From IMG/VR virus record IMGVR_UViG_3300034073_003340, positions 310,001-374,000 of that record: DNA of 64,000 nucleotides; one strand, 5' to 3'. Positions within the stretch are counted from its first letter, which is position 1. Every line of letters begins with the position of its first letter. Positions 1 through 64,000 of this stretch are shown piece after piece. The notes beneath the pieces were generated by a model that saw only the letters and a program-made list of their open reading frames with translations, made no database searches and was not told where the DNA came from. The translations under genes were made by a program, and so were the position numbers.

Positions 1-272
1 CAAATGCTAGACTTGTCTCGATTTGCTTCCATGGCAATTCGTTCAGCTTCGGCCTGCGCTTTGCGCTCTGCCTTTGTTGGAACAGCCGTCATAGCTTTGA
101 TGTAACCGGCCTGTTCCTCGGCACCCATACGAGATAACACATCTTCTCGAATGAATTCAAACCGACTAATTTCTGTGCTTTCTGCGTTATGACCCCGGAG
201 ACTTCGTAGTCGCATATCAATCAACTGGAGATACTTCTGGTTTTCCGTGAGGATGATCTTATCGTCGGCCAT
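1..272 (-). CDS. hypothetical protein, 3' end outside window
   Basis: Open frame from ATG at 272 (MADDKIILTENQKYLQLIDMRLRSL...) runs off the left edge. Confidence 0.65.
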   Translation of the reverse strand, partial: MADDKIILTENQKYLQLIDMRLRSLRGHNAESTEISRFEFIREDVLSRMGAEEQAGYIKAMTAVPTKAERKAQAEAERIAMEANRDKSSI

Positions 273-348
273 GCTTGTTCCTTTTGCTCTAGTGAGAACA
301 CCAGTAGAGCAAGGCAACGCAGGTAACAATATCTTTTTTGCTCAAAAG

Positions 349-379
349 AAAACCCCCGGCCTTTGAGACCGGGGGTTTT
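349..379 (-). terminator. intrinsic terminator at the end of the tRNA array
   Basis: aaaacccccgg/ccgggggtttt inverted repeat directly after the last tRNA. Confidence 0.75.
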
Positions 380-464
380 GGCGGAAAGCTAGAGACTCGA
401 ACTCTACCCCTTGCGGAGCACATTCCTTAGCAGGGAAGTCCAGACCCTGTCTGGTTAACTTTCC
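379..464 (-). tRNA. tRNA-Ser(GCT)
   Basis: Cloverleaf, loop CT-GCT-AA, long variable arm, G73, CCA encoded. Confidence 0.9.
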
Positions 465-483
465 GTAATGCTGACTAACAGCT

Positions 484-569
484 TGGCGGATAGCGAGGGA
501 CTCGAACTCTACCCCTTGCGGAGCCAATCGCTTTCCAGGCGATGCCACACCCTGTGTGGTTCACTATCC
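484..569 (-). tRNA. tRNA-Ser(GGA)
   Basis: ATCGC-CTGGAAA-GCGAT arm, long variable arm, CCA. Confidence 0.9.
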
Positions 570-570
570 G

Positions 571-659
571 TGGAGGAAGACTAGGGACTTGAACCCTACA
601 CCCATAAGGGTGCCCACTGGTTTCGAATCAGGTCCGGGGCCCTCCCCGGTTAATCTTCC
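571..659 (-). tRNA. tRNA-Ser(CGA)
   Basis: Loop TT-CGA-AA, long variable arm, CCA, imperfect anticodon stem. Confidence 0.8.
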
Positions 660-668
660 ATGGTATTT

Positions 669-816
669 AGTTGAGGGCAAGTATCCGTATGGCATCTTTC
701 CGTTGCGTTTGCCAATTCCGCCACTTCCCGTCACAGAGTCGGGAAGCCAGGACTCGAACCTGGAAGACTAAAAGTCCACAGTTTTCTTTGATAAGCCAAA
801 CAATCGGCCCTCAACT
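669..816 (-). ncRNA. Y-RNA-like element A enclosing a permuted class II tRNA-like module
   Basis: AGTTGAGGGC-CGA...TTATC / CTTGCCCTCAACT; inside, T-arm plus CTTCCCG precede CGGGAAG plus D-arm. Confidence 0.75.
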
Positions 817-819
817 TTG

Positions 820-892
820 CGACCTATAGGGGAATCGAACCCCTCAAATTCCGCTAGACAGGCGGTTCTCTTTCCCAGCTGAGTCATAGGCC
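820..892 (-). tRNA. tRNA-Asp(GTC)
   Basis: Loop CT-GTC-TA, G73, CAA instead of CCA. Confidence 0.85.
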
Positions 893-1135
893 ATATGACA
901 CATTTTATGATGTGTAGCTATCAACAATCTTAGCAATTGCTCGATGTCTTTGTCTATATTCTTTTGCCGAAGCATTGGCTTCAAAATCCGTTGAATGGTA
1001 GGTTCCCATAACCAAGGTCCTACAATCCTCGCTGATCATAAACCATCGGAAGCGCCCACAAGGCTGAAGCAACACTTCGATCATTTTTCACCAATAATAT
1101 GAGTGGATTATGCTCATATTTACCTGGTGTTAGTT

Positions 1136-1274
1136 TCAACGGGCAAGTTGCGAAAAGGATGTTTTTCGGTGTCCTAACCACTAGACGAACCCCGCATAAT
1201 ATAGAGCGGGGTATGGGATTCGAACCCATGTAACCGGCGTGATAAGCGATAACCCTTATCAGTCGGCCCGTTGA
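1136..1274 (-). ncRNA. Y-RNA-like element B enclosing a permuted tRNA-Asp-like module (ATC)
   Basis: TCAACGGGC-CGA...GGGTTATC / CTTGCCCGTTGA; ACCCCGC and GCGGGGT form a 7-bp acceptor stem in reversed order. Confidence 0.8.
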
Positions 1275-1682
1275 TTATTTTGGATTGCGCATCATATCCA
1301 CTGCGCCGTCAACCTCATCTAAAACCTCGAAGCCATGCTTTTTATACCAAGCCACCAAAGCTTCAGTCGAGGTATCAGCATAACCATCGGCACTGAGTTT
1401 GATAGTCACGCCATGCTTGTCGGCGAGATCGCATATGGCGCGCAAAGCTTGGGTTCCGGAACCGGAGCCTGAGCCCTGTATATCACTTAAACGAATAGAG
1501 CTATTTCCTTGACCTCGGACTTCCACCTTGGCTGATCCAATAAGTCTCTGACGATGATTGAATGGACTCTCTTGTGAGATGCTATCAAGTTCATCAAGCA
1601 ACCTCTGAGTGGGAGAATCAGGATCAGGAGTGGTCTTCCCCAATTTTATGGTTAGCTCATTTGTGATTTCATTCCAGCGCAT
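1275..1682 (-). CDS. late protein with GNAT-like domain
   Basis: Start at MRWNEITNE after TAAATA; GSGTQALRAICDLAD...LVAWYKKHGF resembles a GNAT acetyl-CoA-binding motif. Confidence 0.55.
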   Translation of the reverse strand: MRWNEITNELTIKLGKTTPDPDSPTQRLLDELDSISQESPFNHRQRLIGSAKVEVRGQGNSSIRLSDIQGSGSGSGTQALRAICDLADKHGVTIKLSADGYADTSTEALVAWYKKHGFEVLDEVDGAVDMMRNPK

Positions 1683-1693
1683 GTTGTATTTAT

Positions 1694-1764
1694 TGGCGCT
1701 CCGAGTAGGATTCGAACCTACAATAGCAGTCTTAGGAGGACCGCTCCCATCCATTGGCCGGAGC
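1694..1764 (-). tRNA. tRNA-Arg(CCT), short D-arm
   Basis: Loop CT-CCT-AA, T-arm, CCA; only 71 nt. Confidence 0.8.
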
Positions 1765-2061
1765 ATCTTTCCAAGTCAACTTAAACAACATAGCGTCTTT
1801 GGGATCCACAAAGCTGAAGCCTCGACGATGATCATCTGTGTAAAGCTTATAGGTAAAATACTTGATCTTGCGCTCTTCCAGCCAGTTGATCAATATCATC
1901 CATATGGGAGGATCCGCATATGTGTCCAACACATCTATTTCCAACATAAAGGTGACCTGTAGTTTTTCCGCAAGATCACCTAGATTGGCACGATTGCGAT
2001 TGGCTCGTATTTTCATACGAGTGTGCATATAAGGATTATGTTTGAATGGGCCTTTGAACAT
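1732..2061 (-). CDS. small protein, DAxLFKLxW family
   Basis: ORF track; C-terminal FVDPKDAMLFKLTW; tail overlaps the tRNA-Arg gene. Confidence 0.7.
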   Translation of the reverse strand: MFKGPFKHNPYMHTRMKIRANRNRANLGDLAEKLQVTFMLEIDVLDTYADPPIWMILINWLEERKIKYFTYKLYTDDHRRGFSFVDPKDAMLFKLTWKDAPANGWERSS

Positions 2062-2066
2062 TCCTT

Positions 2067-2094
2067 ATTCTAACATAGAGTAGAGAAATGTCAA
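2067..2094 (-). promoter_or_regulatory. sigma70-like promoter
   Basis: TTGACA-N16-TAGAAT just upstream of ORF 2061. Confidence 0.5.
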
Positions 2095-2096
2095 CC

Positions 2097-2173
2097 TGGC
2101 GTCCTCGAGAGGATTCGAACCTCTGACCTGAAGATTAGAAGTCTCCTGCTCTATCCAGCTGAGCTACGAGGAC
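2097..2173 (-). tRNA. tRNA-Arg(TCT)
   Basis: Canonical cloverleaf, CT-TCT-AA, CCA. Confidence 0.95.
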
Positions 2174-2179
2174 ATCAAG

Positions 2180-2869
2180 TTATTTTCTTACGATGAATTC
2201 CTTGCTATTGCCGGAATTCGTAATCCACACTATTCGGTTACGATCAATTTCGCTAGAAAAAACTTCGGCCTTGTCCAAGATTTTTTGGTTATACTCTAGA
2301 GCCCATTTTCGATCACTCAAGAGATCTTTCTTCAGGTCGTCGCCATCTGTTATAAAGCTCTTTTTGGAATTATAGATATTGTAATATTCAGGGTGTTCCC
2401 GATTTCTCACATAATAGCGACCATCGACCTTTAAAAATCCAGACTCTTCGTATTTGGAAACCAGTTGATCGATTTCTTCTTCTGATTTGACTGGTTTTAA
2501 AAGCTCTCTCCAGTTACCCGACGTTCTCATACCAGCAAAATGTTCCGCTACCCTCTTGTCAGAGCTCCAGGATTCCAAGATACCCTTTTGCCAAGTGGTG
2601 TATGAACCATCCTTGATGATACCTCTGTAGAGTGAAACTTTAGGAGGCAATGATGCTCTCACAGGAGCAAAAGCTGCCTCAATCTCTTGAGCAATCTCAT
2701 CATTGGCCTTGATATGATTTACTAAATCACCTTCGGTCCAATTCACAGTTTCCCATAAATCAATAGCCGATTGAGCTTCACGACTAAGAGTCGAGTAAGC
2801 TTTCTTGGCCAGTCCAAACACATTGCTGATCGGGGCTTTTTCGAAGATTTCTTTGTAACGCATAGCCAT
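2180..2869 (-). CDS. ADP-ribosyltransferase-like late protein (R-S-E type)
   Basis: LYRG...SWSSD..VA..FA...KEFIV motifs; TATAAATA abuts the start; N-terminus MRYKEIFE. Confidence 0.6.
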   Translation of the reverse strand: MAMRYKEIFEKAPISNVFGLAKKAYSTLSREAQSAIDLWETVNWTEGDLVNHIKANDEIAQEIEAAFAPVRASLPPKVSLYRGIIKDGSYTTWQKGILESWSSDKRVAEHFAGMRTSGNWRELLKPVKSEEEIDQLVSKYEESGFLKVDGRYYVRNREHPEYYNIYNSKKSFITDGDDLKKDLLSDRKWALEYNQKILDKAEVFSSEIDRNRIVWITNSGNSKEFIVRK

Positions 2870-2894
2870 ATTTATAGGCTAGAAGCAAACGATA

Positions 2895-3593
2895 TCACGT
2901 ACCGACTACAAAAACATCAACAGTCGTGTTAGCGTTCACCATGTTAAAAGTGGTGAGCAGACCTGAAACGTTCTGAGATTTCACATAACCTCGAATAGAG
3001 GTATTGGATGATTCCTGTCTAGATACGCTTACAAAGCATGAGTCATTGGCATTGATTCCAGATGACGCGTTTGGTCTAGCATTGGCACCAACAAACAATA
3101 CTGTTGTAAAATTGGCAGATGATATATCACAAGTCCAAACACCGTTACTGGAGGCAACTGAACCTGTCCAGAATTTCACATTGGAATCTATTAGACCGCT
3201 TGATCCAAAAGGCGTAGAGTAGCCTTTTGGGCGTCCTATCACATTCCATTGTGAACCATTGTATACTAATGAAACACCGGAATAGTTAACATTGATTACC
3301 AAAGAGGATTCACCATCAATCAGTTTTCCGTTGCCCTGAATTGTGATGTTATGAACGGCCGCATTTCCGTTGCCGTCTTTTATCTTAATCATCTTTCCCG
3401 AAGATGGATCAGAGGGAAGATTGAGCACAGTGGGAGAATTTCTCGTCACCACTACCACTGAGTTGAGCATTGAAATCAAAGTAGGGGAAGTTGTCACGAT
3501 GGCAACATCAGCAAGAACGTTGGACAGATCAGCAAGAGCTTTTTCATCCAGTGTTTCTTCTAAATCTTTGATTTGCTTGATACGGACCTGCAC
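2895..3593 (-). CDS. putative virion structural or tail-fibre-like protein
   Basis: S/T/V/G/N-rich beta sequence; TITIxGNGxxIDG...LVYNGSQW-type module typical of fibre proteins. Confidence 0.5.
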   Translation of the reverse strand: MQVRIKQIKDLEETLDEKALADLSNVLADVAIVTTSPTLISMLNSVVVVTRNSPTVLNLPSDPSSGKMIKIKDGNGNAAVHNITIQGNGKLIDGESSLVINVNYSGVSLVYNGSQWNVIGRPKGYSTPFGSSGLIDSNVKFWTGSVASSNGVWTCDISSANFTTVLFVGANARPNASSGINANDSCFVSVSRQESSNTSIRGYVKSQNVSGLLTTFNMVNANTTVDVFVVGT

Positions 3594-3731
3594 CGTGTTT
3601 CCTCTATACTATAGGTGCGATATTTTGATTATCACACCAAGATAGAGTCAGGCTCCCAATATGTCAATATTAACCCTAGGTTAACCTATCCAAAGCTCGT
3701 CTTTTGACATATTATGTGATTTGAAAAGAAT

Positions 3732-3885
3732 AAGATCCAAGGCCGGATTCCACACCCCGGCTCCAACACGGTTACCGGGTTCTCTGCCCGGACCGTCAGC
3801 CCAACAAAGCAATCACTAGCCTTGGGGGTGAGGGCTCCGGAAACCCAACCTTATCCCAATATTCATTCATGCCTTCAAGGATCTT
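3732..3885 (-). ncRNA. unassigned structured RNA candidate
   Basis: Closed by AAGATCC/GGATCTT; shares GAATATTGGG and AAGGTTGGGT with 4406-4474. Confidence 0.4.
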
Positions 3886-3934
3886 GGTGCTTTCACTGAG
3901 AATCGAACTCAATTTGTAGCCAATCTACAGAAGC
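3885..3934 (-). pseudogene. 50-nt mini-tRNA (acceptor, one arm, T-arm, CCA)
   Basis: GCTTCTGTAG start is identical to tRNA-Ile at 13161; TTCGATT T-loop; ACCA end. Confidence 0.5.
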
Positions 3935-3981
3935 ATAGTCATGAGCAGGTGGGTCAGCTTTTCAACTGACCCACCGCATGA

Positions 3982-4068
3982 TTAGATAATCATGAACAGA
4001 TGGTTGAGGATGATTGAGATCAGATATCCCAGCATCGCTTCAACGATCACGCGAATAATACACGCCAT
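3982..4068 (-). CDS. 28-aa hydrophobic peptide
   Basis: AAGGAGG SD, MACIIRVIVEAMLGYLISIILNHLFMII*. Confidence 0.6.
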   Translation of the reverse strand: MACIIRVIVEAMLGYLISIILNHLFMII

Positions 4069-4115
4069 CTTAGCACCTCCTTGAGGTTGCTACATCCGTT
4101 AAAACCTAACAAGAA

Positions 4116-4148
4116 TCAACGGATGTAAATTGTTTTAACATACATCAT
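4116..4148 (-). CDS. 10-aa leader peptide (uORF)
   Basis: AAGGAG SD, MMYVKTIYIR*; the ORF end forms one arm of a 10-bp hairpin. Confidence 0.4.
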   Translation of the reverse strand: MMYVKTIYIR

Positions 4149-4319
4149 TGTTTTCTCCTTTTTTAGGCTTCGTGATGATCTAGAGGGTAAATTACCCTCT
4201 AAGGCACAACCACGAGTCGTGCTTAGCCTTCGCTATTAATGAGTTGTTAGCCCCAACATAGCTACGATGTTACCATCGATTTCTTATCATACACAACTAA
4301 CTTTGTTGTGTCTATATTC

Positions 4320-4401
4320 TGGTGCTGACGGTGGGACTCGAACCCACGATGTGGTATGAGGCCTTACGAAAGCCTTGGAATCGCCGCTATCCGACATCAG
4401 C
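4320..4401 (-). tRNA. tRNA-Thr(CGT)
   Basis: AGGCT-TTCGTAA-GGCCT arm, extended variable loop, CCA. Confidence 0.8.
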
Positions 4402-4405
4402 AGAT

Positions 4406-4474
4406 TAGGACCCAATATTCATAGCGTCCCCGCTTTAGATGGGAGTGACCCAACCTTGCCCGCTTGGGGCCTTA
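4406..4474 (-). ncRNA. unassigned small structured RNA candidate
   Basis: AGGCCCCAA/TTGGGTCCT closing stem; motifs shared with 3732-3885. Confidence 0.35.
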
Positions 4475-4477
4475 CCT

Positions 4478-4553
4478 TGGTGCCGGCACGAGGGATCGAA
4501 CCCCGGGCCTCAAGATTACAAATCTAGCGCTCTACCAACTGAGCTATACCGGC
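4478..4553 (-). tRNA. tRNA-Thr(TGT)
   Basis: Canonical, TT-TGT-AA, CCA. Confidence 0.92.
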
Positions 4554-4685
4554 ATGTGAGTGGTCCAATGTCTGTTGCCAGCACAGTCCCTTAGGGACTT
4601 CATTGGACCACTGATTTGTGTTTAACAAAAGTGGCCACCTTTGTCAAACTAAAACATTAGCCAGTACATCCGTGGTCTAATGTTT

Positions 4686-4756
4686 TGGAGCCCCAACTAG
4701 GATTCGAACCTAGCCTCCAGCGTTCGAAGCGCCGGGTCCCATCCATGGGCTGGGGC
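4686..4756 (-). tRNA. tRNA-Arg(TCG), short D-arm
   Basis: CGGCG-CTTCGAA-CGCTG arm, CCA, 71 nt. Confidence 0.82.
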
Positions 4757-4757
4757 A

Positions 4758-5054
4758 TTACGCCGGACAGCGATCAAAAACCAACTTGAACGCCATCGCA
4801 TGTCGTTTTTCCATGAACCAGATTTCCATCTGGTCACCTATACCTTCTTCTATTGGGGTATCAACCCAATAGTCGCCGCGTGGGCCAACCATTCTATTGA
4901 GCCATTCTTCAGTTTCTGGTTTCATCCAACGATGCCTAGTCAAGTATTGCTTGAGAGTCATTGTTGGATGATTTTTAAAAGGTTCATAGAATCGATCTGT
5001 TTCAGCTTCGGATAGTTCAAAAACGTATCCGCCTTCATCTTCATAAAGATTCAT
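4758..5054 (-). CDS. small protein, DAxLFKLxW family
   Basis: AGGAGG SD; C-terminal WFMEKRHAMAFKLVF. Confidence 0.75.
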   Translation of the reverse strand: MNLYEDEGGYVFELSEAETDRFYEPFKNHPTMTLKQYLTRHRWMKPETEEWLNRMVGPRGDYWVDTPIEEGIGDQMEIWFMEKRHAMAFKLVFDRCPA

Positions 5055-5105
5055 AAGTCACCTCCTACACCCAGATTATAACCAGGTGTAAGAGATGTCA
5101 ACACC

Positions 5106-5375
5106 TTACTTTTCAGAAAGTGGCTGAGTAGTGGCATATCGCAGCAAAGCGGTAATAATACCAACTACTGTCAGGATAACACCGCTATGCTCACCCATAA
5201 GGGCCTGCATCGAAGGCAAATAAATTTGAAGGGCGCCAAAAATAGTCAGTGCCGTTGAAAACCAAATCGTCTTAGACTTGGCCGCTTTGATTAGCCATGT
5301 CTTAGCGTTAATCCCCATTGCCTGAAGCATATCAAGATATGGGATAACATTTGGTTCTTTGCTTGGTTCAGTCAT
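5106..5375 (-). CDS. two-TM membrane protein, possibly holin-like
   Basis: Two hydrophobic segments, AAGGAG SD, TAAATA upstream. Confidence 0.5.
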   Translation of the reverse strand: MTEPSKEPNVIPYLDMLQAMGINAKTWLIKAAKSKTIWFSTALTIFGALQIYLPSMQALMGEHSGVILTVVGIITALLRYATTQPLSEK

Positions 5376-5418
5376 AGTCGATCTCCTTGTCAGAGTGTCG
5401 ACTATTTACCGCAATGGT

Positions 5419-5491
5419 ATATGGGCAAGTTGGTGGCCAGGGGCTTGGTTCAAAGTTTGAGTTTGATAACCCTGAGCCGTCCGGCCCATAT
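5419..5491 (-). ncRNA. Y-RNA-like element G (no tRNA module)
   Basis: ATATGGGC-CGG...GGGTTATC / CTTGCCCATAT. Confidence 0.7.
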
Positions 5492-5493
5492 TT

Positions 5494-5570
5494 TGGTTGC
5501 GGAGGACGGATTCGAACCGCCGACCTTTAGGTTATGAGCCTAACGAGCTACCAGGCTGCTCCACCCCGCG
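5494..5570 (-). tRNA. tRNA-fMet(CAT)
   Basis: C1:A72 mismatch, CT-CAT-AA, CCA. Confidence 0.92.
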
Positions 5571-5614
5571 TCAATACGATTAGCAAGAACTGTTTCTTGT
5601 GTCAATAATTTTTG

Positions 5615-5803
5615 TGGAGACGACGGGATTCGAACCCGCACGAAAAGCTGACCCAAGCATTACCAAGGGCTGGTGTGTAGGTTCAAAGACTCGTCGCGAG
5701 CCTATAAAAAATATCCCACACCATCTTACGCAACCTTTCAGGTTTTACCCTGAATCGCGGTCTTGTCTTTTGCGATTGCCTGTCCCTCTAGGCGGACGTC
5801 CCC
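5615..5803 (-). ncRNA. tmRNA-like or tRNA-Ala-like RNA with a ~115-nt internal domain
   Basis: Acceptor GGGGACG/CGTCTCC with G3:U70 and A73; T-arm GCGGG-TTCGAAT-CCCGT; no anticodon arm. Confidence 0.55.
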
Positions 5804-5829
5804 ATGTAGTGAATTTTTAGTCTACCAGG

Positions 5830-5902
5830 TACAGGGTGGGAGAATCGAACTCCCTTCTTCCGATTTTCAGCCGGCCGCATTGACCACAGTTGCTTACCCT
5901 GC
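5830..5902 (-). tRNA. tRNA-Phe(GAA)
   Basis: CT-GAA-AA loop; CCA not encoded. Confidence 0.85.
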
Positions 5903-5922
5903 ATGAGGGAGTAGACTCGCGC

Positions 5923-6291
5923 CTACTCCCCTTCGAACTTTGCCTTTAAGGCTTCGTAGAGCTTTCGCTCTTCGTCGTCCTTTTTCAGCTTCTTTGCGAG
6001 GGCGGTTGCTCGTCTCTTTTCAGCGGCAATCGCAGCTTTTGCCTTTTTGGCTTTCAGCTTTTCAATTCGCGTTTCATATTCATCATCCGTCTCCAGACGA
6101 TTACATGACAGACGAATTGTTACCTCACAATCATCATAATACCAGTTGGTTTCGACGTAGAGTTCTAAACCCTCGCCATACTGGGCTATGAGATCCGCCA
6201 GTTTGTAGGTTTCATGCGTGTTGAGGATTTCAACAGTATGTGATACATTCCGACGGGCAAGTTCTTTTTCGTTCAAATCAACCATATTCAC
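5923..6291 (-). CDS. hypothetical protein
   Basis: AGGAGG SD, basic coiled-coil C-terminus. Confidence 0.7.
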   Translation of the reverse strand: MNMVDLNEKELARRNVSHTVEILNTHETYKLADLIAQYGEGLELYVETNWYYDDCEVTIRLSCNRLETDDEYETRIEKLKAKKAKAAIAAEKRRATALAKKLKKDDEERKLYEALKAKFEGE

Positions 6292-6334
6292 CTCCTATTC
6301 CAACACAAAAGGATAGAGGTTTCCAAGGTATCAT

Positions 6335-6410
6335 TGGAGGCCCCAGTGGGAATCGAACCCACATAGATCCGCTTTGCAGGCGGTCACAATTCCCATTCTG
6401 TCATGGGGCC
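6335..6410 (-). tRNA. tRNA-Cys(GCA)
   Basis: CT-GCA-AA, U73, CCA. Confidence 0.88.
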
Positions 6411-6431
6411 ATGTTGCTGTTCAAAACAGCT

Positions 6432-6505
6432 TGGAGCGGGTGAAGGGAATCGAACCCTCGTCTTCAGCTTGGAAGGCTGTAATAATACCATTATACGACA
6501 CCCGC
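6432..6505 (-). tRNA. tRNA-Gly(TCC)
   Basis: CT-TCC-AA, U73, CCA. Confidence 0.92.
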
Positions 6506-6508
6506 GTG

Positions 6509-6670
6509 TCAGGTCTTCTTTGAGATGCCAAAACACCTGAGAAGCTTTGCCAAAAAGGGATGGCGCTCACTGAAGGTCAGCGGTCGAAACCAACAGTAAT
6601 CGTGAGCAATACCCTCACGAGTATCACAGCACCATTCTCCGTTTTCATCATAGTGATGATCTAGGTTCAT
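6509..6670 (-). CDS. small hypothetical protein
   Basis: Start MNLDHHYDENGEWCC after an AGAGG SD, lying between two tRNAs. Confidence 0.45.
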   Translation of the reverse strand: MNLDHHYDENGEWCCDTREGIAHDYCWFRPLTFSERHPFLAKLLRCFGISKKT

Positions 6671-6685
6671 CAAAGCCTCTTTGGT

Positions 6686-6763
6686 TGGAGCGGGTAACGG
6701 GAATCGAACCCGTCTCTTCACCATGGCAAGGTGACATAATCCAGACCAATATACTATACCCGC
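6686..6763 (-). tRNA. tRNA-Gly(GCC)
   Basis: TT-GCC-AT, U73, CCA. Confidence 0.9.
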
Positions 6764-6769
6764 GTGTTC

Positions 6770-6990
6770 AATCTTGAAGATCCGTAGCCGCGATCTTGTT
6801 CTATGCTACAATCTACCTACCTGAATATCACTATTCAAGTGCCTCGCCATTATGCGATGAGACCTTATTGGTCTCCGGCTGCGCCAACCCGACCATATAG
6901 CTGAAGGATTGCCATGGTCTGTTTGGCTTGCTGGCTTAATCACGGTGGTCTCTTCCCTTGTGCTGGTCTATTCGCCCAACTCCCACTCGT
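6770..6990 (-). ncRNA. rnpB: RNase P RNA, 3' piece
   Basis: P15 GCCAA/TTGGC with L15 GGU, P16 GACCAT/ATGGTC, P18 with GUGA loop, and the 3' strands of P2 (TGTAGC), P4 (TCGCGGCT) and P1 (CAAGATT). Confidence 0.8.
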
Positions 6991-7590
6991 TCACTTCTTA
7001 CGGTTTGTTTTTCTGGCCTTAATCAACTGAGAAGCTTTCTCTTTTCCGTGAATTTCTACTAGGGTTTTACCCTTTAGTTTGGCTCTGATATTATCTCCCC
7101 AACCCTCAGGGACCGTTCTCCCTTTAGACCACCCTTGCTTAGTCCAAGTATCAAGCTCATCCGACTTGATCTTTTTATTACCAAGTTCTGGATGAGTGAT
7201 CCATATAGATCCAAATTGGGTATTGTTAGAACCAACACCGACTTGTTTTAGTTGTCGGGTAGATTGTCTCTTCTTCTGAGCTTGTGGCGTTTGAGCAAAC
7301 TTTCGAGCAAATTCATACCCGCCGTCACCGCCCTTTGTCAAATTATAGGTATCAGTGCGGGCTACAAACTCTTCTGTAACGACCTCTTTCTCTTTCAGAT
7401 ACATTTCTGATCTTGAAGAAAAATTTTCTAGAACCTCCTTTTGAAAGTTCTCGATACCATACTTGGCAATAGCTGACTTGATAAGTTCTCCTGAACCCAT
7501 ATAGCCATCGTCTAAATCAGTAGTTGAATGAACCCCGATATAGATCTTGCCATTAATGAGATTGGTGATCTTGTAGAGTATGTAATTCAT
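6991..7590 (-). CDS. GIY-YIG homing endonuclease (Seg-like)
   Basis: YILYKITNLINGKIYIGVH...YMGSG...KYG.ENF.KEVLE...E...YN motifs; own TAAATA box. Confidence 0.9.
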   Translation of the reverse strand: MNYILYKITNLINGKIYIGVHSTTDLDDGYMGSGELIKSAIAKYGIENFQKEVLENFSSRSEMYLKEKEVVTEEFVARTDTYNLTKGGDGGYEFARKFAQTPQAQKKRQSTRQLKQVGVGSNNTQFGSIWITHPELGNKKIKSDELDTWTKQGWSKGRTVPEGWGDNIRAKLKGKTLVEIHGKEKASQLIKARKTNRKK

Positions 7591-7601
7591 ACTCTATTTA
7601 C

Positions 7602-7658
7602 CTCGTCGCGAACTTCCTCAAAAGCTTTCGCTCCTGCTGTAGCTCGACCTGCAAGATT
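7602..7658 (-). ncRNA. rnpB: RNase P RNA, 5' piece
   Basis: P1 AATCTTG, P2 GCTACA, P3 GGAGC-GAAA-GCTTT and CR-I-like GAGGAAGTTCGCGA, each pairing with the 3' piece. Confidence 0.8.
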
Positions 7659-7731
7659 GGTACGCCCACGAAGACTCGAACTCCGATAAACCGGTAATCG
7701 GCCGGTTGCCTTACCATTAGACGATGGGCGC
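7658..7731 (-). tRNA. tRNA-Ile(GAT), atypical C33
   Basis: ACCGG-CCGATTA-CCGGT arm, T-arm, CCA. Confidence 0.65.
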
Positions 7732-7735
7732 AAGC

Positions 7736-7919
7736 TTGATTCAAAAAGCGTGGCTTGGTTCCCCGTTTCAAGCACCACAAGCGACTCTATACCAATACTC
7801 CGCCGGAGCATTCAGTGCGCAACTCTGACTCTACCAGGTTCAAATCCTGGTCATAATATTCAGCAACCATACCCACGAGACCTTTGATGTCTGCGAAGGT
7901 ATCACGCTTTTTGAATCAA
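7736..7919. ncRNA. 184-nt region closed by a 17-bp inverted repeat
   Basis: TTGATTCAAAAAGCGTG/CACGCTTTTTGAATCAA. Confidence 0.4.
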
Positions 7920-7954
7920 TTGAATATAACAAAGGACATGGCCTTTGTCAACAT

Positions 7955-8028
7955 TGGAGCGGATAGGGAGAATCGAACTCCCCTAACTACGTTGGCAACG
8001 TAACGCATTACCACTATGCTATACCCGC
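7955..8028 (-). tRNA. tRNA-Gly(GCC)
   Basis: TT-GCC-AA, U73, CCA. Confidence 0.9.
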
Positions 8029-8195
8029 ATGGTATTTGCTGACCGGAACCTCTCGCCAACAGCGCAAGCTCACCACACTTCCGTGCCCGGCCATCTTGCC
8101 ATTTTTGCTCGACCGCTAGGTAGTCTGTGCCTCTAAAGGTTTCACATCCTACATCAGCAGATTTGTTCTAACAAATCGTAATCAATTTGTCAATC

Positions 8196-8274
8196 TGGGG
8201 TGACCGGCGGGAATTGAACCCAGCACCTTCGGCTTCACAGGCCGCTATCCACAAACCAGTAGACCACGGTCACC
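8196..8274 (-). tRNA. tRNA-His(GTG)
   Basis: G-1:C73, CT-GTG-AA, CCA. Confidence 0.9.
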
Positions 8275-8281
8275 ATACAGA

Positions 8282-8692
8282 TCAGAGGGCTTTGCCCGTC
8301 CTCGCATCAACAATTCTTACTCCTGGAAAAACTGCTAGGCTACCACTTTCTCCACCTTGGAAATAAGCGTCGTATCCTTTTGCTCGGAGTTCTCTAAAAA
8401 ACCCCGGTATCTTTTCCATTTCACCATAATACTCTTCTATTTCATCCTCTGTGGGATAGTAGATATTATGAACATCCAAATAGCAAGCATAGGTTTCGGC
8501 CAAATTGTCCCCGTAGATTTTCTCACCCCAAGTGGGCGAATCAGAGAACCATAAACCAGCATCTGGTATCTTGAACTTGGTAATATTCTTGGTATTACTA
8601 CCATGATACATGACGCTCTTGACCTTGGAGCCAGAGAACGGATTTGGAACAAACTGCTCCGAATCTTCACCAATGATTTGTTTCCATCGCAT
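8282..8692 (-). CDS. ADP-ribosyltransferase-like late protein
   Basis: MYHGS...F...GLWFSDSP..(IY)G motifs; TAAATA-N4-ATG; N-terminus MRWKQIIGE. Confidence 0.55.
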   Translation of the reverse strand: MRWKQIIGEDSEQFVPNPFSGSKVKSVMYHGSNTKNITKFKIPDAGLWFSDSPTWGEKIYGDNLAETYACYLDVHNIYYPTEDEIEEYYGEMEKIPGFFRELRAKGYDAYFQGGESGSLAVFPGVRIVDARTGKAL

Positions 8693-8705
8693 TGAATATT
8701 TATTC

Positions 8706-8793
8706 TGCTGAGCGCGGAGTCGAACCGCCTACCGTTTATGGCATCGCCCATCACTTCTTATTGATTCGTACTGGCCCGGCCAGCTACTCAGCA
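8706..8793 (-). pseudogene. tRNA-like RNA without a recognisable anticodon arm
   Basis: TGCTGAG/CTCAGCA acceptor and GGCGG-TTCGACT-CCGC T-arm. Confidence 0.5.
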
Positions 8794-8870
8794 TGGCCCT
8801 CTGGACGGGACTCGAACCCGCCTCGACCCGGCGTGACAAGCCAGCGGCGTCACCCGACGCCTCCCAGAGG
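8794..8870 (-). tRNA. tRNA-Asp(GTC)
   Basis: CTGGC-TTGTCAC-GCCGG arm, G73, CCA. Confidence 0.9.
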
Positions 8871-8924
8871 ATATGGTTTTCTGCTCTCAGAATGTCACGC
8901 CTAGTTTCAGCGGCGTTCCCTCGG

Positions 8925-8997
8925 TGGAGACTAGGGGGATCGAACCCCTGACCTACGCAATGCCATCGCGTCGCTCTCCCAGCTGAGCTAAGTCCCC
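8925..8997 (-). tRNA. tRNA-Ala(GGC)
   Basis: G3:U70, AT-GGC-AT loop. Confidence 0.9.
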
Positions 8998-9007
8998 ATG
9001 GGAGGGG

Positions 9008-9632
9008 TCACAAGGACCCCTTGGCTAGGATCAGTCTTTCTAGACCAATTGCCCAGCCAACACCTTCGGCGTATCTACCGCCTCCAGCGATTTGTTTTTG
9101 CGCGCCAAGCTGCTCGCATACGCCTTCGAATCCATCCTCTATATAATAGGATAATCCGCGTTTTACAGCGTCATTGAGCTGCCACTCGACCCCTTGAGAG
9201 TCAATACAGCGTCGCAGTAGCTCAACAACTTCGTCGCGGTCCTCAGGGCCCTGTGAGCCCAGATACTCTACGCCAAATTGTATGAACTCCCGATACCGGC
9301 CTGCTTGTGGGCGCTCGTATCGGTAACAACGACTCACATAGAAGATCTTTAGTGTCTTTTCTGTGTGTCGCCATTTTTCTCGCCAGAGCTCTTGGATGAG
9401 CCCGGTGACTTCGGGAATCAAGCAAACATCTCGACCTCCCTTATCCTGGAAGGCCCACATTTGATTGATTATCTCTGGACCGGCTTTGTCGATGAAAGTC
9501 TGTTGTTCCCATATTGCGGGCAGAATAACCTCGTTGAAACCAGCTTCAGTGAACCAACCCCCTCAAGGAGTTGATTACATTGGTCATTTCACGGGCGTCG
9601 TCGCCCATGAGGACCCTTGTTCCCCTTAGCAT
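9008..9632 (-). CDS. hisS: histidyl-tRNA synthetase catalytic core only, frameshifted at a G5 run (9558-9562)
   Basis: MLRGTRVL, then after the shift GFNEVILP (motif 1), CYRYERPQAGRYREF (motif 2) and GGGRY...AIGLERL (motif 3); no anticodon-binding domain. Confidence 0.75.
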
Positions 9633-9668
9633 AAATCACCTCTTGTTTTCAGCGACCCTAATGGTCGT

Positions 9669-9742
9669 TGGATGCCCCTCTAGGGATCGAACCTAGGTTA
9701 CAACATTCAAAGTGTCGTGTCTTACCATTAGACGAAGGGGCA
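9669..9742 (-). tRNA. tRNA-Gln(TTG)
   Basis: CT-TTG-AA, CCA. Confidence 0.9.
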
Positions 9743-9753
9743 ATGTAGAGACC

Positions 9754-9813
9754 TGAGCAAGTTGATGCGGCGAGGGGTTCATCACCAAAAGATAACCCTC
9801 ATGCTTCGGCTCA
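9754..9813 (-). ncRNA. Y-RNA-like element C (no tRNA module)
   Basis: TGAGC-CGA-AGCATGAGGG-TTATC...CCCTCG...CAACTTGCTCA. Confidence 0.7.
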
Positions 9814-9819
9814 AATCTA

Positions 9820-9895
9820 TGGCTCCGGAGGAGGGACTCGAACCCCCAACATCCTCGTTAACAGCGAGGCGCATCTACCATTGAGCTACTCCGGA
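9820..9895 (-). tRNA. tRNA-Asn(GTT)
   Basis: CT-GTT-AA, G73, CCA. Confidence 0.92.
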
Positions 9896-9899
9896 ATGA

Positions 9900-10015
9900 A
9901 TATGAGCAAGTTTTGTAAAGGACTTTCCCAGTTGCCTGGGGTGATGGATTTGAACCATCTAGTTTTGATTTGAAGTCAAAAGTTTTTCCGATAACCCTTT
10001 ACTATCGGCTCATAT
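9900..10015 (-). ncRNA. Y-RNA-like element D with a TCA anticodon arm, T-arm and loop-closed acceptor
   Basis: ATATGAGC-CGA...GGGTTATC / CTTGCTCATAT; TTTTGA-CTTCAAA-TCAAAA arm. Confidence 0.75.
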
Positions 10016-10088
10016 GGCGCCCTCGGGAGGATTCGAACCTACCTCATCTTCCCTTCGCAGGGGAAGTGCATGATCCACATGCGAGGGC
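10015..10088 (-). tRNA. tRNA-Arg(GCG), short D-arm
   Basis: TTCCC-CTGCGAA-GGGAA arm, CCA. Confidence 0.8.
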
Positions 10089-10093
10089 ATTAG

Positions 10094-10165
10094 TAGTCCC
10101 GTGGTGACTCGAACACCAATCCGCCCTTTATGAGAGGGTGGCACTAACCTTTGTGCTACAGGACC
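10094..10165 (-). tRNA. tRNA with CAT anticodon (Met or Ile2)
   Basis: CT-CAT-AA loop with paired position 1. Confidence 0.8.
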
Positions 10166-10168
10166 ATA

Positions 10169-10244
10169 TGGTGAACCGGGCGGGACTCGAACCCGCGACC
10201 AGCTGATTAAAAGTCAGCTGCTCTACCGACTGAGCTACCGGTCC
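10169..10244 (-). tRNA. tRNA-Lys(TTT)
   Basis: Canonical, CT-TTT-AA, CCA. Confidence 0.95.
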
Positions 10245-10300
10245 ACTCCAGCTCTCTTTAGCTAAAGATTTCCGTTAGTCAAAGATTTTTCTTACACCAA

Positions 10301-10753
10301 CTACTTTAAAATCACCGGTATGTTCATTTTCTTAGCCAGATCTTCAACCTGGTCTCGAAAATATTCATCATCGTCCTGTCCACCTTCGTCTCTTATCCAT
10401 ATCTCCTTGACTGTAGAGGAGTTTATTGGATAAAGAGGTGATGGTTCTATCACCGTTTCATCTTCGGGACGGGTCCCCAAAATGATTCGGACTTCATCCC
10501 AACGATCAACCACTTGCGTTTCAAAACCCTTGGGGGCTTTTAGCACAAATGTCACATTGGCTGAATTCTTTACACCACCAGAGAACCAAAGATTGGGATC
10601 AGTAGTGGTTGAAACAAAATATTCAACATTGCGATCATGGTCGATGTCGTCATAGCTGGTATGGATGCCACCGTCTCTTAATATTGAAAGGGCAGGCCTC
10701 ATATCAGTAGCATGATACAAAACACCGCCAGTCAAGACTTCATATAACCGCAT
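10301..10753 (-). CDS. ART-fold-like late protein
   Basis: LYHAT...SIL..GG...FVSTTTDP...DEVRI; TAAATA-N5-ATG; N-terminus MRLYEVL. Confidence 0.5.
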   Translation of the reverse strand: MRLYEVLTGGVLYHATDMRPALSILRDGGIHTSYDDIDHDRNVEYFVSTTTDPNLWFSGGVKNSANVTFVLKAPKGFETQVVDRWDEVRIILGTRPEDETVIEPSPLYPINSSTVKEIWIRDEGGQDDDEYFRDQVEDLAKKMNIPVILK

Positions 10754-10765
10754 ATCTGTATTTAT

Positions 10766-10841
10766 TGGTGGGAGCCGTGGGGATTGAACCCACCTCGTTC
10801 TGCTTGTAAAACAGATGTCATCACCAGATGGCTAGACTCCC
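10766..10841 (-). tRNA. tRNA-Val(TAC)
   Basis: TT-TAC-AA, CCA. Confidence 0.88.
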
Positions 10842-10842
10842 A

Positions 10843-10917
10843 TGGTAGTCGGTGAGGGTTTCGAACCCCCGACCCTCTCGGTGTAAACGAGATGCTCTAC
10901 CACTGAGCTAACCGACC
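10843..10917 (-). tRNA. tRNA-Val(TAC)
   Basis: TT-TAC-AC, CCA. Confidence 0.92.
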
Positions 10918-10957
10918 ATGTTATCAACATAAACAATCCTATTTGGAATGTCAATAT

Positions 10958-11040
10958 TGGTGGGAAGCAATGGAGTCGAACCATTCCCCGAAAGCGCGGT
11001 TTTACAGACCGCTTGCTAGAACCGCTAGCTTTTACTTCCC
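10958..11040 (-). tRNA. tRNA-Tyr(GTA)
   Basis: GCGGT-CTGTAAA-ACCGC, CCA. Confidence 0.88.
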
Positions 11041-11054
11041 ATATTTGTAATCAG

Positions 11055-11126
11055 TAGCGCGGACGGGAATCGAACCCGCTTACACCTGGGTGAAAACCAA
11101 GCCGCCTGCCATTAGCGTTCCGCGCC
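11055..11126 (-). tRNA. tRNA-Glu(TTC)
   Basis: TT-TTC-AC loop; CCA not encoded. Confidence 0.8.
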
Positions 11127-11137
11127 ATGAAGTATTG

Positions 11138-11209
11138 TGACCCATAGGGGGATCGAACCCCTGTTCTCGCCTTGAAAGGGCGCGCTCTTAACCATTAGAG
11201 GAATGGGCC
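11138..11209 (-). tRNA. tRNA-Glu(TTC)
   Basis: CT-TTC-AA loop; ends CAA. Confidence 0.88.
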
Positions 11210-11240
11210 GTGTGGGCAAATACCCTGCTGACTTACAGCT

Positions 11241-11315
11241 TGGTGGACGATACAGGGATTGAACCTGTGACCTTTCCCATGTCAAGGGAACGCGCTACCG
11301 CTGCGCCAATCGTCC
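11241..11315 (-). tRNA. tRNA-Val(GAC)
   Basis: TTCCC-TTGACAT-GGGAA, CCA. Confidence 0.92.
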
Positions 11316-11318
11316 ATA

Positions 11319-11984
11319 TCAAGCAAACAAGGAATTTTTTGCTTGAATCTTATTACCATTTGAATCAATACCTGGATACCCGTGATTCTGTAAAATCACA
11401 TGGGCCGCTGCCTTGAGACGCAACCTCGGGAAATCTTTGGTATAGAGGATCAAAGAGTAGGTTAGCTTTTCTTCACAACCGCCACCTGATCCAGTATTGA
11501 TTCCGATCCTTTTTAGGTGGTCAGAATGAATTAAATGCTTTCGGTAAACATTTCCTTTGGGGCGAATTATAATCTTGCCCTCCCAACCCGCTTCCGGAAC
11601 GTGGGGTGACTCACTACTCCAACCAGTTTCTTTCTGACCAATAGGAGAAGTGTGGGTCGTTGGACAAAGTGGGTTGAAGTTCAAATTTGAGATTTCAAAT
11701 TCAACATAATCACTAGCGGTTGGATAATAGGGATTTTTAGCTTCCCAACGTGGTCCAAAGTGTATGGCGATCTTCATGTAATTGGCTGTCAGCCACTCCG
11801 CAATTGCGTTAGTGGTATCCAGACAATACAAAGACTTCAAAAACTCATCGAACTCAAGAGCCAACTTGGACTGTTCGCGCTTGAAGCGCAAATCAAAACG
11901 AGTTCGCTTCAAGTGCTCAGCATATTCACTGGAGCACTCAAAAAGCTTACCGGTCCAAGGGCACTTGTTAACAATTACCTTCAT
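11319..11984 (-). CDS. hypothetical protein
   Basis: 221-aa ORF filling the gap between tRNAs. Confidence 0.75.
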   Translation of the reverse strand: MKVIVNKCPWTGKLFECSSEYAEHLKRTRFDLRFKREQSKLALEFDEFLKSLYCLDTTNAIAEWLTANYMKIAIHFGPRWEAKNPYYPTASDYVEFEISNLNFNPLCPTTHTSPIGQKETGWSSESPHVPEAGWEGKIIIRPKGNVYRKHLIHSDHLKRIGINTGSGGGCEEKLTYSLILYTKDFPRLRLKAAAHVILQNHGYPGIDSNGNKIQAKNSLFA

Positions 11985-12020
11985 GCCAACTGAGTAGCAT
12001 AAAAAGACCAGTTGTCAACA

Positions 12021-12107
12021 TGGTTGCAGAGGTGGGATTTGAACCCACGTAGCCTTTCGGCAGCCTCGGTTATGAGCCGAGCGAGATAACCACTCCTCTA
12101 CCCTGCG
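12021..12107 (-). tRNA. initiator-like tRNA(CAT) with a long variable arm
   Basis: C1:A72, CT-CAT-AA, GCC-GAAA-GGC variable stem, CCA. Confidence 0.8.
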
Positions 12108-12109
12108 AG

Positions 12110-12182
12110 TGCAACCAGTTGGAATCGAACCAACGACACGCGCATTTTCAGTGCGCTGCTCTACCTGCTGAGCTATGGTTAC
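12110..12182 (-). tRNA. tRNA-Phe(GAA)
   Basis: GCGCA-CTGAAAA-TGCGC. Confidence 0.9.
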
Positions 12183-12183
12183 A

Positions 12184-12259
12184 TGGACCTAACAGGGGCA
12201 TTTCAGCCCTCACTTTCTGACCAGCGTGGCGGTCAGCCGTGCCTCTTACACTAGTTAGG
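12184..12259 (-). pseudogene. tRNA-like RNA, 8-nt anticodon loop, non-canonical T-loop
   Basis: CCTAAC/GTTAGG acceptor, CTGACC-GCCACGCT-GGTCAG, CCA. Confidence 0.5.
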
Positions 12260-12262
12260 ATT

Positions 12263-12339
12263 TGGTGCCGACACCTGGAATCGAACCAGGAAAATCACCC
12301 TTATGAGAGGTAATAGGAGACCGCCTCCTTCCTACCGGC
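12263..12339 (-). tRNA. tRNA with CAT anticodon (Met or Ile2)
   Basis: CT-CAT-AA, CCA. Confidence 0.78.
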
Positions 12340-12345
12340 AAAGTT

Positions 12346-12420
12346 TGGCACGGGTGGAGGGATTCGAACCCTCTCTGCATGGTTTTGGAGACCAGCCGAC
12401 TACCAGTATCATACACCCAT
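12346..12420 (-). tRNA. tRNA-Trp(CCA)
   Basis: CT-CCA-AA, G73, CCA. Confidence 0.88.
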
Positions 12421-12435
12421 ATGAAAGATTTTTAG

Positions 12436-12506
12436 CAGGGCCAGTAGGAATCGAACCCACAAGAGCTGGTTTGGAGCCAACCATGATACCATTTCATCAT
12501 AACCCT
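12436..12506 (-). tRNA. tRNA-Trp(CCA)
   Basis: CT-CCA-AA, G73. Confidence 0.85.
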
Positions 12507-12529
12507 ATAGGTCAGAAAAGCTGACACAG

Positions 12530-12598
12530 TGGAAGCCTGGGATTTGAACCCACCAAACGGCTTTTATTCACCGTCATGCACCAAAACATCTGGCCCCC
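12530..12598 (-). pseudogene. tRNA-like RNA, Ala-type acceptor, 8-nt loop
   Basis: GGGGGCC/GGCTTCC-A, ACGGT-GAATAAAA-GCCGT, TTCAAAT T-loop. Confidence 0.5.
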
Positions 12599-12626
12599 AT
12601 GGAGGACGGATAGTAATCCGTCTTTG

Positions 12627-12697
12627 CGCAGCATGGGGGAATCGAACCCACCACCTCCAGGATTCCGCCTGGTATGCTAAACCTACAACATAGCCGC
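12627..12697 (-). pseudogene. tRNA-like RNA, 6-nt anticodon loop (Pro-like)
   Basis: CCAGG-CGGAAT-CCTGG, TTCGATT T-loop, imperfect acceptor. Confidence 0.45.
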
Positions 12698-12698
12698 A

Positions 12699-12783
12699 TG
12701 GTGGGTAGGTGCGGAATCGAACCACTCCCCGAAGGATCTGATTTACAGTCAGACTGCCGTATCCAAGACGACTTTACCTACCC
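12699..12783 (-). tRNA. tRNA-Tyr(GTA)
   Basis: TCTGA-CTGTAAA-TCAGA, variable arm, CCA. Confidence 0.88.
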
Positions 12784-12787
12784 ATAG

Positions 12788-12867
12788 AGGACCAGGTGGG
12801 ACTCGAACCCACGATGTATAATAGCCGGTTAAAAGCCGACGCCGATCGCCGCTACGGTGACTGGTCC
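12788..12867 (-). tRNA. tRNA-Lys(TTT)
   Basis: CT-TTT-AA, extended variable loop. Confidence 0.8.
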
Positions 12868-12873
12868 AAAGAT

Positions 12874-12951
12874 TGGTCAGGGTGAGAGGACTCGAACCTC
12901 CACGATGTCCTCCTTCCAAAGGAGACGACTTACCAATTAGTCCACACCCTG
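12874..12951 (-). tRNA. tRNA-Pro(TGG)
   Basis: TT-TGG-AA, C1-G72, CCA. Confidence 0.9.
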
Positions 12952-13087
12952 ATGTGGTCAAGACTTGCTAGATATATTGCTGTCCCGCATGGGACACCTG
13001 CCCGTCGGGGAGTCGAACCCTTCCGGTTGGGGACTTGAACCCCGCTTCACCCTAGCACCTACCCACTCGGTAGCTTTCGCTAAGTCT

Positions 13088-13161
13088 TGGTGCTTCAGCA
13101 AGGAATCGAACCTTGGTCGTGCCATTATCAGTGGCGTGCTCTACCATTGAGCTACAGAAGC
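13088..13161 (-). tRNA. tRNA-Ile(GAT)
   Basis: CT-GAT-AA, CCA. Confidence 0.92.
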
Positions 13162-13166
13162 ATGAT

Positions 13167-13294
13167 CGATGAGCAAGGAGGTGTGCTAGGAGATTGACTA
13201 GGTCCTACCCCGGCCCTCATTGTGGACCGGCCGAGACTCGAACTCGGATCGTTTGTTTCACAGACAAAGATAACCTAACGCTATCGGCTCATCG
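13167..13294 (-). ncRNA. Y-RNA-like element E enclosing a permuted tRNA-His-like module (GTG)
   Basis: CGATGAGC-CGA...GGTTATC / CTTGCTCATCG; TTTGT-CTGTGAA-ACAAA arm, T-arm, CCGGTCC then GGGCCGG. Confidence 0.8.
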
Positions 13295-13295
13295 G

Positions 13296-13378
13296 TGCGG
13301 ATGACTGGACTCGAACCAGCACGCCACTAGGGCACCGCCTTCTGAGGACGGCAAGTCTACCAATTTCATCACATCCGC
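13296..13378 (-). tRNA. tRNA-Leu(CAG)
   Basis: CT-CAG-AA, long variable arm. Confidence 0.9.
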
Positions 13379-13400
13379 ATGTAAAAGGCTTGTGAACCTT

Positions 13401-13477
13401 TGGTGCTCCCCGTGGGACTCGAACCCACACTGAACGGAGTTTGAACCCGCTGACTCTACCAATTGGCCTAGAGGAGC
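13401..13477 (-). tRNA. tRNA-Leu(CAA), short variable arm
   Basis: TT-CAA-AC, CCA. Confidence 0.85.
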
Positions 13478-13496
13478 ATGACACTGGCTAACAGCT

Positions 13497-13581
13497 TGGT
13501 GCGGATAGTGGGACTCGAACCCACACGCCCTAAGGCACAGGCCTCTCATGCCTGCAAGTCTACCAGTTTCATCATATCCGC
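13497..13581 (-). tRNA. tRNA-Leu(GAG)
   Basis: AT-GAG-AG, long variable arm, CCA. Confidence 0.88.
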
Positions 13582-13652
13582 ATAGTCAACAAAGTGTCAA
13601 TATTAACGACCTTTACTCTTACCTCCCGGAACGGTCAAGCGGGCGACTTTGT

Positions 13653-13727
13653 TGGTGCCCCATCCAAGAATCGAACTTGGATCTACGCCTTACCAAGGCG
13701 TTATAATAACCATTATAATAATGGGGC
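13653..13727 (-). tRNA. tRNA-Thr(GGT)
   Basis: ACGCC-TTGGTAA-GGCGT, CCA. Confidence 0.92.
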
Positions 13728-13728
13728 A

Positions 13729-13803
13729 TGGAGCAGGTAGAGGGGATCGAACCCTCTTCTACGGTTTGGAAGACCATCATAATAACCAATATACTATACC
13801 TGC
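13729..13803 (-). tRNA. tRNA-Gly(TCC)
   Basis: CT-TCC-AA, U73, CCA. Confidence 0.9.
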
Positions 13804-13804
13804 A

Positions 13805-13881
13805 TGGTGTCCATGGAGAGATTCGAACTCTCACTGTCTGCATTCTAAGCGCAGTGCCTCTTCCGATTGGGCTACATGGAC
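13805..13881 (-). tRNA. tRNA-Leu(TAG), short variable arm
   Basis: CT-TAG-AA, CCA. Confidence 0.88.
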
Positions 13882-13882
13882 A

Positions 13883-13980
13883 TGGCAGAGAGCAGAGGAC
13901 TTGAACCTCAAGCGCATGTAGGGGTAAATGGCGCTCACATGATTTTCATCAGCCCAGCGACCTCGCTGGTTTTACTCTCT
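13883..13980 (-). tRNA. Ser-like tRNA (TGA uncertain), degenerate anticodon arm
   Basis: G73, CCA, very long variable arm, 7-bp D-stem; anticodon loop does not fit 7 nt. Confidence 0.5.
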
Positions 13981-13981
13981 A

Positions 13982-14058
13982 TGGTAGATGATCAGGGGTT
14001 CGAACCCTGGACCTACGGTTTAAGAGACCGTCGCTACTACCAACTGAGCTAATCATCC
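13982..14058 (-). tRNA. tRNA-Lys(CTT)
   Basis: ACGGT-CTCTTAA-ACCGT, CCA. Confidence 0.92.
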
Positions 14059-14180
14059 ATAAGGGGCGCCACTAGCTTGTTCGTTTCCCTGGCGTGCCAT
14101 GGCGCCCAGCCAACAGCACTAGGGAGAAACCTTGCTTAAGGGTTTCGTAAGCATTGCCCCGTCCGACAATACTTGGAACT

Positions 14181-14254
14181 TGGATGCCCATCGAGGATTC
14201 GAACCTCGGTTGACCGGTTCAGAGCCGGGTCTCTTACCGTTAGAGGAATGGGCA
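14181..14254 (-). tRNA. tRNA-Gln(CTG)
   Basis: CT-CTG-AA, CCA. Confidence 0.9.
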
Positions 14255-14268
14255 ATAAGAGATAAAGT

Positions 14269-14342
14269 TGGTAGCCCCAACGGGGATCGAACCCGTTTCG
14301 CCGCCTTGAGAGGGCAGCAGCTTACCAATAGAAGATGGGGCC
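14269..14342 (-). tRNA. tRNA-Glu(CTC)
   Basis: CT-CTC-AA, CCA. Confidence 0.88.
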
Positions 14343-14343
14343 A

Positions 14344-14431
14344 TGGAGGACCAGGTGGGGTTCGAACCCACAAGGGACTTTCATCCGTCGCATTAAGAGT
14401 GCGGTGAGCCAACCAACTGCTCAACTGGTCC
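14344..14431 (-). tRNA. tRNA-Lys(CTT) with a long variable arm
   Basis: CT-CTT-AA, GGA-TGAAAG-TCC variable stem, CCA. Confidence 0.8.
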
Positions 14432-14436
14432 ATGAT

Positions 14437-14573
14437 CAACGGGCAAGTGGTGAAAAGGATGTTTTTCCCGGCTTTACCAATTTGCCTATCCCCCGTCAAT
14501 GGTCGGGGGAGGAGGACTTGAACCTCCAAACAGGGTCTCCTAATGACGATAACCCTTATCAATCGGCCCGTTG
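14437..14573 (-). ncRNA. Y-RNA-like element F enclosing a permuted tRNA-Leu-like module (TAG)
   Basis: CAACGGGC-CGA...GGGTTATC / CTTGCCCGTTG; TCCCCCG-A-CCA-TTGA-CGGGGGA. Confidence 0.8.
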
Positions 14574-14648
14574 GTCTAGGTGAGAGGATTCGAACCTCCA
14601 ATCCCTTGCTCCCGAAGCAAGTGCCTTACCAGATTAGGCCACACCTAG
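14572..14648 (-). tRNA. tRNA-Pro(CGG)
   Basis: CTTGC-TTCGGGA-GCAAG, CCA. Confidence 0.92.
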
Positions 14649-14679
14649 ATGATAGTTTACCGACATTTCGGTCAATATC

Positions 14680-14756
14680 TGGCTCCCAATGTAGGACTCG
14701 AACCTACAGCATCGACGTTAACAGCGTCGCTCCCCTACCGACAGGGACCATTGGGA
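14680..14756 (-). tRNA. tRNA-Asn(GTT)
   Basis: CGACG-CTGTTAA-CGTCG, CCA. Confidence 0.9.
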
Positions 14757-14780
14757 ATGGAATAAACCACTTTGGTTTAT

Positions 14781-14852
14781 TGGTGGAGCATAAGAGAATC
14801 GAACTCTTCCTACCGCGGTGCAAGCGCAGCGACTAGACCCACTAGATGCCCC
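14781..14852 (-). tRNA. tRNA-Ala(TGC), short D-arm
   Basis: G3:U70, CT-TGC-AC, CCA, 72 nt. Confidence 0.8.
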
Positions 14853-14920
14853 AAAAGGGATTGCCCGCCCCATCGGGTTTGTCCGCATTAGGCTAACTTT
14901 CAGGACTTGTTAGCTAACAG

Positions 14921-14989
14921 TGGATATCTTGGACTCGAACCATTTTCTCCAGCTAGACGCTGGCGCATTACCATATATGCTACCAATCC
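14921..14989 (-). pseudogene. degenerate tRNA with a 5-nt loop containing CTA
   Basis: CCAGC-GTCTA-GCTGG, D-arm and T-loop present, weak acceptor. Confidence 0.45.
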
Positions 14990-14992
14990 ATT

Positions 14993-15069
14993 TGGTCGGG
15001 ATAGCAGGACTCGAACCTGCGACCTCTTGTCCCCCAGACAAACGCGCTACCAGGCTGCGCTATACCCCG
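14993..15069 (-). tRNA. tRNA-Pro(GGG)
   Basis: CT-GGG-GG, C1-G72, CCA. Confidence 0.92.
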
Positions 15070-15506
15070 ATGATTTGGCCTTTTGTTTGTGATATGCGAA
15101 ATATATTCCCTGGCACTTCAGGGTGATCCGCATGAGGAAGGATTACTCCTTTCCCCTGTGCCTAAAGAACGGCGCATCACTACACCGTCCAATTTTTACT
15201 CCCACGTTCTCTCCGTGGTTTCATCCTTGGCCCGCCCATATGGGTTTATTTTAAGTGGCTATCCCGCAGTCTCGTTCCGCATATACCACTTGACAATTCA
15301 GGGAACCTGCACTAGGCATTTTCCTTGAAAGGTCGATCTATATCACACTAAGAAACTTTCGTTCCTTGGTGCTACGTCGTTGTGCCTTGTGGACATCAAC
15401 TCCGTTTTTGAGTTTAGCAGCTTCTTTTTGCTGTGTCAACAACTTTTTTGTTGCTGCTAAACTTTTTTGTTTGTGCCTTCTGCGCTAGCATCGGGCGGTT
15501 AAAAGG

Positions 15507-15533
15507 AAAGCCCCGGTAGTTTCCTACCGGGGC
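15507..15533 (-). terminator. intrinsic terminator
   Basis: GCCCCGGTAG/CTACCGGGGC followed by a T-rich tract on the minus strand. Confidence 0.65.
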
Positions 15534-15566
15534 CTTGTTTCCTTTTATGGGATGGACTTTTTGGAG

Positions 15567-15770
15567 TTATCCTCCGTGTCCCTCCTGGAAACTGGCCCCG
15601 GTCGTATCAAGATTCGCAGGCTTATTATAACCGACGAGTGTCCCGACTGGGCGGGTAATTTGTTCGCTACGCTGCCATTCGGCGCCCATAGCGGAGGCGG
15701 TAAACAACACGGCTTTCAGGCCGGCCTTTCCGCATTCCATATGGGTTCCAATATGCGACATAGAAATCAA
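15567..15770 (-). CDS. possible small late protein
   Basis: TATAAATA upstream, GAGG SD and a downstream terminator; no recognisable motif. Confidence 0.35.
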   Translation of the reverse strand: MISMSHIGTHMECGKAGLKAVLFTASAMGAEWQRSEQITRPVGTLVGYNKPANLDTTGASFQEGHGG

Positions 15771-15958
15771 TTACCTCAAATTCTGTGATGCCCGAATTGG
15801 CATCTGTGTTTCTATTTATACTGAACGATTCATTCGTCAAGCACAAAATGACCACAAAGCAAAAAAGTTTTCTACTTTGCTTCCAAGGGGCTTAATGTAC
15901 TCCTTGGACTTTAGTTGCAAGCCCTTAGAAAAATAAATTTCAAAGCCTACAACCTTTG

Positions 15959-16031
15959 TGGAGAATATCGGACTCGAACCGATCACCTACGCCTTGCAAA
16001 AGCGTCGCTCTCCCAGATGAGCTAATCCCCC
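15959..16031 (-). tRNA. tRNA-Ala(TGC)
   Basis: G3:U70, TT-TGC-AA; ends CAA. Confidence 0.9.
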
Positions 16032-16195
16032 TTGGTTGCTATAGTCTCCCCGACCCTCCGGGTATAACCTCGCTTCTCGCTTGGTGCCTATAGCTAGAGC
16101 ATCTAGTAAGCTAATGCTGTTCTGCTGCTCTATGTTCCCAATATACTGAAGTCCGTAGCCTAGGGCAATAACTTTTTCAGCTTCTACAAATCTAT

Positions 16196-17254
16196 TTATA
16201 CCTGGTTAATTTCTATAAGCTCAAAAGCTAGCAAAACCCTATTTCTATCAACCAGTGCCTTTATGAACTGCTGAGTGGCATTTTCCCATGTAAACTTTTC
16301 GCTATGAGCCACAACGTCCCAGCGAGGAATAACAGAGCAAACATTGATAGCCATGGCCAAGTCGTCATGGGTATATCCATTGAAGCATCCTTCAATTATA
16401 TCCTTGGGACCAGTAACCGGATAGGCAGCAACCGGCGTTCCACAACGCATTGCTTCAATCATGACTAATCCAAAGGTATCTGACTTACTGGGGAAAACAA
16501 ACACATCAGCATAACTGTACCAACGCGCCAGATCTTCACCTTGTTTAGATCCCAAAAATATCACATCAGGATATTTGGCCTTATAGGTTTCCAACATTGG
16601 CCCATCGCCGATTTGGATTTTTGTTCCAGGCATCTTGAGTTCATAAAAAGCTTCAAGATTCTTTTCAACGCTAACACGACCAACATTGAGATAAAATGGG
16701 CGTGGCATATCCTCAGATTTCATAGGTGATCTTTCCCGAGGATAAAACAATTTGGTATCGACACCTCGCCCCCAAACAATGAGCTTGTGCTCAGGGAAAC
16801 CATGAGAGATCATTTCTTCTTTCATGGATTTGGTTGTGACTAGAATATAGGAATCATTGCGGTAAACATGACGAAGCCACTTCCATGCGAGATTTTTACC
16901 AAATCCAACGCGGGCTTCAATATACTCAGCAAATTTGGTATGGAAACTTGATGACCATTTTTCCCCTCGACGCTTTAAGATTTTACGCATGGAGAGACCA
17001 AGCGGGCCTTCGGTGGCAATATGAACCATAGCGGGGTTTTCAGCAGCAAGAAAACTCTCGAGCACTGCTGATGGAAAAAGGGCAAGACGTATCTCGGAAT
17101 AACCAGGGCACGGGATATTTCTGAATAGTCCAGGATGGACTACCTTGACACGATATCCCTGATTCTTCAATTCTTTTATTGTATTCTTAAGGGTAGTAAC
17201 CACCCCATTGACTTGAGGCTCCCAAGCATCGGTTACGATCAGGATTTTCTTCAT
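16196..17254 (-). CDS. GT4 (GT-B) glycosyltransferase, Agt-like glycolipid synthase
   Basis: VTDAWEPQVNGVV, HIATEGPLG, VGRVSVEKNL and SDTFGLVMIEAM..G.PV motifs. Confidence 0.85.
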   Translation of the reverse strand: MKKILIVTDAWEPQVNGVVTTLKNTIKELKNQGYRVKVVHPGLFRNIPCPGYSEIRLALFPSAVLESFLAAENPAMVHIATEGPLGLSMRKILKRRGEKWSSSFHTKFAEYIEARVGFGKNLAWKWLRHVYRNDSYILVTTKSMKEEMISHGFPEHKLIVWGRGVDTKLFYPRERSPMKSEDMPRPFYLNVGRVSVEKNLEAFYELKMPGTKIQIGDGPMLETYKAKYPDVIFLGSKQGEDLARWYSYADVFVFPSKSDTFGLVMIEAMRCGTPVAAYPVTGPKDIIEGCFNGYTHDDLAMAINVCSVIPRWDVVAHSEKFTWENATQQFIKALVDRNRVLLAFELIEINQV

Positions 17255-18078
17255 TGCTTATCCTCCAAGAGCACAATAGGTTGCTCGTATGTATGAGCTT
17301 CCAAGAGCCCAGCGTTCCAAGTTGCTAGTTCCAGCAGCTTGCCTTCGCGCCATTCAAGAAGGACGAATCGACCATCATGATGTTCCGCAAGGGCTGTTTT
17401 GCTTTCTACAAAATCGCCATCATTCATATAGAGAATGCCGTCGATCATTCTAATCTCAGCATGATGAATATGACCAGCAATGATACCATCATAATTTCTA
17501 ATCTTACATGCTTCTGCCAAACCTTCTTCAAACTTGCCAATAAAACTAGCCGCGTTCTTGACTTTGGTCTTCACGTATTTGCTGAGACTCCAGTAACCCA
17601 TTTTGAACCTACGACGAAACCAATTTAGATAACGATTGATTTCAATAAGAGTAACATAGCCCCAGTCACCCAACTTTGCCAACCATTTGTGATAAGTGGT
17701 GATAATATCGTATAGGTCACCGTGCGTTACTAACATGCGCTTACCAGAAACCGTGGTATAATCGTATTCCTGGACTATCTCAACATCACCGAGCATCAAA
17801 GGTAGGTAATCTCTTACAGTCTCATCGTGATTTCCAGGTATATAGACTACGCGAGTGCCTTTGCGGCTTTTACGTAGGATCTTTTGAACAACTTCGTTGT
17901 GGGCTTTTGGCCAATACCATTTCTTACTCAACTGCCACATATCAATTATGTCGCCGACTAAGAAGAGATTATCGGATTCAGTGTTGCGGAGAAACGCCAA
18001 CAACTCCTGAGCGCTCGCGCCCTTGGTTCCAAGGTGTAGATCAGAGATCCAGATACTTTTGTAAATTTTCGGTTCCAT
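17251..18078 (-). CDS. plcP: metallophosphoesterase, PlcP/LpxH-like
   Basis: ISDLHLG, LVGDIIDMW, WYWP..HNEVVQK, PGNHDE, THGD and GHIH motifs; coupled to the GT4 gene. Confidence 0.7.
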   Translation of the reverse strand: MEPKIYKSIWISDLHLGTKGASAQELLAFLRNTESDNLFLVGDIIDMWQLSKKWYWPKAHNEVVQKILRKSRKGTRVVYIPGNHDETVRDYLPLMLGDVEIVQEYDYTTVSGKRMLVTHGDLYDIITTYHKWLAKLGDWGYVTLIEINRYLNWFRRRFKMGYWSLSKYVKTKVKNAASFIGKFEEGLAEACKIRNYDGIIAGHIHHAEIRMIDGILYMNDGDFVESKTALAEHHDGRFVLLEWREGKLLELATWNAGLLEAHTYEQPIVLLEDKQ

Positions 18079-18162
18079 GCTTCCTAATTAGCTAATTAGG
18101 AAACACAAAATCTATTTTAATGGAATCGTAACAAAGACCCAGTTGCTGATTGAGCATTCAGC

Positions 18163-18408
18163 TCATGAAGTGGTAAACCCTTTTTCATGAAATTTGGCAG
18201 CAATCGTGAGACGCTGGGCAAAGGGAACCTGGATGGTTGCTCGTCCACCATCTTTACAATGTTGGATGATTTTCTTGGCTTCCCTTATGTCACAATTCGT
18301 GATATCACGAATCAACATAGCTAGACCTTTGGTATCAGTCTTTCCATCATGCTTGTGAATCGTCAATTCTGCCATATAACTCATTCCTATGATAGAGACA
18401 GTAGGCAA
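18163..18408 (-). CDS. small protein, possible ribosomal bL12 C-terminal-like domain
   Basis: LIRDITNCDIREAKKII resembles the bL12 helix pattern. Confidence 0.4.
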   Translation of the reverse strand: MPTVSIIGMSYMAELTIHKHDGKTDTKGLAMLIRDITNCDIREAKKIIQHCKDGGRATIQVPFAQRLTIAAKFHEKGFTTS

Positions 18409-18480
18409 GCACTAGCACTAGGACGGAAACAATGTCAGTAATTAATTCCCACATATAGTTCTCCATATACTAAATACTCA

Positions 18481-18648
18481 ATGCGTATTCGAGAATTCCT
18501 ACCGGAGAATTGGTGGAAAGACCTCGATCCTGGTTTTCTTGGGATGATGGGTTATACAGAAGAAACCCAGAAACCCAAAGAAGATCCAGCCGATCTTGTG
18601 TCCAGTGTAGCCAGTGACGTTAAGCAGATTCGCCGTCGTCCCCGCTAA
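18481..18648 (+). CDS. 55-aa late protein absent from the ORF track
   Basis: TAAATA-N4-ATG; MRIREFLPE matches the shared N-terminal motif. Confidence 0.65.
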   Translation: MRIREFLPENWWKDLDPGFLGMMGYTEETQKPKEDPADLVSSVASDVKQIRRRPR

Positions 18649-19060
18649 GCTTTGCTATCCGCCTTGCTTCTGCCCTAGCTGTCGCTTCAGCACCCGTCTT
18701 TTTGAAATGACAAGGCTGACATAACGTCTGAAGGTTGGGCAATTTCCAGTATTCAAGGTCACCATTGCTTTCAATCAATGGCTTCTTATGATCTAAGTGC
18801 CAGACATCTTTGCCCTTACGAGCACATTGATGTCCACACTCCCTACAGATGCCCTTATCTCTTCTATAAACGACCTTACGGGTTACTGCTGGCCAGTGGA
18901 GTATTTTGTATTCCTTGACGCATGATGGGTGCCAATTGGCCCTTTTATTCAGCGTTTGGCCGTCTTTCTTAAAAATCAATTGACCACACCAACGACATTG
19001 TCCCGGTAGTGGGTTATGATAATGCGGAGGCTTTGGTGGTTCTCTATGTGAGCTCATCAC
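18620..19060 (-). CDS. HNH endonuclease
   Basis: CRECG...WHLDHKKPL...NLQTLCQPCHFKKT. Confidence 0.85.
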   Translation of the reverse strand: MMSSHREPPKPPHYHNPLPGQCRWCGQLIFKKDGQTLNKRANWHPSCVKEYKILHWPAVTRKVVYRRDKGICRECGHQCARKGKDVWHLDHKKPLIESNGDLEYWKLPNLQTLCQPCHFKKTGAEATARAEARRIAKLSGDDGESA

Positions 19061-19073
19061 ATATTTATGACAT

Positions 19074-19502
19074 TCAAGCTTTACCTAGGAGCCGTCGAGT
19101 ATCTTCTTTGCTAGGATATTTCTTTAGACTTGTCATTTTCAAAGCCAACTGATACTGTTTCCAAGCTGCGATCACCTGTTCACTTTGAGTTTCTTCACCA
19201 GTCAAAGTGGGCATAAGATCCATCCACACCGCTTCCTCAGACACAAACCTAGGAAACTTTCCTTGAAGTCTTGGCTGAATCAGTTTTCCACTAAGATAGA
19301 GTTCAGTTGCCACATCATAACATCGTCCCTGATCTAGACCCATCAGGTAATCAGGTCGATGAAGATATTCGTCAACCACGTCTTCTATCTGACTGGAGTC
19401 GTAGATAGCCGTTTGGGCAATGACTAGATAGACATCGTCATAATCCACCGTGCCTTTTACAATGTCACGGACACAACGTCCAAAAGAGAATCCTATTTTC
19501 AT
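19074..19502 (-). CDS. hypothetical phage protein
   Basis: Probable start MKIGFSFGRCVRDIVKG. Confidence 0.7.
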   Translation of the reverse strand: MKIGFSFGRCVRDIVKGTVDYDDVYLVIAQTAIYDSSQIEDVVDEYLHRPDYLMGLDQGRCYDVATELYLSGKLIQPRLQGKFPRFVSEEAVWMDLMPTLTGEETQSEQVIAAWKQYQLALKMTSLKKYPSKEDTRRLLGKA

Positions 19503-19509
19503 GCTGATA

Positions 19510-19758
19510 CTATGATGCGACCAGCACCTTTGCGTCAAGATTCTTCTCGAGTTTATCAATAGATTGTAAGATGTTTCTGGTTTGGTTGATCCGCTCACGA
19601 GTCAGCCTATCCCCCAGATCCTGCGCCGCGGCTAAATCATCATCGGTTAATCTGTTCCCAAGACCTTTGAGAACTAAAAGCAATTCCTTTTGTGTAACAT
19701 GGAAATTCCACATGATACTGGCCGTCAGATGACCGTGGTGGATTTTGGTGTCAGACAT
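19510..19758 (-). CDS. hypothetical protein
   Basis: ORF with an SD, in operon context. Confidence 0.65.
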   Translation of the reverse strand: MSDTKIHHGHLTASIMWNFHVTQKELLLVLKGLGNRLTDDDLAAAQDLGDRLTRERINQTRNILQSIDKLEKNLDAKVLVAS

Positions 19759-19868
19759 TTTTCTTCCTCACTATAAAAACTTCTCAGGCTCTTATAATGA
19801 AGTGTGTGAGAATGACGGTTCGTAACACTTTAGATGAATAATATCGATGTGTTGTGCTAAACAAACGA

Positions 19869-20312
19869 TCAGTCGTAATCTATGTCCAATGACAAAACGA
19901 TGACATGGCGTTCAATCCCTGGGGCTGGATTGATCACAACTTCGTGACCCTCACGGCCGCAGGAGATGATATTTCCCTCATAGACAGAACCATCTGATAA
20001 CATCATTCCACCAGGATGAATTTCGCGATCAAGGCAGAGGGACTTTACGACTTTTGTGATCTTGAAAATATGATCCGTGTTATCATCCAAGGTGAAATCG
20101 CAACCCAAAGTGGTAGCTACCTTTCGACGATTGGAGTGATCGGCAATATCGATCAATCTTTCCAAAGCACCATTCACCGGTTTGGCCGGACAAATGTAGG
20201 TTCCGTGCGAAATATTGATATCCATACCAGGAGACATCTCTTCAGCATATGAGATAGGAAGTGTCTGCGAACTCAGAGCAAGAGCAACCAAACCGATCAT
20301 CATATTGGCCAT
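19869..20312 (-). CDS. exported hypothetical protein
   Basis: AGGAGG SD, signal-peptide-like MANMMIGLVALALSS. Confidence 0.6.
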   Translation of the reverse strand: MANMMIGLVALALSSQTLPISYAEEMSPGMDINISHGTYICPAKPVNGALERLIDIADHSNRRKVATTLGCDFTLDDNTDHIFKITKVVKSLCLDREIHPGGMMLSDGSVYEGNIISCGREGHEVVINPAPGIERHVIVLSLDIDYD

Positions 20313-20368
20313 CGATACCTCCTGTATTATCCGTATGCTATGCTCTTCTTGATTTGGGTCAAGAAGTC

Positions 20369-21271
20369 TTAGGCGCAGCTCGTCGCAGCCATCTTGCGAG
20401 ACCAAGAGCGAGCAGTTTTAGTAATACTACTCTTGGCATTAGCAATCTTCTTTTTGGACTGGGCAATCTCCAACTGTCTGAGCTCCTCAGAAAGAGCAGG
20501 GCTTTGACCAATGATGTCTCGAACTTCTTGGCTATAAGCATACAGCAGGCTCAGCTTACAGCGACAAAGCGAACCATCTTTCTTTTTTACCATATAGCCA
20601 TAAAGTTTGGCATTCCGAGGATTGAGACCAGCGATCTCCAAAACTTCCCCCTTGAAGAGAAACTTTATGCCGACCAGAGGATGCTCACCCGTCTTAGTCT
20701 TCATACGGGTTTCAAAAAGATCACCTTCAACAAATTCCTTTTTGGGATTGTTGAATGCCGACAGCGGAACTCGGTGGTTGATAAAGTGTCGACGGAATCG
20801 CTTATAGATTTGACGGAAAAACGCGCCGTGACCCGACTCATATTGGCCAAGCCCTTCAAAAAACAAAGATTTGCCGCATTTTTCAATGAACAACGGATGA
20901 CGACTACCAGCATCCTTCAACATAAACTGAGCAATATGTGAAAGCTCGTGAGCAATGATACCATCCACCGCAATCCGCCAGTCGTTGGTTTCAAAACCTC
21001 CGATCTCACGCGAATCATTATAGCTGGAATATTCAACAAAGGCTCTGATATCTTCCCGAAGATAGTGATAGGACTGAATGAGAATCCTGAAACCTGCGAA
21101 TTGGTTGGACTTTACCAGTCGACGAGCTTGGCCAACCGGACCAGTGGGAACGTCTGCGATTTTGATGAAAAGAGGAACGCAGGGGAACTGGAACTCGTTC
21201 TTCATCCACTCTACCTGTTCAGCTGTGGTCTTTTCCACATGAGCTTTGAACTGGTCCATAGTGGGAAGCAT
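20369..21271 (-). CDS. putative zinc metalloprotease-like protein
   Basis: IIAHELSH (HExxH) and a downstream GHG..F motif as in SprT-like proteins. Confidence 0.5.
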   Translation of the reverse strand: MLPTMDQFKAHVEKTTAEQVEWMKNEFQFPCVPLFIKIADVPTGPVGQARRLVKSNQFAGFRILIQSYHYLREDIRAFVEYSSYNDSREIGGFETNDWRIAVDGIIAHELSHIAQFMLKDAGSRHPLFIEKCGKSLFFEGLGQYESGHGAFFRQIYKRFRRHFINHRVPLSAFNNPKKEFVEGDLFETRMKTKTGEHPLVGIKFLFKGEVLEIAGLNPRNAKLYGYMVKKKDGSLCRCKLSLLYAYSQEVRDIIGQSPALSEELRQLEIAQSKKKIANAKSSITKTARSWSRKMAATSCA

Positions 21272-21335
21272 ATTCGATCTCCTGTTTCTACCTAAGCTTC
21301 CTATTAGCAGAAACAGGTGAGTAGTCAACCTGTTT

Positions 21336-22004
21336 TTAGAATTTTCTTTCTTTTATATAGGCCTTAACCTGTTCGTGAATATGAGAACTTTCCAAGGAGA
21401 TTTGTTCAATCTCTTTGGTCAAACCTTTGACCAGTCGTTCTATTTCATGAATTGATTCAGTATTCATATGGCAGATCTTATCAAACTGACTTTCATCAGA
21501 GCCTAGTCTACCATTAAGCGTTCTTAACGAATAGGCATGGGAATTCAAAGTTCCAATTCTAGATTGCGCAATTGCTCGTTTGGTTTTCAAAATTTGATAG
21601 TCTTGTATATGGGTCTCGAGGGCAACTGGATCTAGATCTCGCCAGGAACCAATATACTTGGTTACGTTTTTGCCGACACGATCATAATTCAGTTTAAACC
21701 ATACAGCATTACTGGCTTCCTCAATCTGGATAATGTGACCATAAAATTCTTCTTGGAGATCCAGCTTTAGAAGAGCTTTTTGGAAGTCATGCTCACCATG
21801 TGGTAGAATTTTATATCGACCCCTGATACCTCTTTTGAGCAATTCTAGATCAAAGTCACCTCGAATGGTACCCTGCTTGTATCGACTCCTGTTATTACGA
21901 TATGAATAGGAATACGGACTTGTATTCGTGGGCGAGTGCCGACTGGCTTGATAAAGAAATAGATGCATGACTCTCTTGTGCAGAATCACCACATGGAAAA
22001 TCAA
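21336..22004 (-). CDS. hypothetical protein with an internal DAxLFKLxW-like motif and coiled coil
   Basis: ASNAVWFKLNYD; start uncertain. Confidence 0.6.
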   Translation of the reverse strand: MIFHVVILHKRVMHLFLYQASRHSPTNTSPYSYSYRNNRSRYKQGTIRGDFDLELLKRGIRGRYKILPHGEHDFQKALLKLDLQEEFYGHIIQIEEASNAVWFKLNYDRVGKNVTKYIGSWRDLDPVALETHIQDYQILKTKRAIAQSRIGTLNSHAYSLRTLNGRLGSDESQFDKICHMNTESIHEIERLVKGLTKEIEQISLESSHIHEQVKAYIKERKF

Positions 22005-22034
22005 TAAATAGGTGAAAATATCTAGGAGGCTCCT

Positions 22035-23378
22035 ATGACTGACGCAAATAACATGCGCCGCTACCTCAAACTTTTTGAAGCTGCCGCGCCGGACTACGTA
22101 GGCCCCAAAGCCTCCGATACCGTTACCTATGCCGCTGAGCAGACCAAGGGACAGGTTACCAAGATTACCGCTACTCTGAAATCCTATAATTCAGCTCGCT
22201 ATACCAAGCTAGGTCGTAACCTACTTCGCATTGAAGCTCTCACGGAAGAGATCAAGACCCTACAAACCGAAACCAAGGCAGAAGCCCGTGAATTGGTTGC
22301 TGACTTATTCAATGCTGAAGATGCTGCCTGCACCCGTGTTGTAGATACAGTTGGATTCATGTTCCACATGAGCAAAGATCCAGTAGCTTCTGGATCGGTT
22401 AGCTACAGCAAGGTTCTAGACGAGCTCCAGGCTCACTTGACTCCTGAACTAATCAGCATTCTTGAAACCCTGAAGGCGAAGCATACTAGCGCCCCAGTTC
22501 AGAGAGCTGCTAGTCTCAAGGCAACTGACAAGGCGGCTCAGACGGAAGAATCCATTGTTGAAGGCATTGGCGACAAGCTTGTTGGATTTTTCAAGAAGCT
22601 TTATCAGAGCATTAAGGCATGGGGTGTTAGCTACGATAGCAAACTAGATGCCCTCAAGGCTGAAGTTGGTATCATGGAAGAGTTAGAAGAGGGATGGGCA
22701 GAAGAACGCCAGAAATTCTTTAATCAAATTGCCAATAGAATGAATCAGAAATTGGATAGTTCTCTTATCAGAGCCATTGAAGCTACCGATATTACCCCAG
22801 ACGAATGGCAGATGAATCCTATCAACTGTATAATGAGAATTCGAGGGGCTCAAGAGGAACTCAATAGTTTTGAGTCCATTCAAGAAGACCAGGACGATGG
22901 CTGGTATACTCATCATGAAATGTATGGTAAGATTTCCAAGGAAGATTGGAAAAAGGGCTGGAGATATAATCATCTAAAGAAGCAGCCATTTTTCAATTCA
23001 AACACCAAGACCTGGCACGATAATATTTCCGAAGAGACAACTGAGTTCAATGTTGGCGACGTCGTCCGTATTAACGCTGGGCGCTCACAAGCTCATGGTG
23101 AATACGGTATGATTGATGCGATAGATGAGGCCCCTGAAGATCAGGGTGGCAACATCTATAAAGTGGTCTTGATCGGCACTGGATATTGGGCCGAATACGA
23201 GGAACATGAGCTTGAAATGAGCTCAGAAGCAGAGGCCAGAGCAGCCTCTCGTTTGTATACTCCGGTAAAAGAAAGCGACGATTGTGATCACGAGTGGGTC
23301 GAGGGCGTGGATGACGATGGTAATCTAGAAGAGCCGGCTTACGACGTCTGTGTCAATTGCGGAGAAATCCGAGATTAA
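22035..23378 (+). CDS. late protein, probably virion-internal
   Basis: TAAATA and GGAGG upstream; MRRYLKLFE motif; E-rich linkers between short domains. Confidence 0.75.
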   Translation: MTDANNMRRYLKLFEAAAPDYVGPKASDTVTYAAEQTKGQVTKITATLKSYNSARYTKLGRNLLRIEALTEEIKTLQTETKAEARELVADLFNAEDAACTRVVDTVGFMFHMSKDPVASGSVSYSKVLDELQAHLTPELISILETLKAKHTSAPVQRAASLKATDKAAQTEESIVEGIGDKLVGFFKKLYQSIKAWGVSYDSKLDALKAEVGIMEELEEGWAEERQKFFNQIANRMNQKLDSSLIRAIEATDITPDEWQMNPINCIMRIRGAQEELNSFESIQEDQDDGWYTHHEMYGKISKEDWKKGWRYNHLKKQPFFNSNTKTWHDNISEETTEFNVGDVVRINAGRSQAHGEYGMIDAIDEAPEDQGGNIYKVVLIGTGYWAEYEEHELEMSSEAEARAASRLYTPVKESDDCDHEWVEGVDDDGNLEEPAYDVCVNCGEIRD

Positions 23379-23848
23379 CAAGGAATCCTTCGCAAGAGGG
23401 GATTAGATAAATCGGACAACTTACGAAGCATTTCATATTTCTTGAAAGCTTCGTCTCTAGAGACCTTGAGGTGCTTTAAATCATCCTCAAGGTCTCTTAT
23501 CACGTTCTTGAAAATCCAACGGGTCAAAAAGAACTTTTCGCGCTCACTCGAGAGCTTTTGCTGCTGTATAGCAACCTGTATATTTGCCTCAAGAAAGGCC
23601 CGTAGCAGGGATCTCAGATGATCATTGGTCTTGATAATGTCAAACGATGGCTTGTTGATAACATGATCGTATATGGTGCTGGAACTGTAGGTGTTGGCTC
23701 CTCTTGGAGGGCTGTTATGAAACCAGCCCTCCGTTTCACCTTCAACTAACCGTATTGCCCTGAGCAACGTATAGTCGTCAACAACAATCATATCATGTTT
23801 GTGTAAAATCATATCGTCACTTGAGCCGCCGATGATTTCCTTGACCAT
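23375..23848 (-). CDS. hypothetical protein
   Basis: ORF coupled to the upstream gene. Confidence 0.65.
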   Translation of the reverse strand: MVKEIIGGSSDDMILHKHDMIVVDDYTLLRAIRLVEGETEGWFHNSPPRGANTYSSSTIYDHVINKPSFDIIKTNDHLRSLLRAFLEANIQVAIQQQKLSSEREKFFLTRWIFKNVIRDLEDDLKHLKVSRDEAFKKYEMLRKLSDLSNPLLRRIPC

Positions 23849-25383
23849 TATGAGGCTCGGAGACGCACCAGCCACACATCAATAGATGGCCCAGCCTCCT
23901 CTGACTTGGAAGCTTTGCGCTGAACGTAGATGCCGTATCCATCATCCGATGGATTCTCACGACTTACCACCATGGCTCCGGGGCCGCTCATCGTCATAGT
24001 GCCTTCAATAGTCAGATTATGACCGCCGACCATTCGCATACCATTTGGATTCAGGCTATCGAATGGGAGAATTGCTCGTCCGGCCAGTTCACTGTTGAAG
24101 GGATAGTTTTTGACCAGGATCTCATCCTTTTCTAGACCATTTTCCTCGAGCAGTTTCTGCAGATCCTCGGGCAGTTCTGAGAACGGAGTGGGGTCATCGT
24201 CGTGAACGAGGTCGGCACCCTTGAAGATACCGCGATCGCGCTCGCCGCGCGCCTTAACGTCGGCTTCCTTCTCGGCCTGCTGACGACGACGCTTCATTTC
24301 CTTGCGCTCATTTTCCTGATGCTCAGCCCTGGCCGCTTCTGCTTCATCGCTCAACTTGGGGCGGGCCATACCTTCACCGCGCCGAATACGATCATCGCCC
24401 TTGACATTGACCACACTGTCAGCCGAACCATCGCCGCGCAATACCGCAGCGAAATCCTCAGGACTAAAGGAACGACGTCCCTGCTTCTTAGCCGTGACAT
24501 TTTCCTCATGGGCAGCGAGACGAGCCGCACGGGTAACCTCGTCGATTTCCCCTCCGACCTTGTGAGCGTGGACGCTGGAAATACTATCGAGGTCGATGCT
24601 ACCGTCTGCGTTGGTATCGGCCTGGATATCATTGATGAAAATCTCGCCAGGATCGGCCTTGGCCTTTTGAGGAACCGAATCGTCGTCATAAACGCCCTGA
24701 ATATCCGGGACGCCCATGTCCTTGAGAGCCTGCGCCAATTCTTCGTTGGTCTTGGACTCATAATCCGTATTGGGATCAAACTCCTTGAGTGCTTCCTGGG
24801 CCTGAGTTCGACCATACGCGCCAGGAACATTGTTGGCACCCGGTCGTTCGCGAGACTTACGCTGATCATCAGCGCCGCCGAAGGAATCACCGGACATTTC
24901 GCCCGACTTGGCCATTTCCTTCATTTTCTTTTTCATTTCGTTATCGGCCGCAACTTCCTCTTCCGTGCGGCGATCCCAAGGGTCATGTTTGTCCAGACCA
25001 AAACGTTCTTCAATCGTCTTGTTTCGGTCTTCCTCGGTTTCAGTTTCCTGACGAATCTTTTCCTTGGCGTCATGTAGCATATCGGCCTGACGATCTCGGC
25101 CAACCATGCTCTGAACCTCTGTGAGCATAGGCCATTCAGTCCAGAACGCATCTCGCTGGGCTTCGTCATCATGATAAATGGCAAGAACGCTATGCTTATA
25201 GCCCTTGAAGGCATCAGATCGCATAGCATCCAGGAAAGTGGAGGCGTATGTTTCGTTCCAGTTACGATTCTCTTCCTGGCCTGGGATAGCTTCGATAAAA
25301 GCAACGAACTCTTCAACGGTGTCGCCAGCTACCGCAAGGGTAGCTACTCGCCCGTCAATCATTTCCTTATAGCCGTAAATCAT
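23848..25383 (-). CDS. acidic low-complexity hypothetical protein
   Basis: CAGGAG SD, D/E-rich ORF of about 511 aa. Confidence 0.75.
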   Translation of the reverse strand: MIYGYKEMIDGRVATLAVAGDTVEEFVAFIEAIPGQEENRNWNETYASTFLDAMRSDAFKGYKHSVLAIYHDDEAQRDAFWTEWPMLTEVQSMVGRDRQADMLHDAKEKIRQETETEEDRNKTIEERFGLDKHDPWDRRTEEEVAADNEMKKKMKEMAKSGEMSGDSFGGADDQRKSRERPGANNVPGAYGRTQAQEALKEFDPNTDYESKTNEELAQALKDMGVPDIQGVYDDDSVPQKAKADPGEIFINDIQADTNADGSIDLDSISSVHAHKVGGEIDEVTRAARLAAHEENVTAKKQGRRSFSPEDFAAVLRGDGSADSVVNVKGDDRIRRGEGMARPKLSDEAEAARAEHQENERKEMKRRRQQAEKEADVKARGERDRGIFKGADLVHDDDPTPFSELPEDLQKLLEENGLEKDEILVKNYPFNSELAGRAILPFDSLNPNGMRMVGGHNLTIEGTMTMSGPGAMVVSRENPSDDGYGIYVQRKASKSEEAGPSIDVWLVRLRAS

Positions 25384-25444
25384 ATTCGCTCCTGGAGAAA
25401 TTGTTCTTGCTGTTGTAGCAGGAAACACCAGGGCGTCAATACTA

Positions 25445-25855
25445 TTATGGTGTGATCGGATTGGCTGTTATAGAAAAATCTAACTCAAAGGCGTTGTATT
25501 TGTTTTGTAGATTCTTTGCGTTCAGATAATAAGTTCGCATAGAATCAAGGAACAGGCGATCATCTTCCTCATTCGCCTTCAAGTAAGAGTCGTATATTAC
25601 AAACTTATCAGCGCGCCTATGCGCTTTATGATGACCAAAGCCTCTATTCAACAACAGACCATCTAGCGGCTTCTCTGATATCCAAAAGTCAATGGAGAAA
25701 TCCTGACTGTTTGGAAGAATATGGGCTATTTTGATTTCCAGTGATCCAAACATCGGAATACTGAATTCAAAGACCTGAATGTGGCCCGGAAGGATTCGAT
25801 ATTGACCATATGTGTCACGCTGGTCGGGTTTTAAAATCGTGACAACAGAGCTCAT
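25445..25855 (-). CDS. hypothetical protein
   Basis: Probable start MSSVVTILKP downstream of the tRNA-like gene. Confidence 0.65.
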   Translation of the reverse strand: MSSVVTILKPDQRDTYGQYRILPGHIQVFEFSIPMFGSLEIKIAHILPNSQDFSIDFWISEKPLDGLLLNRGFGHHKAHRRADKFVIYDSYLKANEEDDRLFLDSMRTYYLNAKNLQNKYNAFELDFSITANPITP

Positions 25856-25869
25856 ACAACACCTAGAAA

Positions 25870-25955
25870 TGGAGACCCCTGGAGGAATCGAACCTCGCAC
25901 CGTCCTTCCTACGTTTAACGGACCGGCTTAGAAGACCAGGGTAGGGACAGGGGCC
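25870..25955 (-). tRNA. D-armless tRNA-Arg(TCT)-like RNA
   Basis: GGCCCCT/AGGGGTC acceptor, CT-TCT-AA, long variable region, T-loop, CCA. Confidence 0.6.
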
Positions 25956-26072
25956 AATTGCCAGACTTGCTGGCTAGAATGCAGACAGTCTATTTACCGT
26001 CTAAAATGAGGTCTACTCGTTGTCATAAGGCAACCATAAGACAAAATTGAGTGTTTGTCAATAAATATAGAT

Positions 26073-26777
26073 ATGAGACTTTGGGAACTAAATTCGAGCA
26101 CTAGATCTTGGCCACTTGAGGATCGTCGTGATCCCGAGGACAAGCCATGTCAGATAAATGAACTGTTTGATCAACCGTATGAATGGGAATGGATAAAGAC
26201 CCCCATGGGCCAGCCTGCTGCTGAATTTCAGACAGACTCAGAAACCTATTTTGTTGAGTTTACTACTTTTCAAAATGGACAGACCATGTTCTATTTTGAA
26301 AGCGATGAATACGGTGATGATATTTCAGGGGTAGGAGATCAGTTTAGGGTATTCGCTACCGTATACCAAATTCTAGATGAATATCTTAGAAAGAATAATG
26401 TGAAATGGCTACATTTCACAGGGGATGAACCAAGTCGTGTAAAGCTTTATAAGCGTTTTGCTGAGAAAATATCAAAAAAATATGACATGAAGCTTGAGAT
26501 TGGAACTCATTCTGGTCAAACAACTTTTGATTTATTTTCCGAGTCGATCAACGAAGAAGGTAAAATCGTCCCTAACGTCAACACAACTATTGACGTTCAG
26601 CCTGGCGAGACCCAAAGACTGGCCGCCAAGTTTGGAAATAAACTGGATGATAAAAGCCGTCCACCGCTGCTACGTGGTAGCTACGGGGACGACTCGGCGC
26701 GCTTTTCAGCTAATCAGGGCGATCCATTCTACGGCCCAGATGGAACTCGCTTGCCCAAAAACAAAAAGTGGTCTTAA
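26073..26777 (+). CDS. late protein, probably virion-internal
   Basis: TAAATA-N5-ATG; MRLWELN start. Confidence 0.7.
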   Translation: MRLWELNSSTRSWPLEDRRDPEDKPCQINELFDQPYEWEWIKTPMGQPAAEFQTDSETYFVEFTTFQNGQTMFYFESDEYGDDISGVGDQFRVFATVYQILDEYLRKNNVKWLHFTGDEPSRVKLYKRFAEKISKKYDMKLEIGTHSGQTTFDLFSESINEEGKIVPNVNTTIDVQPGETQRLAAKFGNKLDDKSRPPLLRGSYGDDSARFSANQGDPFYGPDGTRLPKNKKWS

Positions 26778-27259
26778 GGGCGAACGTAGGTAATCTTCGT
26801 GAATCCCTCTTCCACCGTGGGTGCCTGATATCGCGCGTTCATAGCCAGTAGAGCGACGTGCGGAACACTCTTTCCAGTTGCTTCAAAACGCGCCTTCATA
26901 CGACGCTCAAGCTCAGGCTGCGGAACTACGAATACCACTGCTTCAACTTCATAACCCTCAGGGAGATTCTTAAAATACTCCTTGCGATTCTTGGCGCTCA
27001 TCGACGTGCGATCAATGATGATATTCTTGCCCGCATTCAAAGCATTGCGAATAGCATACTTGAACGTCTTATTGAATTGACCCCAAGGAGCCAGTCCATG
27101 AGCTTCATTGTAGGTTAGACCGCGCTCAGCGGCCCACTCCTCAACGAGGTCATCAGTGGAACAAACAACCCATTCGTCAGTCTGTGATGAGAGAAACTTT
27201 TCTCTCCAAGTTGACTTGCCACTAGCGGGCGGTCCGATAAGAATGATTAGCTTTGACAT
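26774..27259 (-). CDS. P-loop kinase, polynucleotide-kinase-like (AAA_33 type)
   Basis: LIGPPASGKSTW...STDD...IIIDRT...R. Confidence 0.8.
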   Translation of the reverse strand: MSKLIILIGPPASGKSTWREKFLSSQTDEWVVCSTDDLVEEWAAERGLTYNEAHGLAPWGQFNKTFKYAIRNALNAGKNIIIDRTSMSAKNRKEYFKNLPEGYEVEAVVFVVPQPELERRMKARFEATGKSVPHVALLAMNARYQAPTVEEGFTKITYVRP

Positions 27260-27265
27260 ATGCTG

Positions 27266-27294
27266 TCTATAGACTAGATTACACCAAGTGTCAA
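27266..27294 (-). promoter_or_regulatory. sigma70-like promoter
   Basis: TTGACA-N17-TATAGA upstream of the kinase. Confidence 0.55.
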
Positions 27295-27295
27295 C

Positions 27296-28201
27296 CTATT
27301 GATGAATGCGACGAACTTCAGCTTCCAGAGAGTTCAGAAATCCTACCCCAAACCCTACATTGGCAGCGTCCATGCCATCAATCAGATGTTGCGGAAGATC
27401 ATTAGTGATTTCGTCGGTACATGACGCAACCGCGATGGCCACTGCGGCAGCACTATCAGTATCTCCGCCCCGATCAATAGCATCGTGGATGATCTGGGTC
27501 ATACTATCAAAGGCCGTGAGCGCATAAACCATATAACTGGAAATACTGCTAGCTTTGATGCTGGTTCCAAGACCTCTGTCATGTGAATCAACGAGATAAG
27601 ACCAACGGTAGGACTCATCGGTTCCATCAACCCAGTCAACGTGATTCATTAGCCAACCTTGTAGACTGTCTTTGGATCCTTGCTCGTGAGTAAAGTAATG
27701 AACTGCGAGAGCAACAATTTGAGCGTGAACTGCGGTAGACGGATGATGGGTGGAAATAGCCTGGATGGTAGAAGCAAGCTTTACCATAGAGATATCAGGC
27801 AATAGACCTAGCGGAGCGACACCCATGACACTACCGTTGCTTTGCTTGGTGCGACTGATATTCATAAGAAAATCGTCGGCATCACCAACACTCTTGAGAA
27901 ACGCCTGATAACCGCGACTATACCCTTCACGAGGATCTTGACGGTAGGCCGTTAGGTAGGCTTCCACATATGCCCAGGGATTGAATAGATCAGATGGTAG
28001 ATCACCGATCATGACCATACAGTTAGCAATGGCCCGCTGGGTATCATCGGTATACTGACCAGGTGATAGCTCTAAGTAGGTTGGATGTTGGACAAACGTC
28101 GAGAAGTCAATTGGCGCCTTCTGTTGCTTGCGCGCAAACTCCCATGCGATAGCATAGGCATCAGCTACAGCCATTTCAACTAGCATGGGAGATTTCCTCA
28201 A
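27296..28201 (-). CDS. ADP-ribosylglycohydrolase (DraG/ARH family)
   Basis: GQYTDDTQ, SNGSVM...P, TH and GGDTDS motifs. Confidence 0.85.
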   Translation of the reverse strand: MRKSPMLVEMAVADAYAIAWEFARKQQKAPIDFSTFVQHPTYLELSPGQYTDDTQRAIANCMVMIGDLPSDLFNPWAYVEAYLTAYRQDPREGYSRGYQAFLKSVGDADDFLMNISRTKQSNGSVMGVAPLGLLPDISMVKLASTIQAISTHHPSTAVHAQIVALAVHYFTHEQGSKDSLQGWLMNHVDWVDGTDESYRWSYLVDSHDRGLGTSIKASSISSYMVYALTAFDSMTQIIHDAIDRGGDTDSAAAVAIAVASCTDEITNDLPQHLIDGMDAANVGFGVGFLNSLEAEVRRIHQ

Positions 28202-28464
28202 TTATGAAAGGGAAAGTGACCAAAAGAATTTCCTATGACCTTGCGAATAGTCATCGCCTCTTCTTTGGAAATCTCTTCGACAGTGAAGTCATCTTCATCA
28301 AACTCACCTTCGTCCCAACCTTCGTTGGTTCCAAACATATATGAATGTTCGGAAAGATCACCTTTGGTTCTAAGCCAGTCAGCCTCACTATTGAAGATTT
28401 TGAATCCGTCAACATCGAACTCGTCACCCCAATCCTTGCTGAACTTTACTAGAACCGGCATCAA
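28198..28464 (-). CDS. hypothetical protein
   Basis: Translationally coupled ORF. Confidence 0.65.
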   Translation of the reverse strand: MMPVLVKFSKDWGDEFDVDGFKIFNSEADWLRTKGDLSEHSYMFGTNEGWDEGEFDEDDFTVEEISKEEAMTIRKVIGNSFGHFPFHN

Positions 28465-29219
28465 AGTTCTCCCTTAAATTTTACAAGGTTGGAGGGTCCA
28501 GGATCGAATCCTCTGGCTTCCTGAAAAAGTTGACGAGTAGACGTTTCGATATCGTTTTCCAAGCGAGCCATGAACTCCTCCTTATTAAGGCCAGGCTCTA
28601 TAGGAGGTAGATATTCCACTACCGCATTACCAGGAGTCTTGCGAAAATTGGCCTGCTCCCAGAAACAGCCCAGATTTGTTCCTGCTGGGACCACTGGGAC
28701 ATTGTGAGTGTTATACATGGACCAAATGCCCAGTCGATAGCGATGATGCTCACCGGGCTTGGACAGGTGTCCCTCGGGATAGATGAGGATTCGCTTACCT
28801 GCCCGAAACGCTCGGTCCGCGCCCTTCATCAAGTCTTCTTTGGATTGGCCTCCGCCACAAGAATCAACCACAATGGCGCCGATTTTACGCAAGAGTCCCT
28901 TGAGCAGAGGGATCTTTTCAAGATGGTTACCAGTGACAAAAACAAGGTCCTTGACCACACTAAAGCTGGCGAAGCCGTCACCCCACGACTGGTGCTTGGG
29001 AGCAAGAATGAATGGACCGCTAGGTAGATTTTCCAGTCCTCGATGCTCGACCCGGATACCAGCAAACCAACGCATAGCAGTCAACATCCGCTGAGCATAG
29101 CGTCGCACGATCCAACGGGTAATGAATTTGCCTGGGAAGATGACACTCAGTGTCGCCATAAACACATACGCTATGCTGATGACGTAATAGGCCAGCGTGA
29201 AGATGGTGCTGCGGATCAT
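28461..29219 (-). CDS. plsC: 1-acyl-sn-glycerol-3-phosphate acyltransferase
   Basis: KHQSWGD (HxxxxD), IYPEG and VPVVP motifs, N-terminal TM segment. Confidence 0.85.
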   Translation of the reverse strand: MIRSTIFTLAYYVISIAYVFMATLSVIFPGKFITRWIVRRYAQRMLTAMRWFAGIRVEHRGLENLPSGPFILAPKHQSWGDGFASFSVVKDLVFVTGNHLEKIPLLKGLLRKIGAIVVDSCGGGQSKEDLMKGADRAFRAGKRILIYPEGHLSKPGEHHRYRLGIWSMYNTHNVPVVPAGTNLGCFWEQANFRKTPGNAVVEYLPPIEPGLNKEEFMARLENDIETSTRQLFQEARGFDPGPSNLVKFKGEL

Positions 29220-29716
29220 GCTTCTGGTTCACCTAGATTGGCGCGGCGATAAGCTTCCCCGCGAGCAGCTTTAGCCAGTTTGGCTCGCTTTTGCTCCTCG
29301 ACCTTTTCTGCGACTTTTTTGTCAATCAGTCGCTTGCCCTGATCTGACATGAGGAACTCTTCGACCGCCTCTGCCTTTTCCGCCGGTGAAAGTACTGATA
29401 CGGGAGCAGGAGTATAGGAGTGCTTGAAGTAAGCCTCATCATATACCTTGTAGTCGTTGGTATCCTCGTCCCAGTGTCGGGAATCGTAGAATCGCCCCTC
29501 TACCTGGTATCCGAAAAGACCCAGCTTGAGTGACACGCCAGCGTGGTCACACTTTCGAGTCCATGTGAATTCAAAGGTGAATAAGTCACCCCAACCGAAG
29601 TTTTGTCCTTCGATTTCCCAGGCCTTGTTAGGCCAACGGGTCTTACCGTGCTTCGAGAAGAGATGCTCCCACTTATTGTGGTCCTCGAAGATTGCGAGAT
29701 TGAGTCCTATACGCAT
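29216..29716 (-). CDS. hypothetical protein
   Basis: Coupled ORF. Confidence 0.7.
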   Translation of the reverse strand: MRIGLNLAIFEDHNKWEHLFSKHGKTRWPNKAWEIEGQNFGWGDLFTFEFTWTRKCDHAGVSLKLGLFGYQVEGRFYDSRHWDEDTNDYKVYDEAYFKHSYTPAPVSVLSPAEKAEAVEEFLMSDQGKRLIDKKVAEKVEEQKRAKLAKAARGEAYRRANLGEPEA

Positions 29717-29797
29717 CCAGCTTGCCTATAGGCAATTGGATCATATGTCAAGCAAATGGTGCCGAAAATCAGCACCATTTGCCCTTGAATATCAGAT

Positions 29798-30208
29798 TCA
29801 GATAGAGGCTGAAGCCATTGGGCTCCCAACGGGAACCGGCAGATCTTTGCCTACACCGGTGGCAGCAAAGATATTATCCCATTTTGAGATATCACCGGCA
29901 CGGTCAGGATGATTTTCCATATGCTCCCCGTTGAGTTCTACCTTCTTGACTCGTCGCATGTCGTATCGTCGGATACCTGGGTCGCCTCCGCTGACTTGAT
30001 ATCCGTAGAGACTTTCCTTGCCATTTTTGGAACCATAAATCCAAGGCTCGACCACACGATCAGTCGGTTCTTCCACGGAAGAGTTCTCGCTATGATAACG
30101 AAAACATACCTGTAGACGATTTTGAATCGCGTCCACGAGGGTAGGATGATTTGGTTCCATCATTTCAGGGTCTCCACTAAAGGTTGCGTGGTAACATAAG
30201 GCTAGCAT
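29798..30208 (-). CDS. WYL-domain protein
   Basis: FRY...RVVEPWIYG...LYGYQ...RRYDMRRV. Confidence 0.7.
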   Translation of the reverse strand: MLALCYHATFSGDPEMMEPNHPTLVDAIQNRLQVCFRYHSENSSVEEPTDRVVEPWIYGSKNGKESLYGYQVSGGDPGIRRYDMRRVKKVELNGEHMENHPDRAGDISKWDNIFAATGVGKDLPVPVGSPMASASI

Positions 30209-30245
30209 TGATCTTTAGTGCTAGCAAGCGTGATCAACGTATGAT

Positions 30246-30665
30246 TCAAACAATGCGCAGCGGTTTTTGTTTGAAGCCAGGTTTGCTAAAACGCTCTTCA
30301 CACTTTGTTGTTGGGTTTCCAAACATTGTTATATCAAAGTAATCTCTTGGTATTATTTCGCTTCGCTTGTCAGAGACCTTGATTTCGACGAAGGTCCATG
30401 ACAGTTTGAGCAAGGCATACTGAGCCTTGGTGAGACCATAGGCACAGAAATGTCTATCGGTCCATCCATAAGTCCCATCGGTATACCACTGAACGGGAAC
30501 TTCTCTGAATTCATTTCTGACTTCTGGAAATACCTTACGGATATGATTGATGATAGTTTTGTTAGAGTCTCGTTGTTTCTTATATGCTGGAGAATATATA
30601 TAACTGGGATGACGAATATAGAGGTTTATTAATCCATCTGTGCGGGTGAAAATTCGAACTCTCAT
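30246..30665 (-). CDS. divergent DAxLFKLxW family protein
   Basis: YGLTKAQYALLKLSW; paralogous to the neighbouring ORF. Confidence 0.65.
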   Translation of the reverse strand: MRVRIFTRTDGLINLYIRHPSYIYSPAYKKQRDSNKTIINHIRKVFPEVRNEFREVPVQWYTDGTYGWTDRHFCAYGLTKAQYALLKLSWTFVEIKVSDKRSEIIPRDYFDITMFGNPTTKCEERFSKPGFKQKPLRIV

Positions 30666-31129
30666 TACACCCTCACTGGCTTGGCTTTGGTATTTTTCTC
30701 AAGACGTGCCAAGAGGGCATTGCTTGGTCCGAAGATACCAGGTGAGTCAATTGTGAAGGCAAGAGGATCCGCCGGATCATTTTGTAAACGAACCGGTTGA
30801 GTAGAGAATTGCCAGGAAAGCTTGATCAGCATCAATTCTGTTTTAGACAGATTGTATGCTATAAAATGTTTGTCACATTTGACTGTTTTGAAACGGCGTA
30901 TAGACCAAGACTTTGATCCTGGTATGCGAACCTGTTTGGTGTTCACATATCTGAATTCCGTAGGAATATGACTAAATTGGCGACGGATCCAATTACAAAA
31001 TTCTCTGGTTTTGTTTCTATTGGTTTTGCCTTCAGTGTCCCTCCACTGGGAAAGACTGTCATGTGGCACCAGTATAGAGAATTTGGAATCCTGTTCCAAA
31101 ATACGGATGGGATAGGCGAGTGTCTGCAT
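30665..31129 (-). CDS. divergent DAxLFKLxW family protein
   Basis: YNLSKTELMLIKLSW. Confidence 0.65.
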   Translation of the reverse strand: MQTLAYPIRILEQDSKFSILVPHDSLSQWRDTEGKTNRNKTREFCNWIRRQFSHIPTEFRYVNTKQVRIPGSKSWSIRRFKTVKCDKHFIAYNLSKTELMLIKLSWQFSTQPVRLQNDPADPLAFTIDSPGIFGPSNALLARLEKNTKAKPVRV

Positions 31130-31182
31130 AACCTACACTGTAGATAGGTGTAGGTCTGGTTGTCATTATTTAGATGAGAGTT

Positions 31183-31488
31183 TTAGAGCCTGCTCAGCTT
31201 ATCCATCATAAAGCTGCTCACTGTGGCATTACTTAAACGATAGGAAGTGTTGGCACTTTTGATTTCGATCTCACGAACCTCATCTCTGGGGTGGAGTTTC
31301 ACAGCCTCAACATGGACCTTGCCAGTCTTACCTATACGAATCACTTTACCCAAAGCAGCCATTGGATAGGTAGACCAGTTGACAAACATTAGGTAATCAC
31401 CGACGTCAATTTCGTCACCATGGCGATCTTTGGGCCAGCGAGAGCCCCTCATGAGCTTGATGCGCTCAACTGAACTCTCGCTGGTCAT
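31183..31488 (-). CDS. SH3/KOW-like small protein
   Basis: DRHGDEIDVGDYL...GKVIRI..TG.V; paralogous to the C-termini of 31825 and 32529. Confidence 0.6.
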   Translation of the reverse strand: MTSESSVERIKLMRGSRWPKDRHGDEIDVGDYLMFVNWSTYPMAALGKVIRIGKTGKVHVEAVKLHPRDEVREIEIKSANTSYRLSNATVSSFMMDKLSRL

Positions 31489-31489
31489 A

Positions 31490-31771
31490 TTAATTGGTCA
31501 CCTTGCGTTCATCTACCTTATAGGTCACGGAGTCATTACCCTTGAGGTAGCAAATCTGTCCAGTGACCGGCTTGTTGGCCTTGGTAGCAATGAAAATTCG
31601 TCCCTTGCCGGCGCGACCACAATCCAAGGGCTGGCATATGATGATCTTGCTATAGCCTTGACTCTCCAGATGATCGATTAGATCACCGGTCTTCATGACC
31701 GGCTGGGTCATCGACCCACAAGCGGAAAGCATGAGCGAGGTCAGGGCTATCAGCCCAGGGGTATTCATCAT
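31490..31771 (-). CDS. putative lipoprotein
   Basis: Lipobox LSAC. Confidence 0.65.
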   Translation of the reverse strand: MMNTPGLIALTSLMLSACGSMTQPVMKTGDLIDHLESQGYSKIIICQPLDCGRAGKGRIFIATKANKPVTGQICYLKGNDSVTYKVDERKVTN

Positions 31772-31824
31772 GTCAATCTCCTTTGATTTAAGACTCTAGC
31801 ATAAGACTGGAGGTAGTCAACTAC

Positions 31825-32529
31825 TCAAAGGATAGAGAGCCTAGCCATCATAAGTTTATCCATGAGATCCTTTGTCATGATTACGATGAGACTGTTGTCT
31901 TTGATTCGCTTTTCTGCCACAATATCATCCTCTTTGAGCTTGATGTTCTTGGCATAAACCGTTCCATCCTTGTCAATCTTAGTGACCTTACCGTAGTAGA
32001 TTCCCGCGGCATTGCGATCATTGTTGAAGTGATAGAGAATATAGGAAATAAAATCACCAACCTTGATCTCACGATCCAGCTTGTCATAAGCCAAAGCCTG
32101 TGGCTTATCTTCAGGCTTTTCATAAGCCCAAACCGTTCCTATCTCAGGCTTATGATCTTTTTCCCAAAACGCAATATAGGGATGAAACTGAATTCGGTTT
32201 TTACGGCCTTCCCACACCACGTGACCAGTAATTTGGACTTTGGTAAAATGGTCCTCTTTGACATTTTCAGGAAGTTCCGGTATAGGTTTTCTTGGGTTGA
32301 AAATCCCTCTATAATTGAATTCATAACTGCCATGTAGGAGATCCTGGACATTATTGATTACAAGTCGCCCAATAGATCCCTTCCTTTTTGGCTCATATCC
32401 TTCGTCAAAGGAAACATAGATAGGTTCATCCTGTAGATATTTGCGCAGTAGTTCTGCCATCAAAGATGGCCACGGACCAGGGCCGGGCGATGATTTATTA
32501 TAGAAGGAAGAAAATGAAATTCTTGTCAT
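31825..32529 (-). CDS. two-domain SH3-like protein
   Basis: RKGSIGRL N-domain; DKLDREIKVGD...KLMMARL C-domain. Confidence 0.7.
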   Translation of the reverse strand: MTRISFSSFYNKSSPGPGPWPSLMAELLRKYLQDEPIYVSFDEGYEPKRKGSIGRLVINNVQDLLHGSYEFNYRGIFNPRKPIPELPENVKEDHFTKVQITGHVVWEGRKNRIQFHPYIAFWEKDHKPEIGTVWAYEKPEDKPQALAYDKLDREIKVGDFISYILYHFNNDRNAAGIYYGKVTKIDKDGTVYAKNIKLKEDDIVAEKRIKDNSLIVIMTKDLMDKLMMARLSIL

Positions 32530-33239
32530 CAGTCTGCTGCCAGTCTAGCCATCATGAGACGGCTCATAAGTTTATCGTTTACAATCAGGAGTTCACTGGC
32601 ACCAAAGGCTTTGACTTCTTCGCCTGCCTTTTCACCATCGCGAAGTTTTAATGTCTTTACAAAGACGCCGCCCCGATCAGTCATTCGAGTAACGGTACCA
32701 AACTTCATGGAGATATGACCATACCGGCGATGAACAAAACAAACAAATTGACCAGTCTCGATTTCCTGACCAAGAGAATCATATGGAATTACCCTAGGTG
32801 CTTTGGGCTTTGCGTCGCCTGGAGTCCACTCCCACTGAGTGCCACCGGACCAGTTGGGGAGATATTCTACTTCCCCAGCAGATGGAGAACATTTGTTCTT
32901 TCTTCCATCCCAAACGACTTCAATATCTCTTATACCTAGATAATGGTCGGAACGATTATAATAGCTGCTATTAGGAGAATTGGGCGGACGGTAATCAAAA
33001 GTAATAGAATTGAGCCTACCCACACTTCCTTTGCGTCGCTCGTCTAAAACTTGAACATAAACTGGCTCACCAGCTATCAGCTTTCCTTCAATTTCATTCT
33101 TCAACGCAAGATATGTATTAACATCATTGTCAACACGAGTATATCGTGCCCCCCACCGGGTTGAACAGAGTAGAATACCATCATCATGGAATTCAAGCTT
33201 TTTTGGAATTTCGTTATTAGAGTTCTGATTTTCTGTCAT
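32529..33239 (-). CDS. two-domain SH3-like protein, paralogue of 31825
   Basis: RKGSVGRL; DSLGQEIETGQ...RLMMARL. Confidence 0.7.
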   Translation of the reverse strand: MTENQNSNNEIPKKLEFHDDGILLCSTRWGARYTRVDNDVNTYLALKNEIEGKLIAGEPVYVQVLDERRKGSVGRLNSITFDYRPPNSPNSSYYNRSDHYLGIRDIEVVWDGRKNKCSPSAGEVEYLPNWSGGTQWEWTPGDAKPKAPRVIPYDSLGQEIETGQFVCFVHRRYGHISMKFGTVTRMTDRGGVFVKTLKLRDGEKAGEEVKAFGASELLIVNDKLMSRLMMARLAAD

Positions 33240-33332
33240 TGTGTCTCACCAGTTTATTCGATCTGGCCGACACAGAAGTGGGGCGTAGTCCTATAGTAAG
33301 ACTACGCCCGGTGTCCTGTCTATATTATTTGG

Positions 33333-33545
33333 TTAGGCTTCGGTAGCCTTGTGGACAGCTTCGATCAGTTGGATCTGACTCTCCAGAATGTGCTTGATGT
33401 TCTCGTATGCGTTGACCTGGTGCAGAAACAACCGGCGGGCCTTCTTCAGCATGGGGAAGAAAAGTTCATACACCTCGCGGATGTATTCCTTTAGCTTTTC
33501 CAGCTTGAATACACCGACCATGGACTGTAGGTTGTGCTCAGACCG
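33333..33545 (-). pseudogene. C-terminal remnant of an HD-hydrolase paralogue
   Basis: HNLQSMVGVF...KKARRLFLHQVNAYENIK nearly matches the C-terminus of 34076-34708. Confidence 0.6.
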
Positions 33546-33864
33546 CAAGCAGAGTCTTCGCCAATGTGATATCCTCCTCATTGGAGAAGAATAAGCGGTC
33601 ATCAGAGATGAAGGTAATCCCAGCAGGTAGCCCCTCTGAAATGCTGTCAAAGCACCAATTTGAAAGTGAGAGTGAGCTCGAAATTAGCTTGAGAACCAAC
33701 TGTCCTGCCGACTCGACACCTGCATCAAGCGTATATGGATACACAGATTGGTCCGGCCGGAAACAATCGTCCATGTTGAAGCCCGTACAAATTACCTTTT
33801 GCCGATCAGCAGGATCCTCTCCATAGTAGAGTTCGAGAACCTTTTCCCATGCGCTTTCTTTCAT
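33538..33864 (-). CDS. hypothetical protein
   Basis: ORF track; GAGG SD. Confidence 0.55.
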   Translation of the reverse strand: MKESAWEKVLELYYGEDPADRQKVICTGFNMDDCFRPDQSVYPYTLDAGVESAGQLVLKLISSSLSLSNWCFDSISEGLPAGITFISDDRLFFSNEEDITLAKTLLAV

Positions 33865-34075
33865 TTTAGCCTCTGTTTAACGTTTCTTCACCTAAACTAC
33901 GCGAATTCAGGAAAGAATCAACCACTTTTCCATGACTGAAGATTATGGATTCTTGCTAAAAGAGGAACCTGTCACCAGATCTGTTTCAAACTAACAGGTT
34001 CTCGAACTGTTACGCCTTTCTGATTGCGAGAACCCGGGGTCAGAACGTGCCGCTGGAACAAGCCTTACAAAGGCT

Positions 34076-34708
34076 TTAGGGTTTCGAAGGTTCTACCCAC
34101 GTGAACTTAATAAGGTCCATCTGAGTCTGAAGCACGAACTTGATGTTCTCATACGCATTGACCTGATGTGGGAAGAGGCGACGGGCTCGCTTCAACATAG
34201 GCAAGAACAGATCAACCACTTCTTGAATGTAGATCTTCTGCTTCTCGACAGTGAACACCCCAAGCATTGAGCTGACGTTATGAATCCGGTCGCAACCCTT
34301 TGCGATACTTGCGATGGGATCTTTGCTCATTGCTTCGAAAAGAGCAACTTCGTCTTTTTTGACGCCGCGAAATTCCTTGGTCATGTTCTCAACCGCACAG
34401 TCGACTCGCTCTGCGAATTCAGGATCCTCAAAGAATAGTTCGCGAATCTCGGCGGCCGTTACTCCATAGTCCTCGCGGACATCGTGAAGCATAATGGTGG
34501 CAATAACTTCCTGACGATACATGAGATCGGGAAGGGTCAGTGCGAACAGCGCAATTTCGATTTGGTGTTGGAACTCGGGGGTTACGCCGTCCTTACGGAG
34601 GCCGGTATGATACCTGTGGGCAAATTCCAATGCAGCTAGGGCATGATGATAGCGGGCGCCGACCAGTTGCTGACGAAGCGTAAGAAGCTTTTTCTGATAC
34701 TCTGTCAC
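34076..34708 (-). CDS. HD-domain hydrolase, RelA/SpoT hydrolase (Mesh1/SAH)-like
   Basis: H.G.RKDG.TP...H...LHDVRED...K..DRIHN motifs. Confidence 0.8.
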   Translation of the reverse strand: MTEYQKKLLTLRQQLVGARYHHALAALEFAHRYHTGLRKDGVTPEFQHQIEIALFALTLPDLMYRQEVIATIMLHDVREDYGVTAAEIRELFFEDPEFAERVDCAVENMTKEFRGVKKDEVALFEAMSKDPIASIAKGCDRIHNVSSMLGVFTVEKQKIYIQEVVDLFLPMLKRARRLFPHQVNAYENIKFVLQTQMDLIKFTWVEPSKP

Positions 34709-34766
34709 CTGCGTCTCCTTTGTCTATGCTCATAAGAGAACATAGATTAAACCAGGTGTCAACTAA

Positions 34767-35213
34767 TCAGATGTATGAGATAGAGAACATATAGCCGAGA
34801 CCTTCAATCATCTGACTCTGGACTTGGCGCGCACCAGGGCAAGCCTGCATCAACTCACTTATATATTCCTGTTTGGTCTTGCCCATGAAGGGCGGTGGGA
34901 CCATGATACGAATTGAGCCTTGTCGCAAAAACTGAATGTCGTTGGGAGGGGGATTTAGAGAGCAAAGACCATCGTATAATTGCCCCAAATTCAGCCCTAT
35001 GAGGAAGTCACGATCTAGGTCTTCCTCGGTTACATTCGTGGATACAACGATGCGCTGCGGGGCTTCTATGGGGCACTCACTAGCCATGAGCAGCTCAAGC
35101 CGACCTTGAGCTACACTGCGAACAGTTTCTTCAGTCGATGGATGATCGATCAGCGCCTTGAGCTTTTCGATTTTTGATCGACCATCTTCGAATAGGAATT
35201 CTCGAGCTCGCAC
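34767..35213 (-). CDS. late protein with the shared N-terminal motif
   Basis: MRAREFLFE; TAAATA upstream. Confidence 0.7.
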   Translation of the reverse strand: MRAREFLFEDGRSKIEKLKALIDHPSTEETVRSVAQGRLELLMASECPIEAPQRIVVSTNVTEEDLDRDFLIGLNLGQLYDGLCSLNPPPNDIQFLRQGSIRIMVPPPFMGKTKQEYISELMQACPGARQVQSQMIEGLGYMFSISYI

Positions 35214-35249
35214 GATGACCTCTGGGTAGGATTAACTACCCATATTTAG

Positions 35250-35660
35250 TCACGGAGCGAATTGGGTATTGGGTCCAATCTCTCGGTTTGTTCGCGCCAA
35301 TTGTTCTGCTGGCGTGAGGATCTTGTTGATCAAGGTGCGAGCCTGCTTGCTGGCCAGACGCAGTTTTTCACCAGGTATGAGGTCAAAGTCAACCCCTTCT
35401 CTAGGCTGATGCGGCTCAAACAAGATCCCAGTCCAAATGCGATTACCCTGGCCTGGCTTCACCAATTCCAAGCGCCCATTACAGACATGGCGCAGATAGA
35501 CCTTGGTATTGATTTTGGCCTTGGCTCCCTGGGTCCCATCGAAATCGCGAAGGGACCGCACGGCGATCACCTCGCTATTCTCAAGCTGGATACCGTTTGA
35601 TAGCTCAACGTATGGCCACCGCCAGTCACACGTTGAGGAACGACGACAGATCACGCTCAT
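35250..35660 (-). CDS. hypothetical protein
   Basis: Coupled ORF. Confidence 0.6.
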   Translation of the reverse strand: MSVICRRSSTCDWRWPYVELSNGIQLENSEVIAVRSLRDFDGTQGAKAKINTKVYLRHVCNGRLELVKPGQGNRIWTGILFEPHQPREGVDFDLIPGEKLRLASKQARTLINKILTPAEQLARTNREIGPNTQFAP

Positions 35661-36094
35661 TCCTCGGAGATCTTTTCGTAGTTCTCGTCAATTTCGCCAT
35701 TTTCAATGGCTTGATGGAGACCCTCGCCAATTATGTCCAAATCGCAATTGCTGAAACCGTGAATTTTGTGGAAAGCAATGATTTCTTCATGATCTGTAAT
35801 CTCTTCCAGATCAACATTGCTCCAGAACTCCACGTTGGTTTGGCTATGCTTGCCTGCGAAATCACAAAAGAAGGCAGTGGTTCCTTCAAGAGCCGCTTTT
35901 ATCTTAGCCCACTCGTCGCGGTCGTAGATTACCTGATCTTCGATTTCAGATACCCGACCGTAACGAAAGCCCACCTTGACCAAAACACTGTTGGCAAAGC
36001 GGAAAACATTCCGCTCCTTGTCAATCTCTTCCCATGTTGCTACGAGCTGGCCAGCAATATGCAGGCCCTTTTCAGAAAATCCGTAATCAGCCAT
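35657..36094 (-). CDS. hypothetical protein
   Basis: Coupled ORF. Confidence 0.65.
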   Translation of the reverse strand: MADYGFSEKGLHIAGQLVATWEEIDKERNVFRFANSVLVKVGFRYGRVSEIEDQVIYDRDEWAKIKAALEGTTAFFCDFAGKHSQTNVEFWSNVDLEEITDHEEIIAFHKIHGFSNCDLDIIGEGLHQAIENGEIDENYEKISEE

Positions 36095-37859
36095 CGACGG
36101 CCTCCGTAAGTGTTTCGAGATCGAGAATCGTGGTCTTGAGCTTGCCGTTATAGGCCAGCTTGAACATCATTGCCGCACCCTTGTTAGGGAAAGTTACCGC
36201 GACACTCTTGATGTCAACGGCCTTCTTGAAGGTGCCCTTTTTCATTTGGGTACTCGCGATAGCAGCATCAATCAGTGCCTTTTCCTCGTCACTGATTGCG
36301 GTCTTATCGCCATGGTAGCCAGCATTATCCAGCTTTTCTTCGTCGGTCTCCGTGAAAACCACCATACCCTTCTGACTGTCTAGAAGGTTAGCCTTCTCGA
36401 GTGCCTGGTAGGCAGTACGCACAGACGATCCATATTTGACGGTAAGTTCTCGCAATTCCCAGGAACGCTTGAACCATTTGTGAAAGTCAGCAACCGGACC
36501 TATCTCCTGCCGTCCTAGCTTGTCGAACTGGACTAATTCCCAATCTTCAGTCATGTGGAATGTCTTTCCGCCGCTTCCCCATTCGGGCAGAGACTCGCCG
36601 GCACCTGGGAGACCGTCATAGTAGCCAGTCATCATCAGGATACTAGTCTTGGCCCTGCCAAGATTGTCCCATTTCTTGCCTTTCATGAAAGTGTCGACCA
36701 TCTCCTGATAATCAACACTTTTATCATCGTTGGCATCATCTTCGTAGTGATTCTTCCAGCGAAAGTTTCCTTTGCGGTAATCGGGAGCCTTGTAATAGGC
36801 CCCCGATGGCTTATATCGCAGAACCCAGACATCCACAGTGGGTATGCTTTCTAACTCGATGAAATCCTTGATCATACTGTATTCCAATCCAAGGATCTCA
36901 CTTTCACCATCGAACTGGACTACAGCAGTGTTAGTATACTTCTGACCATGCCAGCCGTGAGGATGAAAGTAGGTATTGAACTTGCCTTGAACTGTGAACA
37001 CTTCACCGGCCTTGATGCTGCGATAAAGAACCGGGGTATACTCACCCAAACTCTTTTCCGCTGCCTGTCGCATTGCCTGGCGATCTTCCCCATGCTTCTG
37101 CCATGCCGCACTAAAGGCCGCCTCTTTGATTTCCCAATCCTGGTAAGCTGCCTCCGAAGCGTTGTGTGGAATATTCGGCGGGCGTTCAGGTCGAGGATTG
37201 GCTTTGTCCCATGCGGCAATATGGCGATTGAAGACTGGATTGGGAGCACCATAATAGATGTCTACATCATGCGTGAATTTCCAGCGACTCTTGTCGACCA
37301 TCTGCTGGCGAATGTTGACCTTGGGCTGCTTCTTGCGAGACTCGGGTTTCTCTGCAATCTCAAGATTCTTGGCTTCTGCCCATTTATTGTTACTGGACCA
37401 ACCGACCAAAACATCATCGGGAGAAAAGCGGGACTCGCCCAGCTTCTTGTATTCGTCGATTACCTCATTATCGGCTTCACTCATGGCTTTCCAGAGTTTC
37501 TGGTAAGCGGCTTCGTTCTCAGGACGGATTTCACTACGGGTATAGGCCGGTCGTGTGTAGGCGTGAGGCGTTCCTGGGTTGATGGTCTGCGAGGGATACT
37601 CTACATCGTGGCTCAGAGCTTGGCGCTTGTCGTCGAAATCACGCGCAATCTCAGATAGACGACGAGTCCTCTCTGCCTTCTCTTCCTCAGACAACATAGT
37701 GTCTGGGGCAGGGAGAGCAACATCGCTGATTTCCACTACTACTTCACGGTTAGTGGTTTCAGTCTTATCGCGCTGGTGTCCCCAGCGGCTGACGAGTGGC
37801 GTGCCCTTAGGCACCCGAGCATATAAACCTTTTTGGAAAGGACTGTCGGCGAGTTTCAT
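36087..37859 (-). CDS. large hypothetical protein with a C-terminal DAxLFKLxW-like motif
   Basis: AAGGAG SD; FPNKGAAMMFKLAY near the C-terminus. Confidence 0.75.
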   Translation of the reverse strand: MKLADSPFQKGLYARVPKGTPLVSRWGHQRDKTETTNREVVVEISDVALPAPDTMLSEEEKAERTRRLSEIARDFDDKRQALSHDVEYPSQTINPGTPHAYTRPAYTRSEIRPENEAAYQKLWKAMSEADNEVIDEYKKLGESRFSPDDVLVGWSSNNKWAEAKNLEIAEKPESRKKQPKVNIRQQMVDKSRWKFTHDVDIYYGAPNPVFNRHIAAWDKANPRPERPPNIPHNASEAAYQDWEIKEAAFSAAWQKHGEDRQAMRQAAEKSLGEYTPVLYRSIKAGEVFTVQGKFNTYFHPHGWHGQKYTNTAVVQFDGESEILGLEYSMIKDFIELESIPTVDVWVLRYKPSGAYYKAPDYRKGNFRWKNHYEDDANDDKSVDYQEMVDTFMKGKKWDNLGRAKTSILMMTGYYDGLPGAGESLPEWGSGGKTFHMTEDWELVQFDKLGRQEIGPVADFHKWFKRSWELRELTVKYGSSVRTAYQALEKANLLDSQKGMVVFTETDEEKLDNAGYHGDKTAISDEEKALIDAAIASTQMKKGTFKKAVDIKSVAVTFPNKGAAMMFKLAYNGKLKTTILDLETLTEAVDG

Positions 37860-38161
37860 AGGATCTCCTTTGAAACAACCTAACATCAAGGCTTAGAATA
37901 TCAAGACAAAAAAGGCTCTGGGTCACCCCAGAGCCTTAGTATTGGTAGTGCGTGGTTCTACCAGAAGTTGGCGCAAAACGGGTAGCTAATCCCGCCAAGA
38001 TAAAAATCTCTGTCCAACAGAAACTCGGTGCAAGATTATTGTTGAGCCCTATTGTCGGGCTGGAGTGGACGGCTTTTCCAGACCAGTAAGTCCCTATCGT
38101 TGGGCTCTATCGTCATCTTGCTCTGGTGTCTATAGCGACATCTATATTAGCTGTCAACCGC

Positions 38162-38353
38162 TCAGGTGAAAGAATGTCGAGAAATATTTCCTAGGTGAAT
38201 GAGAACTCTATTAGTTCCTTCGTCTGTGGAACTCAGAGCTCTTGGCGTGCCACCCAGTGTCGCACTAGTATGATCAATCCAGTCTGTTGCTCTTTCTTCC
38301 GAGCCAAGGATATCAACAGCTTTATCGTAAATCTTTTGTAAGTTAGGTGTCAT
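38162..38353 (-). CDS. orphan antitoxin-like protein (Xre/MbcA/ParS C-terminal, DUF2384-like)
   Basis: AVDILGSEERATDWI...LGGTPRAL..T.EG..RV...LGNI. Confidence 0.6.
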   Translation of the reverse strand: MTPNLQKIYDKAVDILGSEERATDWIDHTSATLGGTPRALSSTDEGTNRVLIHLGNISRHSFT

Positions 38354-38356
38354 AAT

Positions 38357-38851
38357 TCACTCCACGCGGAGATCAACATTTCTTACTGTCTTTGCGAAGT
38401 CTTCCACATTGCCGCATTTAAAGATAGCCAAACGACTGAGCGTATAATCACCAGCCGGTAACTTGTCTGGAATTTGAACTGCCTGTGCTAGGGATTCAGT
38501 ACGGTCGCCTGAATAAAACTCACCATCCGTAGTGTTCCAAAGAACACTATTACCCGTAGGTAAATGTAAAACCCAAAGCCAGCTGGTCCTTACAAAACAA
38601 GGTTTACCGGGCTGTCGCTCGATCTGCATATTGTAGAAGATTTGCGTTCCGCGCTTTACCACATGAGTGGATTCACCAAACGGTTCATTGCTTATATAGC
38701 TAGTTACAATATAGGCACTAGCATCATTATCTCTTGCGGTCTGGATATTAGCCTTTGTTTGCGCAATGAGTTCATCTAACCCAATATAGATAACAATCAG
38801 GCCCAAAGAAAGCAAGATTATCTTCAAAAAGTTAAGAATCCATTCAGGCAT
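38357..38851 (-). CDS. membrane-anchored late protein
   Basis: N-terminal TM segment, GGAGG SD, TAAATA upstream. Confidence 0.65.
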   Translation of the reverse strand: MPEWILNFLKIILLSLGLIVIYIGLDELIAQTKANIQTARDNDASAYIVTSYISNEPFGESTHVVKRGTQIFYNMQIERQPGKPCFVRTSWLWVLHLPTGNSVLWNTTDGEFYSGDRTESLAQAVQIPDKLPAGDYTLSRLAIFKCGNVEDFAKTVRNVDLRVE

Positions 38852-38932
38852 AAGGCCTCCAGAAACTAAAAGGGCTCACTGTATTTACCAGTGAGCCCCA
38901 AAGTCCTAGATTTTTATTTAGCCAAGGACTGA

Positions 38933-39364
38933 TTACGGCACCATACAAGCTGCCTGCAGAATGCCGATGCCGAAACCGATGCCGCCGATAAAGGTGCCAC
39001 TGGCCACGCAATTGTCTTCAATTCGCTTTTCGATTGCCGGGAAAAGCTTGCTGATCACGAAAAACACCGCGAGCTGAATGATGCCACTGACCGCACCCCA
39101 CATCGCCATGTCGAGCATGTTGACTGAGTGACCAATGACCACGGCCATTGGAACCGCAAAGCCCAGGAACGTTCCAACCAGCTGAACGGCGGCCGCATTG
39201 TTGCCTGCCTTGATCAGGGCAAATTCCTTGTGCGGGGTGATCATCACGTAAAGCGCGAGAAAGACCACAGCCAGGACCATACTGGCGCCGAAATATGCGA
39301 GGAAGTGAGGGATAGCGTCACTAAAATAGGCAACGGTTTCCTTGGCAACTGCTGACTTACTCAT
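38933..39364 (-). CDS. DUF350-family membrane protein
   Basis: Four TM segments; Y..ITPHKEF.LIK.GN.AAA motif. Confidence 0.8.
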   Translation of the reverse strand: MSKSAVAKETVAYFSDAIPHFLAYFGASMVLAVVFLALYVMITPHKEFALIKAGNNAAAVQLVGTFLGFAVPMAVVIGHSVNMLDMAMWGAVSGIIQLAVFFVISKLFPAIEKRIEDNCVASGTFIGGIGFGIGILQAACMVP

Positions 39365-39376
39365 AAAGGTGTCTCC

Positions 39377-40552
39377 TTATTCTTCGGGCACAAAGTAATG
39401 TGGGATGAAACGCGAGGCATTTCCCGTGACCTCGCTCACGTCTTCACGGATGCCCATGCCCGAAGGACGACCGCCAACAATCCAGCTGCCAATGATGGGA
39501 GTCATTCCATCAAACTTGGGCAGTGGAAGGTATTCCTGGAAGATTGATTCAGCAAGTTGATCATAGCCGCGAGAAACTCCCTGAATCGCAACCTTACCAT
39601 CCTTGATGATCTTTACATCAGCGCCTTCACGCGCCAGCATAGGCTTTTGGACATAGTTGCCCTTAAGAGGGGTCGAAGACCAATAAGCCGGGAGAAGGTT
39701 TTCATGACCGGGGTAGAGTTCCCACAGGATGGGAAGAATACCCTTGTTGCTCAGGACCAGCTTCCACGCTGGTTCAATGACGTCCCAGGGTTCGTTGAGC
39801 ATGAAACGTCCAAAATCCTCACGGATCAGCCATTCCCAGGGATAGAGCTTGAAGATTGTGTTAATTGACTTCTCATTGAGATCAGTGAATGTCGAGCCGT
39901 TCCAGCCGATATTCTCAATGTCAATGTAGTCAGTGTTGAGACCGGCCTGTACCGCACAATCCCGGAGGTATTCAGCGGTGCCCTTGTCTTCGAGGTTTTC
40001 AGCGACCGCAGCAAAGTAAAAAGTTTCGTTGGGTCCGAGAACCTTGCCACCAATATCCTTGAGAACCTCGATCAAACGTTCGTGGATGCTGTTGAACTGA
40101 TCAATAGTTTGACCCGTACGCTGAGCATACTGCTCCATCCAAAACCACTGGACTACCGAGGCTTCCAGTAGACTGGTCGGAGTATCCGCGTTGAACTCCA
40201 GCATCTTTGGAGTGCCTTGCGCATCAAAGGCAAAGTCAAAACGACCATAGAGGTCAACGTCCTGGCGCTCCCAGGACTTCTTGATCAATCCATGAAAGTC
40301 TGCCGGGATCGCGAGCTGACTGAGCATGTCGCGTTCGATCGCATAATCAACAGCCGAGAGGCACATACGATAAAGAATCGTGCTAGCGTCTTCGACCTTA
40401 TCGATTTCAGCAGAGGTGAATTCGTATGCCTTACTTTCATCCCAATAGGCGGGATCCACACCAGGCTCCGTCACAAGAGTGTGCCAGTTGAAGCCAACCT
40501 TCTCACATTCTTCCTGCCAATTAGGCCGGACTTCGATCTCAAGACGCTTCAA
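39377..40552 (-). CDS. glutathionylspermidine synthase-like ATP-grasp protein (YgiC/YjfC family)
   Basis: YGRFDF, KMLEFNADTPTSLLE, IFKLYPWEW, EPAWK..LSNK and KP...REG motifs. Confidence 0.9.
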   Translation of the reverse strand: MKRLEIEVRPNWQEECEKVGFNWHTLVTEPGVDPAYWDESKAYEFTSAEIDKVEDASTILYRMCLSAVDYAIERDMLSQLAIPADFHGLIKKSWERQDVDLYGRFDFAFDAQGTPKMLEFNADTPTSLLEASVVQWFWMEQYAQRTGQTIDQFNSIHERLIEVLKDIGGKVLGPNETFYFAAVAENLEDKGTAEYLRDCAVQAGLNTDYIDIENIGWNGSTFTDLNEKSINTIFKLYPWEWLIREDFGRFMLNEPWDVIEPAWKLVLSNKGILPILWELYPGHENLLPAYWSSTPLKGNYVQKPMLAREGADVKIIKDGKVAIQGVSRGYDQLAESIFQEYLPLPKFDGMTPIIGSWIVGGRPSGMGIREDVSEVTGNASRFIPHYFVPEE

Positions 40553-40612
40553 TTTATTCTCCTGTAACTACTGCTCAATATCTACACTGGACATTGAACA
40601 AGTCAACCGCTT

Positions 40613-41092
40613 TTAACTATTTTCGCCGTTTGCCGGCAACTGAACTATTGATCCACGCTTATAAAAGTCGGCAAAATGACCTGGAATCCTACAAGTGATC
40701 TGAACCTTTGATCCAGGAACATGCCCAAGTATCCAAGTGGTAACCTCTTTGTCTTTGCCATTAGTAGTAACTTGGTCCATGATCAAAGCTACTCCGCCCT
40801 GACAAGCGGACTTTGTGTCTATTGGTTCCAAATCACGGCCTGGAATTCTATAAACAATCTTGTCACGATAAACCACTGATGGCGGCTTCTTGTATTTGAG
40901 TACTACTACCTTTTCCACTTTTTCCTTGCGGGTCACCGGGATAGATTTTGCGATTATTATTGCCGCACCAATCAGGCTACCAAGTACCAACCCGGTGAAT
41001 AATACCGTTACAAGGCTTCGCTGATCTTTTGGCCAAAAGTAAAAGCTTATGAGCAGGACAACAGCAAATACAATGAGGCAAAAGATCAGCAT
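40613..41092 (-). CDS. membrane protein
   Basis: Two N-terminal TM segments. Confidence 0.65.
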   Translation of the reverse strand: MLIFCLIVFAVVLLISFYFWPKDQRSLVTVLFTGLVLGSLIGAAIIIAKSIPVTRKEKVEKVVVLKYKKPPSVVYRDKIVYRIPGRDLEPIDTKSACQGGVALIMDQVTTNGKDKEVTTWILGHVPGSKVQITCRIPGHFADFYKRGSIVQLPANGENS

Positions 41093-41100
41093 TCTATACC

Positions 41101-41544
41101 TTACTTGGCTACTGGGGCTTCAGAAACCTTCGTGGTATCAGGTAGATAAAAAGGAGAAATACCCAGTGGATTCAGACCGGCTCGCTGAACCAGTTCCTGA
41201 ATCGTAAGACTTTCGGCCCAGAGGATACAATCGGAAGTCTCATTGGTATAGTAAACCGTGGTGCTTCCATAACTGGTAATTTCAGTTCCAGAAACAAAAA
41301 CTCGAACCCGTGCCAGAGAAGCCTCCGGTGTGAGAAATCGAGTTCTGATTTCCCCTACCAGCTCTTTTGATGGGGCAGAAAGACCCATCTTGGATGCTGG
41401 AATACAGAGACTTTCCTTATCGGCAAGAGTCGTTACCTTGGTTCCGCCGCTTGCGTTACGCGCTTCAGCGGCTGTTTCAGCTGGAGGGGCGCAAGCCGCA
41501 AGGCCAGCACAAAGAATCAATGTCGCTAGAGATTTGCGAATCAT
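41101..41544 (-). CDS. putative lipoprotein
   Basis: Lipobox LAAC. Confidence 0.7.
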   Translation of the reverse strand: MIRKSLATLILCAGLAACAPPAETAAEARNASGGTKVTTLADKESLCIPASKMGLSAPSKELVGEIRTRFLTPEASLARVRVFVSGTEITSYGSTTVYYTNETSDCILWAESLTIQELVQRAGLNPLGISPFYLPDTTKVSEAPVAK

Positions 41545-42314
41545 CCGCCGAAACCTCCGCCAAAGGAACGTCCCATGCCTCCGAAACCGCCACGTGAACT
41601 AACACTGGGGCTGGACTTGAAACTACTGCCGCTGCCGCTGCTGATAGAGCTACGGCTACCACTTCCTGACGAAATGGTGCTGCGACTTCCAGCTGCCGAA
41701 AGAGGATCCACAGTCGATTTGAACGTGTTGGTCGGCTTGAACGAGTTTCCAAAGCCACCACGGATACTGGACGGTGGCGTCATCGCAGTGCTGGACTTCA
41801 GGGAACCCTTGGTAGAAACCCCAGATCCAGAAGCACGAACATTGTAGGGCGCGGTCCCAATGGGAGCCGAACGGCTATAGCCTCGTCCCGACGTATAGAT
41901 AGGCGCCTGGTAACCATTACCGCGACGCTCACGCTCACGATAGCTTCCAGGTCCATAATAAAGAGGAGCCGGCGTCGACATCGCCGAACCCATCATGTAT
42001 CCCAGCATCATTGGCATGAACACGTCGCCAGAACCACCATACATGCTGGCAGGGCGACACATATCTGCGCCAAACTGCTCAATACACGCCTGGCGGTCGT
42101 TGAACTTGGGCGCGTTCTGAAGATGCTCACGCTGCGCTAGCTTGTCAGCTGCTTCACAGGTTGCTTCATCATATACGGCAACACATTCCGCCTTGTTGGC
42201 AAAGGTTCCGCCGTTGTCTGCTGGAGTCTGGGGAGCCGGTTCGCATCCCGAGAGAGCAGCAGCGGCACTTACACTGGTCAACAGAACCAGCGATACTCGG
42301 GTGCTACGCTTCAT
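41541..42314 (-). CDS. DUF1190-family (YgiB/YjfM-like) lipoprotein
   Basis: LSGC lipobox; C...APKF.....C..QFG...C, FMPMMLGYMMG, RGGFGG tail. Confidence 0.8.
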   Translation of the reverse strand: MKRSTRVSLVLLTSVSAAAALSGCEPAPQTPADNGGTFANKAECVAVYDEATCEAADKLAQREHLQNAPKFNDRQACIEQFGADMCRPASMYGGSGDVFMPMMLGYMMGSAMSTPAPLYYGPGSYRERERRGNGYQAPIYTSGRGYSRSAPIGTAPYNVRASGSGVSTKGSLKSSTAMTPPSSIRGGFGNSFKPTNTFKSTVDPLSAAGSRSTISSGSGSRSSISSGSGSSFKSSPSVSSRGGFGGMGRSFGGGFGG

Positions 42315-42382
42315 GGTATTCCTTTCATCCCGTGGCCGATTGCCATTAGATGCTATCCATCTGCTAGATATTGGTCTACCTG

Positions 42383-42613
42383 TCAATTACTTTTTGATCC
42401 AAAGTCCACCACCAGTAAATTATCGCTCTTTTCTATAAGATGGTTTGAGGACTCAACAGCTTCAGCGGCTTCTGCTACTGAATCCAAATGGATTAGTAGA
42501 TTTTCTAAGACATTGGGATCGATATTGCCATTTTCAAAATTACAAAGAAAATAGTCAACCGCGACGGCTATGATGCTGAGTTCTTGAGAAGAAAGGTCTT
42601 CAATTTTATACAT
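42383..42613 (-). CDS. hypothetical protein
   Basis: ORF track. Confidence 0.55.
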   Translation of the reverse strand: MYKIEDLSSQELSIIAVAVDYFLCNFENGNIDPNVLENLLIHLDSVAEAAEAVESSNHLIEKSDNLLVVDFGSKSN

Positions 42614-42681
42614 CGTCTATTCACCATAAAGGGAGAAGTTTCCTTCTCCCTTTATAGCAAAAACTGGTGATAAAATCTAAA

Positions 42682-43539
42682 TTATCCTGCCCAGCCTGGA
42701 GGCGGAGTACAACCAGTTCCAATGAACGCAGGCGGCAACTCATTGAGATAACGCTGATCTTTCTTTGCTACCTGGATACCTCTTTTTTCGAGGTTCTTTC
42801 GACTATCATAATAGAGAATCATCGTACAAAGGATACTGCCGCGCTGGAATGCCACGCTGGTCGTCTTAAAGCTTGTCTGTGGACCAAAACCAGCACCCAT
42901 GTCAAAAGATGTGTCAGAAGCCGTATCGGTTGGTTCCGCGCTGTTGGAACAGCTAGCAGACAAAGTGGCTGAGGTGTTGGCACCTCGGAACACAGACTTC
43001 GTCATTTCACTAGAGCAGGTAACATCACCAGATGACCACATTGGACCACTATAGGGCCAATTGGTCGGACTACGCGGGAAGCTGGTTGGTGATGGATAGA
43101 CGGGATACGGGTGATGGTGATGAATTACCGTGGTAGTGTTTGGCTTTTCCTTTTCTTCAAAAACGATTACGCCAATTACACCACTCACCACTGCCTGACC
43201 CTCTTGTGTCATAGCAGCACTGTAGCTTTTGTCTTTATCCTCAAATGTGAACTTGGCTACCGCATTATTATCTAGTGTCCAACCTGGAATGCGAATGCTG
43301 CCATAGGGGCTAATAATATACCCCTGGCTACTTGGAGTGGCAGGCTTGCCATCGAAGACACTTTTGCCATCAACGCTAGGGACAATCAGGACTTGTTTGC
43401 TGGATCTATTTTTGAATTCAACTTCGAATTCAGAACCCTTGCGACCTTCTACGAATACGTTGCTCTCATGGGAGTACTCCGTAATGGGTCTGCCACCAAT
43501 CAGAATATTGAGCTCAAAAGGGTTTGACTGATCTTTCAT
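42682..43539 (-). CDS. hypothetical protein
   Basis: AAGGAG SD, TAAATA upstream, 285 aa. Confidence 0.75.
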   Translation of the reverse strand: MKDQSNPFELNILIGGRPITEYSHESNVFVEGRKGSEFEVEFKNRSSKQVLIVPSVDGKSVFDGKPATPSSQGYIISPYGSIRIPGWTLDNNAVAKFTFEDKDKSYSAAMTQEGQAVVSGVIGVIVFEEKEKPNTTTVIHHHHPYPVYPSPTSFPRSPTNWPYSGPMWSSGDVTCSSEMTKSVFRGANTSATLSASCSNSAEPTDTASDTSFDMGAGFGPQTSFKTTSVAFQRGSILCTMILYYDSRKNLEKRGIQVAKKDQRYLNELPPAFIGTGCTPPPGWAG

Positions 43540-43631
43540 ATATTTCTCCTTACAGGACTTCTGCTCACCTGCGCGTGAGACTTCTGCCTGTTCTATGGTC
43601 CACTCCGAGTGGGACCGTTACTCAGCAGTAT

Positions 43632-44006
43632 TTATGCCTTAATAGACACACTTAATGCCAAATAAACTAATAGCACATAAGTGAGCCCATGCGCAAGATG
43701 GTCTATACCATGGGCATACACGGTTGCCTGGTCAATGTTTGACCCAAACCATTTATTGGCTTTATATCTTAGATAATCAATATGATAGTGGATCAGTACA
43801 TCAAAGAATGCCAAAACAACGGCCACTTCATGGAAGCCAAATGCCATGAAAACGACCATGGTTCCTGCTCCATGGACACAAGCATGGAGGACGCCCCAGA
43901 GCTGTAAATAGGAACTCTTTTCATCAAGCATTTGCTTGGTCTGAAAAGGATAGTCACATAGAAAGTCTTTGATCAGTAGACTGGATATCAACCATAATGA
44001 AATCAT
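43632..44006 (-). CDS. DUF3307-like membrane protein
   Basis: D...QT..M..K, HACVHG, HYHID and D...H motifs. Confidence 0.7.
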   Translation of the reverse strand: MISLWLISSLLIKDFLCDYPFQTKQMLDEKSSYLQLWGVLHACVHGAGTMVVFMAFGFHEVAVVLAFFDVLIHYHIDYLRYKANKWFGSNIDQATVYAHGIDHLAHGLTYVLLVYLALSVSIKA

Positions 44007-44009
44007 AAT

Positions 44010-44474
44010 TCAATCTACAACAGAAGAGTACTGCTCGTCATTAATCACTTCATCCTGCTTGCTTAAAAGCAGCGGGAGGATAGCGAGTATGATAACGATA
44101 GCGACCGCTATCTTGTAAGGTTGACCTTTGGCACTGGTTGCCGCAGCACTGATAACAAAGAATGCCAAGATACTAGTGGAGACAGGGCGTAGTCGAAAAT
44201 AGGATTCAACTTTATCAAGAAGATTTTTATCCCGTTCAATGCTACGGGCTAACGCCTGCTCTTCTTGAGTCTGATAACCTTCTGGGTTGGTTGAGGTGCG
44301 ATTTTGTGGGTTGACCGGATCATATTGGACCCGGTTGAGTCTACGATGAAGATACGCCACTAGTCGTCTAAATGGCCCAAAGCGCAAAAGCCAACCTTCA
44401 TATCGTTTTAGCAAGGAATTCTTAGTAACAATCGCTTGCTTGGTCATGTCTTCAAAGAAATCCAGCTGTTTCAT
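44010..44474 (-). CDS. membrane protein
   Basis: Two C-terminal TM segments. Confidence 0.6.
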   Translation of the reverse strand: MKQLDFFEDMTKQAIVTKNSLLKRYEGWLLRFGPFRRLVAYLHRRLNRVQYDPVNPQNRTSTNPEGYQTQEEQALARSIERDKNLLDKVESYFRLRPVSTSILAFFVISAAATSAKGQPYKIAVAIVIILAILPLLLSKQDEVINDEQYSSVVD

Positions 44475-45043
44475 CTTCCTACCATACTGATAATCTTAGC
44501 AACGGATCTCTTTACTCTTTCATCAGGCAAACGCTCTGCCTCATCAAGAGGAATCCATTTAGCTGCTGATACTTCGTCAACTTGTGGAGTCAAAGCTACA
44601 AGATCTCTTGCCAGTCCAAGATACAAGAAGTCATGATGCCAATGCTCGTCTTCATTCTTATGAGGGCGAGCCGGAATATAATGTGAATCGACATCAAGCG
44701 CAATGTGATGGCTATAATGAAGGTAATCAACCAATTCAATTGGGAAACCAGTTTCTTCAGCAAGTTCCCTTAACGCGGAATCTCGAGGGGCAACATCGCC
44801 TTCATAATGCCCACCAGGAAAAAGCCATTTGTCAAAACCCAAATGATGAATCATCAAAAGATGTGTCTTATCAGGGTTCAAAAGAGCAAAGCTGGAAGTC
44901 ACGTGACCATCAAAATTTCGACGGTCCTGCAGATCTTGATCTTCCGCAAGTTGTCGTGATAGATGAGAGAACATTTGTCTATCATAGCCATTGAATAGCA
45001 GATAGTTGTCCAAATGTAGGTTAATCAAAACATTGATGTTCAC
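44471..45043 (-). CDS. NUDIX hydrolase
   Basis: FPGGHYE...ALRELAEETG Nudix box. Confidence 0.88.
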   Translation of the reverse strand: MNINVLINLHLDNYLLFNGYDRQMFSHLSRQLAEDQDLQDRRNFDGHVTSSFALLNPDKTHLLMIHHLGFDKWLFPGGHYEGDVAPRDSALRELAEETGFPIELVDYLHYSHHIALDVDSHYIPARPHKNEDEHWHHDFLYLGLARDLVALTPQVDEVSAAKWIPLDEAERLPDERVKRSVAKIISMVGR

Positions 45044-45197
45044 GGGTTGATTCCGAGGATCTTGAGATAATTTCTAGCCACTTGAAGTTCTAACTCATAA
45101 TCCTCAGGAGTATGATTTCCATTGAAACGAGCCAAAGCTGAATCAACTATCAACTTGAGCTTTTGCTCATAGCGAGTTTGAGGAATGGAGCCGTCCT

Positions 45198-45491
45198 TCA
45201 CGCAAGTTCAACAATCGCTTTGAGAGGATGCTTATAGCTTTTGGCAACCTGATTACACTCGAAAACCTTTTGCTCGGCAATTTCCTTGGTGTAAACACCA
45301 GCAACTCCACGACCTTTTTCGTGAACATCCATAGTGAGCTGATGAGCTTCTGTGGCTGACTTGTTGAAAATTTCAACCAACACCTGGATGACAAAATCCA
45401 TTGGGGTATAGTCATCATTCAAAAGCAAAACCTTATAAAGGCTAGGAACTTTCAACTTGGTAACAGTCTGGGTGTCGAGTGCGGTGCTCAT
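45198..45491 (-). CDS. clpS: ATP-dependent Clp protease adaptor ClpS
   Basis: YKVLLLNDDYTPMDFV...VHEKG..VAGVY..EIAEQK...HPL. Confidence 0.93.
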   Translation of the reverse strand: MSTALDTQTVTKLKVPSLYKVLLLNDDYTPMDFVIQVLVEIFNKSATEAHQLTMDVHEKGRGVAGVYTKEIAEQKVFECNQVAKSYKHPLKAIVELA

Positions 45492-45565
45492 ATAGTCTCC
45501 TTTAATGATCTCCACATAACGTTAAAAACGTGTGTAATCAATATCTGTTTGAAATCAGATAACCA

Positions 45566-46369
45566 TCATCCAAAGTCGGCATCGGTTAACTTCAGACTTT
45601 CAATCCATTCTAAATATGCCGGAAAAGCATCATAACCAAAAGACCGCAAATATCTAATAAATGAGTCATAGTTGGTTTCGTTTTTCAACGCCCAAGGTAG
45701 CTGATCCACATTGTAGTTTGTGATATCGCTGTTGTTCCAGCGATTGTGGACAATCTTATGAGCCGTTGGACTCAAGAAGTTTGTTCTCATCATGTCTTCA
45801 ATGGCCATGCGACTGCGAGGAGAAGGAGCACGAAAATCAGTTGATCGCAAAATCTCACCGGGATCACTTCCCTCTTTTTGTATGGATGATCGATTCACCA
45901 CCTTGTAATGATGTTGCTCCCAAATGTTGAAAACAGGCTCACCTTCAAATTCCAAGCTGTCAATCTGATGCTTAGTCCAAGGACATATGATAGGTAGTGA
46001 TTCGTCTCCCATCATATACATTCTGAGAATTGGTAGATTGTTGGCTTTAAAAACTAGAGCCTTTTCCACGTTGATCAAATTGAGCTTAGTCCGCAGACTG
46101 GAGGTGAACTTTCCGTTCTTAATCTCAAAATCACCCAAAGGATAGAAAACAGCTTGCTCGCCACGCTTGGTTGAAGCTGAGCAACGCTGATAGATTTGAA
46201 TATACTCCAAAGATCTTGGATTCTTAACCAGATGCCTAAGAGTTTCCTTTAGATCATCTCTCCACTCGGGACTGTCCATGTCCACATAGAAATCAGCATC
46301 ACCGTTTGCCTTGATTCCAGCGGGCAAAAGCCCGCTGGATTCTAAGTCTTCCCATAGATAACCTGACAT
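45566..46369 (-). CDS. hypothetical protein
   Basis: 267-aa ORF in an operon. Confidence 0.7.
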   Translation of the reverse strand: MSGYLWEDLESSGLLPAGIKANGDADFYVDMDSPEWRDDLKETLRHLVKNPRSLEYIQIYQRCSASTKRGEQAVFYPLGDFEIKNGKFTSSLRTKLNLINVEKALVFKANNLPILRMYMMGDESLPIICPWTKHQIDSLEFEGEPVFNIWEQHHYKVVNRSSIQKEGSDPGEILRSTDFRAPSPRSRMAIEDMMRTNFLSPTAHKIVHNRWNNSDITNYNVDQLPWALKNETNYDSFIRYLRSFGYDAFPAYLEWIESLKLTDADFG

Positions 46370-47313
46370 TAGATGAATGCCTTCAATGCGCGTGGATCAG
46401 AAGGACCACCAACATACTGGTTGAAGATATAACGAATAGTCTTTGCTACCCAAACATCCAATGTAGTTTTGGTATTCTTGCTTGTGTTAGAACTTTCATC
46501 ATCAACGTAATTGCTGACTTCAGCCATTGTGGTAAGAGAGCCGGACATTGTCAAAGCGTCAAATAAAGTATCCAGATCATACTGACTTCCGGGAAGGTTT
46601 CGTGCCTTCGGACCAGCAAATTTCTGAATAAATCGAGCAAGACCATAAAACAGACGAGCATCGATTGGACAATTGGGGAAACGCTTGCGAAGATACGTCA
46701 AAGCTTCCTCAGTTGGACCATGTCCAACCTGCTTCCAAGCATTGGTTAAATTACTGATGTGACTCATAGCACCAGGACGCTTTTTATCTGCTAGTGAATT
46801 TCCACAAGGCGTTACACCCGCACGGGCACAGGCCGAAGCCAAAGCCAAGGTATCAGGATCCTGCTGGATTAGCAGATTACGGTACATGTCATACTTGCTA
46901 ACCGGTTTCTGATTGGAGTTGATCGCAATAAACTGCTGACTCTGAAGTGCTACTGCCTGGGTGGCAGAGAGGCCAGCCGGCATTTCCATGACATAAACTT
47001 TGATTTTAGGAATCTTGGCCAAATATGCGCCAACACAAGTATGTTGCCCGTCAGTAATCAAAATCTTACCGTTGGAGTCAATGAAGCCGCTGGGGATTTT
47101 CATCTTCATAAAGCTGAATGCCTGGCCAATCTTAGTGGCGTGTGGTACATTCAAATTGCGCTGATAGCTATGATCCAGATGGAGTTCTGCAGGATCAACA
47201 TCCATGATGATCCCAGCGTTACCTGGATTTACATAGTTCAGATTGATAACGAGTTTGTGCTGTGCGGCAAGATCCGCGATAGAAATGGTATTCTGGTTGG
47301 TTACAGCGTTCAT
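46369..47313 (-). CDS. ParB-N/DGQHR-like domain protein
   Basis: LDHSYQR...ITDGQHT...F..IN motif. Confidence 0.6.
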   Translation of the reverse strand: MNAVTNQNTISIADLAAQHKLVINLNYVNPGNAGIIMDVDPAELHLDHSYQRNLNVPHATKIGQAFSFMKMKIPSGFIDSNGKILITDGQHTCVGAYLAKIPKIKVYVMEMPAGLSATQAVALQSQQFIAINSNQKPVSKYDMYRNLLIQQDPDTLALASACARAGVTPCGNSLADKKRPGAMSHISNLTNAWKQVGHGPTEEALTYLRKRFPNCPIDARLFYGLARFIQKFAGPKARNLPGSQYDLDTLFDALTMSGSLTTMAEVSNYVDDESSNTSKNTKTTLDVWVAKTIRYIFNQYVGGPSDPRALKAFI

Positions 47314-47699
47314 GGCTGGTCCTCCCTTTCTTTAAGCGAGAATGTTTTTGTTTTTCAAAAGCGCCGTCTAATTCGGATCAGGACCGCTCCCTCGGGCTGT
47401 CCTCACTTTCTTATCACCAGTTATACTATTTCTGGTTAGGGGAGTCAAAATAGAAAAGGCGACCCAAGGGTCGCCTTTTCGAGAGTCCTAAATATGCGCC
47501 ATGCTAACTCTTCTGCATGTCTGGTTGTTGCGCCGCAGTTACACCCTCTCGAGGAGTCGCAGAACAATTCCGAAGCCATACACCGGAAAGGGGAACCAGA
47601 ACCCAACGCTGACTACAGCGTTCTTTTATATTTCATATTGGTAGAAGTCTATAATTCAAAAATTGGAGAAAGGTAGAAGGCACCTTTCTCCAATTTCAA

Positions 47700-48512
47700 T
47701 TAAGCAGTGACTTCGTAAGTGAAGACAATCTGGTCAGCCGCATCTAGCGTATAGCCCAACACACCAGTGTTGAAGGTAACAACTTTGGTTGTTCCATTAT
47801 AAGCATAAAGTTCTGATTTGACCGTCAATCCGTTTAAATGGACGATGATAGATGCTGGAATTGTTTTGTCAGCAAGAACAAAAGTCTGAGAGCCATTAAA
47901 CTCACTGCGAGTCTGAGTTACTTTTGCTGCTTCAGTGGCAGCAGTAACCGCGCCAACTGTGGCAATTTCAAGATCTGGATCTGTGGCATCACTAGCATAG
48001 TAGATTTTACCAGTGCCACCACCATTGAGGAAAAGGTTTCCTGAACCAGCGCCACCAAGGAGAGCAAGGTCTTCGTCATCGTCAGCTTGGATGATACCGC
48101 CGCCAGCATTACCGATGATGACTTCACCGTTACCCTGTGGGGCAATTACGATATCAATGTCAGCTTCGGTTCCCTTGGCCGCCACAGTTAGTCGACCGGT
48201 TTCGCCACTGAATTCAAAATTTTCATCGGTAGTGACGCCGCTCTTGAAAGTAGCAAAGTCCACAGCCTCAGTACCGTCAACATTTTCAACTGCGATCTTT
48301 ACACCAGTTTCATCAGCGGCAGTGATTTTGTTGAAGGTGTTGATGCTATTGAGATGATCGTTAACCGACCATACAGGTGATCCACTAACCACACGAAGGA
48401 CCTGATCGTCCTTACCAGAAGCACTGATGGTAGTGCCAGTTCCGCCTACGCCACCAATAAGCAGCGCGCCTGCTTCTGGTAGCTTTAGCTGTTTTGCTTT
48501 TAGCTGAGACAT
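47700..48512 (-). CDS. putative virion structural protein
   Basis: TAAATA and AGGAGG upstream; G/T/A/D-rich beta sequence. Confidence 0.6.
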   Translation of the reverse strand: MSQLKAKQLKLPEAGALLIGGVGGTGTTISASGKDDQVLRVVSGSPVWSVNDHLNSINTFNKITAADETGVKIAVENVDGTEAVDFATFKSGVTTDENFEFSGETGRLTVAAKGTEADIDIVIAPQGNGEVIIGNAGGGIIQADDDEDLALLGGAGSGNLFLNGGGTGKIYYASDATDPDLEIATVGAVTAATEAAKVTQTRSEFNGSQTFVLADKTIPASIIVHLNGLTVKSELYAYNGTTKVVTFNTGVLGYTLDAADQIVFTYEVTA

Positions 48513-48597
48513 AAATTTCCTCCTACAGGATCAGTAATCGTATTTATTCTAACTGAGTTGAGGAAATTTATGAAAGAGCTGGATTTGGTCCAAAATA

Positions 48598-48954
48598 TCA
48601 AAAAGGCTTTGCTAGCTTGAACAAGCTGTTGAACTGTAGAATTGCCTGACAAATAGCATGGGGCAAAGTGGTTCCTTTTGAACCAAAGTTGATTCCAGGA
48701 ACCTGAGGATGTGTAATGGTCACGGACCAAGAAAGATCATCTTCGGCCTTGATCGCAAACGCGCATCCGGCAGCTTTATACCGTGATACCAATGAATGCG
48801 CTGTGGAGGTATCGGTACTATAAGGAGGAACAGAAACAAACTTTCTGTTTTCCATGTCACGAAGCTGAAAGGAGCCAGTCTCGGTGTCATGTATTACCAC
48901 AACACCGAGAATTTTTCTGGCCACTTCAGCATCTAGTTCAGGACCAGGTAGCAT
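48598..48954 (-). CDS. phage ABA-sandwich-like protein
   Basis: ELDAEVA..I.G...PPYSTD..A...AICQA pattern. Confidence 0.55.
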   Translation of the reverse strand: MLPGPELDAEVARKILGVVVIHDTETGSFQLRDMENRKFVSVPPYSTDTSTAHSLVSRYKAAGCAFAIKAEDDLSWSVTITHPQVPGINFGSKGTTLPHAICQAILQFNSLFKLAKPF

Positions 48955-49217
48955 CAGCTTTCCTGAAGACGATTCTTTTTCTTCTGACGGCGGACCGCTT
49001 CCTGACGCTTTTTACGAGCCACCTGACCCTTGGTCTCAGCATACTCCTTGCGGCGCATGTCCCTGATAAGACCTTCCTGGACTACTCGACGCTTGAGGGT
49101 CCTCATAGCAGAATCCAAATTCTTCAGAGCCTGCTCAGGGGTAAAAGCCGGCTTGACCTCGACCGCTAGTCCACGCTTGTGAATATCGCGACCGTTACCA
49201 TTATAGTGTTGTCCCAC
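48954..49217 (-). CDS. rpsU: ribosomal protein bS21
   Basis: V.V...LDSAMRTLKRRV..EG...DMRRKEYAETK...RKK..EA.RR. Confidence 0.85.
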   Translation of the reverse strand: MGQHYNGNGRDIHKRGLAVEVKPAFTPEQALKNLDSAMRTLKRRVVQEGLIRDMRRKEYAETKGQVARKKRQEAVRRQKKKNRLQES

Positions 49218-49335
49218 GCTGGGATCTCCTGTTTGTAGTTAACTTAGATACTTTACTTATATCTAGCCAATTCTTCAATATTCAGGTTGACTTTGTGGAC
49301 ACAAAGTTTTACGGAAAACCCGCAGAGGAGATCTT

Positions 49336-49737
49336 ATGAATAAAATTGCCATGATTGCTGCCGTTAGTTTGGCTCTTACCGCTTGCGGTCCTGAACATAT
49401 TCGTGACGAAGTTCGTGAAGTGGAAACCGGCGATACTATCGTCTCCGATGGTTGGACGGACGTCGTTTTCCAAGGAGAAACGGATCCCAAGGTATCAGAT
49501 CCAAACGCCCTGGCACTTCTCGATGAAAATAGCGATCCCGAACTGTATGTGAAAATCAAGGATATCAGCACGGGAGAGGAATTCAAAGTCTGGCTGGGGT
49601 ATGAATGTAATAGATTCCCAATCCCCAAGGGTGCGAGATTCTTGGCGAAATTTGATATCATGGCGTATGAAAAATCCCCCAAGGAACTCTATATTCGCCC
49701 ATACAGTGAACCAATCAACAAATATCTTTGCTCCTGA
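49336..49737 (+). CDS. putative lipoprotein
   Basis: GAGGAG SD, lipobox LTAC. Confidence 0.7.
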   Translation: MNKIAMIAAVSLALTACGPEHIRDEVREVETGDTIVSDGWTDVVFQGETDPKVSDPNALALLDENSDPELYVKIKDISTGEEFKVWLGYECNRFPIPKGARFLAKFDIMAYEKSPKELYIRPYSEPINKYLCS

Positions 49738-50339
49738 TCCTCTTTGAAAATTCGTCACGAATCAAGGTAGTTGATTCGAGTTCATTGATTTGAACGGAAT
49801 GAACGAACTAGTGAGTGAATGTTGATCTTGCAGTAGGCGTGAAAGCCACACCTTTATCCCCCATTACGATACTGACATAAAAGTGTCATTGTTTCGTAAT
49901 GAGGGATTCAGTGTCTTGCAGTTAGAGGCTGTCAGAGCACACCTTGAAACTGACGCTGAATAAATTCAGCACCGGGGTCACATTGTCGGTCTTACGGTCA
50001 GGAATCCTGGGGTAGTGGCGGCGTCCCAGTCACACGTTTCAAGTCGCATGAGCTGGGCAAAGAGGTGGTCGGAGTGGACCAGAACTCTTATCCAGGGGGT
50101 TCCTTGCGTTGTTTATACTGGCGCCAGACATAACCTTTTCAACTCCTTGCGGAGGAGGCTGTCACCCCATGCTATGGCTCCTCACCATAGCTGATCTTCC
50201 AGTTTGCGCCTAGCCGCTCCCATCCCGTCTTCTTCCGGGCAAGGTATGGATGATGCTAGGTTGTTGGTGTCCTATTTACGGACGTTGAGTATAGGAATAA
50301 CGTACTGGGTAATCCAGAGTCAGTATTATTCTAAACCAG

Positions 50340-51029
50340 TTAGCTGATTTTTCCGAGCATGAATTGACCAAAAGTCTTCATGTCGGGAAGCTGGTGTTCC
50401 AGCCAGTCATTGAATCGTTGTATCTGTTCCTGGCGACGAATATCAGAAGTCTGTTTGATATGTTCAACGCAGCCCACGACTACAGCATAACATTGCGAGA
50501 TGTCCTCAATACGCGCCCTATGAACGCCAGTGAGAACCATGTCCACTGTCACTATATCAAGAGCTTGCTCTTCGCGGACTTCGTTAGCAAGGGCGTCTAA
50601 ACGCTCCTCAAAGGTAGTGCCGTCGAGAAACTCGATCGGCCAAGGATAGTGAGCAATCAGCTCAAACGTTTCTTCCTTGTATCCCAGCTTGGTTCCAATG
50701 CCTATACGCTCTTCAAGCCGAGCCATACGTGCCTCGGTCTTTTCATTGGCGTCGAATTCAATTTGATGATAATTCAACAACAGCTGAAAAGCGTAAACCT
50801 GTAAATCGGGATGAAGCCCTCCCAACCAAAGCGCGAAATTGTTGACCTTTAGATCAACCTCGGCAAAATCCATACCGGTGGTAAAATCTTCTAGAAGTAT
50901 CTTACCAATCTTGTTGATAACCCGAACTTGATCGTCCAGAGACATAGCCTTTTCAGGGAACTTGCCTTTGAGGATTTTCTTAGCTTTTCCCATAAGATCT
51001 CCTATGTCAACGTGAGTTATGTCTAACAT
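50340..51029 (-). CDS. hypothetical protein
   Basis: 229-aa ORF. Confidence 0.65.
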   Translation of the reverse strand: MLDITHVDIGDLMGKAKKILKGKFPEKAMSLDDQVRVINKIGKILLEDFTTGMDFAEVDLKVNNFALWLGGLHPDLQVYAFQLLLNYHQIEFDANEKTEARMARLEERIGIGTKLGYKEETFELIAHYPWPIEFLDGTTFEERLDALANEVREEQALDIVTVDMVLTGVHRARIEDISQCYAVVVGCVEHIKQTSDIRRQEQIQRFNDWLEHQLPDMKTFGQFMLGKIS

Positions 51030-51043
51030 AGGAGATCATGACG

Positions 51044-51229
51044 TCAACCATTTAATCCTTCTTCAAAGCCTAGGTTCCAATAGATATATTCTTCAGAACC
51101 TCTTGAATAGGGATTGTGAGCAAGGGAATCACATCCTAGTCTGACAGCGGTTCCTGCTAGCCAGCCAGCATGTTTAGCCTGTGATAATGTCTTGGAGTCA
51201 GATGCGTCTTTTTTATGCCTCTCGGTCAA
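51044..51229 (-). CDS. small protein, ribosome-modulation-factor-like
   Basis: A..AGW.AG...NPY......W..GF.EG resembles the RMF pattern; TTG start inferred. Confidence 0.4.
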   Translation of the reverse strand: MTERHKKDASDSKTLSQAKHAGWLAGTAVRLGCDSLAHNPYSRGSEEYIYWNLGFEEGLNG

Positions 51230-51551
51230 GCCTACCGAGCAACTCCCCAAATAGCTCTTCTGTATCACTTGGCACCTCATAGGCCAGCGCAAGACGTAAT
51301 GTGTCAAGCAAAATACACCGATCTGAAATTATGCCACTAGTTCTATCAAGCATACCTTGGAGAAGAAACGATACTACTTTGAAATCGCTAGCCGTTTTAT
51401 CTTCCAACATATCTACGCCGTTGGCTATCAGAAGAGCTTCCAATTGCCGATATATTGGGGTAGCCGGAACTCCTTTTGCTATTTTCTTGTTTGTTACCAG
51501 TTTGATAACATTATCTTCATTATGATTAGCGGGTTCGATTTTTGACGACAC
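51213..51551 (-). CDS. hypothetical protein
   Basis: ORF track; GTG start inferred. Confidence 0.5.
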   Translation of the reverse strand: MSSKIEPANHNEDNVIKLVTNKKIAKGVPATPIYRQLEALLIANGVDMLEDKTASDFKVVSFLLQGMLDRTSGIISDRCILLDTLRLALAYEVPSDTEELFGELLGRLDREA

Positions 51552-51967
51552 ATTTTCCCGCTCGGAGCTCAATTGAACCCCGAACAAATTTACTACTTTG
51601 GTGTTCACAAGGGCTCCTGTAATAACGCAATTGGATAAAGGATATTTGGATAGCGACCCCCAATCATCCATATAACACAACGTGGCCCCTCCGCCGTTGC
51701 GCTATTAAGCAAAGCTATAGAAAACGGTTTTTCCTTTCAAGCAAAAAGTTACGCAGAGGTTAAATTTGTCAGTGGATAACTCCAGTAAATCGCAAGTCCT
51801 TTTGTAGAGCCAAGGAAATAGCGTTACTTACATGGAGATAGGTTATGAAGTCTAATAACAAATGTTATTAGACTTCATAGAATACAGAATTTAGGATATG
51901 TTTTATACAAGCTTTGCTTGCTTGAAAAGCATATAAACAAAGCTTTATATCTGCTTAGTTCTGCAGA

Positions 51968-52543
51968 TTACTTCTTAGGTAGTGGAGCAATGATAGCAAA
52001 AAGCTGGCGCTCGCTTCGAACCACCGGACGTTCAAACTTGTAATCCGTGAGAGCATCGCAGAATTCCCGCATCACGTTTGCTCCCACATCCAAATGGGTA
52101 ATCTCACGCCCTTTGAACTTCATGACAATTTTGACCTTGTCGCCATCTTCAAGAAAGCTTTGGGCGCGGCGTGCTTTGACCTTGAGATCATTGCTGTCAG
52201 TTGTAGGACGAAGTTGAATTTCTTTGAGCTCAACTCTGGCCTCTCGGGCTTTTGCTTTGTTTTCCTTCTCTTTACGGCTCTGCTCATATTTGAACCGCCC
52301 GTAATCGAGAATCTTACATACTGGAACTCCATCGGCAATATTAATTGCCACTAGATCCAGACCTGCTGCGCTCGCTCGACGTCTTGCTTCGATGGTGGGT
52401 ATAATGCCTACCTGCTCGCCAGAGTCAGCAATGAGACGAACCTCCCTTGCTCGGATTTGATCGTTCACCGCATATTGAAAATTCAAAGTCGTTATTCCTT
52501 TCTGTTGCCAAGCTATCCTATGATAGAAATTTCTTGGTGTCAA
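51968..52543 (-). CDS. infC: translation initiation factor IF3
   Basis: NDQIRAREVRLI...GLDLVAI...PVCKILDYGRFKYE...KEIQLRP...GDKVK..FKGRE; true start probably near 52486. Confidence 0.93.
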   Translation of the reverse strand: MTPRNFYHRIAWQQKGITTLNFQYAVNDQIRAREVRLIADSGEQVGIIPTIEARRRASAAGLDLVAINIADGVPVCKILDYGRFKYEQSRKEKENKAKAREARVELKEIQLRPTTDSNDLKVKARRAQSFLEDGDKVKIVMKFKGREITHLDVGANVMREFCDALTDYKFERPVVRSERQLFAIIAPLPKK

Positions 52544-53797
52544 TTACTCGTTAGCTGCCTTGGTATCAAATACTACCAAGGGCTCACACTTTCCTTCAAT
52601 TACATCGGCGGTTACCCTGACCGTATGTGCGCCCTGTTCCTTTAGATCCGGAAGATCATATTGTACTCGAATAAGGCGTTTCTCAATAACAGACCTAAGA
52701 CCTCTGGCTCCTGTCTTACGAGAAATAGCATCTTTTGCTACTGCGCGAAGAGCCTCCTCGTCGAACTCCAGAGATACTTCTTCGAGACTAAACATCTTCT
52801 GAAATTGCTTTACCAAGGAATTCTTGGGTTCAGTTAGAACCTGAACCAGTTGATCCTGATCCAACTCTTCAAGACTGGTGATAACGGGAAGTCGTCCCAC
52901 GAGTTCAGGAATCAAACCAAATTTTGTTAGGTCCTCTGGTTCAACAGCTGATAGAACTTTGTTTGATTCGCTCTTTTCCTGTTCAGTCTGAACGTTGGCT
53001 CCAAAACCAATTGATCCCTTGTTTTTATTCTGTCGCTTGTTGATGATTTCGTCCAGACCCACAAATGCCCCACCAACAATGAACAGAATATTCTTGGTAT
53101 TCACAATGGCCATTTCCGCATTAGGGTGTTTGCGATTGCCTGTGACTGGAACTCGAACTTCGCTTCCTTCGATGATCTTCAAAAGAGCTTGCTGAACTCC
53201 TTCACCCGAGACATCACGGGAGATGCTCGCACTGTCGCCCCTCTTGGCTTTTTTATCAACTTCGTCGAGATAAACGATGCCTCTTTCGGCCTTTGCTATA
53301 TCATTGTCACAGACCTGGAGAAGGCGAGAAATGATAGTTTCCACATCATCGCCCACATATCCAGATTCAGTCAAAGACGTGGCATCAGCAATAGTAAATG
53401 GAACGTCCAACAGCTTGGCGATGCTACGAGCCATCAAAGTCTTACCAGAGCCAGTAGGACCAAGGAGTAGAATGTTGGATTTCTCCAGTTCCACGTCGTC
53501 AACCACAGGATTAGCAAGTCGCTTATAATGATTATGGACCGCGACTGCCATCACCATTTTGGCATCATTTTGACCAATAACATACTGGTCAAGGAACTCT
53601 CGGATCTGTCGAGGGCTTGGAATGCTGCCATCTTTTAGAAGCTTGGCTTCAGCGTTGCTATCCTCTTTTAGAATATCTGCGCAAAGTTGAACACAGTCAT
53701 TACAGATGAAAACATCTGGACCCGCGATCAACTTGGTTACCTGTTCTTGACGCTTACCGCAAAAAGAGCAGCTTAGATTTTTCTTATTCTCGCTCAT
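52544..53797 (-). CDS. clpX: ClpX ATPase subunit
   Basis: CSFCGK zinc finger, GPTGSGKT, RDVSGEGVQQALLK, IGF loop, TGARGLRS. Confidence 0.97.
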   Translation of the reverse strand: MSENKKNLSCSFCGKRQEQVTKLIAGPDVFICNDCVQLCADILKEDSNAEAKLLKDGSIPSPRQIREFLDQYVIGQNDAKMVMAVAVHNHYKRLANPVVDDVELEKSNILLLGPTGSGKTLMARSIAKLLDVPFTIADATSLTESGYVGDDVETIISRLLQVCDNDIAKAERGIVYLDEVDKKAKRGDSASISRDVSGEGVQQALLKIIEGSEVRVPVTGNRKHPNAEMAIVNTKNILFIVGGAFVGLDEIINKRQNKNKGSIGFGANVQTEQEKSESNKVLSAVEPEDLTKFGLIPELVGRLPVITSLEELDQDQLVQVLTEPKNSLVKQFQKMFSLEEVSLEFDEEALRAVAKDAISRKTGARGLRSVIEKRLIRVQYDLPDLKEQGAHTVRVTADVIEGKCEPLVVFDTKAANE

Positions 53798-53887
53798 TCT
53801 GACCTCAGAGTAAACAGGGGATGTCTGATATTTAGTAGGTGTCTATCCATGCTCTGATACTAAGTCCTTGATGTTGAAATCGCATTA

Positions 53888-55168
53888 TTAAAGTCCAGGT
53901 CTAGGATTCTGCATAGCAATCGCTACCTGGACAATATCATTCACGATGTCTGGATTCATTTCTAGAACCTCTATGATAAGATCCTTGGGATCCTTGCCGT
54001 CATCCTGATCATGCCTTTCAGGCTTCCATTCGTTTATTGCCTGTTGTTGAGCAATGAGATCTTTTTCCCAGTCACTCAAAAGCTGACGGTCGTCGTTTAG
54101 TCTAGCTTCCATTTCCAATAATTGCTTATGGGCAATTCCAAGTGCTTCTTGATCCGCCATAATCTGAGATTTTGCTTTTTCCAGGTTTGAATTCTCTTCA
54201 GCAATGACGTTTGACATTTCTAAAATAGAAGCTTCCAGCTCTTCTTTTTCTTGGAGTATTTTACGCTTGGCATCCTCCAAAGCAAATTCATCCAATCCGT
54301 CTGATTCAAGAACAGTCTCTTCAGTTATTGGACTATTCTCAATGGTTTCATTTGGTAGTATACCATTTGAGTCAAAAGAATTCTTTGGTGATTCTTCACC
54401 ACTTTCTTCAGCAAGGATCACATGATCCTTGGATCGCCTTTCCTGATAATCCTTGAGAGAGATACTTCCGGCAATGAAGAGCGAAAGGGCCAACGGATCA
54501 AAAGCTATCATGATGATTACGATAATGATACGAACTGCTGCCTCTGGGTCCCAACCAAACAGCTCTGCTACATATTTTACTGGACCTAGCTTTGCTTCAA
54601 CTTCAGCACCTTGTGTTTTCAAAGGAACTAGTTTGGTGTTGAGGTCATTTATGGCAGAATTATTGGCATCAATTTTCTCTTGGATCTTGGCCGACTCTTG
54701 TCTTTGGGAATTTGCCGCACGGAGACCTGCGCGTCCACTGGATTCAAGACTTCTATCGGTAATTCGGCTGATTTGATCCAAACGTGATTGAAGCTGGTCG
54801 TTTTCTGTTTGTTTCTGCTTCAGCTGGGTTTCAAGCTGAGCTACTTGGATATTGATACCAGCCACCGGGGCATTTTGTTCTAGGTGCCCCTTGCTCAGAT
54901 ATCCATATATGCCAAGACTGGTTATAGCCATTAGAGCGGCAATGAAGACGCAAAACAGACCACGAAAATACCACGGAGCTCTAGGGTTTCTCCAATTAGC
55001 ATGAACCCACTTCGTTGCTACGATCTTTCCGACCTCTAATGTACCAGTCATAACAACCACTCCCCAGAAGGTGGCAGCAAACAATGCGCCCATGCCGACC
55101 AAGGAGAAATAAGCGGCAACGCTAGAAATTGCGGCCGCGATGAAGAAGATTAGAAAAATGAATGCCAT
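53888..55168 (-). CDS. membrane-anchored coiled-coil protein
   Basis: N-terminal TM segments, FDPLA motif, long coiled coil. Confidence 0.75.
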   Translation of the reverse strand: MAFIFLIFFIAAAISSVAAYFSLVGMGALFAATFWGVVVMTGTLEVGKIVATKWVHANWRNPRAPWYFRGLFCVFIAALMAITSLGIYGYLSKGHLEQNAPVAGINIQVAQLETQLKQKQTENDQLQSRLDQISRITDRSLESSGRAGLRAANSQRQESAKIQEKIDANNSAINDLNTKLVPLKTQGAEVEAKLGPVKYVAELFGWDPEAAVRIIIVIIMIAFDPLALSLFIAGSISLKDYQERRSKDHVILAEESGEESPKNSFDSNGILPNETIENSPITEETVLESDGLDEFALEDAKRKILQEKEELEASILEMSNVIAEENSNLEKAKSQIMADQEALGIAHKQLLEMEARLNDDRQLLSDWEKDLIAQQQAINEWKPERHDQDDGKDPKDLIIEVLEMNPDIVNDIVQVAIAMQNPRPGL

Positions 55169-55252
55169 GTTTTGCCTCTGAGATATCTGATAGTGATACG
55201 GACCGCAACCGCGGACTGTCTACTTATCACTATCAGATATTATCAGGGTAGT

Positions 55253-55717
55253 TTATACACGCTTGCTCAAGAGACGCTTGAACAAACCAATGAAGCGATT
55301 ACCTAAACATTCAAGTTGAGTTTTGATAGAAGGATCTCGCTGAGGCGTGATATCAGTCAGGCCGTTATAACGATCCAAGAATTTCCAAGAAATATCCTTG
55401 GCTCCGAAAACCTCAAGAGCCTTGAATGCCATTTCTGGATCTAGGTCGCTACAGGTGTAGATGTCAAATTCAATAAAAGGCTGCTCGCACTCATCCCAAG
55501 TATGTAGGACCATATGAGATGTTGTGATGAGAACCATCGCGGTCATTCCGCGATTTCCAACCTGTTCACAATATTCAGCAGAAGCCTCTTTGAGAACTTC
55601 CATATTCATTGCGTGAACGATGTCAGTAAGCCACTGTTCGACCATTCGCTCATCCTTTTTCAAGGGCGGACGATCAACAGCGGCGTGAACAATCAGGTGC
55701 TTGTGAAGCTTTGCCAT
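55253..55717 (-). CDS. speD: S-adenosylmethionine decarboxylase proenzyme-like protein
   Basis: GMTAMVLITTSHMVLHTW.E...DIYTC; TSH in place of the usual ESH. Confidence 0.75.
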   Translation of the reverse strand: MAKLHKHLIVHAAVDRPPLKKDERMVEQWLTDIVHAMNMEVLKEASAEYCEQVGNRGMTAMVLITTSHMVLHTWDECEQPFIEFDIYTCSDLDPEMAFKALEVFGAKDISWKFLDRYNGLTDITPQRDPSIKTQLECLGNRFIGLFKRLLSKRV

Positions 55718-55802
55718 TTTATCTCCTAATCAAAAGATCGCGCTCTGCGATAAGCGTGTCTCGGGAAGATTAGGAAATCCGCTTCTTCCTCCGTAGCACT
55801 GT

Positions 55803-56216
55803 TTAGAAAAACTTTGCCGTAGCGGTGATATTTATCGGACTAGAGATCTTCTCATATCCTCGACTGGCTATGAGGTCATTGGACTTTACTGGCTTGAATC
55901 CAGCGTCACGATCCAACGACCAAGTGATATGAAAAGTCTTACCGTCTGGTCGAACGGTTGTTCCGTCCACCTCTACAACCAGGGCTTCAATACCCAAGGG
56001 ATCACAAGCATAACCAACCACCTTAAAAGTAGAAGCCTCGGGTAATGGCTGATCGCTCTTGACTCCCATCTTATACGTGATGTGATGACCAATGAACTCA
56101 GGGAACTTGGGAGGGAAAATGCTGGCAAGGTGTGAGCGACTTTGGTCACTGACTTCGAACGCCTGGTAGCCCCCGCGAGGCTTAGGCGCACTTTCCAAGA
56201 TGTCTTTTGCTCTCAT
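55803..56216 (-). CDS. 2H phosphoesterase-like protein
   Basis: Two HxT motifs (HHITY, FHITW); start MRAKDILES. Confidence 0.65.
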   Translation of the reverse strand: MRAKDILESAPKPRGGYQAFEVSDQSRSHLASIFPPKFPEFIGHHITYKMGVKSDQPLPEASTFKVVGYACDPLGIEALVVEVDGTTVRPDGKTFHITWSLDRDAGFKPVKSNDLIASRGYEKISSPINITATAKFF

Positions 56217-56356
56217 TTTTCCTCCACAAGAAAACTTCTTATTGCGCACCTAATGATAGACGTCAACCTTGATTTGATAAATCGTTCTGTATCCTGGTAG
56301 AAATAGACTTCTAGGGTTCTATACCTGTAAAAAGAATTCATAAGCAGAGGCAAGAG

Positions 56357-58228
56357 ATGTCCAATAACATTAAGAAACTAACAGATTATCAGCACGCTAG
56401 ACTCAGAACAGAGATGTATCTGGGCTCAAGAGCGCTTCATACCCAAAGCGTCCTACAGTTTGTAGATGGTGTTCCTAAGCCAGTTGAAACAAGTTGGGTT
56501 CCGGCAACCTATACGGCTTTCAGAGAAGTTCTAGACAATGCCTTAGATGAGGTGGTAGGCCATGGACACGGATCCAGGATTGACGTAAACTACGACGTCA
56601 AGACTAGGGAAATCAGTATTTCTGATGACGGGCGTGGTATCCCCTTTACCTATGATGAATCACATAAGATGCATCTTGCTACCTTGGTTATGACCGAAGC
56701 GCGAGCTGGTCGAAACTTTGAGGAGCGTGGCGAAGTAGCAGGCACCAATGGTATTGGTGCGTCGGTTGTAAACTTTTGTTCAGAATATTTCCGAATGGAA
56801 ATCAACAAGGACGGTGAACGTTTTCAACAAGAGTTCACGCAGGGCAATGCGGTTTTCGGTGATGAGCTTCAAGTTGGTAAAGCTAAAATCACCAAGAAGC
56901 AAGGTAAGAACGGAACCAAGATTACATTCAAACTTTCAGACGAAGTATTTCCTGACCTAACACTACCTGAGGAATTTATCAGGACCAGAGTAACAGAGGT
57001 CGCGATCTGTAATCCTCTTATCAAAGTCTATTACAATGGTGAACAGATCAAGGTAAAGCCCCGTCCAGAGCAAAGTTTGTTTCCTGGTTTGAAGCCTATT
57101 GCTCTTGAGGTAAAGGAAGACACGTTCCGTTCGCGCTTTTGGATTGTGCCTAACTGGATTGATGGCGGTGAACACGTTCACACGATTGTAAACAACATTC
57201 CCGCGTTCAACGGCGGGGTTCATATCGACACATTCCGTCGTTTGTTCTATGGAAATCTTCTGACCGCGCTGGAGCGTGAAAGCAAGCGTCGCAAATTGAG
57301 TCCCAACCGCAGTGACGTCACTGAGGGTGTTCTGATCTACAATATTACGAACATGCGAGCTCCTAACTTTGACAGCCAGAGCAAGACTCGACTGATCAAC
57401 GAAGAGGTAGGTAAGATCCTCAAGGATCACCTCGACAACCCAGAACTCTACAAGGACTTCATCAAGAAGAACAAAGAGTGGATTGAAGAGATCTACAAGC
57501 GTTGCGCAGAGCGTACGATGAAAAAGGATCTTGGGGACTTAGCAAAGGCTGCTAAGAAGAACCTTCGTAATAAGGTTCCTCGTCTCATGGACGCTGCGGG
57601 TCAAGATAGATCCAAATGTATCCTATTTCTAGCAGAGGGTGAATCAGCCATCTCAGGAATGGGTGCCGCCCGCGATCCTGATCTACATGGCGGTCTCGGC
57701 ATGAAAGGCAAGGTTCTCAACGTTAACGGTGAAATGCCCAAGAGGGTTATCGAGAACAAAGAGCTCGCTGACATCATGAATTGCTTGGGGCTGATTATTG
57801 GCCAAAAGGCGCACCGTGGTGCTTTGCGTTATGGTAAGGTTTACATTGCGCACGACATGGATCCTGACGGTTTGAACATTGGCGCTTTGATGATCAATTT
57901 TTTCCACACTTATTGGCCTGAGCTGTTTGATCCCAATCAGGAACCCTTTGTTCATATTTTTCGAACTCCCTTTATTATTGCGGAAAAGGGTAAGACTCGC
58001 AAATATTGGTATGCCCACAATTATCATGAGTTCAAACCTGAAGAATATAGTGGTTGGACCATCACGCGGGCCAAGGGGCTTGGAACGCTAACTAGGGAAG
58101 ATTGGGAATATAGCTTAAAGAACCCAGAAGTATATCCGGTCTTGGATGATGGCAAAATTGGTGAAACTCTAGATTTGATTTTCAATAGCAAACGTTCAGA
58201 CGATCGCAAGGCGTGGATTGGACTCTAA
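56357..58228 (+). CDS. DNA topoisomerase II large subunit (gp39/GyrB-like; GHKL ATPase plus TOPRIM)
   Basis: EVLDNALDE, DDGRGIP, GTNGIG, AEGESA and DMDPDG...KGLG motifs. Confidence 0.95.
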   Translation: MSNNIKKLTDYQHARLRTEMYLGSRALHTQSVLQFVDGVPKPVETSWVPATYTAFREVLDNALDEVVGHGHGSRIDVNYDVKTREISISDDGRGIPFTYDESHKMHLATLVMTEARAGRNFEERGEVAGTNGIGASVVNFCSEYFRMEINKDGERFQQEFTQGNAVFGDELQVGKAKITKKQGKNGTKITFKLSDEVFPDLTLPEEFIRTRVTEVAICNPLIKVYYNGEQIKVKPRPEQSLFPGLKPIALEVKEDTFRSRFWIVPNWIDGGEHVHTIVNNIPAFNGGVHIDTFRRLFYGNLLTALERESKRRKLSPNRSDVTEGVLIYNITNMRAPNFDSQSKTRLINEEVGKILKDHLDNPELYKDFIKKNKEWIEEIYKRCAERTMKKDLGDLAKAAKKNLRNKVPRLMDAAGQDRSKCILFLAEGESAISGMGAARDPDLHGGLGMKGKVLNVNGEMPKRVIENKELADIMNCLGLIIGQKAHRGALRYGKVYIAHDMDPDGLNIGALMINFFHTYWPELFDPNQEPFVHIFRTPFIIAEKGKTRKYWYAHNYHEFKPEEYSGWTITRAKGLGTLTREDWEYSLKNPEVYPVLDDGKIGETLDLIFNSKRSDDRKAWIGL

Positions 58229-58241
58229 ATCTTGGTGACCA

Positions 58242-58526
58242 ATGAGCTATCATGACTGGCTTTCAATATGGTATTCCCCTAGTGAAGATGACATAATTGC
58301 CTTTATAACACTAGAGCGAATTGCGGAAATTGGGGGTGTTGATCTTTCCAACACCCCCAATGGGGTTGACGCCCACCAGATAAACTATGGTCTTTCTGTC
58401 ATACAGAGATGGTGTCGACACCACTGCTCTTCGGTTCCAAGACCGGTCAATATTAGGGGTAAATCAGGCTTCGCCTTTACAAACCAGTCTGACGCAGTTC
58501 TGTTTAAACTTACCTGGGGTGGATAA
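58242..58526 (+). CDS. DAxLFKLxW family protein
   Basis: FTNQSDAVLFKLTWGG. Confidence 0.75.
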   Translation: MSYHDWLSIWYSPSEDDIIAFITLERIAEIGGVDLSNTPNGVDAHQINYGLSVIQRWCRHHCSSVPRPVNIRGKSGFAFTNQSDAVLFKLTWGG

Positions 58527-58816
58527 TGGAATCAGATTACGACTACATAACAATTTGGATGACAACCAGGAATCCATCAAACGAAGACTACACTACATCA
58601 AAGTTGAGCAATGAGTGTGTTGAATGGCTGGAGACCAATGTTGGCAAAGGTCTCTACAATTTTCACGCTTGGCTTCTATCCCATGACGACGACGATGTTC
58701 AATGGTGTTATTTAGGGTTTGAATGGCAGGACGGCAGATTATCAGATTATAGAAAATTCATGTTCAAAGATAGAAGAAAAGCTTTTCTTTTCAAATTGAT
58801 TTGGGGAGGAAAGTGA
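58526..58816 (+). CDS. DAxLFKLxW family protein
   Basis: FKDRRKAFLFKLIWGG. Confidence 0.75.
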   Translation: MESDYDYITIWMTTRNPSNEDYTTSKLSNECVEWLETNVGKGLYNFHAWLLSHDDDDVQWCYLGFEWQDGRLSDYRKFMFKDRRKAFLFKLIWGGK

Positions 58817-59091
58817 AACAGTTTGTTTTCACTAGAAGTCGCCAGACTCCAGGAAATTCTATTAATGCCTGGCGATTGGGCGAACTCATGGGAGTGAAAT
58901 TTGAAATCCTAGAAACCTATGAAAAATCGTGGAACCAATTTGCTACCAGAATTATTGACGAGCTAAGTCTCTGGTGTAAGAATAGTGGGATAAGGCATTT
59001 TGGTCTTGGCTATACTCAGATCGCTATTCAAATAACATTTGCGGAACCAGCAGATGCTATGCTTTTTAAGTTGAGATGGCACAATGCCTAG
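58801..59091 (+). CDS. DAxLFKLxW family protein
   Basis: FAEPADAMLFKLRW. Confidence 0.75.
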   Translation: MGRKVKQFVFTRSRQTPGNSINAWRLGELMGVKFEILETYEKSWNQFATRIIDELSLWCKNSGIRHFGLGYTQIAIQITFAEPADAMLFKLRWHNA

Positions 59092-59287
59092 ACCACCTGA
59101 ACCTGGATACCTACGATTCAATCCTCCTATAGCTCTGGGATCTGATCGATATTTTCGAGCCTGGGCCCTACTGGAAGATATGGGCATCAAAAACAAGGTG
59201 GCCTTTATCTACAGAGGAAGACAAGATCTCCACGGTCTGGCCTTTCCTTCAAAAGAACAAGCAATGATTTTTAAGTTGAGGTTGTGA
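59084..59287 (+). CDS. DAxLFKLxW family protein
   Basis: FPSKEQAMIFKLRL. Confidence 0.7.
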   Translation: MPRPPEPGYLRFNPPIALGSDRYFRAWALLEDMGIKNKVAFIYRGRQDLHGLAFPSKEQAMIFKLRL

Positions 59288-59538
59288 TGGGAACGGTTCA
59301 CCGAAATGGCACTCCGCCAAAAAAGCTACTATTCAAAAAAGTAATCACGTTCTCTGACATGAAGTTCAATGAGGAAATCATTTGTAAATGGGCTCGAGAA
59401 CACTTGGTTCATCATATGCAATATGATTTTGTCTTATTCAATGGTTCCAAGGGTAAGCTGAATAGATCAGTTGAATTCACTGCTTGGTTTCAAACCAAAA
59501 CAGACTCTGAACGTTTTGAGTTAGCGTGGTTTCAATGA
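59284..59538 (+). CDS. divergent DAxLFKLxW family protein
   Basis: FQTKTDSERFELAW. Confidence 0.6.
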   Translation: MMGTVHRNGTPPKKLLFKKVITFSDMKFNEEIICKWAREHLVHHMQYDFVLFNGSKGKLNRSVEFTAWFQTKTDSERFELAWFQ

Positions 59539-59831
59539 ATCAAAAAATCTACATAGTGGATAGAGAAGACCAGGTGGGTTGGTATCTAGATCCTGAATCC
59601 ATAAGCTTTTGCCTCAACCTAAAGGATAAAAAGCGAGAGGTGAGAGAATGGCTAGAAGAAATGACCAATAGTATTGTCGTCATAAGCGGCCAGGGCAAGA
59701 TGCCAAGATGTGGCACCGAGGATCATCCCACGAATATGTTTAGTTCTATTCAAAGACATCAGTTCAGAGTATATTTTGCCGATGAGCAAGATGCTATGAT
59801 CTTCAAGCTTAGGTGGGGAGGTTCTCCTTGA
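59526..59831 (+). CDS. DAxLFKLxW family protein
   Basis: FADEQDAMIFKLRWGG. Confidence 0.75.
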   Translation: MVSMNQKIYIVDREDQVGWYLDPESISFCLNLKDKKREVREWLEEMTNSIVVISGQGKMPRCGTEDHPTNMFSSIQRHQFRVYFADEQDAMIFKLRWGGSP

Positions 59832-60109
59832 GCAGTAATGTCTTTGAATGTGATGTTGATAACAAACATTACTGGATTATTTCTGTAGGTCTTGGTTCGT
59901 CTATAGCAATGCGTTTGTTAGACGTAGCCAGGTCTGAGGGTCGATGCCCTATGAGTCTGAGCAATCTAGCTGATGAAATACTCGATGCTTGTGGTCAATG
60001 GTGCTTTGAAAATTGTTCAGGAAATTATCAGCTTGACCCAACCTATAGATTAGAGATTTGGTTTGATGATCCAAGTGACGCAATGCTTTTTAAGTTAACT
60101 CATGGGTAA
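59813..60109 (+). CDS. DAxLFKLxW family protein
   Basis: FDDPSDAMLFKLTHG. Confidence 0.75.
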   Translation: MGRFSLSSNVFECDVDNKHYWIISVGLGSSIAMRLLDVARSEGRCPMSLSNLADEILDACGQWCFENCSGNYQLDPTYRLEIWFDDPSDAMLFKLTHG

Positions 60110-60302
60110 CAATATGTTTAGTTGTAGATTATGGAAAATTACGATTTCGTCATTGTTTCCAAACGGTAACAACGTCAGAAACGTCTTTTGGGCTTACAAC
60201 TTTGATGAGATCAGAGCGAGAGCAGCAGCAAAGCGATGGATCAAAAATGAAAACAACGGCGAGTCCGTTGACACCATCGTATCGGTTGACGTTATCAAGT
60301 AA
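60102..60302 (+). CDS. hypothetical protein
   Basis: Coupled ORF lacking the family motif. Confidence 0.55.
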   Translation: MGNNMFSCRLWKITISSLFPNGNNVRNVFWAYNFDEIRARAAAKRWIKNENNGESVDTIVSVDVIK

Positions 60303-60385
60303 GAGCTTAGAAGAGGGCATATGAGAAAACGATCAGCCCTTTTCAGCGAACACTAGGAAGCAATCCCGCTTCCTGGAGTATTGTT

Positions 60386-60655
60386 ATGTCTTGGAGCCCT
60401 CCCCGTAAGTATAAGGGGAAGAGAAGTCAGTGGCCGCAGGCTGCTGAAGTCACGATTCATTATCCCGAAACCCTGTCGGGCCGTTCTCTGAATGCCATCA
60501 GCTCACGCGAAGCCGTCCGCCAGATGCTTTATGAAATGGAAGAATGGTGTGAAACCCATTGCTCGCATGAATGGTATTCTGCCGGATATTCTCGGTGGTC
60601 TTTTGCTAAGACTTCTGAGGCGGTATGGTTTAAGATGGTCTTTGGAGGCAAATAA
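60386..60655 (+). CDS. DAxLFKLxW family protein
   Basis: FAKTSEAVWFKMVFGG. Confidence 0.72.
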   Translation: MSWSPPRKYKGKRSQWPQAAEVTIHYPETLSGRSLNAISSREAVRQMLYEMEEWCETHCSHEWYSAGYSRWSFAKTSEAVWFKMVFGGK

Positions 60656-61020
60656 TGTCAGAAATGAAAATCACCAGGGTTTGGTGGCGAATCTTGAGAC
60701 CTTACAAGGTCGAGTGGCAGGAAGCCTATTCCAAGCATCAAACTCAGGCCGGGGGTGGTCCGTTGAGGGGCGAAGAACTTCAAGGACCCTTTTATGTGAT
60801 GCGATCTAAGGTTCAAAATTTTCTAGTAAATTTGCCGGAAGCATCATTCTTTGGAATCTCATATAAGGCATGCTGCTATGTCTACCAGACCAGACGGGTC
60901 GACTTTGGAACTGCTCCGGGACCATACGGTGGAAAAATCATAGCAAGTCCTCCGCCGCCATTCTATATGGCTAGGAAAGCAGATGCCCTGATGCTAAAGC
61001 TAGCGTGTGGAGGAGATTGA
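60655..61020 (+). CDS. DAxLFKLxW family protein
   Basis: MARKADALMLKLACGG. Confidence 0.68.
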   Translation: MSEMKITRVWWRILRPYKVEWQEAYSKHQTQAGGGPLRGEELQGPFYVMRSKVQNFLVNLPEASFFGISYKACCYVYQTRRVDFGTAPGPYGGKIIASPPPPFYMARKADALMLKLACGGD

Positions 61021-61366
61021 GCCTGGTCCAGCGCATGGAAGCGCAGAGAACGCATCCGTTAGGGTAGTCTCTGGAATACGTCTGAGGATTGGATTCACCG
61101 ATCAAAAATTCAAGTATAGATTTGATTCACGTAATTTCTATTGGAAACATGGTATCTCCCATGAAGTTCATCGATGGCTTAAAAGAACCTTTGGTCCCCA
61201 ATGTCAAAATCGTGCGCTTTGGGATAACGAAAACCCCGAGGATGGTCAGTGGATTTATTTAGGAAGTCAGAACCGCAAGAATCGCTCACAAAATACAGTG
61301 ACGCTCCAGTTCAGATCTGTGAGTCAGGCATTGTTATTCAAGCTGACTTGGACGGGGCGTCTCTAG
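61007..61366 (+). CDS. DAxLFKLxW family protein
   Basis: FRSVSQALLFKLTW. Confidence 0.72.
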   Translation: MEEIEPGPAHGSAENASVRVVSGIRLRIGFTDQKFKYRFDSRNFYWKHGISHEVHRWLKRTFGPQCQNRALWDNENPEDGQWIYLGSQNRKNRSQNTVTLQFRSVSQALLFKLTWTGRL

Positions 61367-61713
61367 AGTCTACCGGGCGCATTATACCGGATCATATAGG
61401 CAAAAGCATCAGACTAACTCAAGGATACAAAGTAAGTATACGTGGCCCCTCTCAGGGCCCATATAGTGGCAAAATTAATGGGTTTCATCGACACGGCTTC
61501 CCTTTGGATCTCAAGGATTGGTTAGACCGAAATGTTGGTGATACTGCCCCTCATCATTTCTGGGAGGAGGGCCAAGGTGACTGGCTTTATCAAGGAAGTA
61601 GGTGGGCAAAAGGATATTCTAGTTTCAAAGGCGGAAGTCTTTATCTGGATTTCCGCATCAGGGATCGTCACAAAGCCTTACTCTTCAAGCTAACCTGGTA
61701 TGATACTCTGTAG
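61249..61713 (+). CDS. DAxLFKLxW family protein (start probably near 61350)
   Basis: IRDRHKALLFKLTW. Confidence 0.7.
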   Translation: MDLFRKSEPQESLTKYSDAPVQICESGIVIQADLDGASLESTGRIIPDHIGKSIRLTQGYKVSIRGPSQGPYSGKINGFHRHGFPLDLKDWLDRNVGDTAPHHFWEEGQGDWLYQGSRWAKGYSSFKGGSLYLDFRIRDRHKALLFKLTWYDTL

Positions 61714-61984
61714 ACTCCCATATGATCGCTGCTCGCAGCGATTTCACTATCATAACGACTGGGGTCGGCCAACAGTCAGTGTAGGCCTTAGAACTGATAT
61801 GGACGAATGGTTTGTTGAGTATATGGGCAAGCGTCCACGTTATGATATAAACACTTGTCCTGGTTATATTGAATTCTATATGCCCAACCGTGGACTAGCA
61901 GCGTTATTCATACTAAGTTGGATCGGTGAGGAATCTGTGATGAAGAACAAGCCTGTGCCCCGACCAGGTGGGGATCTCTGCTAA
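61700..61984 (+). CDS. divergent DAxLFKLxW family protein
   Basis: MPNRGLAALFILSW. Confidence 0.65.
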   Translation: MILCRLPYDRCSQRFHYHNDWGRPTVSVGLRTDMDEWFVEYMGKRPRYDINTCPGYIEFYMPNRGLAALFILSWIGEESVMKNKPVPRPGGDLC

Positions 61985-62045
61985 CCTAGATATAGACGTG
62001 GCCCTGGTGTAATAAGTAAAATACACATATAAACAGAGGCCACTA

Positions 62046-63398
62046 ATGAATCAAAATAGCTCATCAGATTATATCCTAGACACCAGTCGCGAATACTCAA
62101 TTTACGTTTGCGAAAGCCGAGCAATTCCAAAAGTTGCTGACGGTCTCAAAGACGCCCAACGCAAGGCGTTATGGTTGGTTCGCAATAGATCAGATAAAAC
62201 AAAAACCGTTTCGCTAGCTGGTGAAATGATTTCCAGCGGCCTTTATCTACATGGTGACCAAAGTGCGGCCGGGGCTATCAGCATGTTGGCTGCTCCATAT
62301 GTTAACAATGTTCCACTTTTGGAAGGTATTGGTTCGTTTGGAACCCGAGTGGCACCGGTAGACGGTATCGGCGCTCCGCGTTATACCTATGTCAAACGTG
62401 GAAAAGCGGCCCAAGATCTTATGTTTATGGATCTTGATATCGTACCGGTCAAAGAAAATTATGACGGTTCCACTATCGAACCCCAAAACTTCCTTCCCCT
62501 CATCCCAACAGTGCTCTTAAATGGAGTCTCAGGCATTGCTGTTGGTTGGTCTACCGAGATCTTACCCAGATCCTTTAAGAGCCTCGTAGACGCCACATTG
62601 GCCATTTTAGACGGAAAAAAGATCAAGCGTATTCCACCTTCCTATGATCTCTACGACGTGGGGGTCAAACACTTGGAGGATAATTCTTGGGAGTTCACTG
62701 GTAAGTTGGAGATTGTTGATACCAGCACGATCAAAGTTACCGAACTGCCTCCAGAACTCACGTTGGAGAAATTCAAAGAACGTCTCAACACCTATGAAGA
62801 CGAAAATAAGATCTCTTCATATACTGATCGTTCAACTGATACCATTGATATCACGATCAAAATGGCTAGAGGGTCTTGTAAGGGTTGGTCTTCTACTAGA
62901 GCTATTGAATATTTCAAACTCAAGCAGAAGAAGTCAGAACGTATTGTGGTTATCGACTGGAATGGATCCTCTATTCGTCAGTATGAAAGCGCCGAAAAGC
63001 TTGTTGAGGATTTTGTTGAATGGCGACTGGGATGGTATAAGACCCGCTATGAAAACAAAGTGGCCAAGGACGAATATGAACTAGGATTTTGGAAGGGGGT
63101 CAAGCTTTGCTTTGATGATAAACTTCCTGCTCGACTAGGTGCTATCAAGAGTCGATCTGAACTAGATCAGGACGTCAACAACGTTACATCAAAGCTTGCC
63201 CTTGATAACAAGCGTATTGACCGCATCGTCAATCTCCCAGCTCATCGTTGGACCAAGGATGCGTATGGTGATGTTTTGGCCAAAATCAAAGAGCTAGAAG
63301 CTAACATTAAGGAATACAAGCGTATTCTAAAGGATCCTGAGGAGCGAAAGTCCATCTACCGATCAGAAGTAGAGGCTCTAAAAAAGACCAAGTTCTAA
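62046..63398 (+). CDS. DNA topoisomerase II medium subunit (gp52/GyrA-like)
   Basis: DGLK..QRK, Y.HGD, GAPRYT catalytic Tyr, NG.SGIAVGWST. Confidence 0.95.
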   Translation: MNQNSSSDYILDTSREYSIYVCESRAIPKVADGLKDAQRKALWLVRNRSDKTKTVSLAGEMISSGLYLHGDQSAAGAISMLAAPYVNNVPLLEGIGSFGTRVAPVDGIGAPRYTYVKRGKAAQDLMFMDLDIVPVKENYDGSTIEPQNFLPLIPTVLLNGVSGIAVGWSTEILPRSFKSLVDATLAILDGKKIKRIPPSYDLYDVGVKHLEDNSWEFTGKLEIVDTSTIKVTELPPELTLEKFKERLNTYEDENKISSYTDRSTDTIDITIKMARGSCKGWSSTRAIEYFKLKQKKSERIVVIDWNGSSIRQYESAEKLVEDFVEWRLGWYKTRYENKVAKDEYELGFWKGVKLCFDDKLPARLGAIKSRSELDQDVNNVTSKLALDNKRIDRIVNLPAHRWTKDAYGDVLAKIKELEANIKEYKRILKDPEERKSIYRSEVEALKKTKF

Positions 63399-63400
63399 GC

Positions 63401-63427
63401 AAATGGGGAGGCTCAGCCTCCCCATTT
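63401..63427. terminator. bidirectional terminator between convergent genes
   Basis: AAATGGGGAGGC/GCCTCCCCATTT. Confidence 0.7.
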
Positions 63428-63432
63428 CTTTA

Positions 63433-63993
63433 TCAGTAATCAAAGTTATCATCCACCAACACGATATCTCCACTATGGGTGGTCTTGATCTTGATAGTAT
63501 ACTTGGTCACCTCATCAGGCATGTGGGTATGTGGTTGACGTTCAGGCTCGTGTAGACTTCGGTTATATCCATAACTAAGGGTTCTTGCCGGTTGGGTGCT
63601 GACAAACTCACAATCGTTATCGATTTTGTCCTTGTCCCATGAATAGATCCAAACTTTATCAAAACCGTTGCGATTTCGAGCACAAGTTTCATGATACTGA
63701 TTCATCGAGAAAGAGCACCAGCGATCTTTCTGTCCAGGCATGAAGCCAAAGAATGTCCCCTTTTTATATTTGCTGGCTTCCACAAACGGCAGAGTCTCCG
63801 GTATAATGATCAGATCACTTTTTTTTGGCGGCTGGGTTGTTACAGCTGAAATTCGACCCCGGTAGCTGGGGCTAGTTTCGCTTACAGCTGAATGATAATG
63901 GTTGGTCTTAATAGTCTTGATACAAGCCGCATTGATCTCTTTCTCGGCGGCTTCCTGCGTCAGAGAGCCGTCTCCGGGAATGATTTCAGCCAA
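63433..63993 (-). CDS. hypothetical protein
   Basis: 186-aa ORF; start may lie outside the window. Confidence 0.65.
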   Translation of the reverse strand: MAEIIPGDGSLTQEAAEKEINAACIKTIKTNHYHSAVSETSPSYRGRISAVTTQPPKKSDLIIIPETLPFVEASKYKKGTFFGFMPGQKDRWCSFSMNQYHETCARNRNGFDKVWIYSWDKDKIDNDCEFVSTQPARTLSYGYNRSLHEPERQPHTHMPDEVTKYTIKIKTTHSGDIVLVDDNFDY

Positions 63994-64000
63994 CTTGGGC

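What the first reader, a model, noticed from the sequence alone, without database searches (positions are those of the whole stretch)
669..14573. Seven Y-RNA-like scaffolds in the tRNA array, five carrying circularly permuted tRNAs
Seen: seven minus-strand elements (669-816, 1136-1274, 5419-5491, 9754-9813, 9900-10015, 13167-13294, 14437-14573) share one frame: terminal stem, GCCG(A/G), 9-11 nt, TTATC, a variable insert, then CTTGC and the complementary stem. The stems covary between copies. In five, the insert is a tRNA whose T-arm and 3' acceptor strand come before the 5' acceptor strand. Established: this frame matches Y RNAs as I recall them (human Y1: GGUCCGA-N10-UUAUC...CUUGA), whose bulged lower stem binds Ro60/Rsr. 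Bacterial YrlA RNAs are tRNA mimics, and some phages encode them. Inference: this phage carries a diversified repertoire made by fusing one Ro-binding module to different tRNAs at different positions while keeping anticodon sequences. They could be anticodon-nuclease decoys, adaptors that address Ro60-nuclease complexes, or precursors that are cut and ligated into tRNAs. No Ro60/TROVE gene is visible in this window.
Basis: partly seen in the sequence, partly recalled or inferred. Interest (0 to 1): 0.93.

Follow-up and report, generated by a model that had tools for sequence, protein, structure and literature searches.

The report
Phage Y RNAs hidden among tRNAs
A 436-kb phage carries seven small RNA genes inside its tRNA gene cluster that have the binding frame for the RNA-surveillance protein Ro60; they are members of the known Y RNA / YrlA family, in a place and in forms that have not been described.

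Summary
Seven minus-strand elements share one frame: an 8-bp terminal stem, a bulged C, GA, an upper stem, (G)GUUAUC, an insert, then CUUGC and the complementary stem. A relaxed search finds exactly seven in the window and none in a reversed control.

The frame defines a large phage family, with 134 covariance-model matches in 132 fetched loci. Fifteen of 16 stem pairs show compensatory changes. Of 120 loci fetched by the 5' motif alone, 44 carry a Ro60 (TROVE) gene, usually directly downstream. The window's own genome encodes Ro60 140-295 kb away, with an eighth Y RNA beside it.

The "permuted tRNA" is the standard YrlA layout: T arm, closed acceptor stem, D arm. The claim of retained anticodons fails. 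Hairpins shaped like anticodon arms exist, but their triplets differ between sister phages and no module matches a tRNA in this window.

Apparently undescribed features:
- Y RNAs packed into tRNA arrays far from Ro60.
- A conserved seven-type repertoire.
- CCA encoded in the acceptor loop.
- C-U-NNN-A-A loops.

Verdict: a new variant of a known kind. Ro60 binding is inferred, not shown.

The parts
669..816 (-). E1: long Y RNA-like element with a class II (tRNA-Leu-like) tRNA mimic
   Evidence: Coordinates:
- lower stem 807-815 / 670-678
- upper stem 795-801 / 687-693
- UUAUC 790-794 (here GGCUUAUC)
- anticodon-stem analogue CUGU 778-781 / ACGG 700-703
- variable-arm hairpin 765-777
- T arm 747-763
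- 7-bp acceptor stem 740-746 / 724-730, closed by loop 731-739
- D arm GCGGAAUUGGCAAACGC 705-721

Orthologues in L012, L049 and L011 show compensatory changes in the anticodon-stem analogue. The short-class model R1 missed this element. Rfam YrlA scores 17.2 bits here.
1136..1274 (-). E2: long Y RNA-like element, YrlA layout, with a Glu/Asp-type D arm
   Evidence: Coordinates:
- lower stem 1266-1273 / 1137-1144
- upper stem 1254-1260 / 1152-1158
- UUAUC 1248-1252
- mini-hairpin with a 7-nt loop 1237-1247
- anticodon-stem analogue 1233-1236 / 1167-1170
- T arm 1213-1229
- acceptor stem 1206-1212 / 1189-1195
- D arm 1171-1186
- AAAACAU 1159-1165

R1 scores 32.2 bits. The Rfam sbRNA model scores 25.3 bits.
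5419..5491 (-). E3: short Y RNA-like element, made of the Y module plus one hairpin
   Evidence: Coordinates:
- lower stem 5484-5491 / 5419-5426
- upper stem 5470-5478 / 5435-5442
- UUAUC 5465-5469
- hairpin 5450-5466, with a 5-bp stem and loop CUCAAAC

R1 scores 53.6 bits. It matches Rfam RF01656 (nematode sbRNA) end to end at 31.0 bits. It starts 2 nt after the CCA of tRNA-Met 5494-5570.
9751..9816 (-). E4: short Y RNA-like element
   Evidence: The hairpin UUAUC-UUUUGGU-GAUGA lies at 9779-9795 and the upper stem at 9796-9800 / 9772-9776. R1 scores 63.3 bits. E4 lies between tRNA-Asn 9820-9895 and tRNA-Gln 9669-9742. It is the only copy with the full GNCGAAG motif.
9900..10015 (-). E5: Y module with an anticodon-arm-like hairpin, a T arm and a capped 5-bp stem, but no D arm
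   Evidence: Coordinates:
- lower stem 10008-10015 / 9900-9907
- 7-bp upper stem 9996-10002 / 9915-9921
- hairpin 9963-9981, loop CUUCAAA
- T arm 9943-9959
- GCAA-capped stem 9927-9940

The Rfam tRNA model scores 28.5 bits over 9943-9996, model positions 9-63. Orthologues in L102 and L107 carry the loop triplets UAU and CAU.
13167..13294 (-). E6: Y module with a full cloverleaf-like body that includes an anticodon-arm-like hairpin
   Evidence: Coordinates:
- lower stem 13287-13294 / 13167-13174
- upper stem 13274-13279 / 13185-13190
- hairpin 13252-13268 (UUUGU-CUGUGAA-ACAAA)
- 4-nt linker
- T arm 13231-13247
- acceptor stem 13224-13230 / 13210-13216
- D-like region 13191-13209

ARAGORN miscalls 13222-13298 as tRNA-His(gtg). 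Orthologues in L017, L060 and L107 keep the hairpin stem and the CU..AA loop flanks but carry GCA, UUG and UGA.
14437..14573 (-). E7: long Y RNA-like element, YrlA layout, with A-CCA encoded at the start of the acceptor loop
   Evidence: Coordinates:
- lower stem 14566-14573 / 14437-14444
- upper stem 14554-14560 / 14452-14458
- UUAUC 14548-14552
- mini-hairpin 14535-14547, loop AUUAGGA
- T arm 14511-14527
- 7-bp acceptor stem 14504-14510 / 14489-14495
- acceptor loop ACCAUUGA 14496-14503
- D arm 14470-14486
- AAAACAU 14459-14465

It aligns end to end with Rfam YrlA at 23.2 bits. Its first two bases are the CA of the CCA of tRNA-Pro 14572-14648. tRNA-Lys starts 5 nt after its 3' end.
484..16031 (-). 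tRNA gene array, about 50 genes, that holds all seven elements
   Evidence: ARAGORN genes, one of which is E6 miscalled as a tRNA. Rfam tRNA matches agree. CCA is encoded in 38 of the 50. The elements sit from -2 to a few nt away from neighbouring tRNAs on the same strand.

Best explanation
The seven elements are phage Y RNAs: small non-coding RNAs whose paired 5' and 3' ends form the docking site for a Ro60 (Rsr/TROVE) ring protein.

They fall into three groups:
- E3 and E4 are minimal, YrlB-like forms. They have the Y module plus one hairpin.
- E1, E2, E6 and E7 are YrlA-type forms. Their variable module is a tRNA mimic with a T arm, a closed 7-bp acceptor stem and a D arm.
- E5 is a reduced version.

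Proposed working, with inferred steps marked:
1. They are transcribed with the tRNA array. They are released by the enzymes that mature the flanking tRNAs, RNase P and the 3' trimming enzymes. This is inferred from spacings of -2 to +5 nt on the same strand.
2. The conserved lower stem, bulged C and GCCGA bind the Ro60 protein that the same phage encodes 140-295 kb away. This is inferred from motif identity with known Ro60 sites and from gene neighbourhood in relatives.
3. The variable modules recruit or imitate tRNA-handling factors. The known Ro60 models suggest an exoribonuclease such as PNPase, or tRNA-binding enzymes. The seven RNAs would then give one Ro60 several specificities for RNA surveillance or tRNA turnover during infection. 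This is inferred by analogy.
4. Elements with a 7-bp acceptor stem, above all E7 with its encoded ACCA, are probably nicked by RNase P. That would leave a CCA 3' end, as shown for Mycobacterium smegmatis YrlA. This is inferred.
For: 1. The frame and its covariation are real: for chance controls, and for compensatory pairs.

2. The frame is Y-like. E3 scores 31.0 bits and E2 25.3 bits against the nematode sbRNA model. E7 scores 23.2 bits and E1 17.2 bits against YrlA, both over the full model length. GNCGA and YUAY are the two published YrlA motifs (PMC4201824). UUAUC is the published sbRNA/Y motif.

3. Guilt by association. Of 120 IMG/VR loci fetched with the 5' motif only, 44 hold a Pfam-confirmed TROVE plus vWA_Ro60 gene. 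The elements lie directly upstream on the same strand, often as arrays of 3-9.

4. The same genome encodes Ro60: TROVE 1.5e-40 and vWA_Ro60 1e-52. A 157-nt element with the identical frame lies about 700 nt upstream and is conserved in four relatives.

5. All four contigs larger than 430 kb that carry array elements, plus the cultured relative Sinorhizobium phage Phosso, also encode Ro60 far from the array.

6. A known mycobacteriophage Ro locus has the same GCCGAAG...GGUUAUC element.

7. Each of the seven types has orthologues in at least one, mostly three or more, of the related genomes.

8. N73-CCA opens the acceptor loop in 13 of 27 parsed long elements, binomial P about 5e-17. There is a precedent: M. 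smegmatis YrlA is cut by RNase P, gains CCA, and both halves stay on Rsr (PMC4201824).

9. Phage Ro60 binds phage Yrl RNAs and host PNPase in Thermus phage phiLo (PMC12135203).
Against: - No binding, expression or processing data exist for these RNAs.
- No element reaches an Rfam gathering score: 69 for YrlA and 38 for RF01656. RF00019 (Y_RNA) never appears at E up to 10. However, the accepted mycobacteriophage YrlA also reaches only 37.4 bits.
- Six of the seven copies have U, C or G where the YrlA motif has its second A.
- The seven are not within 4 kb of Ro60, which was the operational criterion of the defining study.
- The role of the tRNA-like module is unknown even in the model organisms, so step 3 is analogy.
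- The anticodon-arm-like hairpins are not explained by this account.
Confidence: 0.72

Rival explanations
1. Anticodon-arm baits. The 7-nt-loop hairpins (C-U-NNN-A-A on a 3-6-bp stem) are the working part. A Ro60-docked set of anticodon-stem-loop mimics would soak up, sense or redirect host tRNA-targeting defence nucleases or tRNA-modifying enzymes. The variable triplet would be the specificity determinant, evolving in an arms race.
For: - Among 125 distinct elements, 7 nt is the commonest loop size of the hairpin after UUAUC (35 cases). Those loops have C at position 1 in 25 of 35, U at position 2 in 26, A at position 6 in 27 and A at position 7 in 20. That is the anticodon-loop signature.
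- In the E5 and E6 types, the hairpin, a 4-nt linker, the T arm and the acceptor 3' strand keep canonical tRNA spacing.
- The triplet differs in every orthologue while the stem and loop flanks stay fixed.
- The elements live in tRNA arrays. Phage tRNA arrays are proposed to counter tRNA-cleaving defences (PMC10264068, PMC11555353).
Against: - A variable triplet inside a conserved U-turn loop is also what absence of constraint would produce.
- Only about a quarter of family members have such a loop. E1 has none.
- The hairpin stems do not copy those of tRNAs in this window.
- The position is topologically the same as the known 'V' stem-loop of YrlA (PMC4201824).
- No nuclease partner has been identified.
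Confidence: 0.12
2. Permuted or split tRNA precursors. The Y-like helix would only hold the two tRNA halves together. It would be excised and the halves ligated, for example by RtcB, while the acceptor loop is opened by RNase P and 3' trimming. The product would be functional tRNAs.
For: - The 3' half comes before the 5' half.
- Acceptor stems are 7 bp, and N73-CCA is encoded in many acceptor loops.
- The location is a tRNA array.
- E5 and E6 have complete anticodon-arm-like hairpins.
Against: - E1, E2 and E7 have only a 2-4-bp anticodon-stem analogue and no anticodon loop at the junction.
- E3 and E4 have no tRNA body, yet they carry the same conserved module.
- E5 lacks a D arm.
- The junction helix carries the sequence-conserved Ro60 frame, not a bulge-helix-bulge splice motif.
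- Orthologues do not keep an anticodon identity. A decoding tRNA would.
- The same module occurs next to Ro60 with a non-tRNA insert.
Confidence: 0.04
3. Decaying relics of tandem tRNA duplications, or cis-acting processing spacers of the polycistronic tRNA transcript, with no function in trans.
For: - The elements sit exactly between tRNAs.
- Their architecture reads like tRNA number 1 (anticodon arm to CCA), a spacer, then tRNA number 2 (acceptor 5' strand and D arm). This matches the published dimeric-tRNA origin model for YrlA (bioRxiv 10.1101/312249).
- Tandem identical tRNAs exist in the array, namely Glu, Val and Trp pairs.
Against: - Compensatory changes maintain both Y stems, the acceptor stem, the T arm and the hairpins across genomes whose proteins are only 50-75% identical.
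- The invariant GCCGA, GGUUAUC and CUUGC motifs are unrelated to tRNA.
- The seven types are retained as orthologous sets.
- The family is tightly linked to Ro60 genes.
Confidence: 0.05

Closest known systems
YrlA / YrlB bacterial and phage Y RNAs (Chen et al. 2014, PMC4201824; Rfam RF02553; structure in bioRxiv 10.1101/312249)
   Same: - A terminal helix with a GNCGA motif on the 5' strand.
- YUAY (here UUAU) opening the variable region.
- An optional 'V' hairpin.
- A T arm 5' of the D arm, with a closed acceptor-like stem between them.
- Short partner RNAs without a full tRNA body (YrlB-like, as E3 and E4).
- Several copies per genome.
- Presence in phages that encode Ro60.
- The M. smegmatis member, with a 7-bp acceptor stem, is cut by RNase P and gains CCA.
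   Different: - The seven lie in a tRNA array 140-295 kb from Ro60, not within 4 kb of it.
- Both strands of the Ro60-site helix are conserved, as in animals and Deinococcus. In Salmonella and Mycobacterium YrlA only the 5' strand is recognisable.
- The tRNA modules are of several kinds: class II Leu-like, Glu/Asp-like, one without a D arm, and some with a 5-bp/7-nt anticodon-arm-like hairpin at canonical spacing. YrlA is described as lacking the anticodon loop.
- CCA is often genome-encoded inside the acceptor loop.
- Scores stay far below the Rfam threshold.
Metazoan Y RNAs and nematode stem-bulge RNAs (Rfam RF00019, RF01656; PMC4450293, PMC4726728)
   Same: - A lower stem with a bulged C (GGNCCGR on the 5' strand, CUUGNCC on the 3' strand).
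- A variable upper stem.
- UUAUC at the 5' start of the loop domain.
- E3 also shares CACCAACUUG with the sbRNA consensus.
   Different: - These are not RNA polymerase III genes.
- They have no 3' oligo-U tail.
- Their loop domains are tRNA-like.
- They are phage-encoded.
- They score below the gathering threshold, and RF00019 gives no hit.
Thermus phage phiLo Yrl1/Yrl2 with phage Ro60 (PMC12135203)
   Same: Phage-encoded Y-like RNAs with a CGAA-type motif in a stem-bulge-stem. They bind the phage's own Ro60 and assemble with host PNPase.
   Different: The phiLo RNAs lie directly upstream of the Ro60 gene. There are two, not eight. No tRNA array context and no anticodon-arm-like hairpins are reported.
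Circularly permuted tRNA genes of Cyanidioschyzon merolae and split tRNAs of Nanoarchaeum (from my own knowledge; permuted tRNAs are mentioned in bioRxiv 10.1101/312249)
   Same: The 3' half is encoded before the 5' half. The acceptor ends are joined by a short spacer. A helix formed by the transcript termini holds the halves together.
   Different: Those precursors have a bulge-helix-bulge splice site and give a normal tRNA with a conserved anticodon. Here the terminal helix is a conserved Ro60 site, the anticodon arm is mostly incomplete at the junction, and the triplets are not conserved.

Membership tests
YrlA-type Y RNA (Chen et al. 2014; RF02553) | GNCGAAN0-1G motif near the 5' end | tested here: inconclusive
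   The core GNCGR is present in 7 of 7 copies (GCCGA in six, GCCGG in E3). The full motif is present only in E4 (GCCGAAG). E1, E5, E6 and E7 have GCCGAU and E2 has GCCGAC. The family-wide consensus is GCCGAAG.
YrlA-type Y RNA (Chen et al. 2014; RF02553) | Conserved YUAY at the start of the variable (V) region | tested here: met
   UUAUC is present in 7 of 7 copies and is invariant in the 36-sequence short-class alignment.
YrlA-type Y RNA (Chen et al. 2014; RF02553) | tRNA-like domain with the T arm 5' of the D arm and a closed acceptor-like stem between them | tested here: met
   E1, E2 and E7 meet it clearly. E6 has a less regular D region. E5 has a T arm and a capped stem only. E3 and E4 have none and so resemble YrlB. 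E7 aligns to all 114 positions of the Rfam model.
YrlA-type Y RNA (Chen et al. 2014; RF02553) | Encoded within about 4 kb of a Ro60 gene, on the same strand | tested here: not met
   No TROVE gene lies in the 64-kb window. Ro60 is at contig positions 13,341-15,032, while the array is at about 310,484-326,031. The criterion is met by the eighth element (L181:5146-5302) and by the family at large: 44 of 120 loci.
YrlA-type Y RNA (Chen et al. 2014; RF02553) | Reaches the Rfam gathering score (69 bits) | tested here: not met
   E7 scores 23.2 bits and E1 17.2 bits. The other copies are not listed. As a control, the YrlA of mycobacteriophage Sebata reaches only 37.4 bits.
YrlA-type Y RNA (Chen et al. 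2014; RF02553) | Bound by Ro60/Rsr in vivo | not testable with these tools
   This needs pull-down or gel-shift experiments.
Metazoan Y RNA / nematode sbRNA (RF00019, RF01656) | Lower stem with a bulged C (GGUCCGA ... CUUGACC) and UUAUC at the 5' start of the loop | tested here: met
   The elements have G(G/A)GCCG(A/G) ... CUUGC(C/U)C with the C bulged, and UUAUC in all seven. The motif is described in PMC4450293.
Metazoan Y RNA / nematode sbRNA (RF00019, RF01656) | Reaches the Rfam gathering score | tested here: not met
   Against RF01656, E3 scores 31.0 bits and E2 25.3 bits, with a gathering score of 38. RF00019 is not listed at E up to 10.
Metazoan Y RNA / nematode sbRNA (RF00019, RF01656) | Independent pol III gene with a 3' oligo-U tail | tested here: not met
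   The elements are followed within a few nt by tRNA genes on the same strand, and there is no U run.
Circularly permuted tRNA gene | 3' half encoded upstream of the 5' half | tested here: met
   The order is T arm, acceptor 3' strand, loop, acceptor 5' strand, then D arm in E1, E2, E6 and E7.
Circularly permuted tRNA gene | Joining the termini restores a complete anticodon arm with a conserved anticodon (bulge-helix-bulge junction) | tested here: not met
   E1, E2 and E7 have only a 2-4-bp stem analogue and no loop at the junction. The junction helix is the conserved Y frame. Triplets of the hairpins differ between orthologues.

The most novel reading that the evidence does not exclude
The huge-phage Y RNAs would be a programmable repertoire. 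One Ro60-docking module presents different tRNA bodies and anticodon-arm look-alikes, and the fast-changing triplets are specificity determinants. These RNAs would bait, sense or redirect host tRNA-targeting defence nucleases or tRNA enzymes onto a Ro60-nuclease particle. RNase P-opened, CCA-ended forms might even be aminoacylated. If so, Ro60 RNPs would be a counter-defence arm of phage tRNA arrays.
Probability: 0.12. Interest if true: 0.9.

Novelty: new variant of a known kind. Interest (0 to 1): 0.62.

Why it matters
- **Missed by design.** Phage Y RNAs are probably far more numerous and varied than the literature shows. The defining survey kept only hits within 4 kb of Ro60 and discarded anything overlapping tandem tRNA genes, so this class was excluded from the start.

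- **Origin of Y RNAs.** The layout reads as anticodon arm, T arm, acceptor 3' strand, N73-CCA, short spacer, acceptor 5' strand, D arm. The elements sit among tandem tRNAs. This is what the dimeric-tRNA origin model for Y RNAs predicts, so these elements make that question testable.

- **Experimental access.** A cultured relative, Sinorhizobium phage Phosso, has the same arrangement. The unknown function of the tRNA-like Y RNA module can therefore be studied in a system with eight natural variants.

- **Annotation.** tRNA finders miscall several of these elements as tRNAs. That inflates tRNA and isoacceptor counts in huge-phage genomes.

Tried and rejected
- **No close relative in GenBank phages.** Megablast of 12-14 kb pieces against GenBank phages found only scattered tRNA-sized hits.

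- **Modules as recent tRNA copies: rejected.** I tested whether the tRNA-like modules are recent copies of tRNAs in the window. The best local alignments reach only about 40-55% of the maximum score, mostly at about 30-50%. The 5' and 3' parts of one element point to different tRNAs.

- **More copies in the window: none found.** R1 with default filters finds E2-E7. R1 with filters off finds nothing new. The relaxed regular expression also finds nothing new. The three other motif hits, at 7685, 17953 and 53269, lack the 3' half. The first lies inside tRNA-Ile.

- **R1 near Ro60 genes of the huge phages: no hit**. A direct motif search then found the 157-nt Ro60-adjacent element, whose roughly 100-nt insert defeats the short-class model.

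- **More orthologues of the E6 and E5 types.** The E6 pattern returned only the four already known. I did not examine the new loci returned by the T-arm pattern individually. R1 found no element in them.

- **First Ro60 search missed the window's contig.** The search using the Phosso protein alone did not find it. A profile of seven huge-phage Ro60s did.

- **Two reviews not held.** PMC10870794 and PMC6047535 are not in the library.

- **Scans and models not run.** I ran no scan of metagenome or bacterial-genome collections. I built no long-class covariance model and ran no R-scape.

Full report
**1. The observation**

The first 16 kb of the window is a minus-strand array of about 50 tRNA genes. 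All share one frame:
- an 8-bp terminal helix, NNNNNGRGC paired with GCYCNNNNN
- an unpaired C followed by GA (GG in E3)
- a 5-9-bp upper stem of free sequence
- (G)GUUAUC
- an insert
- (A)CUUGC running into the 3' strand

The motif GCCGR-N8-12-TTATC occurs 10 times against 1.04 expected, and seven of those hits are the elements. A relaxed search for the whole frame returns exactly these seven. The reversed sequence returns nothing. A covariance model run with filters off finds no further copy in the 64 kb. The coordinates in the finding are right to within 3 nt.

**2. Where the window comes from**

The window is 100% identical to two IMG/VR loci. It corresponds to positions 310,001-374,000 of IMGVR_UViG_3300034073_003340, a 435,856-bp viral contig. 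By topoisomerase IV subunit A, its closest cultured relatives are:
- Sinorhizobium phage Phosso, 469 kb, 66% amino-acid identity
- Agrobacterium phage Atu_ph07, 490 kb, 56% identity

**3. A large family tied to Ro60**

A full-frame search found 88 elements in 43 sources (the window included), with 0 in the reversed control. I built a covariance model from 36 short elements. It found 134 matches at E up to 0.01 across the fetched loci and the window.

On 92 distinct aligned sequences, 81% of cells pair. This compares with 62% after shuffling and 32-54% with slid partners. Fifteen of 16 pairs have changes on both sides.

Many loci had an ORF of about 540 aa next to the elements. Eighteen of the 24 I sampled are TROVE plus vWA_Ro60 proteins. 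An HMM built from these finds Ro60 in 44 of the 120 loci. It is typically directly downstream of one to nine elements on the same strand.

The mycobacteriophage Sebata Ro locus belongs to a group already known to encode YrlA. It has a GCCGAAG...GGUUAUC element at L122 4862-4932.

The frame is therefore a marker of Ro60 loci.

**4. Ro60 in this genome**

The window has no TROVE gene. A profile of seven huge-phage Ro60 proteins found one on the same contig at about 13,341-15,032. Pfam confirms it: TROVE 1.5e-40 and vWA_Ro60 1e-52. It lies beside the tail sheath gene, as in Phosso.

About 700 nt upstream lies an eighth element, L181:5146-5302. It has the same frame but a multi-hairpin insert of about 100 nt with no tRNA features. 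It is conserved in four relatives.

The other three contigs above 430 kb with array-embedded elements also encode Ro60 far from the array:
- 3300034072_000926
- 3300049044_000033
- 3300020156_000001

Phosso has its Ro-like gene at 290 kb. At least two unannotated short elements lie between tRNAs at 420.4 and 420.7 kb.

**5. Comparison with curated RNA families**

| Element | Rfam family | Bits | Gathering score |
|---|---|---|---|
| E7 | YrlA, all 114 model positions | 23.2 | 69 |
| E1 | YrlA | 17.2 | 69 |
| E3 | RF01656, end to end | 31.0 | 38 |
| E2 | RF01656 | 25.3 | 38 |
| Sebata phage YrlA (control) | YrlA | 37.4 | 69 |

RF01656 (ceN72-3_ceN74-2) holds nematode stem-bulge RNAs, which are the nematode homologues of Y RNAs (PMC4726728, PMC4450293). 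Their consensus and E3 share GGNCCGG, GGGUUAUCA and CACCAACUUGNCC. UUAUC at the 5' start of the loop is a published hallmark of these RNAs.

RF00019 is never listed. The thresholds are not met. However, the accepted mycobacteriophage YrlA fails its threshold too, so this failure does not exclude membership.

**6. Anatomy of the inserts**

- **E3 and E4** are the Y module plus one hairpin.
- **E1** has a class II, tRNA-Leu-like body. It has the D arm GCGGAAUUGGCAAACGC and a variable-arm hairpin. A 4-bp anticodon-stem analogue covaries with orthologues (ACGG/CUGU, GCGG/CUGC, GCGG/CCGC).
- **E2 and E7** follow the YrlA plan. Each has a 2-4-bp anticodon-stem analogue, a 4-5-nt variable loop, a T arm, a closed 7-bp acceptor stem and a D arm. 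Each also has a mini-hairpin with a 7-nt loop right after UUAUC, and a conserved AAAACAU before the 3' strand of the upper stem.
- **E6** has a 5-bp/7-nt hairpin, a 4-nt linker, a T arm and an acceptor 3' strand at canonical tRNA spacing. E5 has the same arrangement, with a 6-bp stem, a 3-nt linker and a capped 5-bp stem in place of the acceptor stem.
  - Read this way, they are cloverleaves closed at the acceptor end and opened between the D arm and the anticodon arm.
  - Topologically this hairpin is the known 'V' stem-loop of YrlA. Only structure probing can say how it stacks.
- **E5** has no D arm. Its acceptor is a 5-bp stem capped by GCAA.

'T arm before D arm with a closed acceptor stem' is the published definition of YrlA. 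That RNA is described as lacking an anticodon loop.

**7. Are anticodons retained?**

Among 125 distinct elements, the best hairpin after UUAUC most often has a 7-nt loop (35 cases). The consensus is C-U-N-N-N-A-A. An anticodon-loop-like shape is therefore a recurrent family feature. It also appears in elements next to Ro60.

The triplet is not conserved between orthologues:
- E6 type: GUG, GCA, UUG, UGA
- E5 type: UCA, UAU, CAU

In both types the hairpin stems and loop flanks are kept. No module resembles the cognate tRNA, or any tRNA, in the window. 'Keeping anticodon sequences' is not supported. The pattern fits either no constraint or diversifying selection.

**8. Signs of tRNA-type processing**

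The elements abut tRNAs on the same strand:
- E7 starts inside the CCA of tRNA-Pro and ends 5 nt before tRNA-Lys.
- E3 starts 2 nt after a CCA.
- E6 starts at the last base of tRNA-Leu.

Of the 50 tRNA genes, 38 encode CCA. In 13 of 27 parsed long elements the acceptor loop begins N73-CCA, including E7 with ACCA. The binomial P is about 5e-17.

M. smegmatis YrlA also has a 7-bp acceptor stem. It is cut by RNase P in vivo, receives CCA, and both halves stay on Rsr. The same fate is the natural prediction here.

**9. Conservation of the repertoire**

Each of the seven types has orthologues in the five related genomes, in at least one and mostly in three or more, and where the alignments cover the flanks, with the same neighbours. 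This argues that the paralogues are not redundant.

Array-embedded elements occur in at least eight IMG/VR contigs plus Phosso. One contig (L116) has five tRNAs, eight or nine elements and Ro60 within 5.5 kb, an intermediate arrangement.

**10. Interpretation**

The best-supported reading is that these are phage Y RNAs of the YrlA/YrlB kind.
- Shown: they have moved into the tRNA array.
- Inferred: they are made and trimmed together with tRNAs and bound by the phage's own Ro60. They would give that protein several tRNA-like or hairpin adaptor modules. This follows Deinococcus and phiLo, where a Y RNA tethers Ro60 to PNPase.

The decoy or bait reading of the anticodon-like hairpins is not excluded and is the most novel option. 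The tRNA-precursor and relic readings fit poorly.

**11. Novelty**

Phage Y RNAs next to Ro60 are known (PMC4201824, PMC12135203). Jumbo-phage TROVE proteins have been noted (PMC7824862). My literature searches found nothing on Y RNAs inside phage tRNA arrays. The defining survey excluded such hits by design.

I rate this a new variant of a known kind.

Noticed in passing
window 13222-13298 (-); L107 6510-6588; L060 6059-6135; L067 8386-8453; L018 4533-4602: ARAGORN calls parts of Y elements as tRNA genes, taking the anticodon from the hairpin loop. Examples are tRNA-His(gtg) over E6 and tRNA-Ser(tga) over orthologues. tRNA counts for huge phages may be inflated this way.
   Followed up: partly
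L181:5146-5302 (+), which is contig IMGVR_UViG_3300034073_003340 about 15,731-15,887: An eighth Y RNA-like element lies about 700 nt upstream of the phage's Ro60 gene. It has the same terminal frame but a multi-hairpin insert of about 100 nt with no tRNA features. It is conserved in L180, L176, L177 and L135.
   Followed up: partly
window 5612-5803 (-): There is a weak match to the tmRNA model (22 bits, E 1.9e-5) in the 257-nt gap between tRNA-Met and tRNA-Phe. ARAGORN calls no tmRNA there.
   Followed up: no
window 575-659, 8797-8871, 10962-11040, 13888-13979 (-); also 1697-1764 and 12627-12697: These are sub-threshold tRNA-Sec-model or tRNA-model matches. All but 8797-8871, which overlaps the called tRNA-Asp 8794-8870, lie in gaps of the array. 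They may be odd, long-armed or decaying tRNAs that ARAGORN does not call. The 77 nt upstream of E5 (10016-10092) are also unassigned.
   Followed up: no
window 4146-4221 (-): Weak match to the 'freshwater-2' RNA motif: 36.7 bits against a gathering score of 49.9.
   Followed up: no
window 6991-7590, 8282-8692, 9008-9460, 18620-19060 (all -): ORFs lie inside or beside the tRNA array: a GIY-YIG (SegE-like) homing endonuclease, an ART-PolyVal ADP-ribosyltransferase-like domain, a 150-aa fragment resembling the histidyl-tRNA synthetase core, and an HNH endonuclease.
   Followed up: partly
window 17251-18078, 26774-27259, 34076-34708, 39377-40552, 51968-52543, 52544-53797 (all -): Host-like metabolism and translation genes are present: a metallophosphoesterase, an AAA_33 P-loop kinase (possibly a polynucleotide kinase), an HD domain protein, glutathionylspermidine synthase, translation initiation factor IF3 and ClpX. 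ClpS, S-adenosylmethionine decarboxylase and ADP-ribosylglycohydrolase are also detected somewhere in the window. NUDIX maps to 44471-45043.
   Followed up: partly
L011 11232-11471 (-): An orthologue of E1 carries an insertion of about 100 nt inside the acceptor loop, giving an element of 240 nt. So that loop tolerates large inserts.
   Followed up: no
L116 6690-11990 (+): One 97-kb viral contig has eight or nine Y elements, five tRNA genes and a Ro60 gene within about 5.5 kb. This is an intermediate between 'Y RNAs beside Ro60' and 'Y RNAs in the tRNA array'.
   Followed up: partly
L123 46731-46806 (Phosso) and L060 1481-1554: Relatives carry a tRNA with anticodon CUA, annotated or called as tRNA-Pyl. 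It is an amber-suppressor-like tRNA. None was called in the first 20 kb of this window.
   Followed up: no

What the first reader, a model, noticed from the sequence alone, without database searches (positions are those of the whole stretch)
1136..1274. Element B rejoins into a complete tRNA-Asp with an ATC anticodon
Seen: joining the 5' half (...GGAC-A-CCG) to the sequence after TTATC (GC-TTATCAC-GCCGG...) gives a perfect CCGGC/GCCGG stem, a 7-nt loop and a full cloverleaf. The normal tRNA-Asp at 8794-8870 has the near-identical arm CTGGC-TTGTCAC-GCCGG. Established: A34 anticodons are rare in bacteria outside Arg. Inference: a real tRNA gene was captured with no nucleotide lost, which fits either splicing-like maturation or recent fusion.
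Basis: partly seen in the sequence, partly recalled or inferred. Interest (0 to 1): 0.7.

Follow-up and report, generated by a model that had tools for sequence, protein, structure and literature searches.

The report
Phage Y RNA with tRNA-like module
The "rejoinable tRNA-Asp" is real in the sequence, but it is best read as one of nine YrlA-type Y RNA genes of a 436-kb phage: a small RNA whose ends form a Ro60-binding stem and whose middle copies a whole tRNA in permuted order.

Summary
On the minus strand of window 1137-1273, a tRNA 3' half (anticodon loop onward), a 10-nt loop and a tRNA 5' half lie in permuted order. Joining CCG to GC gives a full cloverleaf with loop UUAUCAC.

The interpretation needs changing. 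The 26-nt and 31-nt flanks are not intron remnants. They form the conserved Ro60-binding helix of Y RNAs: an 8-bp helix, a bulged C, then GA opposite UU. The same flanks enclose a different permuted tRNA at 14437-14573. About 40 related elements occur in other large phage contigs, and more than 120 stretches in bacterial genomes.

- A covariance model built from the phage elements hits the published mycobacteriophage YrlA at 71 bits.
- The phage encodes a Ro60 orthologue (TROVE + vWA_Ro60).
- Ro60 is present in all 8 further element-bearing viral records that are at least 90% complete.
- The phage has no tRNA-splicing endonuclease and no RtcB. No bulge-helix-bulge motif can be drawn, and no junction contigs were found.
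- Close orthologues carry AUC, GUC or UCU, so the A34 loop is not conserved.

Verdict: a new member of the known YrlA family. Unusual points are nine copies, eight of them in the tRNA array, complete split anticodon arms, and an anticodon-loop swap between near-identical orthologues.

The parts
1137..1273 (-). Whole element B: a YrlA-type Y RNA gene of 137 nt
   Evidence: Model R1 scores 124.1 bits over the full model. RNA-library contigs of relatives match only 1135/1136-1274 and diverge on both sides. MFE is -51.9 kcal/mol, z = -3.5.
1263..1273 (-). 5' strand of the Ro60-binding helix: CAACGGGC (1273-1266), bulged C (1265), GA (1264-1263)
   Evidence: It pairs with 1137-1146. Most of the 8 pairs covary across 29 homologues with few or no breaks. 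The motif resembles GGUCCGA of metazoan Y RNAs and GNCGAA of YrlA (PMC4201824).
1248..1255 (-). GGGUUAUC motif: GGGU pairs with AUCC at 1157-1160, and UUAU is the conserved YUAY of YrlA
   Evidence: It was required by the search pattern, so its invariance in alignment A2 is not independent. Independent support: a GGUUAUC variant in phage Phosso. The inner helix covaries (columns 19-22 with 132-135). Mycobacteriophage Rizal YrlA has GGUUACC with a compensating partner strand.
1234..1247 (-). Lower part of the split anticodon arm: GC (1247-1246), loop UUAUCAC (1245-1239), 3' strand GCCGG (1238-1234)
   Evidence: The loop is unchanged in five 90-95% identical relatives in sequencing runs and in L019. 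It is AUGUCAA in L015 and L028, and CUUCUAA in L043.
1213..1233 (-). Variable loop UUAC (1233-1230) and T arm AUGGG-UUCGAAU-CCCAU (1229-1213)
   Evidence: The T stem covaries. C48 pairs with G15 as a Levitt pair. Across the family this pair is G:C in 13 and A:U in 10 of 29 elements.
1189..1212 (-). Closed acceptor stem: ACCCCGC (1212-1206), 10-nt closing loop (1205-1196), GCGGGGU (1195-1189)
   Evidence: All 7 pairs covary across the family. Variation among relatives, including indels, clusters in the closing loop. Several relatives have UCCA where this copy has UCUA.
1167..1188 (-). UC (positions 8-9), D arm GUCU-AGUGGUUA-GGAC (1186-1171), A26 (1170), and CCG (1169-1167), the upper 5' strand of the anticodon stem
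   Evidence: A14 and the GG of the D loop are present in 29 of 29 homologues, and U8 in 26 of 29.
1137..1166 (-). 3' strand of the Y stem: AAAAAC, AUCC (1160-1157), UU (1146-1145), GCCCGUUG (1144-1137)
14437..14573 (-). Paralogue (element A): near-identical flanks (1 and 2 differences) around a different, tRNA-Pro-like permuted module with loop AUUAGGA and an encoded ACCA
   Evidence: R1 scores 120.9 bits. Rfam YrlA RF02553 scores 23.2 bits over the full model, E 0.007. It lies directly between tRNA-Pro (14572-14648) and tRNA-Lys (14344-14431).
13167..13294 (-). Third tRNA-module Y RNA, with hairpin UUUGU-CUGUGAA-ACAAA
   Evidence: R1 scores 75.1 bits and it was not in the training set. ARAGORN mis-calls part of it as tRNA-His at 13222-13298.
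671..814 (-). Fourth tRNA-module Y RNA
   Evidence: R1 scores 70.8 bits and it was not in the training set.
9900..10015 (-). Y RNA with a reduced tRNA module: anticodon-like hairpin, 4-bp T arm, no D arm
   Evidence: R1 scores 44.4 bits; sequence.
9751..9816 (-). Short Y RNA without a tRNA module (YrlB-like)
   Evidence: R1 scores 33.3 bits.
5419..5491 (-). Short Y RNA without a tRNA module (YrlB-like)
   Evidence: R1 scores 37.1 bits; sequence.

Best explanation
Element B is a gene for a YrlA-type Y RNA.

Inferred production: it is transcribed from the minus strand together with the neighbouring small ORFs, tRNAs and other Y RNAs.

Shown by covariation: its 5' and 3' ends pair into the conserved bulged helix, and its middle folds as a tRNA. 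The acceptor stem is closed by a loop. The Y stem leaves the tRNA body through the 5' strand of the anticodon stem, between positions 29 and 30, so a complete anticodon arm remains.

Inferred by homology with X. laevis, D. radiodurans and Thermus phage Ro60-Y RNA complexes: the bulged helix binds the phage's own Ro60 protein.

Inferred from Salmonella and M. smegmatis YrlA: the tRNA-like module is handled by tRNA enzymes. RNase P can cut at the 5' side of the 7-bp acceptor stem, and a CCA end can be made or exposed.

Inferred: the RNP serves RNA surveillance, repair or decay during infection, for example by tethering Ro60 to a partner such as host PNPase.

On this reading the RNA is not rejoined into a translating tRNA-Asp(AUC).
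For: 1. Ro-binding helix. An 8-bp outer helix, a bulged C, and GA opposite UU are present in 29 aligned homologues with extensive compensatory change.
2. Rfam. The whole element aligns end to end with nematode stem-bulge RNA RF01656, which I recall to be a Y RNA homologue (my own knowledge, not checked here), at 25.3 bits, E 0.005. Paralogue A aligns with YrlA RF02553 over the full model.
3. Cross-hit. Model R1, built only from large-phage elements, hits the published-type YrlA next to the Ro gene of mycobacteriophage Rizal at 71.1 bits, E 9e-16.
4. Ro60. The phage encodes Ro60 (TROVE 139.8 bits, vWA_Ro60 178.6 bits), with another Y RNA 592 nt upstream on the same strand. TROVE is found in 21 of 28 other element-bearing viral records and in 8 of 8 that are at least 90% complete. 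It is found in only 362 of 50,697 GenBank phage records.
5. Layout. The order V/anticodon hairpin, T, closed acceptor, D, together with the YUAY motif and the covarying 15:48 pair, matches the published YrlA description (PMC4201824; bioRxiv 10.1101/312249).
6. Discrete unit. Relatives in four further runs match only 1135/6-1274, in unrelated flanking sequence.
Against: - Rfam YrlA does not report B at E <= 10, and A is far below the gathering score (23.2 against 69). The control mycobacteriophage YrlA also fails, at 36.1 bits.
- B lies about 296 kb along the record (about 140 kb if the genome is taken as circular) from the Ro60 gene. The published search criterion was within 4 kb.
- Binding to Ro60, expression, ends and processing were not observed. 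The sequencing runs gave only contigs, and the libraries may contain DNA.
- The complex prediction was not run by the tool.
- Retention of a canonical 7-nt loop with U33 and A37 in nearly all members is not explained by a pure Ro60-tether role.
Confidence: 0.85

Rival explanations
1. Permuted pre-tRNA. The Y stem is cut out at both borders and the ends are ligated into a circle. RNase P and a 3' nuclease then open the acceptor loop, giving a working tRNA with anticodon AUC.
For: - The cloverleaf is complete.
- U33 and R37 are kept in 30 and 33 of 35 family members.
- 7-bp acceptor stems are the rule in the phage elements parsed, although the parser looked for a 7-nt pairing partner. NCCA follows the stem in 11 of 29.
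- The borders of the conserved flanks coincide exactly with the tRNA borders in A and B.
- The phage has an Rnl2-type RNA ligase and a CCA-adding enzyme.
- Wang et al. raised this possibility for YrlA (bioRxiv 10.1101/312249).
Against: - The phage has no tRNA-splicing endonuclease and no RtcB.
- I could draw no bulge-helix-bulge. Both borders face one internal loop next to the GGGU/AUCC helix (inspection).
- The break position varies from 0 to 5 nt into the stem.
- The flanks carry a protein-binding helix conserved far beyond what excision would need.
- Anticodon and body disagree. Class I bodies carry Leu- or Ser-type anticodons.
- Near-identical orthologues carry AUC, GUC or UCU.
- This copy has UCUA, not UCCA.
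- The phage already has two tRNA-Asp(GUC) genes.
- No junction contigs appeared in eight runs.
Confidence: 0.05
2. A Y RNA whose anticodon arm is the working end. The tRNA module acts as an anticodon-specific decoy, sensor or bait, for example for host anticodon nucleases or tRNA-modifying enzymes, and presents them to Ro60 and its partners. This is a reading of function that is compatible with the Y RNA identity.
For: - Canonical anticodon-loop form is kept (U33 in 30 of 35, A37 in 27 of 35, A38 in 30 of 35), while the triplet varies widely. There are 20 different triplets in 35 phage elements.
- Window B and L043 differ at 5 of 7 loop positions but at only 5 of 131 elsewhere (Fisher 1.3e-5). 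The L043 loop CUUCUAA equals the loop of the phage tRNA-Arg(UCU).
- Large phages carry 4-9 copies with different modules inside tRNA arrays.
- Bacterial copies are much less diverse. The triplet GCC, within a loop consensus CUGCCAA, accounts for 18 of 39.
Against: - This is purely comparative and no target is known.
- Loop swaps could come from gene conversion with tRNA genes without selection.
- The parser that defines the loops is fitted to the model.
- No defence or counter-defence gene context was examined.
Confidence: 0.15
3. A recent rearrangement or decaying pseudogene. A tRNA gene was scrambled by duplication and deletion or by insertion of foreign DNA, and has no function of its own.
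For: - It sits in a dense tRNA array with several degenerate tRNA-like sequences.
- The closing loop has lost the CCA that relatives keep.
Against: - The same architecture is conserved with compensatory changes across dozens of phages and bacteria.
- Orthologues at 80-99% identity keep every stem.
- Tertiary-contact nucleotides are retained.
Confidence: 0.02

Closest known systems
YrlA (Y RNA-like A) of bacteria and mycobacteriophages (Chen et al. 2014, PMC4201824; Wang et al. 2018, bioRxiv 10.1101/312249; Rfam RF02553)
   Same: - The 5' and 3' ends form a Ro60-binding stem with a GNCGA-type motif and the YUAY motif.
- The middle is a tRNA mimic in the order hairpin, T arm, closed acceptor stem, D arm.
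- The Levitt pair covaries.
- Ro60 is encoded in the same genome.
- Reciprocal model hit to mycobacteriophage Rizal YrlA: 71 bits. Rizal YrlA shows the same split stem, CU|CUC-AUUGCAA-GAGAG.
   Different: - It lies far from the Ro60 gene and inside a tRNA array.
- There are nine Y RNA genes in one genome.
- Both strands of the Ro-binding helix are recognisable, as in animal and Deinococcus Y RNAs.
- It is below Rfam's gathering score.
- Salmonella YrlA lacks an anticodon loop, and the authors drew the hairpin of other YrlAs as a variable arm. Here that hairpin plus 3 nt after the D arm form a canonical 5-bp anticodon stem with a 7-nt loop.
Metazoan Y RNAs and nematode stem-bulge RNAs (Rfam RF00019, RF01656)
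   Same: Ro60-binding helix with a bulged C followed by GA, a GUUAUC-like motif on the 5' strand and ACUUG on the 3' strand. RF01656 gives an end-to-end alignment at 25.3 bits.
   Different: Animal Y RNAs have an internal loop rather than a tRNA module. RF00019 gives no hit, and the RF01656 hit is below its gathering score of 38.
Circularly permuted tRNA genes of Cyanidioschyzon merolae, some green algae and Thermofilum pendens (as cited in bioRxiv 10.1101/312249: Soma 2007, Maruyama 2010, Chan 2011)
   Same: The 3' half lies upstream of the 5' half, the acceptor end is closed by a short linker, and the leader and trailer pair with each other.
   Different: Those precursors form a bulge-helix-bulge that a splicing endonuclease cuts, and they yield the cell's working tRNA. 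Here there is no such motif or enzyme, the paired leader and trailer form a conserved Ro60 site, and the break position is not fixed.
Thermus phage phiLo Ro60 with Yrl1/Yrl2 (PMC12135203) and D. radiodurans Yrn1/Yrn2
   Same: Phage-encoded Ro60 with its own Y RNAs. Yrn2, tRNA-Asp and Yrn1 are co-transcribed, which parallels Y RNAs embedded among tRNAs here.
   Different: As described in the passages read, phiLo Yrls are stem-bulge-stem RNAs next to the Ro60 gene; no tRNA module is mentioned there. Yrn1 has a different arm order.

Membership tests
YrlA-type Y RNA | The 5' and 3' ends pair into a stem carrying the Ro60 recognition motif (GNCGAA N0-1 G near the 5' end; GGUCCGA with a bulged C in animals) | tested here: met
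   B has GGGC-C-GA-CUG. The family shows GCCGA followed by A, U or C. The 8-bp helix plus bulged C plus GA/UU covaries in 29 sequences. In B the sixth motif base is C rather than A.
YrlA-type Y RNA | tRNA-like domain in the order V hairpin, T arm, closed acceptor stem, D arm, with the conserved YUAY motif | tested here: met
YrlA-type Y RNA | Nucleotides for tRNA tertiary contacts, including a covarying 15:48 pair | tested here: met
   A14 in 29/29, GG in the D loop in 29/29, U8 in 26/29, T loop UUCRANU. The 15:48 pair is G:C in 13 and A:U in 10 of 29. B has G15:C48 and A has A15:U48.
YrlA-type Y RNA | Encoded within about 4 kb of a Ro60 gene on the same strand | tested here: not met
   B is at G000 311137-311273 and Ro60 at 13338-15140. 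A different Y RNA (15732-15885) does sit 592 nt upstream of Ro60. In smaller related phages the copies are next to Ro60.
YrlA-type Y RNA | A Ro60 (TROVE) protein in the same genome | tested here: met
   Co-occurrence in 8 of 8 further complete records.
YrlA-type Y RNA | Reaches the gathering score of Rfam RF02553 | tested here: not met
   B has no hit at E <= 10. A scores 23.2 against 69. The positive control, mycobacteriophage Rizal YrlA, also fails at 36.1, so the model is too narrow for phage members.
YrlA-type Y RNA | Homology to an accepted YrlA by a covariance model | tested here: met
   R1, built without it, hits Rizal YrlA at 71.1 bits, E 9e-16, over the full length.
YrlA-type Y RNA | Bound by Ro60; modified or cut by tRNA enzymes (TruB, DusA, RNase P, CCA addition) | not testable with these tools
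Only contigs of sequencing runs were available.
Permuted tRNA gene matured by splicing | Leader and trailer form a bulge-helix-bulge with the two cut sites in 3-nt bulges 4 bp apart | tested here: not met
   By inspection, both borders open into one asymmetric internal loop (UAUC opposite AAAAAC) beside the GGGU/AUCC helix.
Permuted tRNA gene matured by splicing | A splicing endonuclease and a matching ligase are available | tested here: not met
   PF01974 is absent and RtcB is absent from the phage. An Rnl2-type ligase is present. The host is unknown.
Permuted tRNA gene matured by splicing | Junction-spanning or circular RNA molecules exist | tested here: inconclusive
Permuted tRNA gene matured by splicing | The anticodon is conserved among orthologues and consistent with the tRNA body | tested here: not met
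   B-type orthologues carry AUC, GUC or UCU. A-type orthologues carry UAG or UGG on a class I body.

The most novel reading that the evidence does not exclude
In large phages the YrlA family has expanded into sets of Ro60-docked RNAs that each copy a whole tRNA, anticodon arm included. The anticodon loop would be the evolving, specificity-giving part. It can be swapped outright between near-identical orthologues (AUC, GUC, UCU). These RNAs would then act as anticodon-specific decoys or baits in the conflict over tRNA cleavage and repair. Less likely, they would be a reserve of permuted pre-tRNAs that can be opened and rejoined.
Probability: 0.15. Interest if true: 0.75.

Novelty: new member of a known kind. 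Interest (0 to 1): 0.45.

Why it matters
Y RNAs and Ro60 have been known for decades, yet the role of the tRNA-like module of bacterial and phage Y RNAs is still open.

This locus shows three things:
- A 436-kb phage carries nine Y RNA genes, eight of them woven into its tRNA array.
- The module is a complete tRNA, with a canonical anticodon arm interrupted by the Ro60-binding stem.
- The anticodon loop can be exchanged while the rest of the RNA stays about 96% identical.

This gives a concrete handle on what the module recognises. It also gives a cultivable test system: Sinorhizobium phage Phosso has 3-4 copies.

The finding is useful for annotation too. ARAGORN calls one such RNA a tRNA-His by default, and a second only at lowered thresholds. 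Rfam's YrlA model misses the phage members.

Tried and rejected
- The strict two-flank pattern found nothing in viral contigs. A 24-nt flank pattern found only the closest relative. The looser pattern anchored on CCGA, GRGTTATC and the T loop worked.
- Searching for relatives through the ORF next to B found none. Megablast of the region against GenBank phages found none.
- I used ARAGORN on systematically shifted junctions to pick the true join. It accepted very many wrong joins, so I replaced it with an explicit pairing parser and a chimera control.
- Hammerhead and hairpin ribozyme readings of the flanks (CUGAUAA, GAAA, N|GUC) were considered by eye and dropped. The core positions are not conserved between A, B and their orthologues, and Rfam gave no ribozyme hit at E <= 10.
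- Single-sequence MFE folds give local hairpins (GAUAAG with CUUAUC; CGAAAA with UUUUCG). By eye these are not conserved in homologues, and the consensus fold of 29 homologues does not contain them.
- Rfam Y_RNA RF00019 gave no hit.
- The Ro60 plus RNA complex prediction was not folded by the tool and is not used as evidence.
- The two reviews by Sim and Wolin are not held in the library. The supplements of PMC4201824 are not held either. I therefore could not see how those authors drew the phage hairpins.

Full report
**Setting.** The window is bases 310001-374000 of a 435,856-bp IMG/VR virus record with direct terminal repeats. The first 16 kb of the window, on the minus strand, hold an array of about 50 tRNA genes. 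Rfam confirms 41 of them.

**The observation.** The minus strand of 1273-1137 reads in this order: a 26-nt flank, then GC, the loop UUAUCAC and GCCGG. A 4-nt variable loop, a canonical T arm and the acceptor 3' strand follow, then a 10-nt loop and the acceptor 5' strand. Next come UC, a canonical D arm, A and CCG, and last a 31-nt flank. Joining CCG to GC restores a perfect 5-bp anticodon stem and a 73-nt cloverleaf with anticodon AUC. No other join restores the stem. The remainder of that tRNA is unrelated, and none of the phage's 59 tRNAs is a close copy of the module. ARAGORN's call on the rejoined sequence is not strong evidence by itself, because ARAGORN also accepts many shifted junctions.

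**A second copy.** The genome holds a second element at window 14437-14573. Its 26-nt and 31-nt flanks are nearly identical to those of B (1 and 2 differences). Its 81-nt middle is a different permuted tRNA, with a tRNA-Pro-like body, loop AUUAGGA and an encoded ACCA. The tRNA borders coincide exactly with the ends of the conserved flanks in both copies. The flanks are therefore a functional module, not debris.

**What the flanks are.** The two flanks pair as an 8-bp helix (CAACGGGC with GCCCGUUG), followed by a bulged C, then GA opposite UU. A second short helix (GGGU with AUCC) is followed by UAUC opposite AAAAAC at the junction with the tRNA.
- The same scan aligns the paralogue with YrlA RF02553 over the full model, at 23.2 bits, E 0.007.
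- Both hits are below the gathering scores. The accepted YrlA of mycobacteriophage Rizal also reaches only 36.1 of 69 bits, so the Rfam model is narrow.

The published description of YrlA fits point by point (PMC4201824; bioRxiv 10.1101/312249). It lists a Ro60 motif near the 5' end, a conserved YUAY, and then a hairpin, T arm, closed acceptor stem and D arm. [quoted passage not shown]

**The protein partner.** The phage encodes a 600-aa Ro60 orthologue at G000 13338-15140, with TROVE at 139.8 bits and vWA_Ro60 at 178.6 bits. A further Y RNA lies 592 nt upstream of it on the same strand. Among 28 other viral records that carry such elements, 21 have a TROVE gene, including all 8 that are at least 90% complete. 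In GenBank phages, Ro60 occurs in 362 of 50,697 records.

**Family and covariation.**
- A pattern anchored on CCGA, GRGTTATC and the T loop found 40 distinct elements in viral contigs, mostly of 100-480 kb. These include Nostocales with tandem copies, Chloroflexota and Deinococcus lacus.
- My parser fits 35 of the 40 viral elements to the same plan. RNAalifold on a MAFFT alignment of 29 elements supports four stems with compensatory changes in 17 of 24 pairs: the outer helix, the inner helix, the T stem and the closed 7-bp acceptor stem.
- The split anticodon stem is 5/5 paired in 26 of 35 elements, with many different sequences. In chimeras that combine halves of different elements and are parsed the same way, 29% are 5/5 paired.
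- The number of stem nucleotides lying on the 3'-half side varies from 0 to 5.
- Tertiary-contact nucleotides are kept: A14 in 29/29, GG in the D loop in 29/29, U8 in 26/29, and 15:48 as G:C or A:U in 23/29.
- A covariance model built from the 29 elements finds members it was not trained on. In the window these are 13167-13294 (75 bits), 671-814 (71), 9900-10015 (44), 5419-5491 (37) and 9751-9816 (33). Elsewhere they are G000 307932-308063 (80 bits), the copy beside Ro60 (28.5), 3-4 copies in Sinorhizobium phage Phosso (72-103 bits), and the Rizal YrlA (71.1 bits, E 9e-16).
- The Rizal RNA shows the same split stem and a 7-nt loop.
- Large phages carry 4-9 copies. Smaller phages carry 1-3, next to Ro60.

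**The anticodon loop.** Across the phage elements the loop keeps its tRNA form: U33 in 30 of 35, a purine at position 37 in 33 of 35, and A38 in 30 of 35. The triplet varies widely. For the B type, UUAUCAC is unchanged in L019 and in five 90-95% identical relatives seen in sequencing runs. The more distant orthologues L015 and L028 have AUGUCAA (GUC). L043 is about 96% identical elsewhere but has CUUCUAA. That is 5 of 7 loop positions changed against 5 of 131 elsewhere (Fisher 1.3e-5). CUUCUAA equals the loop of the phage tRNA-Arg(UCU). The loop seems to be a site of replacement rather than drift. Bacterial members are much less diverse: the triplet GCC, within a loop consensus CUGCCAA, accounts for 18 of 39.

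**Maturation by rejoining.**
- The phage has no tRNA-splicing endonuclease and no RtcB. It does have an Rnl2-type ligase and a CCA-adding enzyme.
- The two borders do not lie in a bulge-helix-bulge.
- Eight sequencing runs gave no junction contig. These were assembled contigs, some probably from DNA, so absence is not shown.
- Those runs do show that the element is a discrete unit. Contigs from four runs match only 1135/6-1274 and then continue into unrelated sequence. Their differences cluster in the closing loop, where several restore UCCA. One variant carries a compensatory G-C to A-U change in the acceptor stem.

**How it is probably made.** This part is inferred.
- A strong sigma-70-like site at 2094-2067 on the minus strand, and a hairpin followed by a U run at about 376-340 (seen by eye), bracket a unit of small ORFs, tRNAs and Y RNAs.
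- Element A abuts the CCA end of tRNA-Pro and lies 5 nt from tRNA-Lys. Ordinary tRNA end processing would release it.
- B starts 1-2 nt after the stop codon of the ORF at 1275-1682.

**Conclusion.** Element B is a YrlA-type Y RNA (confidence 0.85). The reading as a rejoinable tRNA gene is not excluded, but it lacks every feature that could be tested here (confidence 0.05). The open point, and the one worth following, is why the whole anticodon arm is kept and why its loop is swapped between orthologues.

Noticed in passing
window 13222-13298 and 738-813 (minus strand): ARAGORN calls a tRNA-His(gtg) at 13222-13298 by default, and another at 738-813 at lowered thresholds. Both are the 5' parts of Y RNAs (13167-13294 and 671-814) and not tRNA genes. 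Rfam's tRNA model does not report them.
   Followed up: yes
window 1693-1775 (minus strand): A tRNA-like sequence with good T arm, acceptor stem and CCA but an oversized (about 9-nt) anticodon loop. It overlaps the start of the ORF listed at 1275-1766. ARAGORN finds it only at lowered thresholds (Arg cct, anticodon at position 40), and Rfam does not find it.
   Followed up: partly
window 379-464 and 571-659 (minus strand): Two further class II-like tRNA sequences, one Ser(gct)-like. Default ARAGORN and Rfam miss them and they appear only at lowered thresholds. The tRNA array holds several degenerate or unusual members.
   Followed up: partly
L043:7712-7848 compared with window 1137-1273: A near-identical orthologue (about 96% outside the loop) has its anticodon loop replaced, UUAUCAC by CUUCUAA. 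The new loop equals that of the phage tRNA-Arg(UCU). This could be a loop swap by conversion or by selection.
   Followed up: partly
G000:C1:15732-15885 (outside the window) and the matching places in L005, L006, L008, L009: A ~155-nt Y RNA without a T loop lies upstream of the Ro60 gene on the same strand. It is conserved in position in four relatives.
   Followed up: partly
G000:C1:34802-35281 and 380474-380839 (outside the window): The phage encodes an Rnl2-type RNA ligase and a CCA-adding enzyme, but no RtcB and no tRNA-splicing endonuclease.
   Followed up: partly
Genome-contig loci L056-L134 (e.g. L098, L117): Nostocales genomes carry tandem arrays of 2-4 such elements spaced about 120-280 nt apart. 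In the parsed subset of bacterial elements the loop consensus is CUGCCAA and acceptor extensions are long.
   Followed up: partly
window 920-1252, run X15 contig: A 384-nt contig from an RNA library (depth 103) of a ~91% identical relative covers the small ORF and most of element B. It then continues with a different 5' strand that would not pair with the unchanged 3' strand. This may be a chimeric contig or a variant.
   Followed up: no
window 2067-2094 and about 340-376 (minus strand): A promoter-like site (TTGACA, 16 nt, TAGAAT; 11 of 12 matches) and a GC-rich hairpin with a U run lie here. Together they may bound the transcription unit that contains element B.
   Followed up: no
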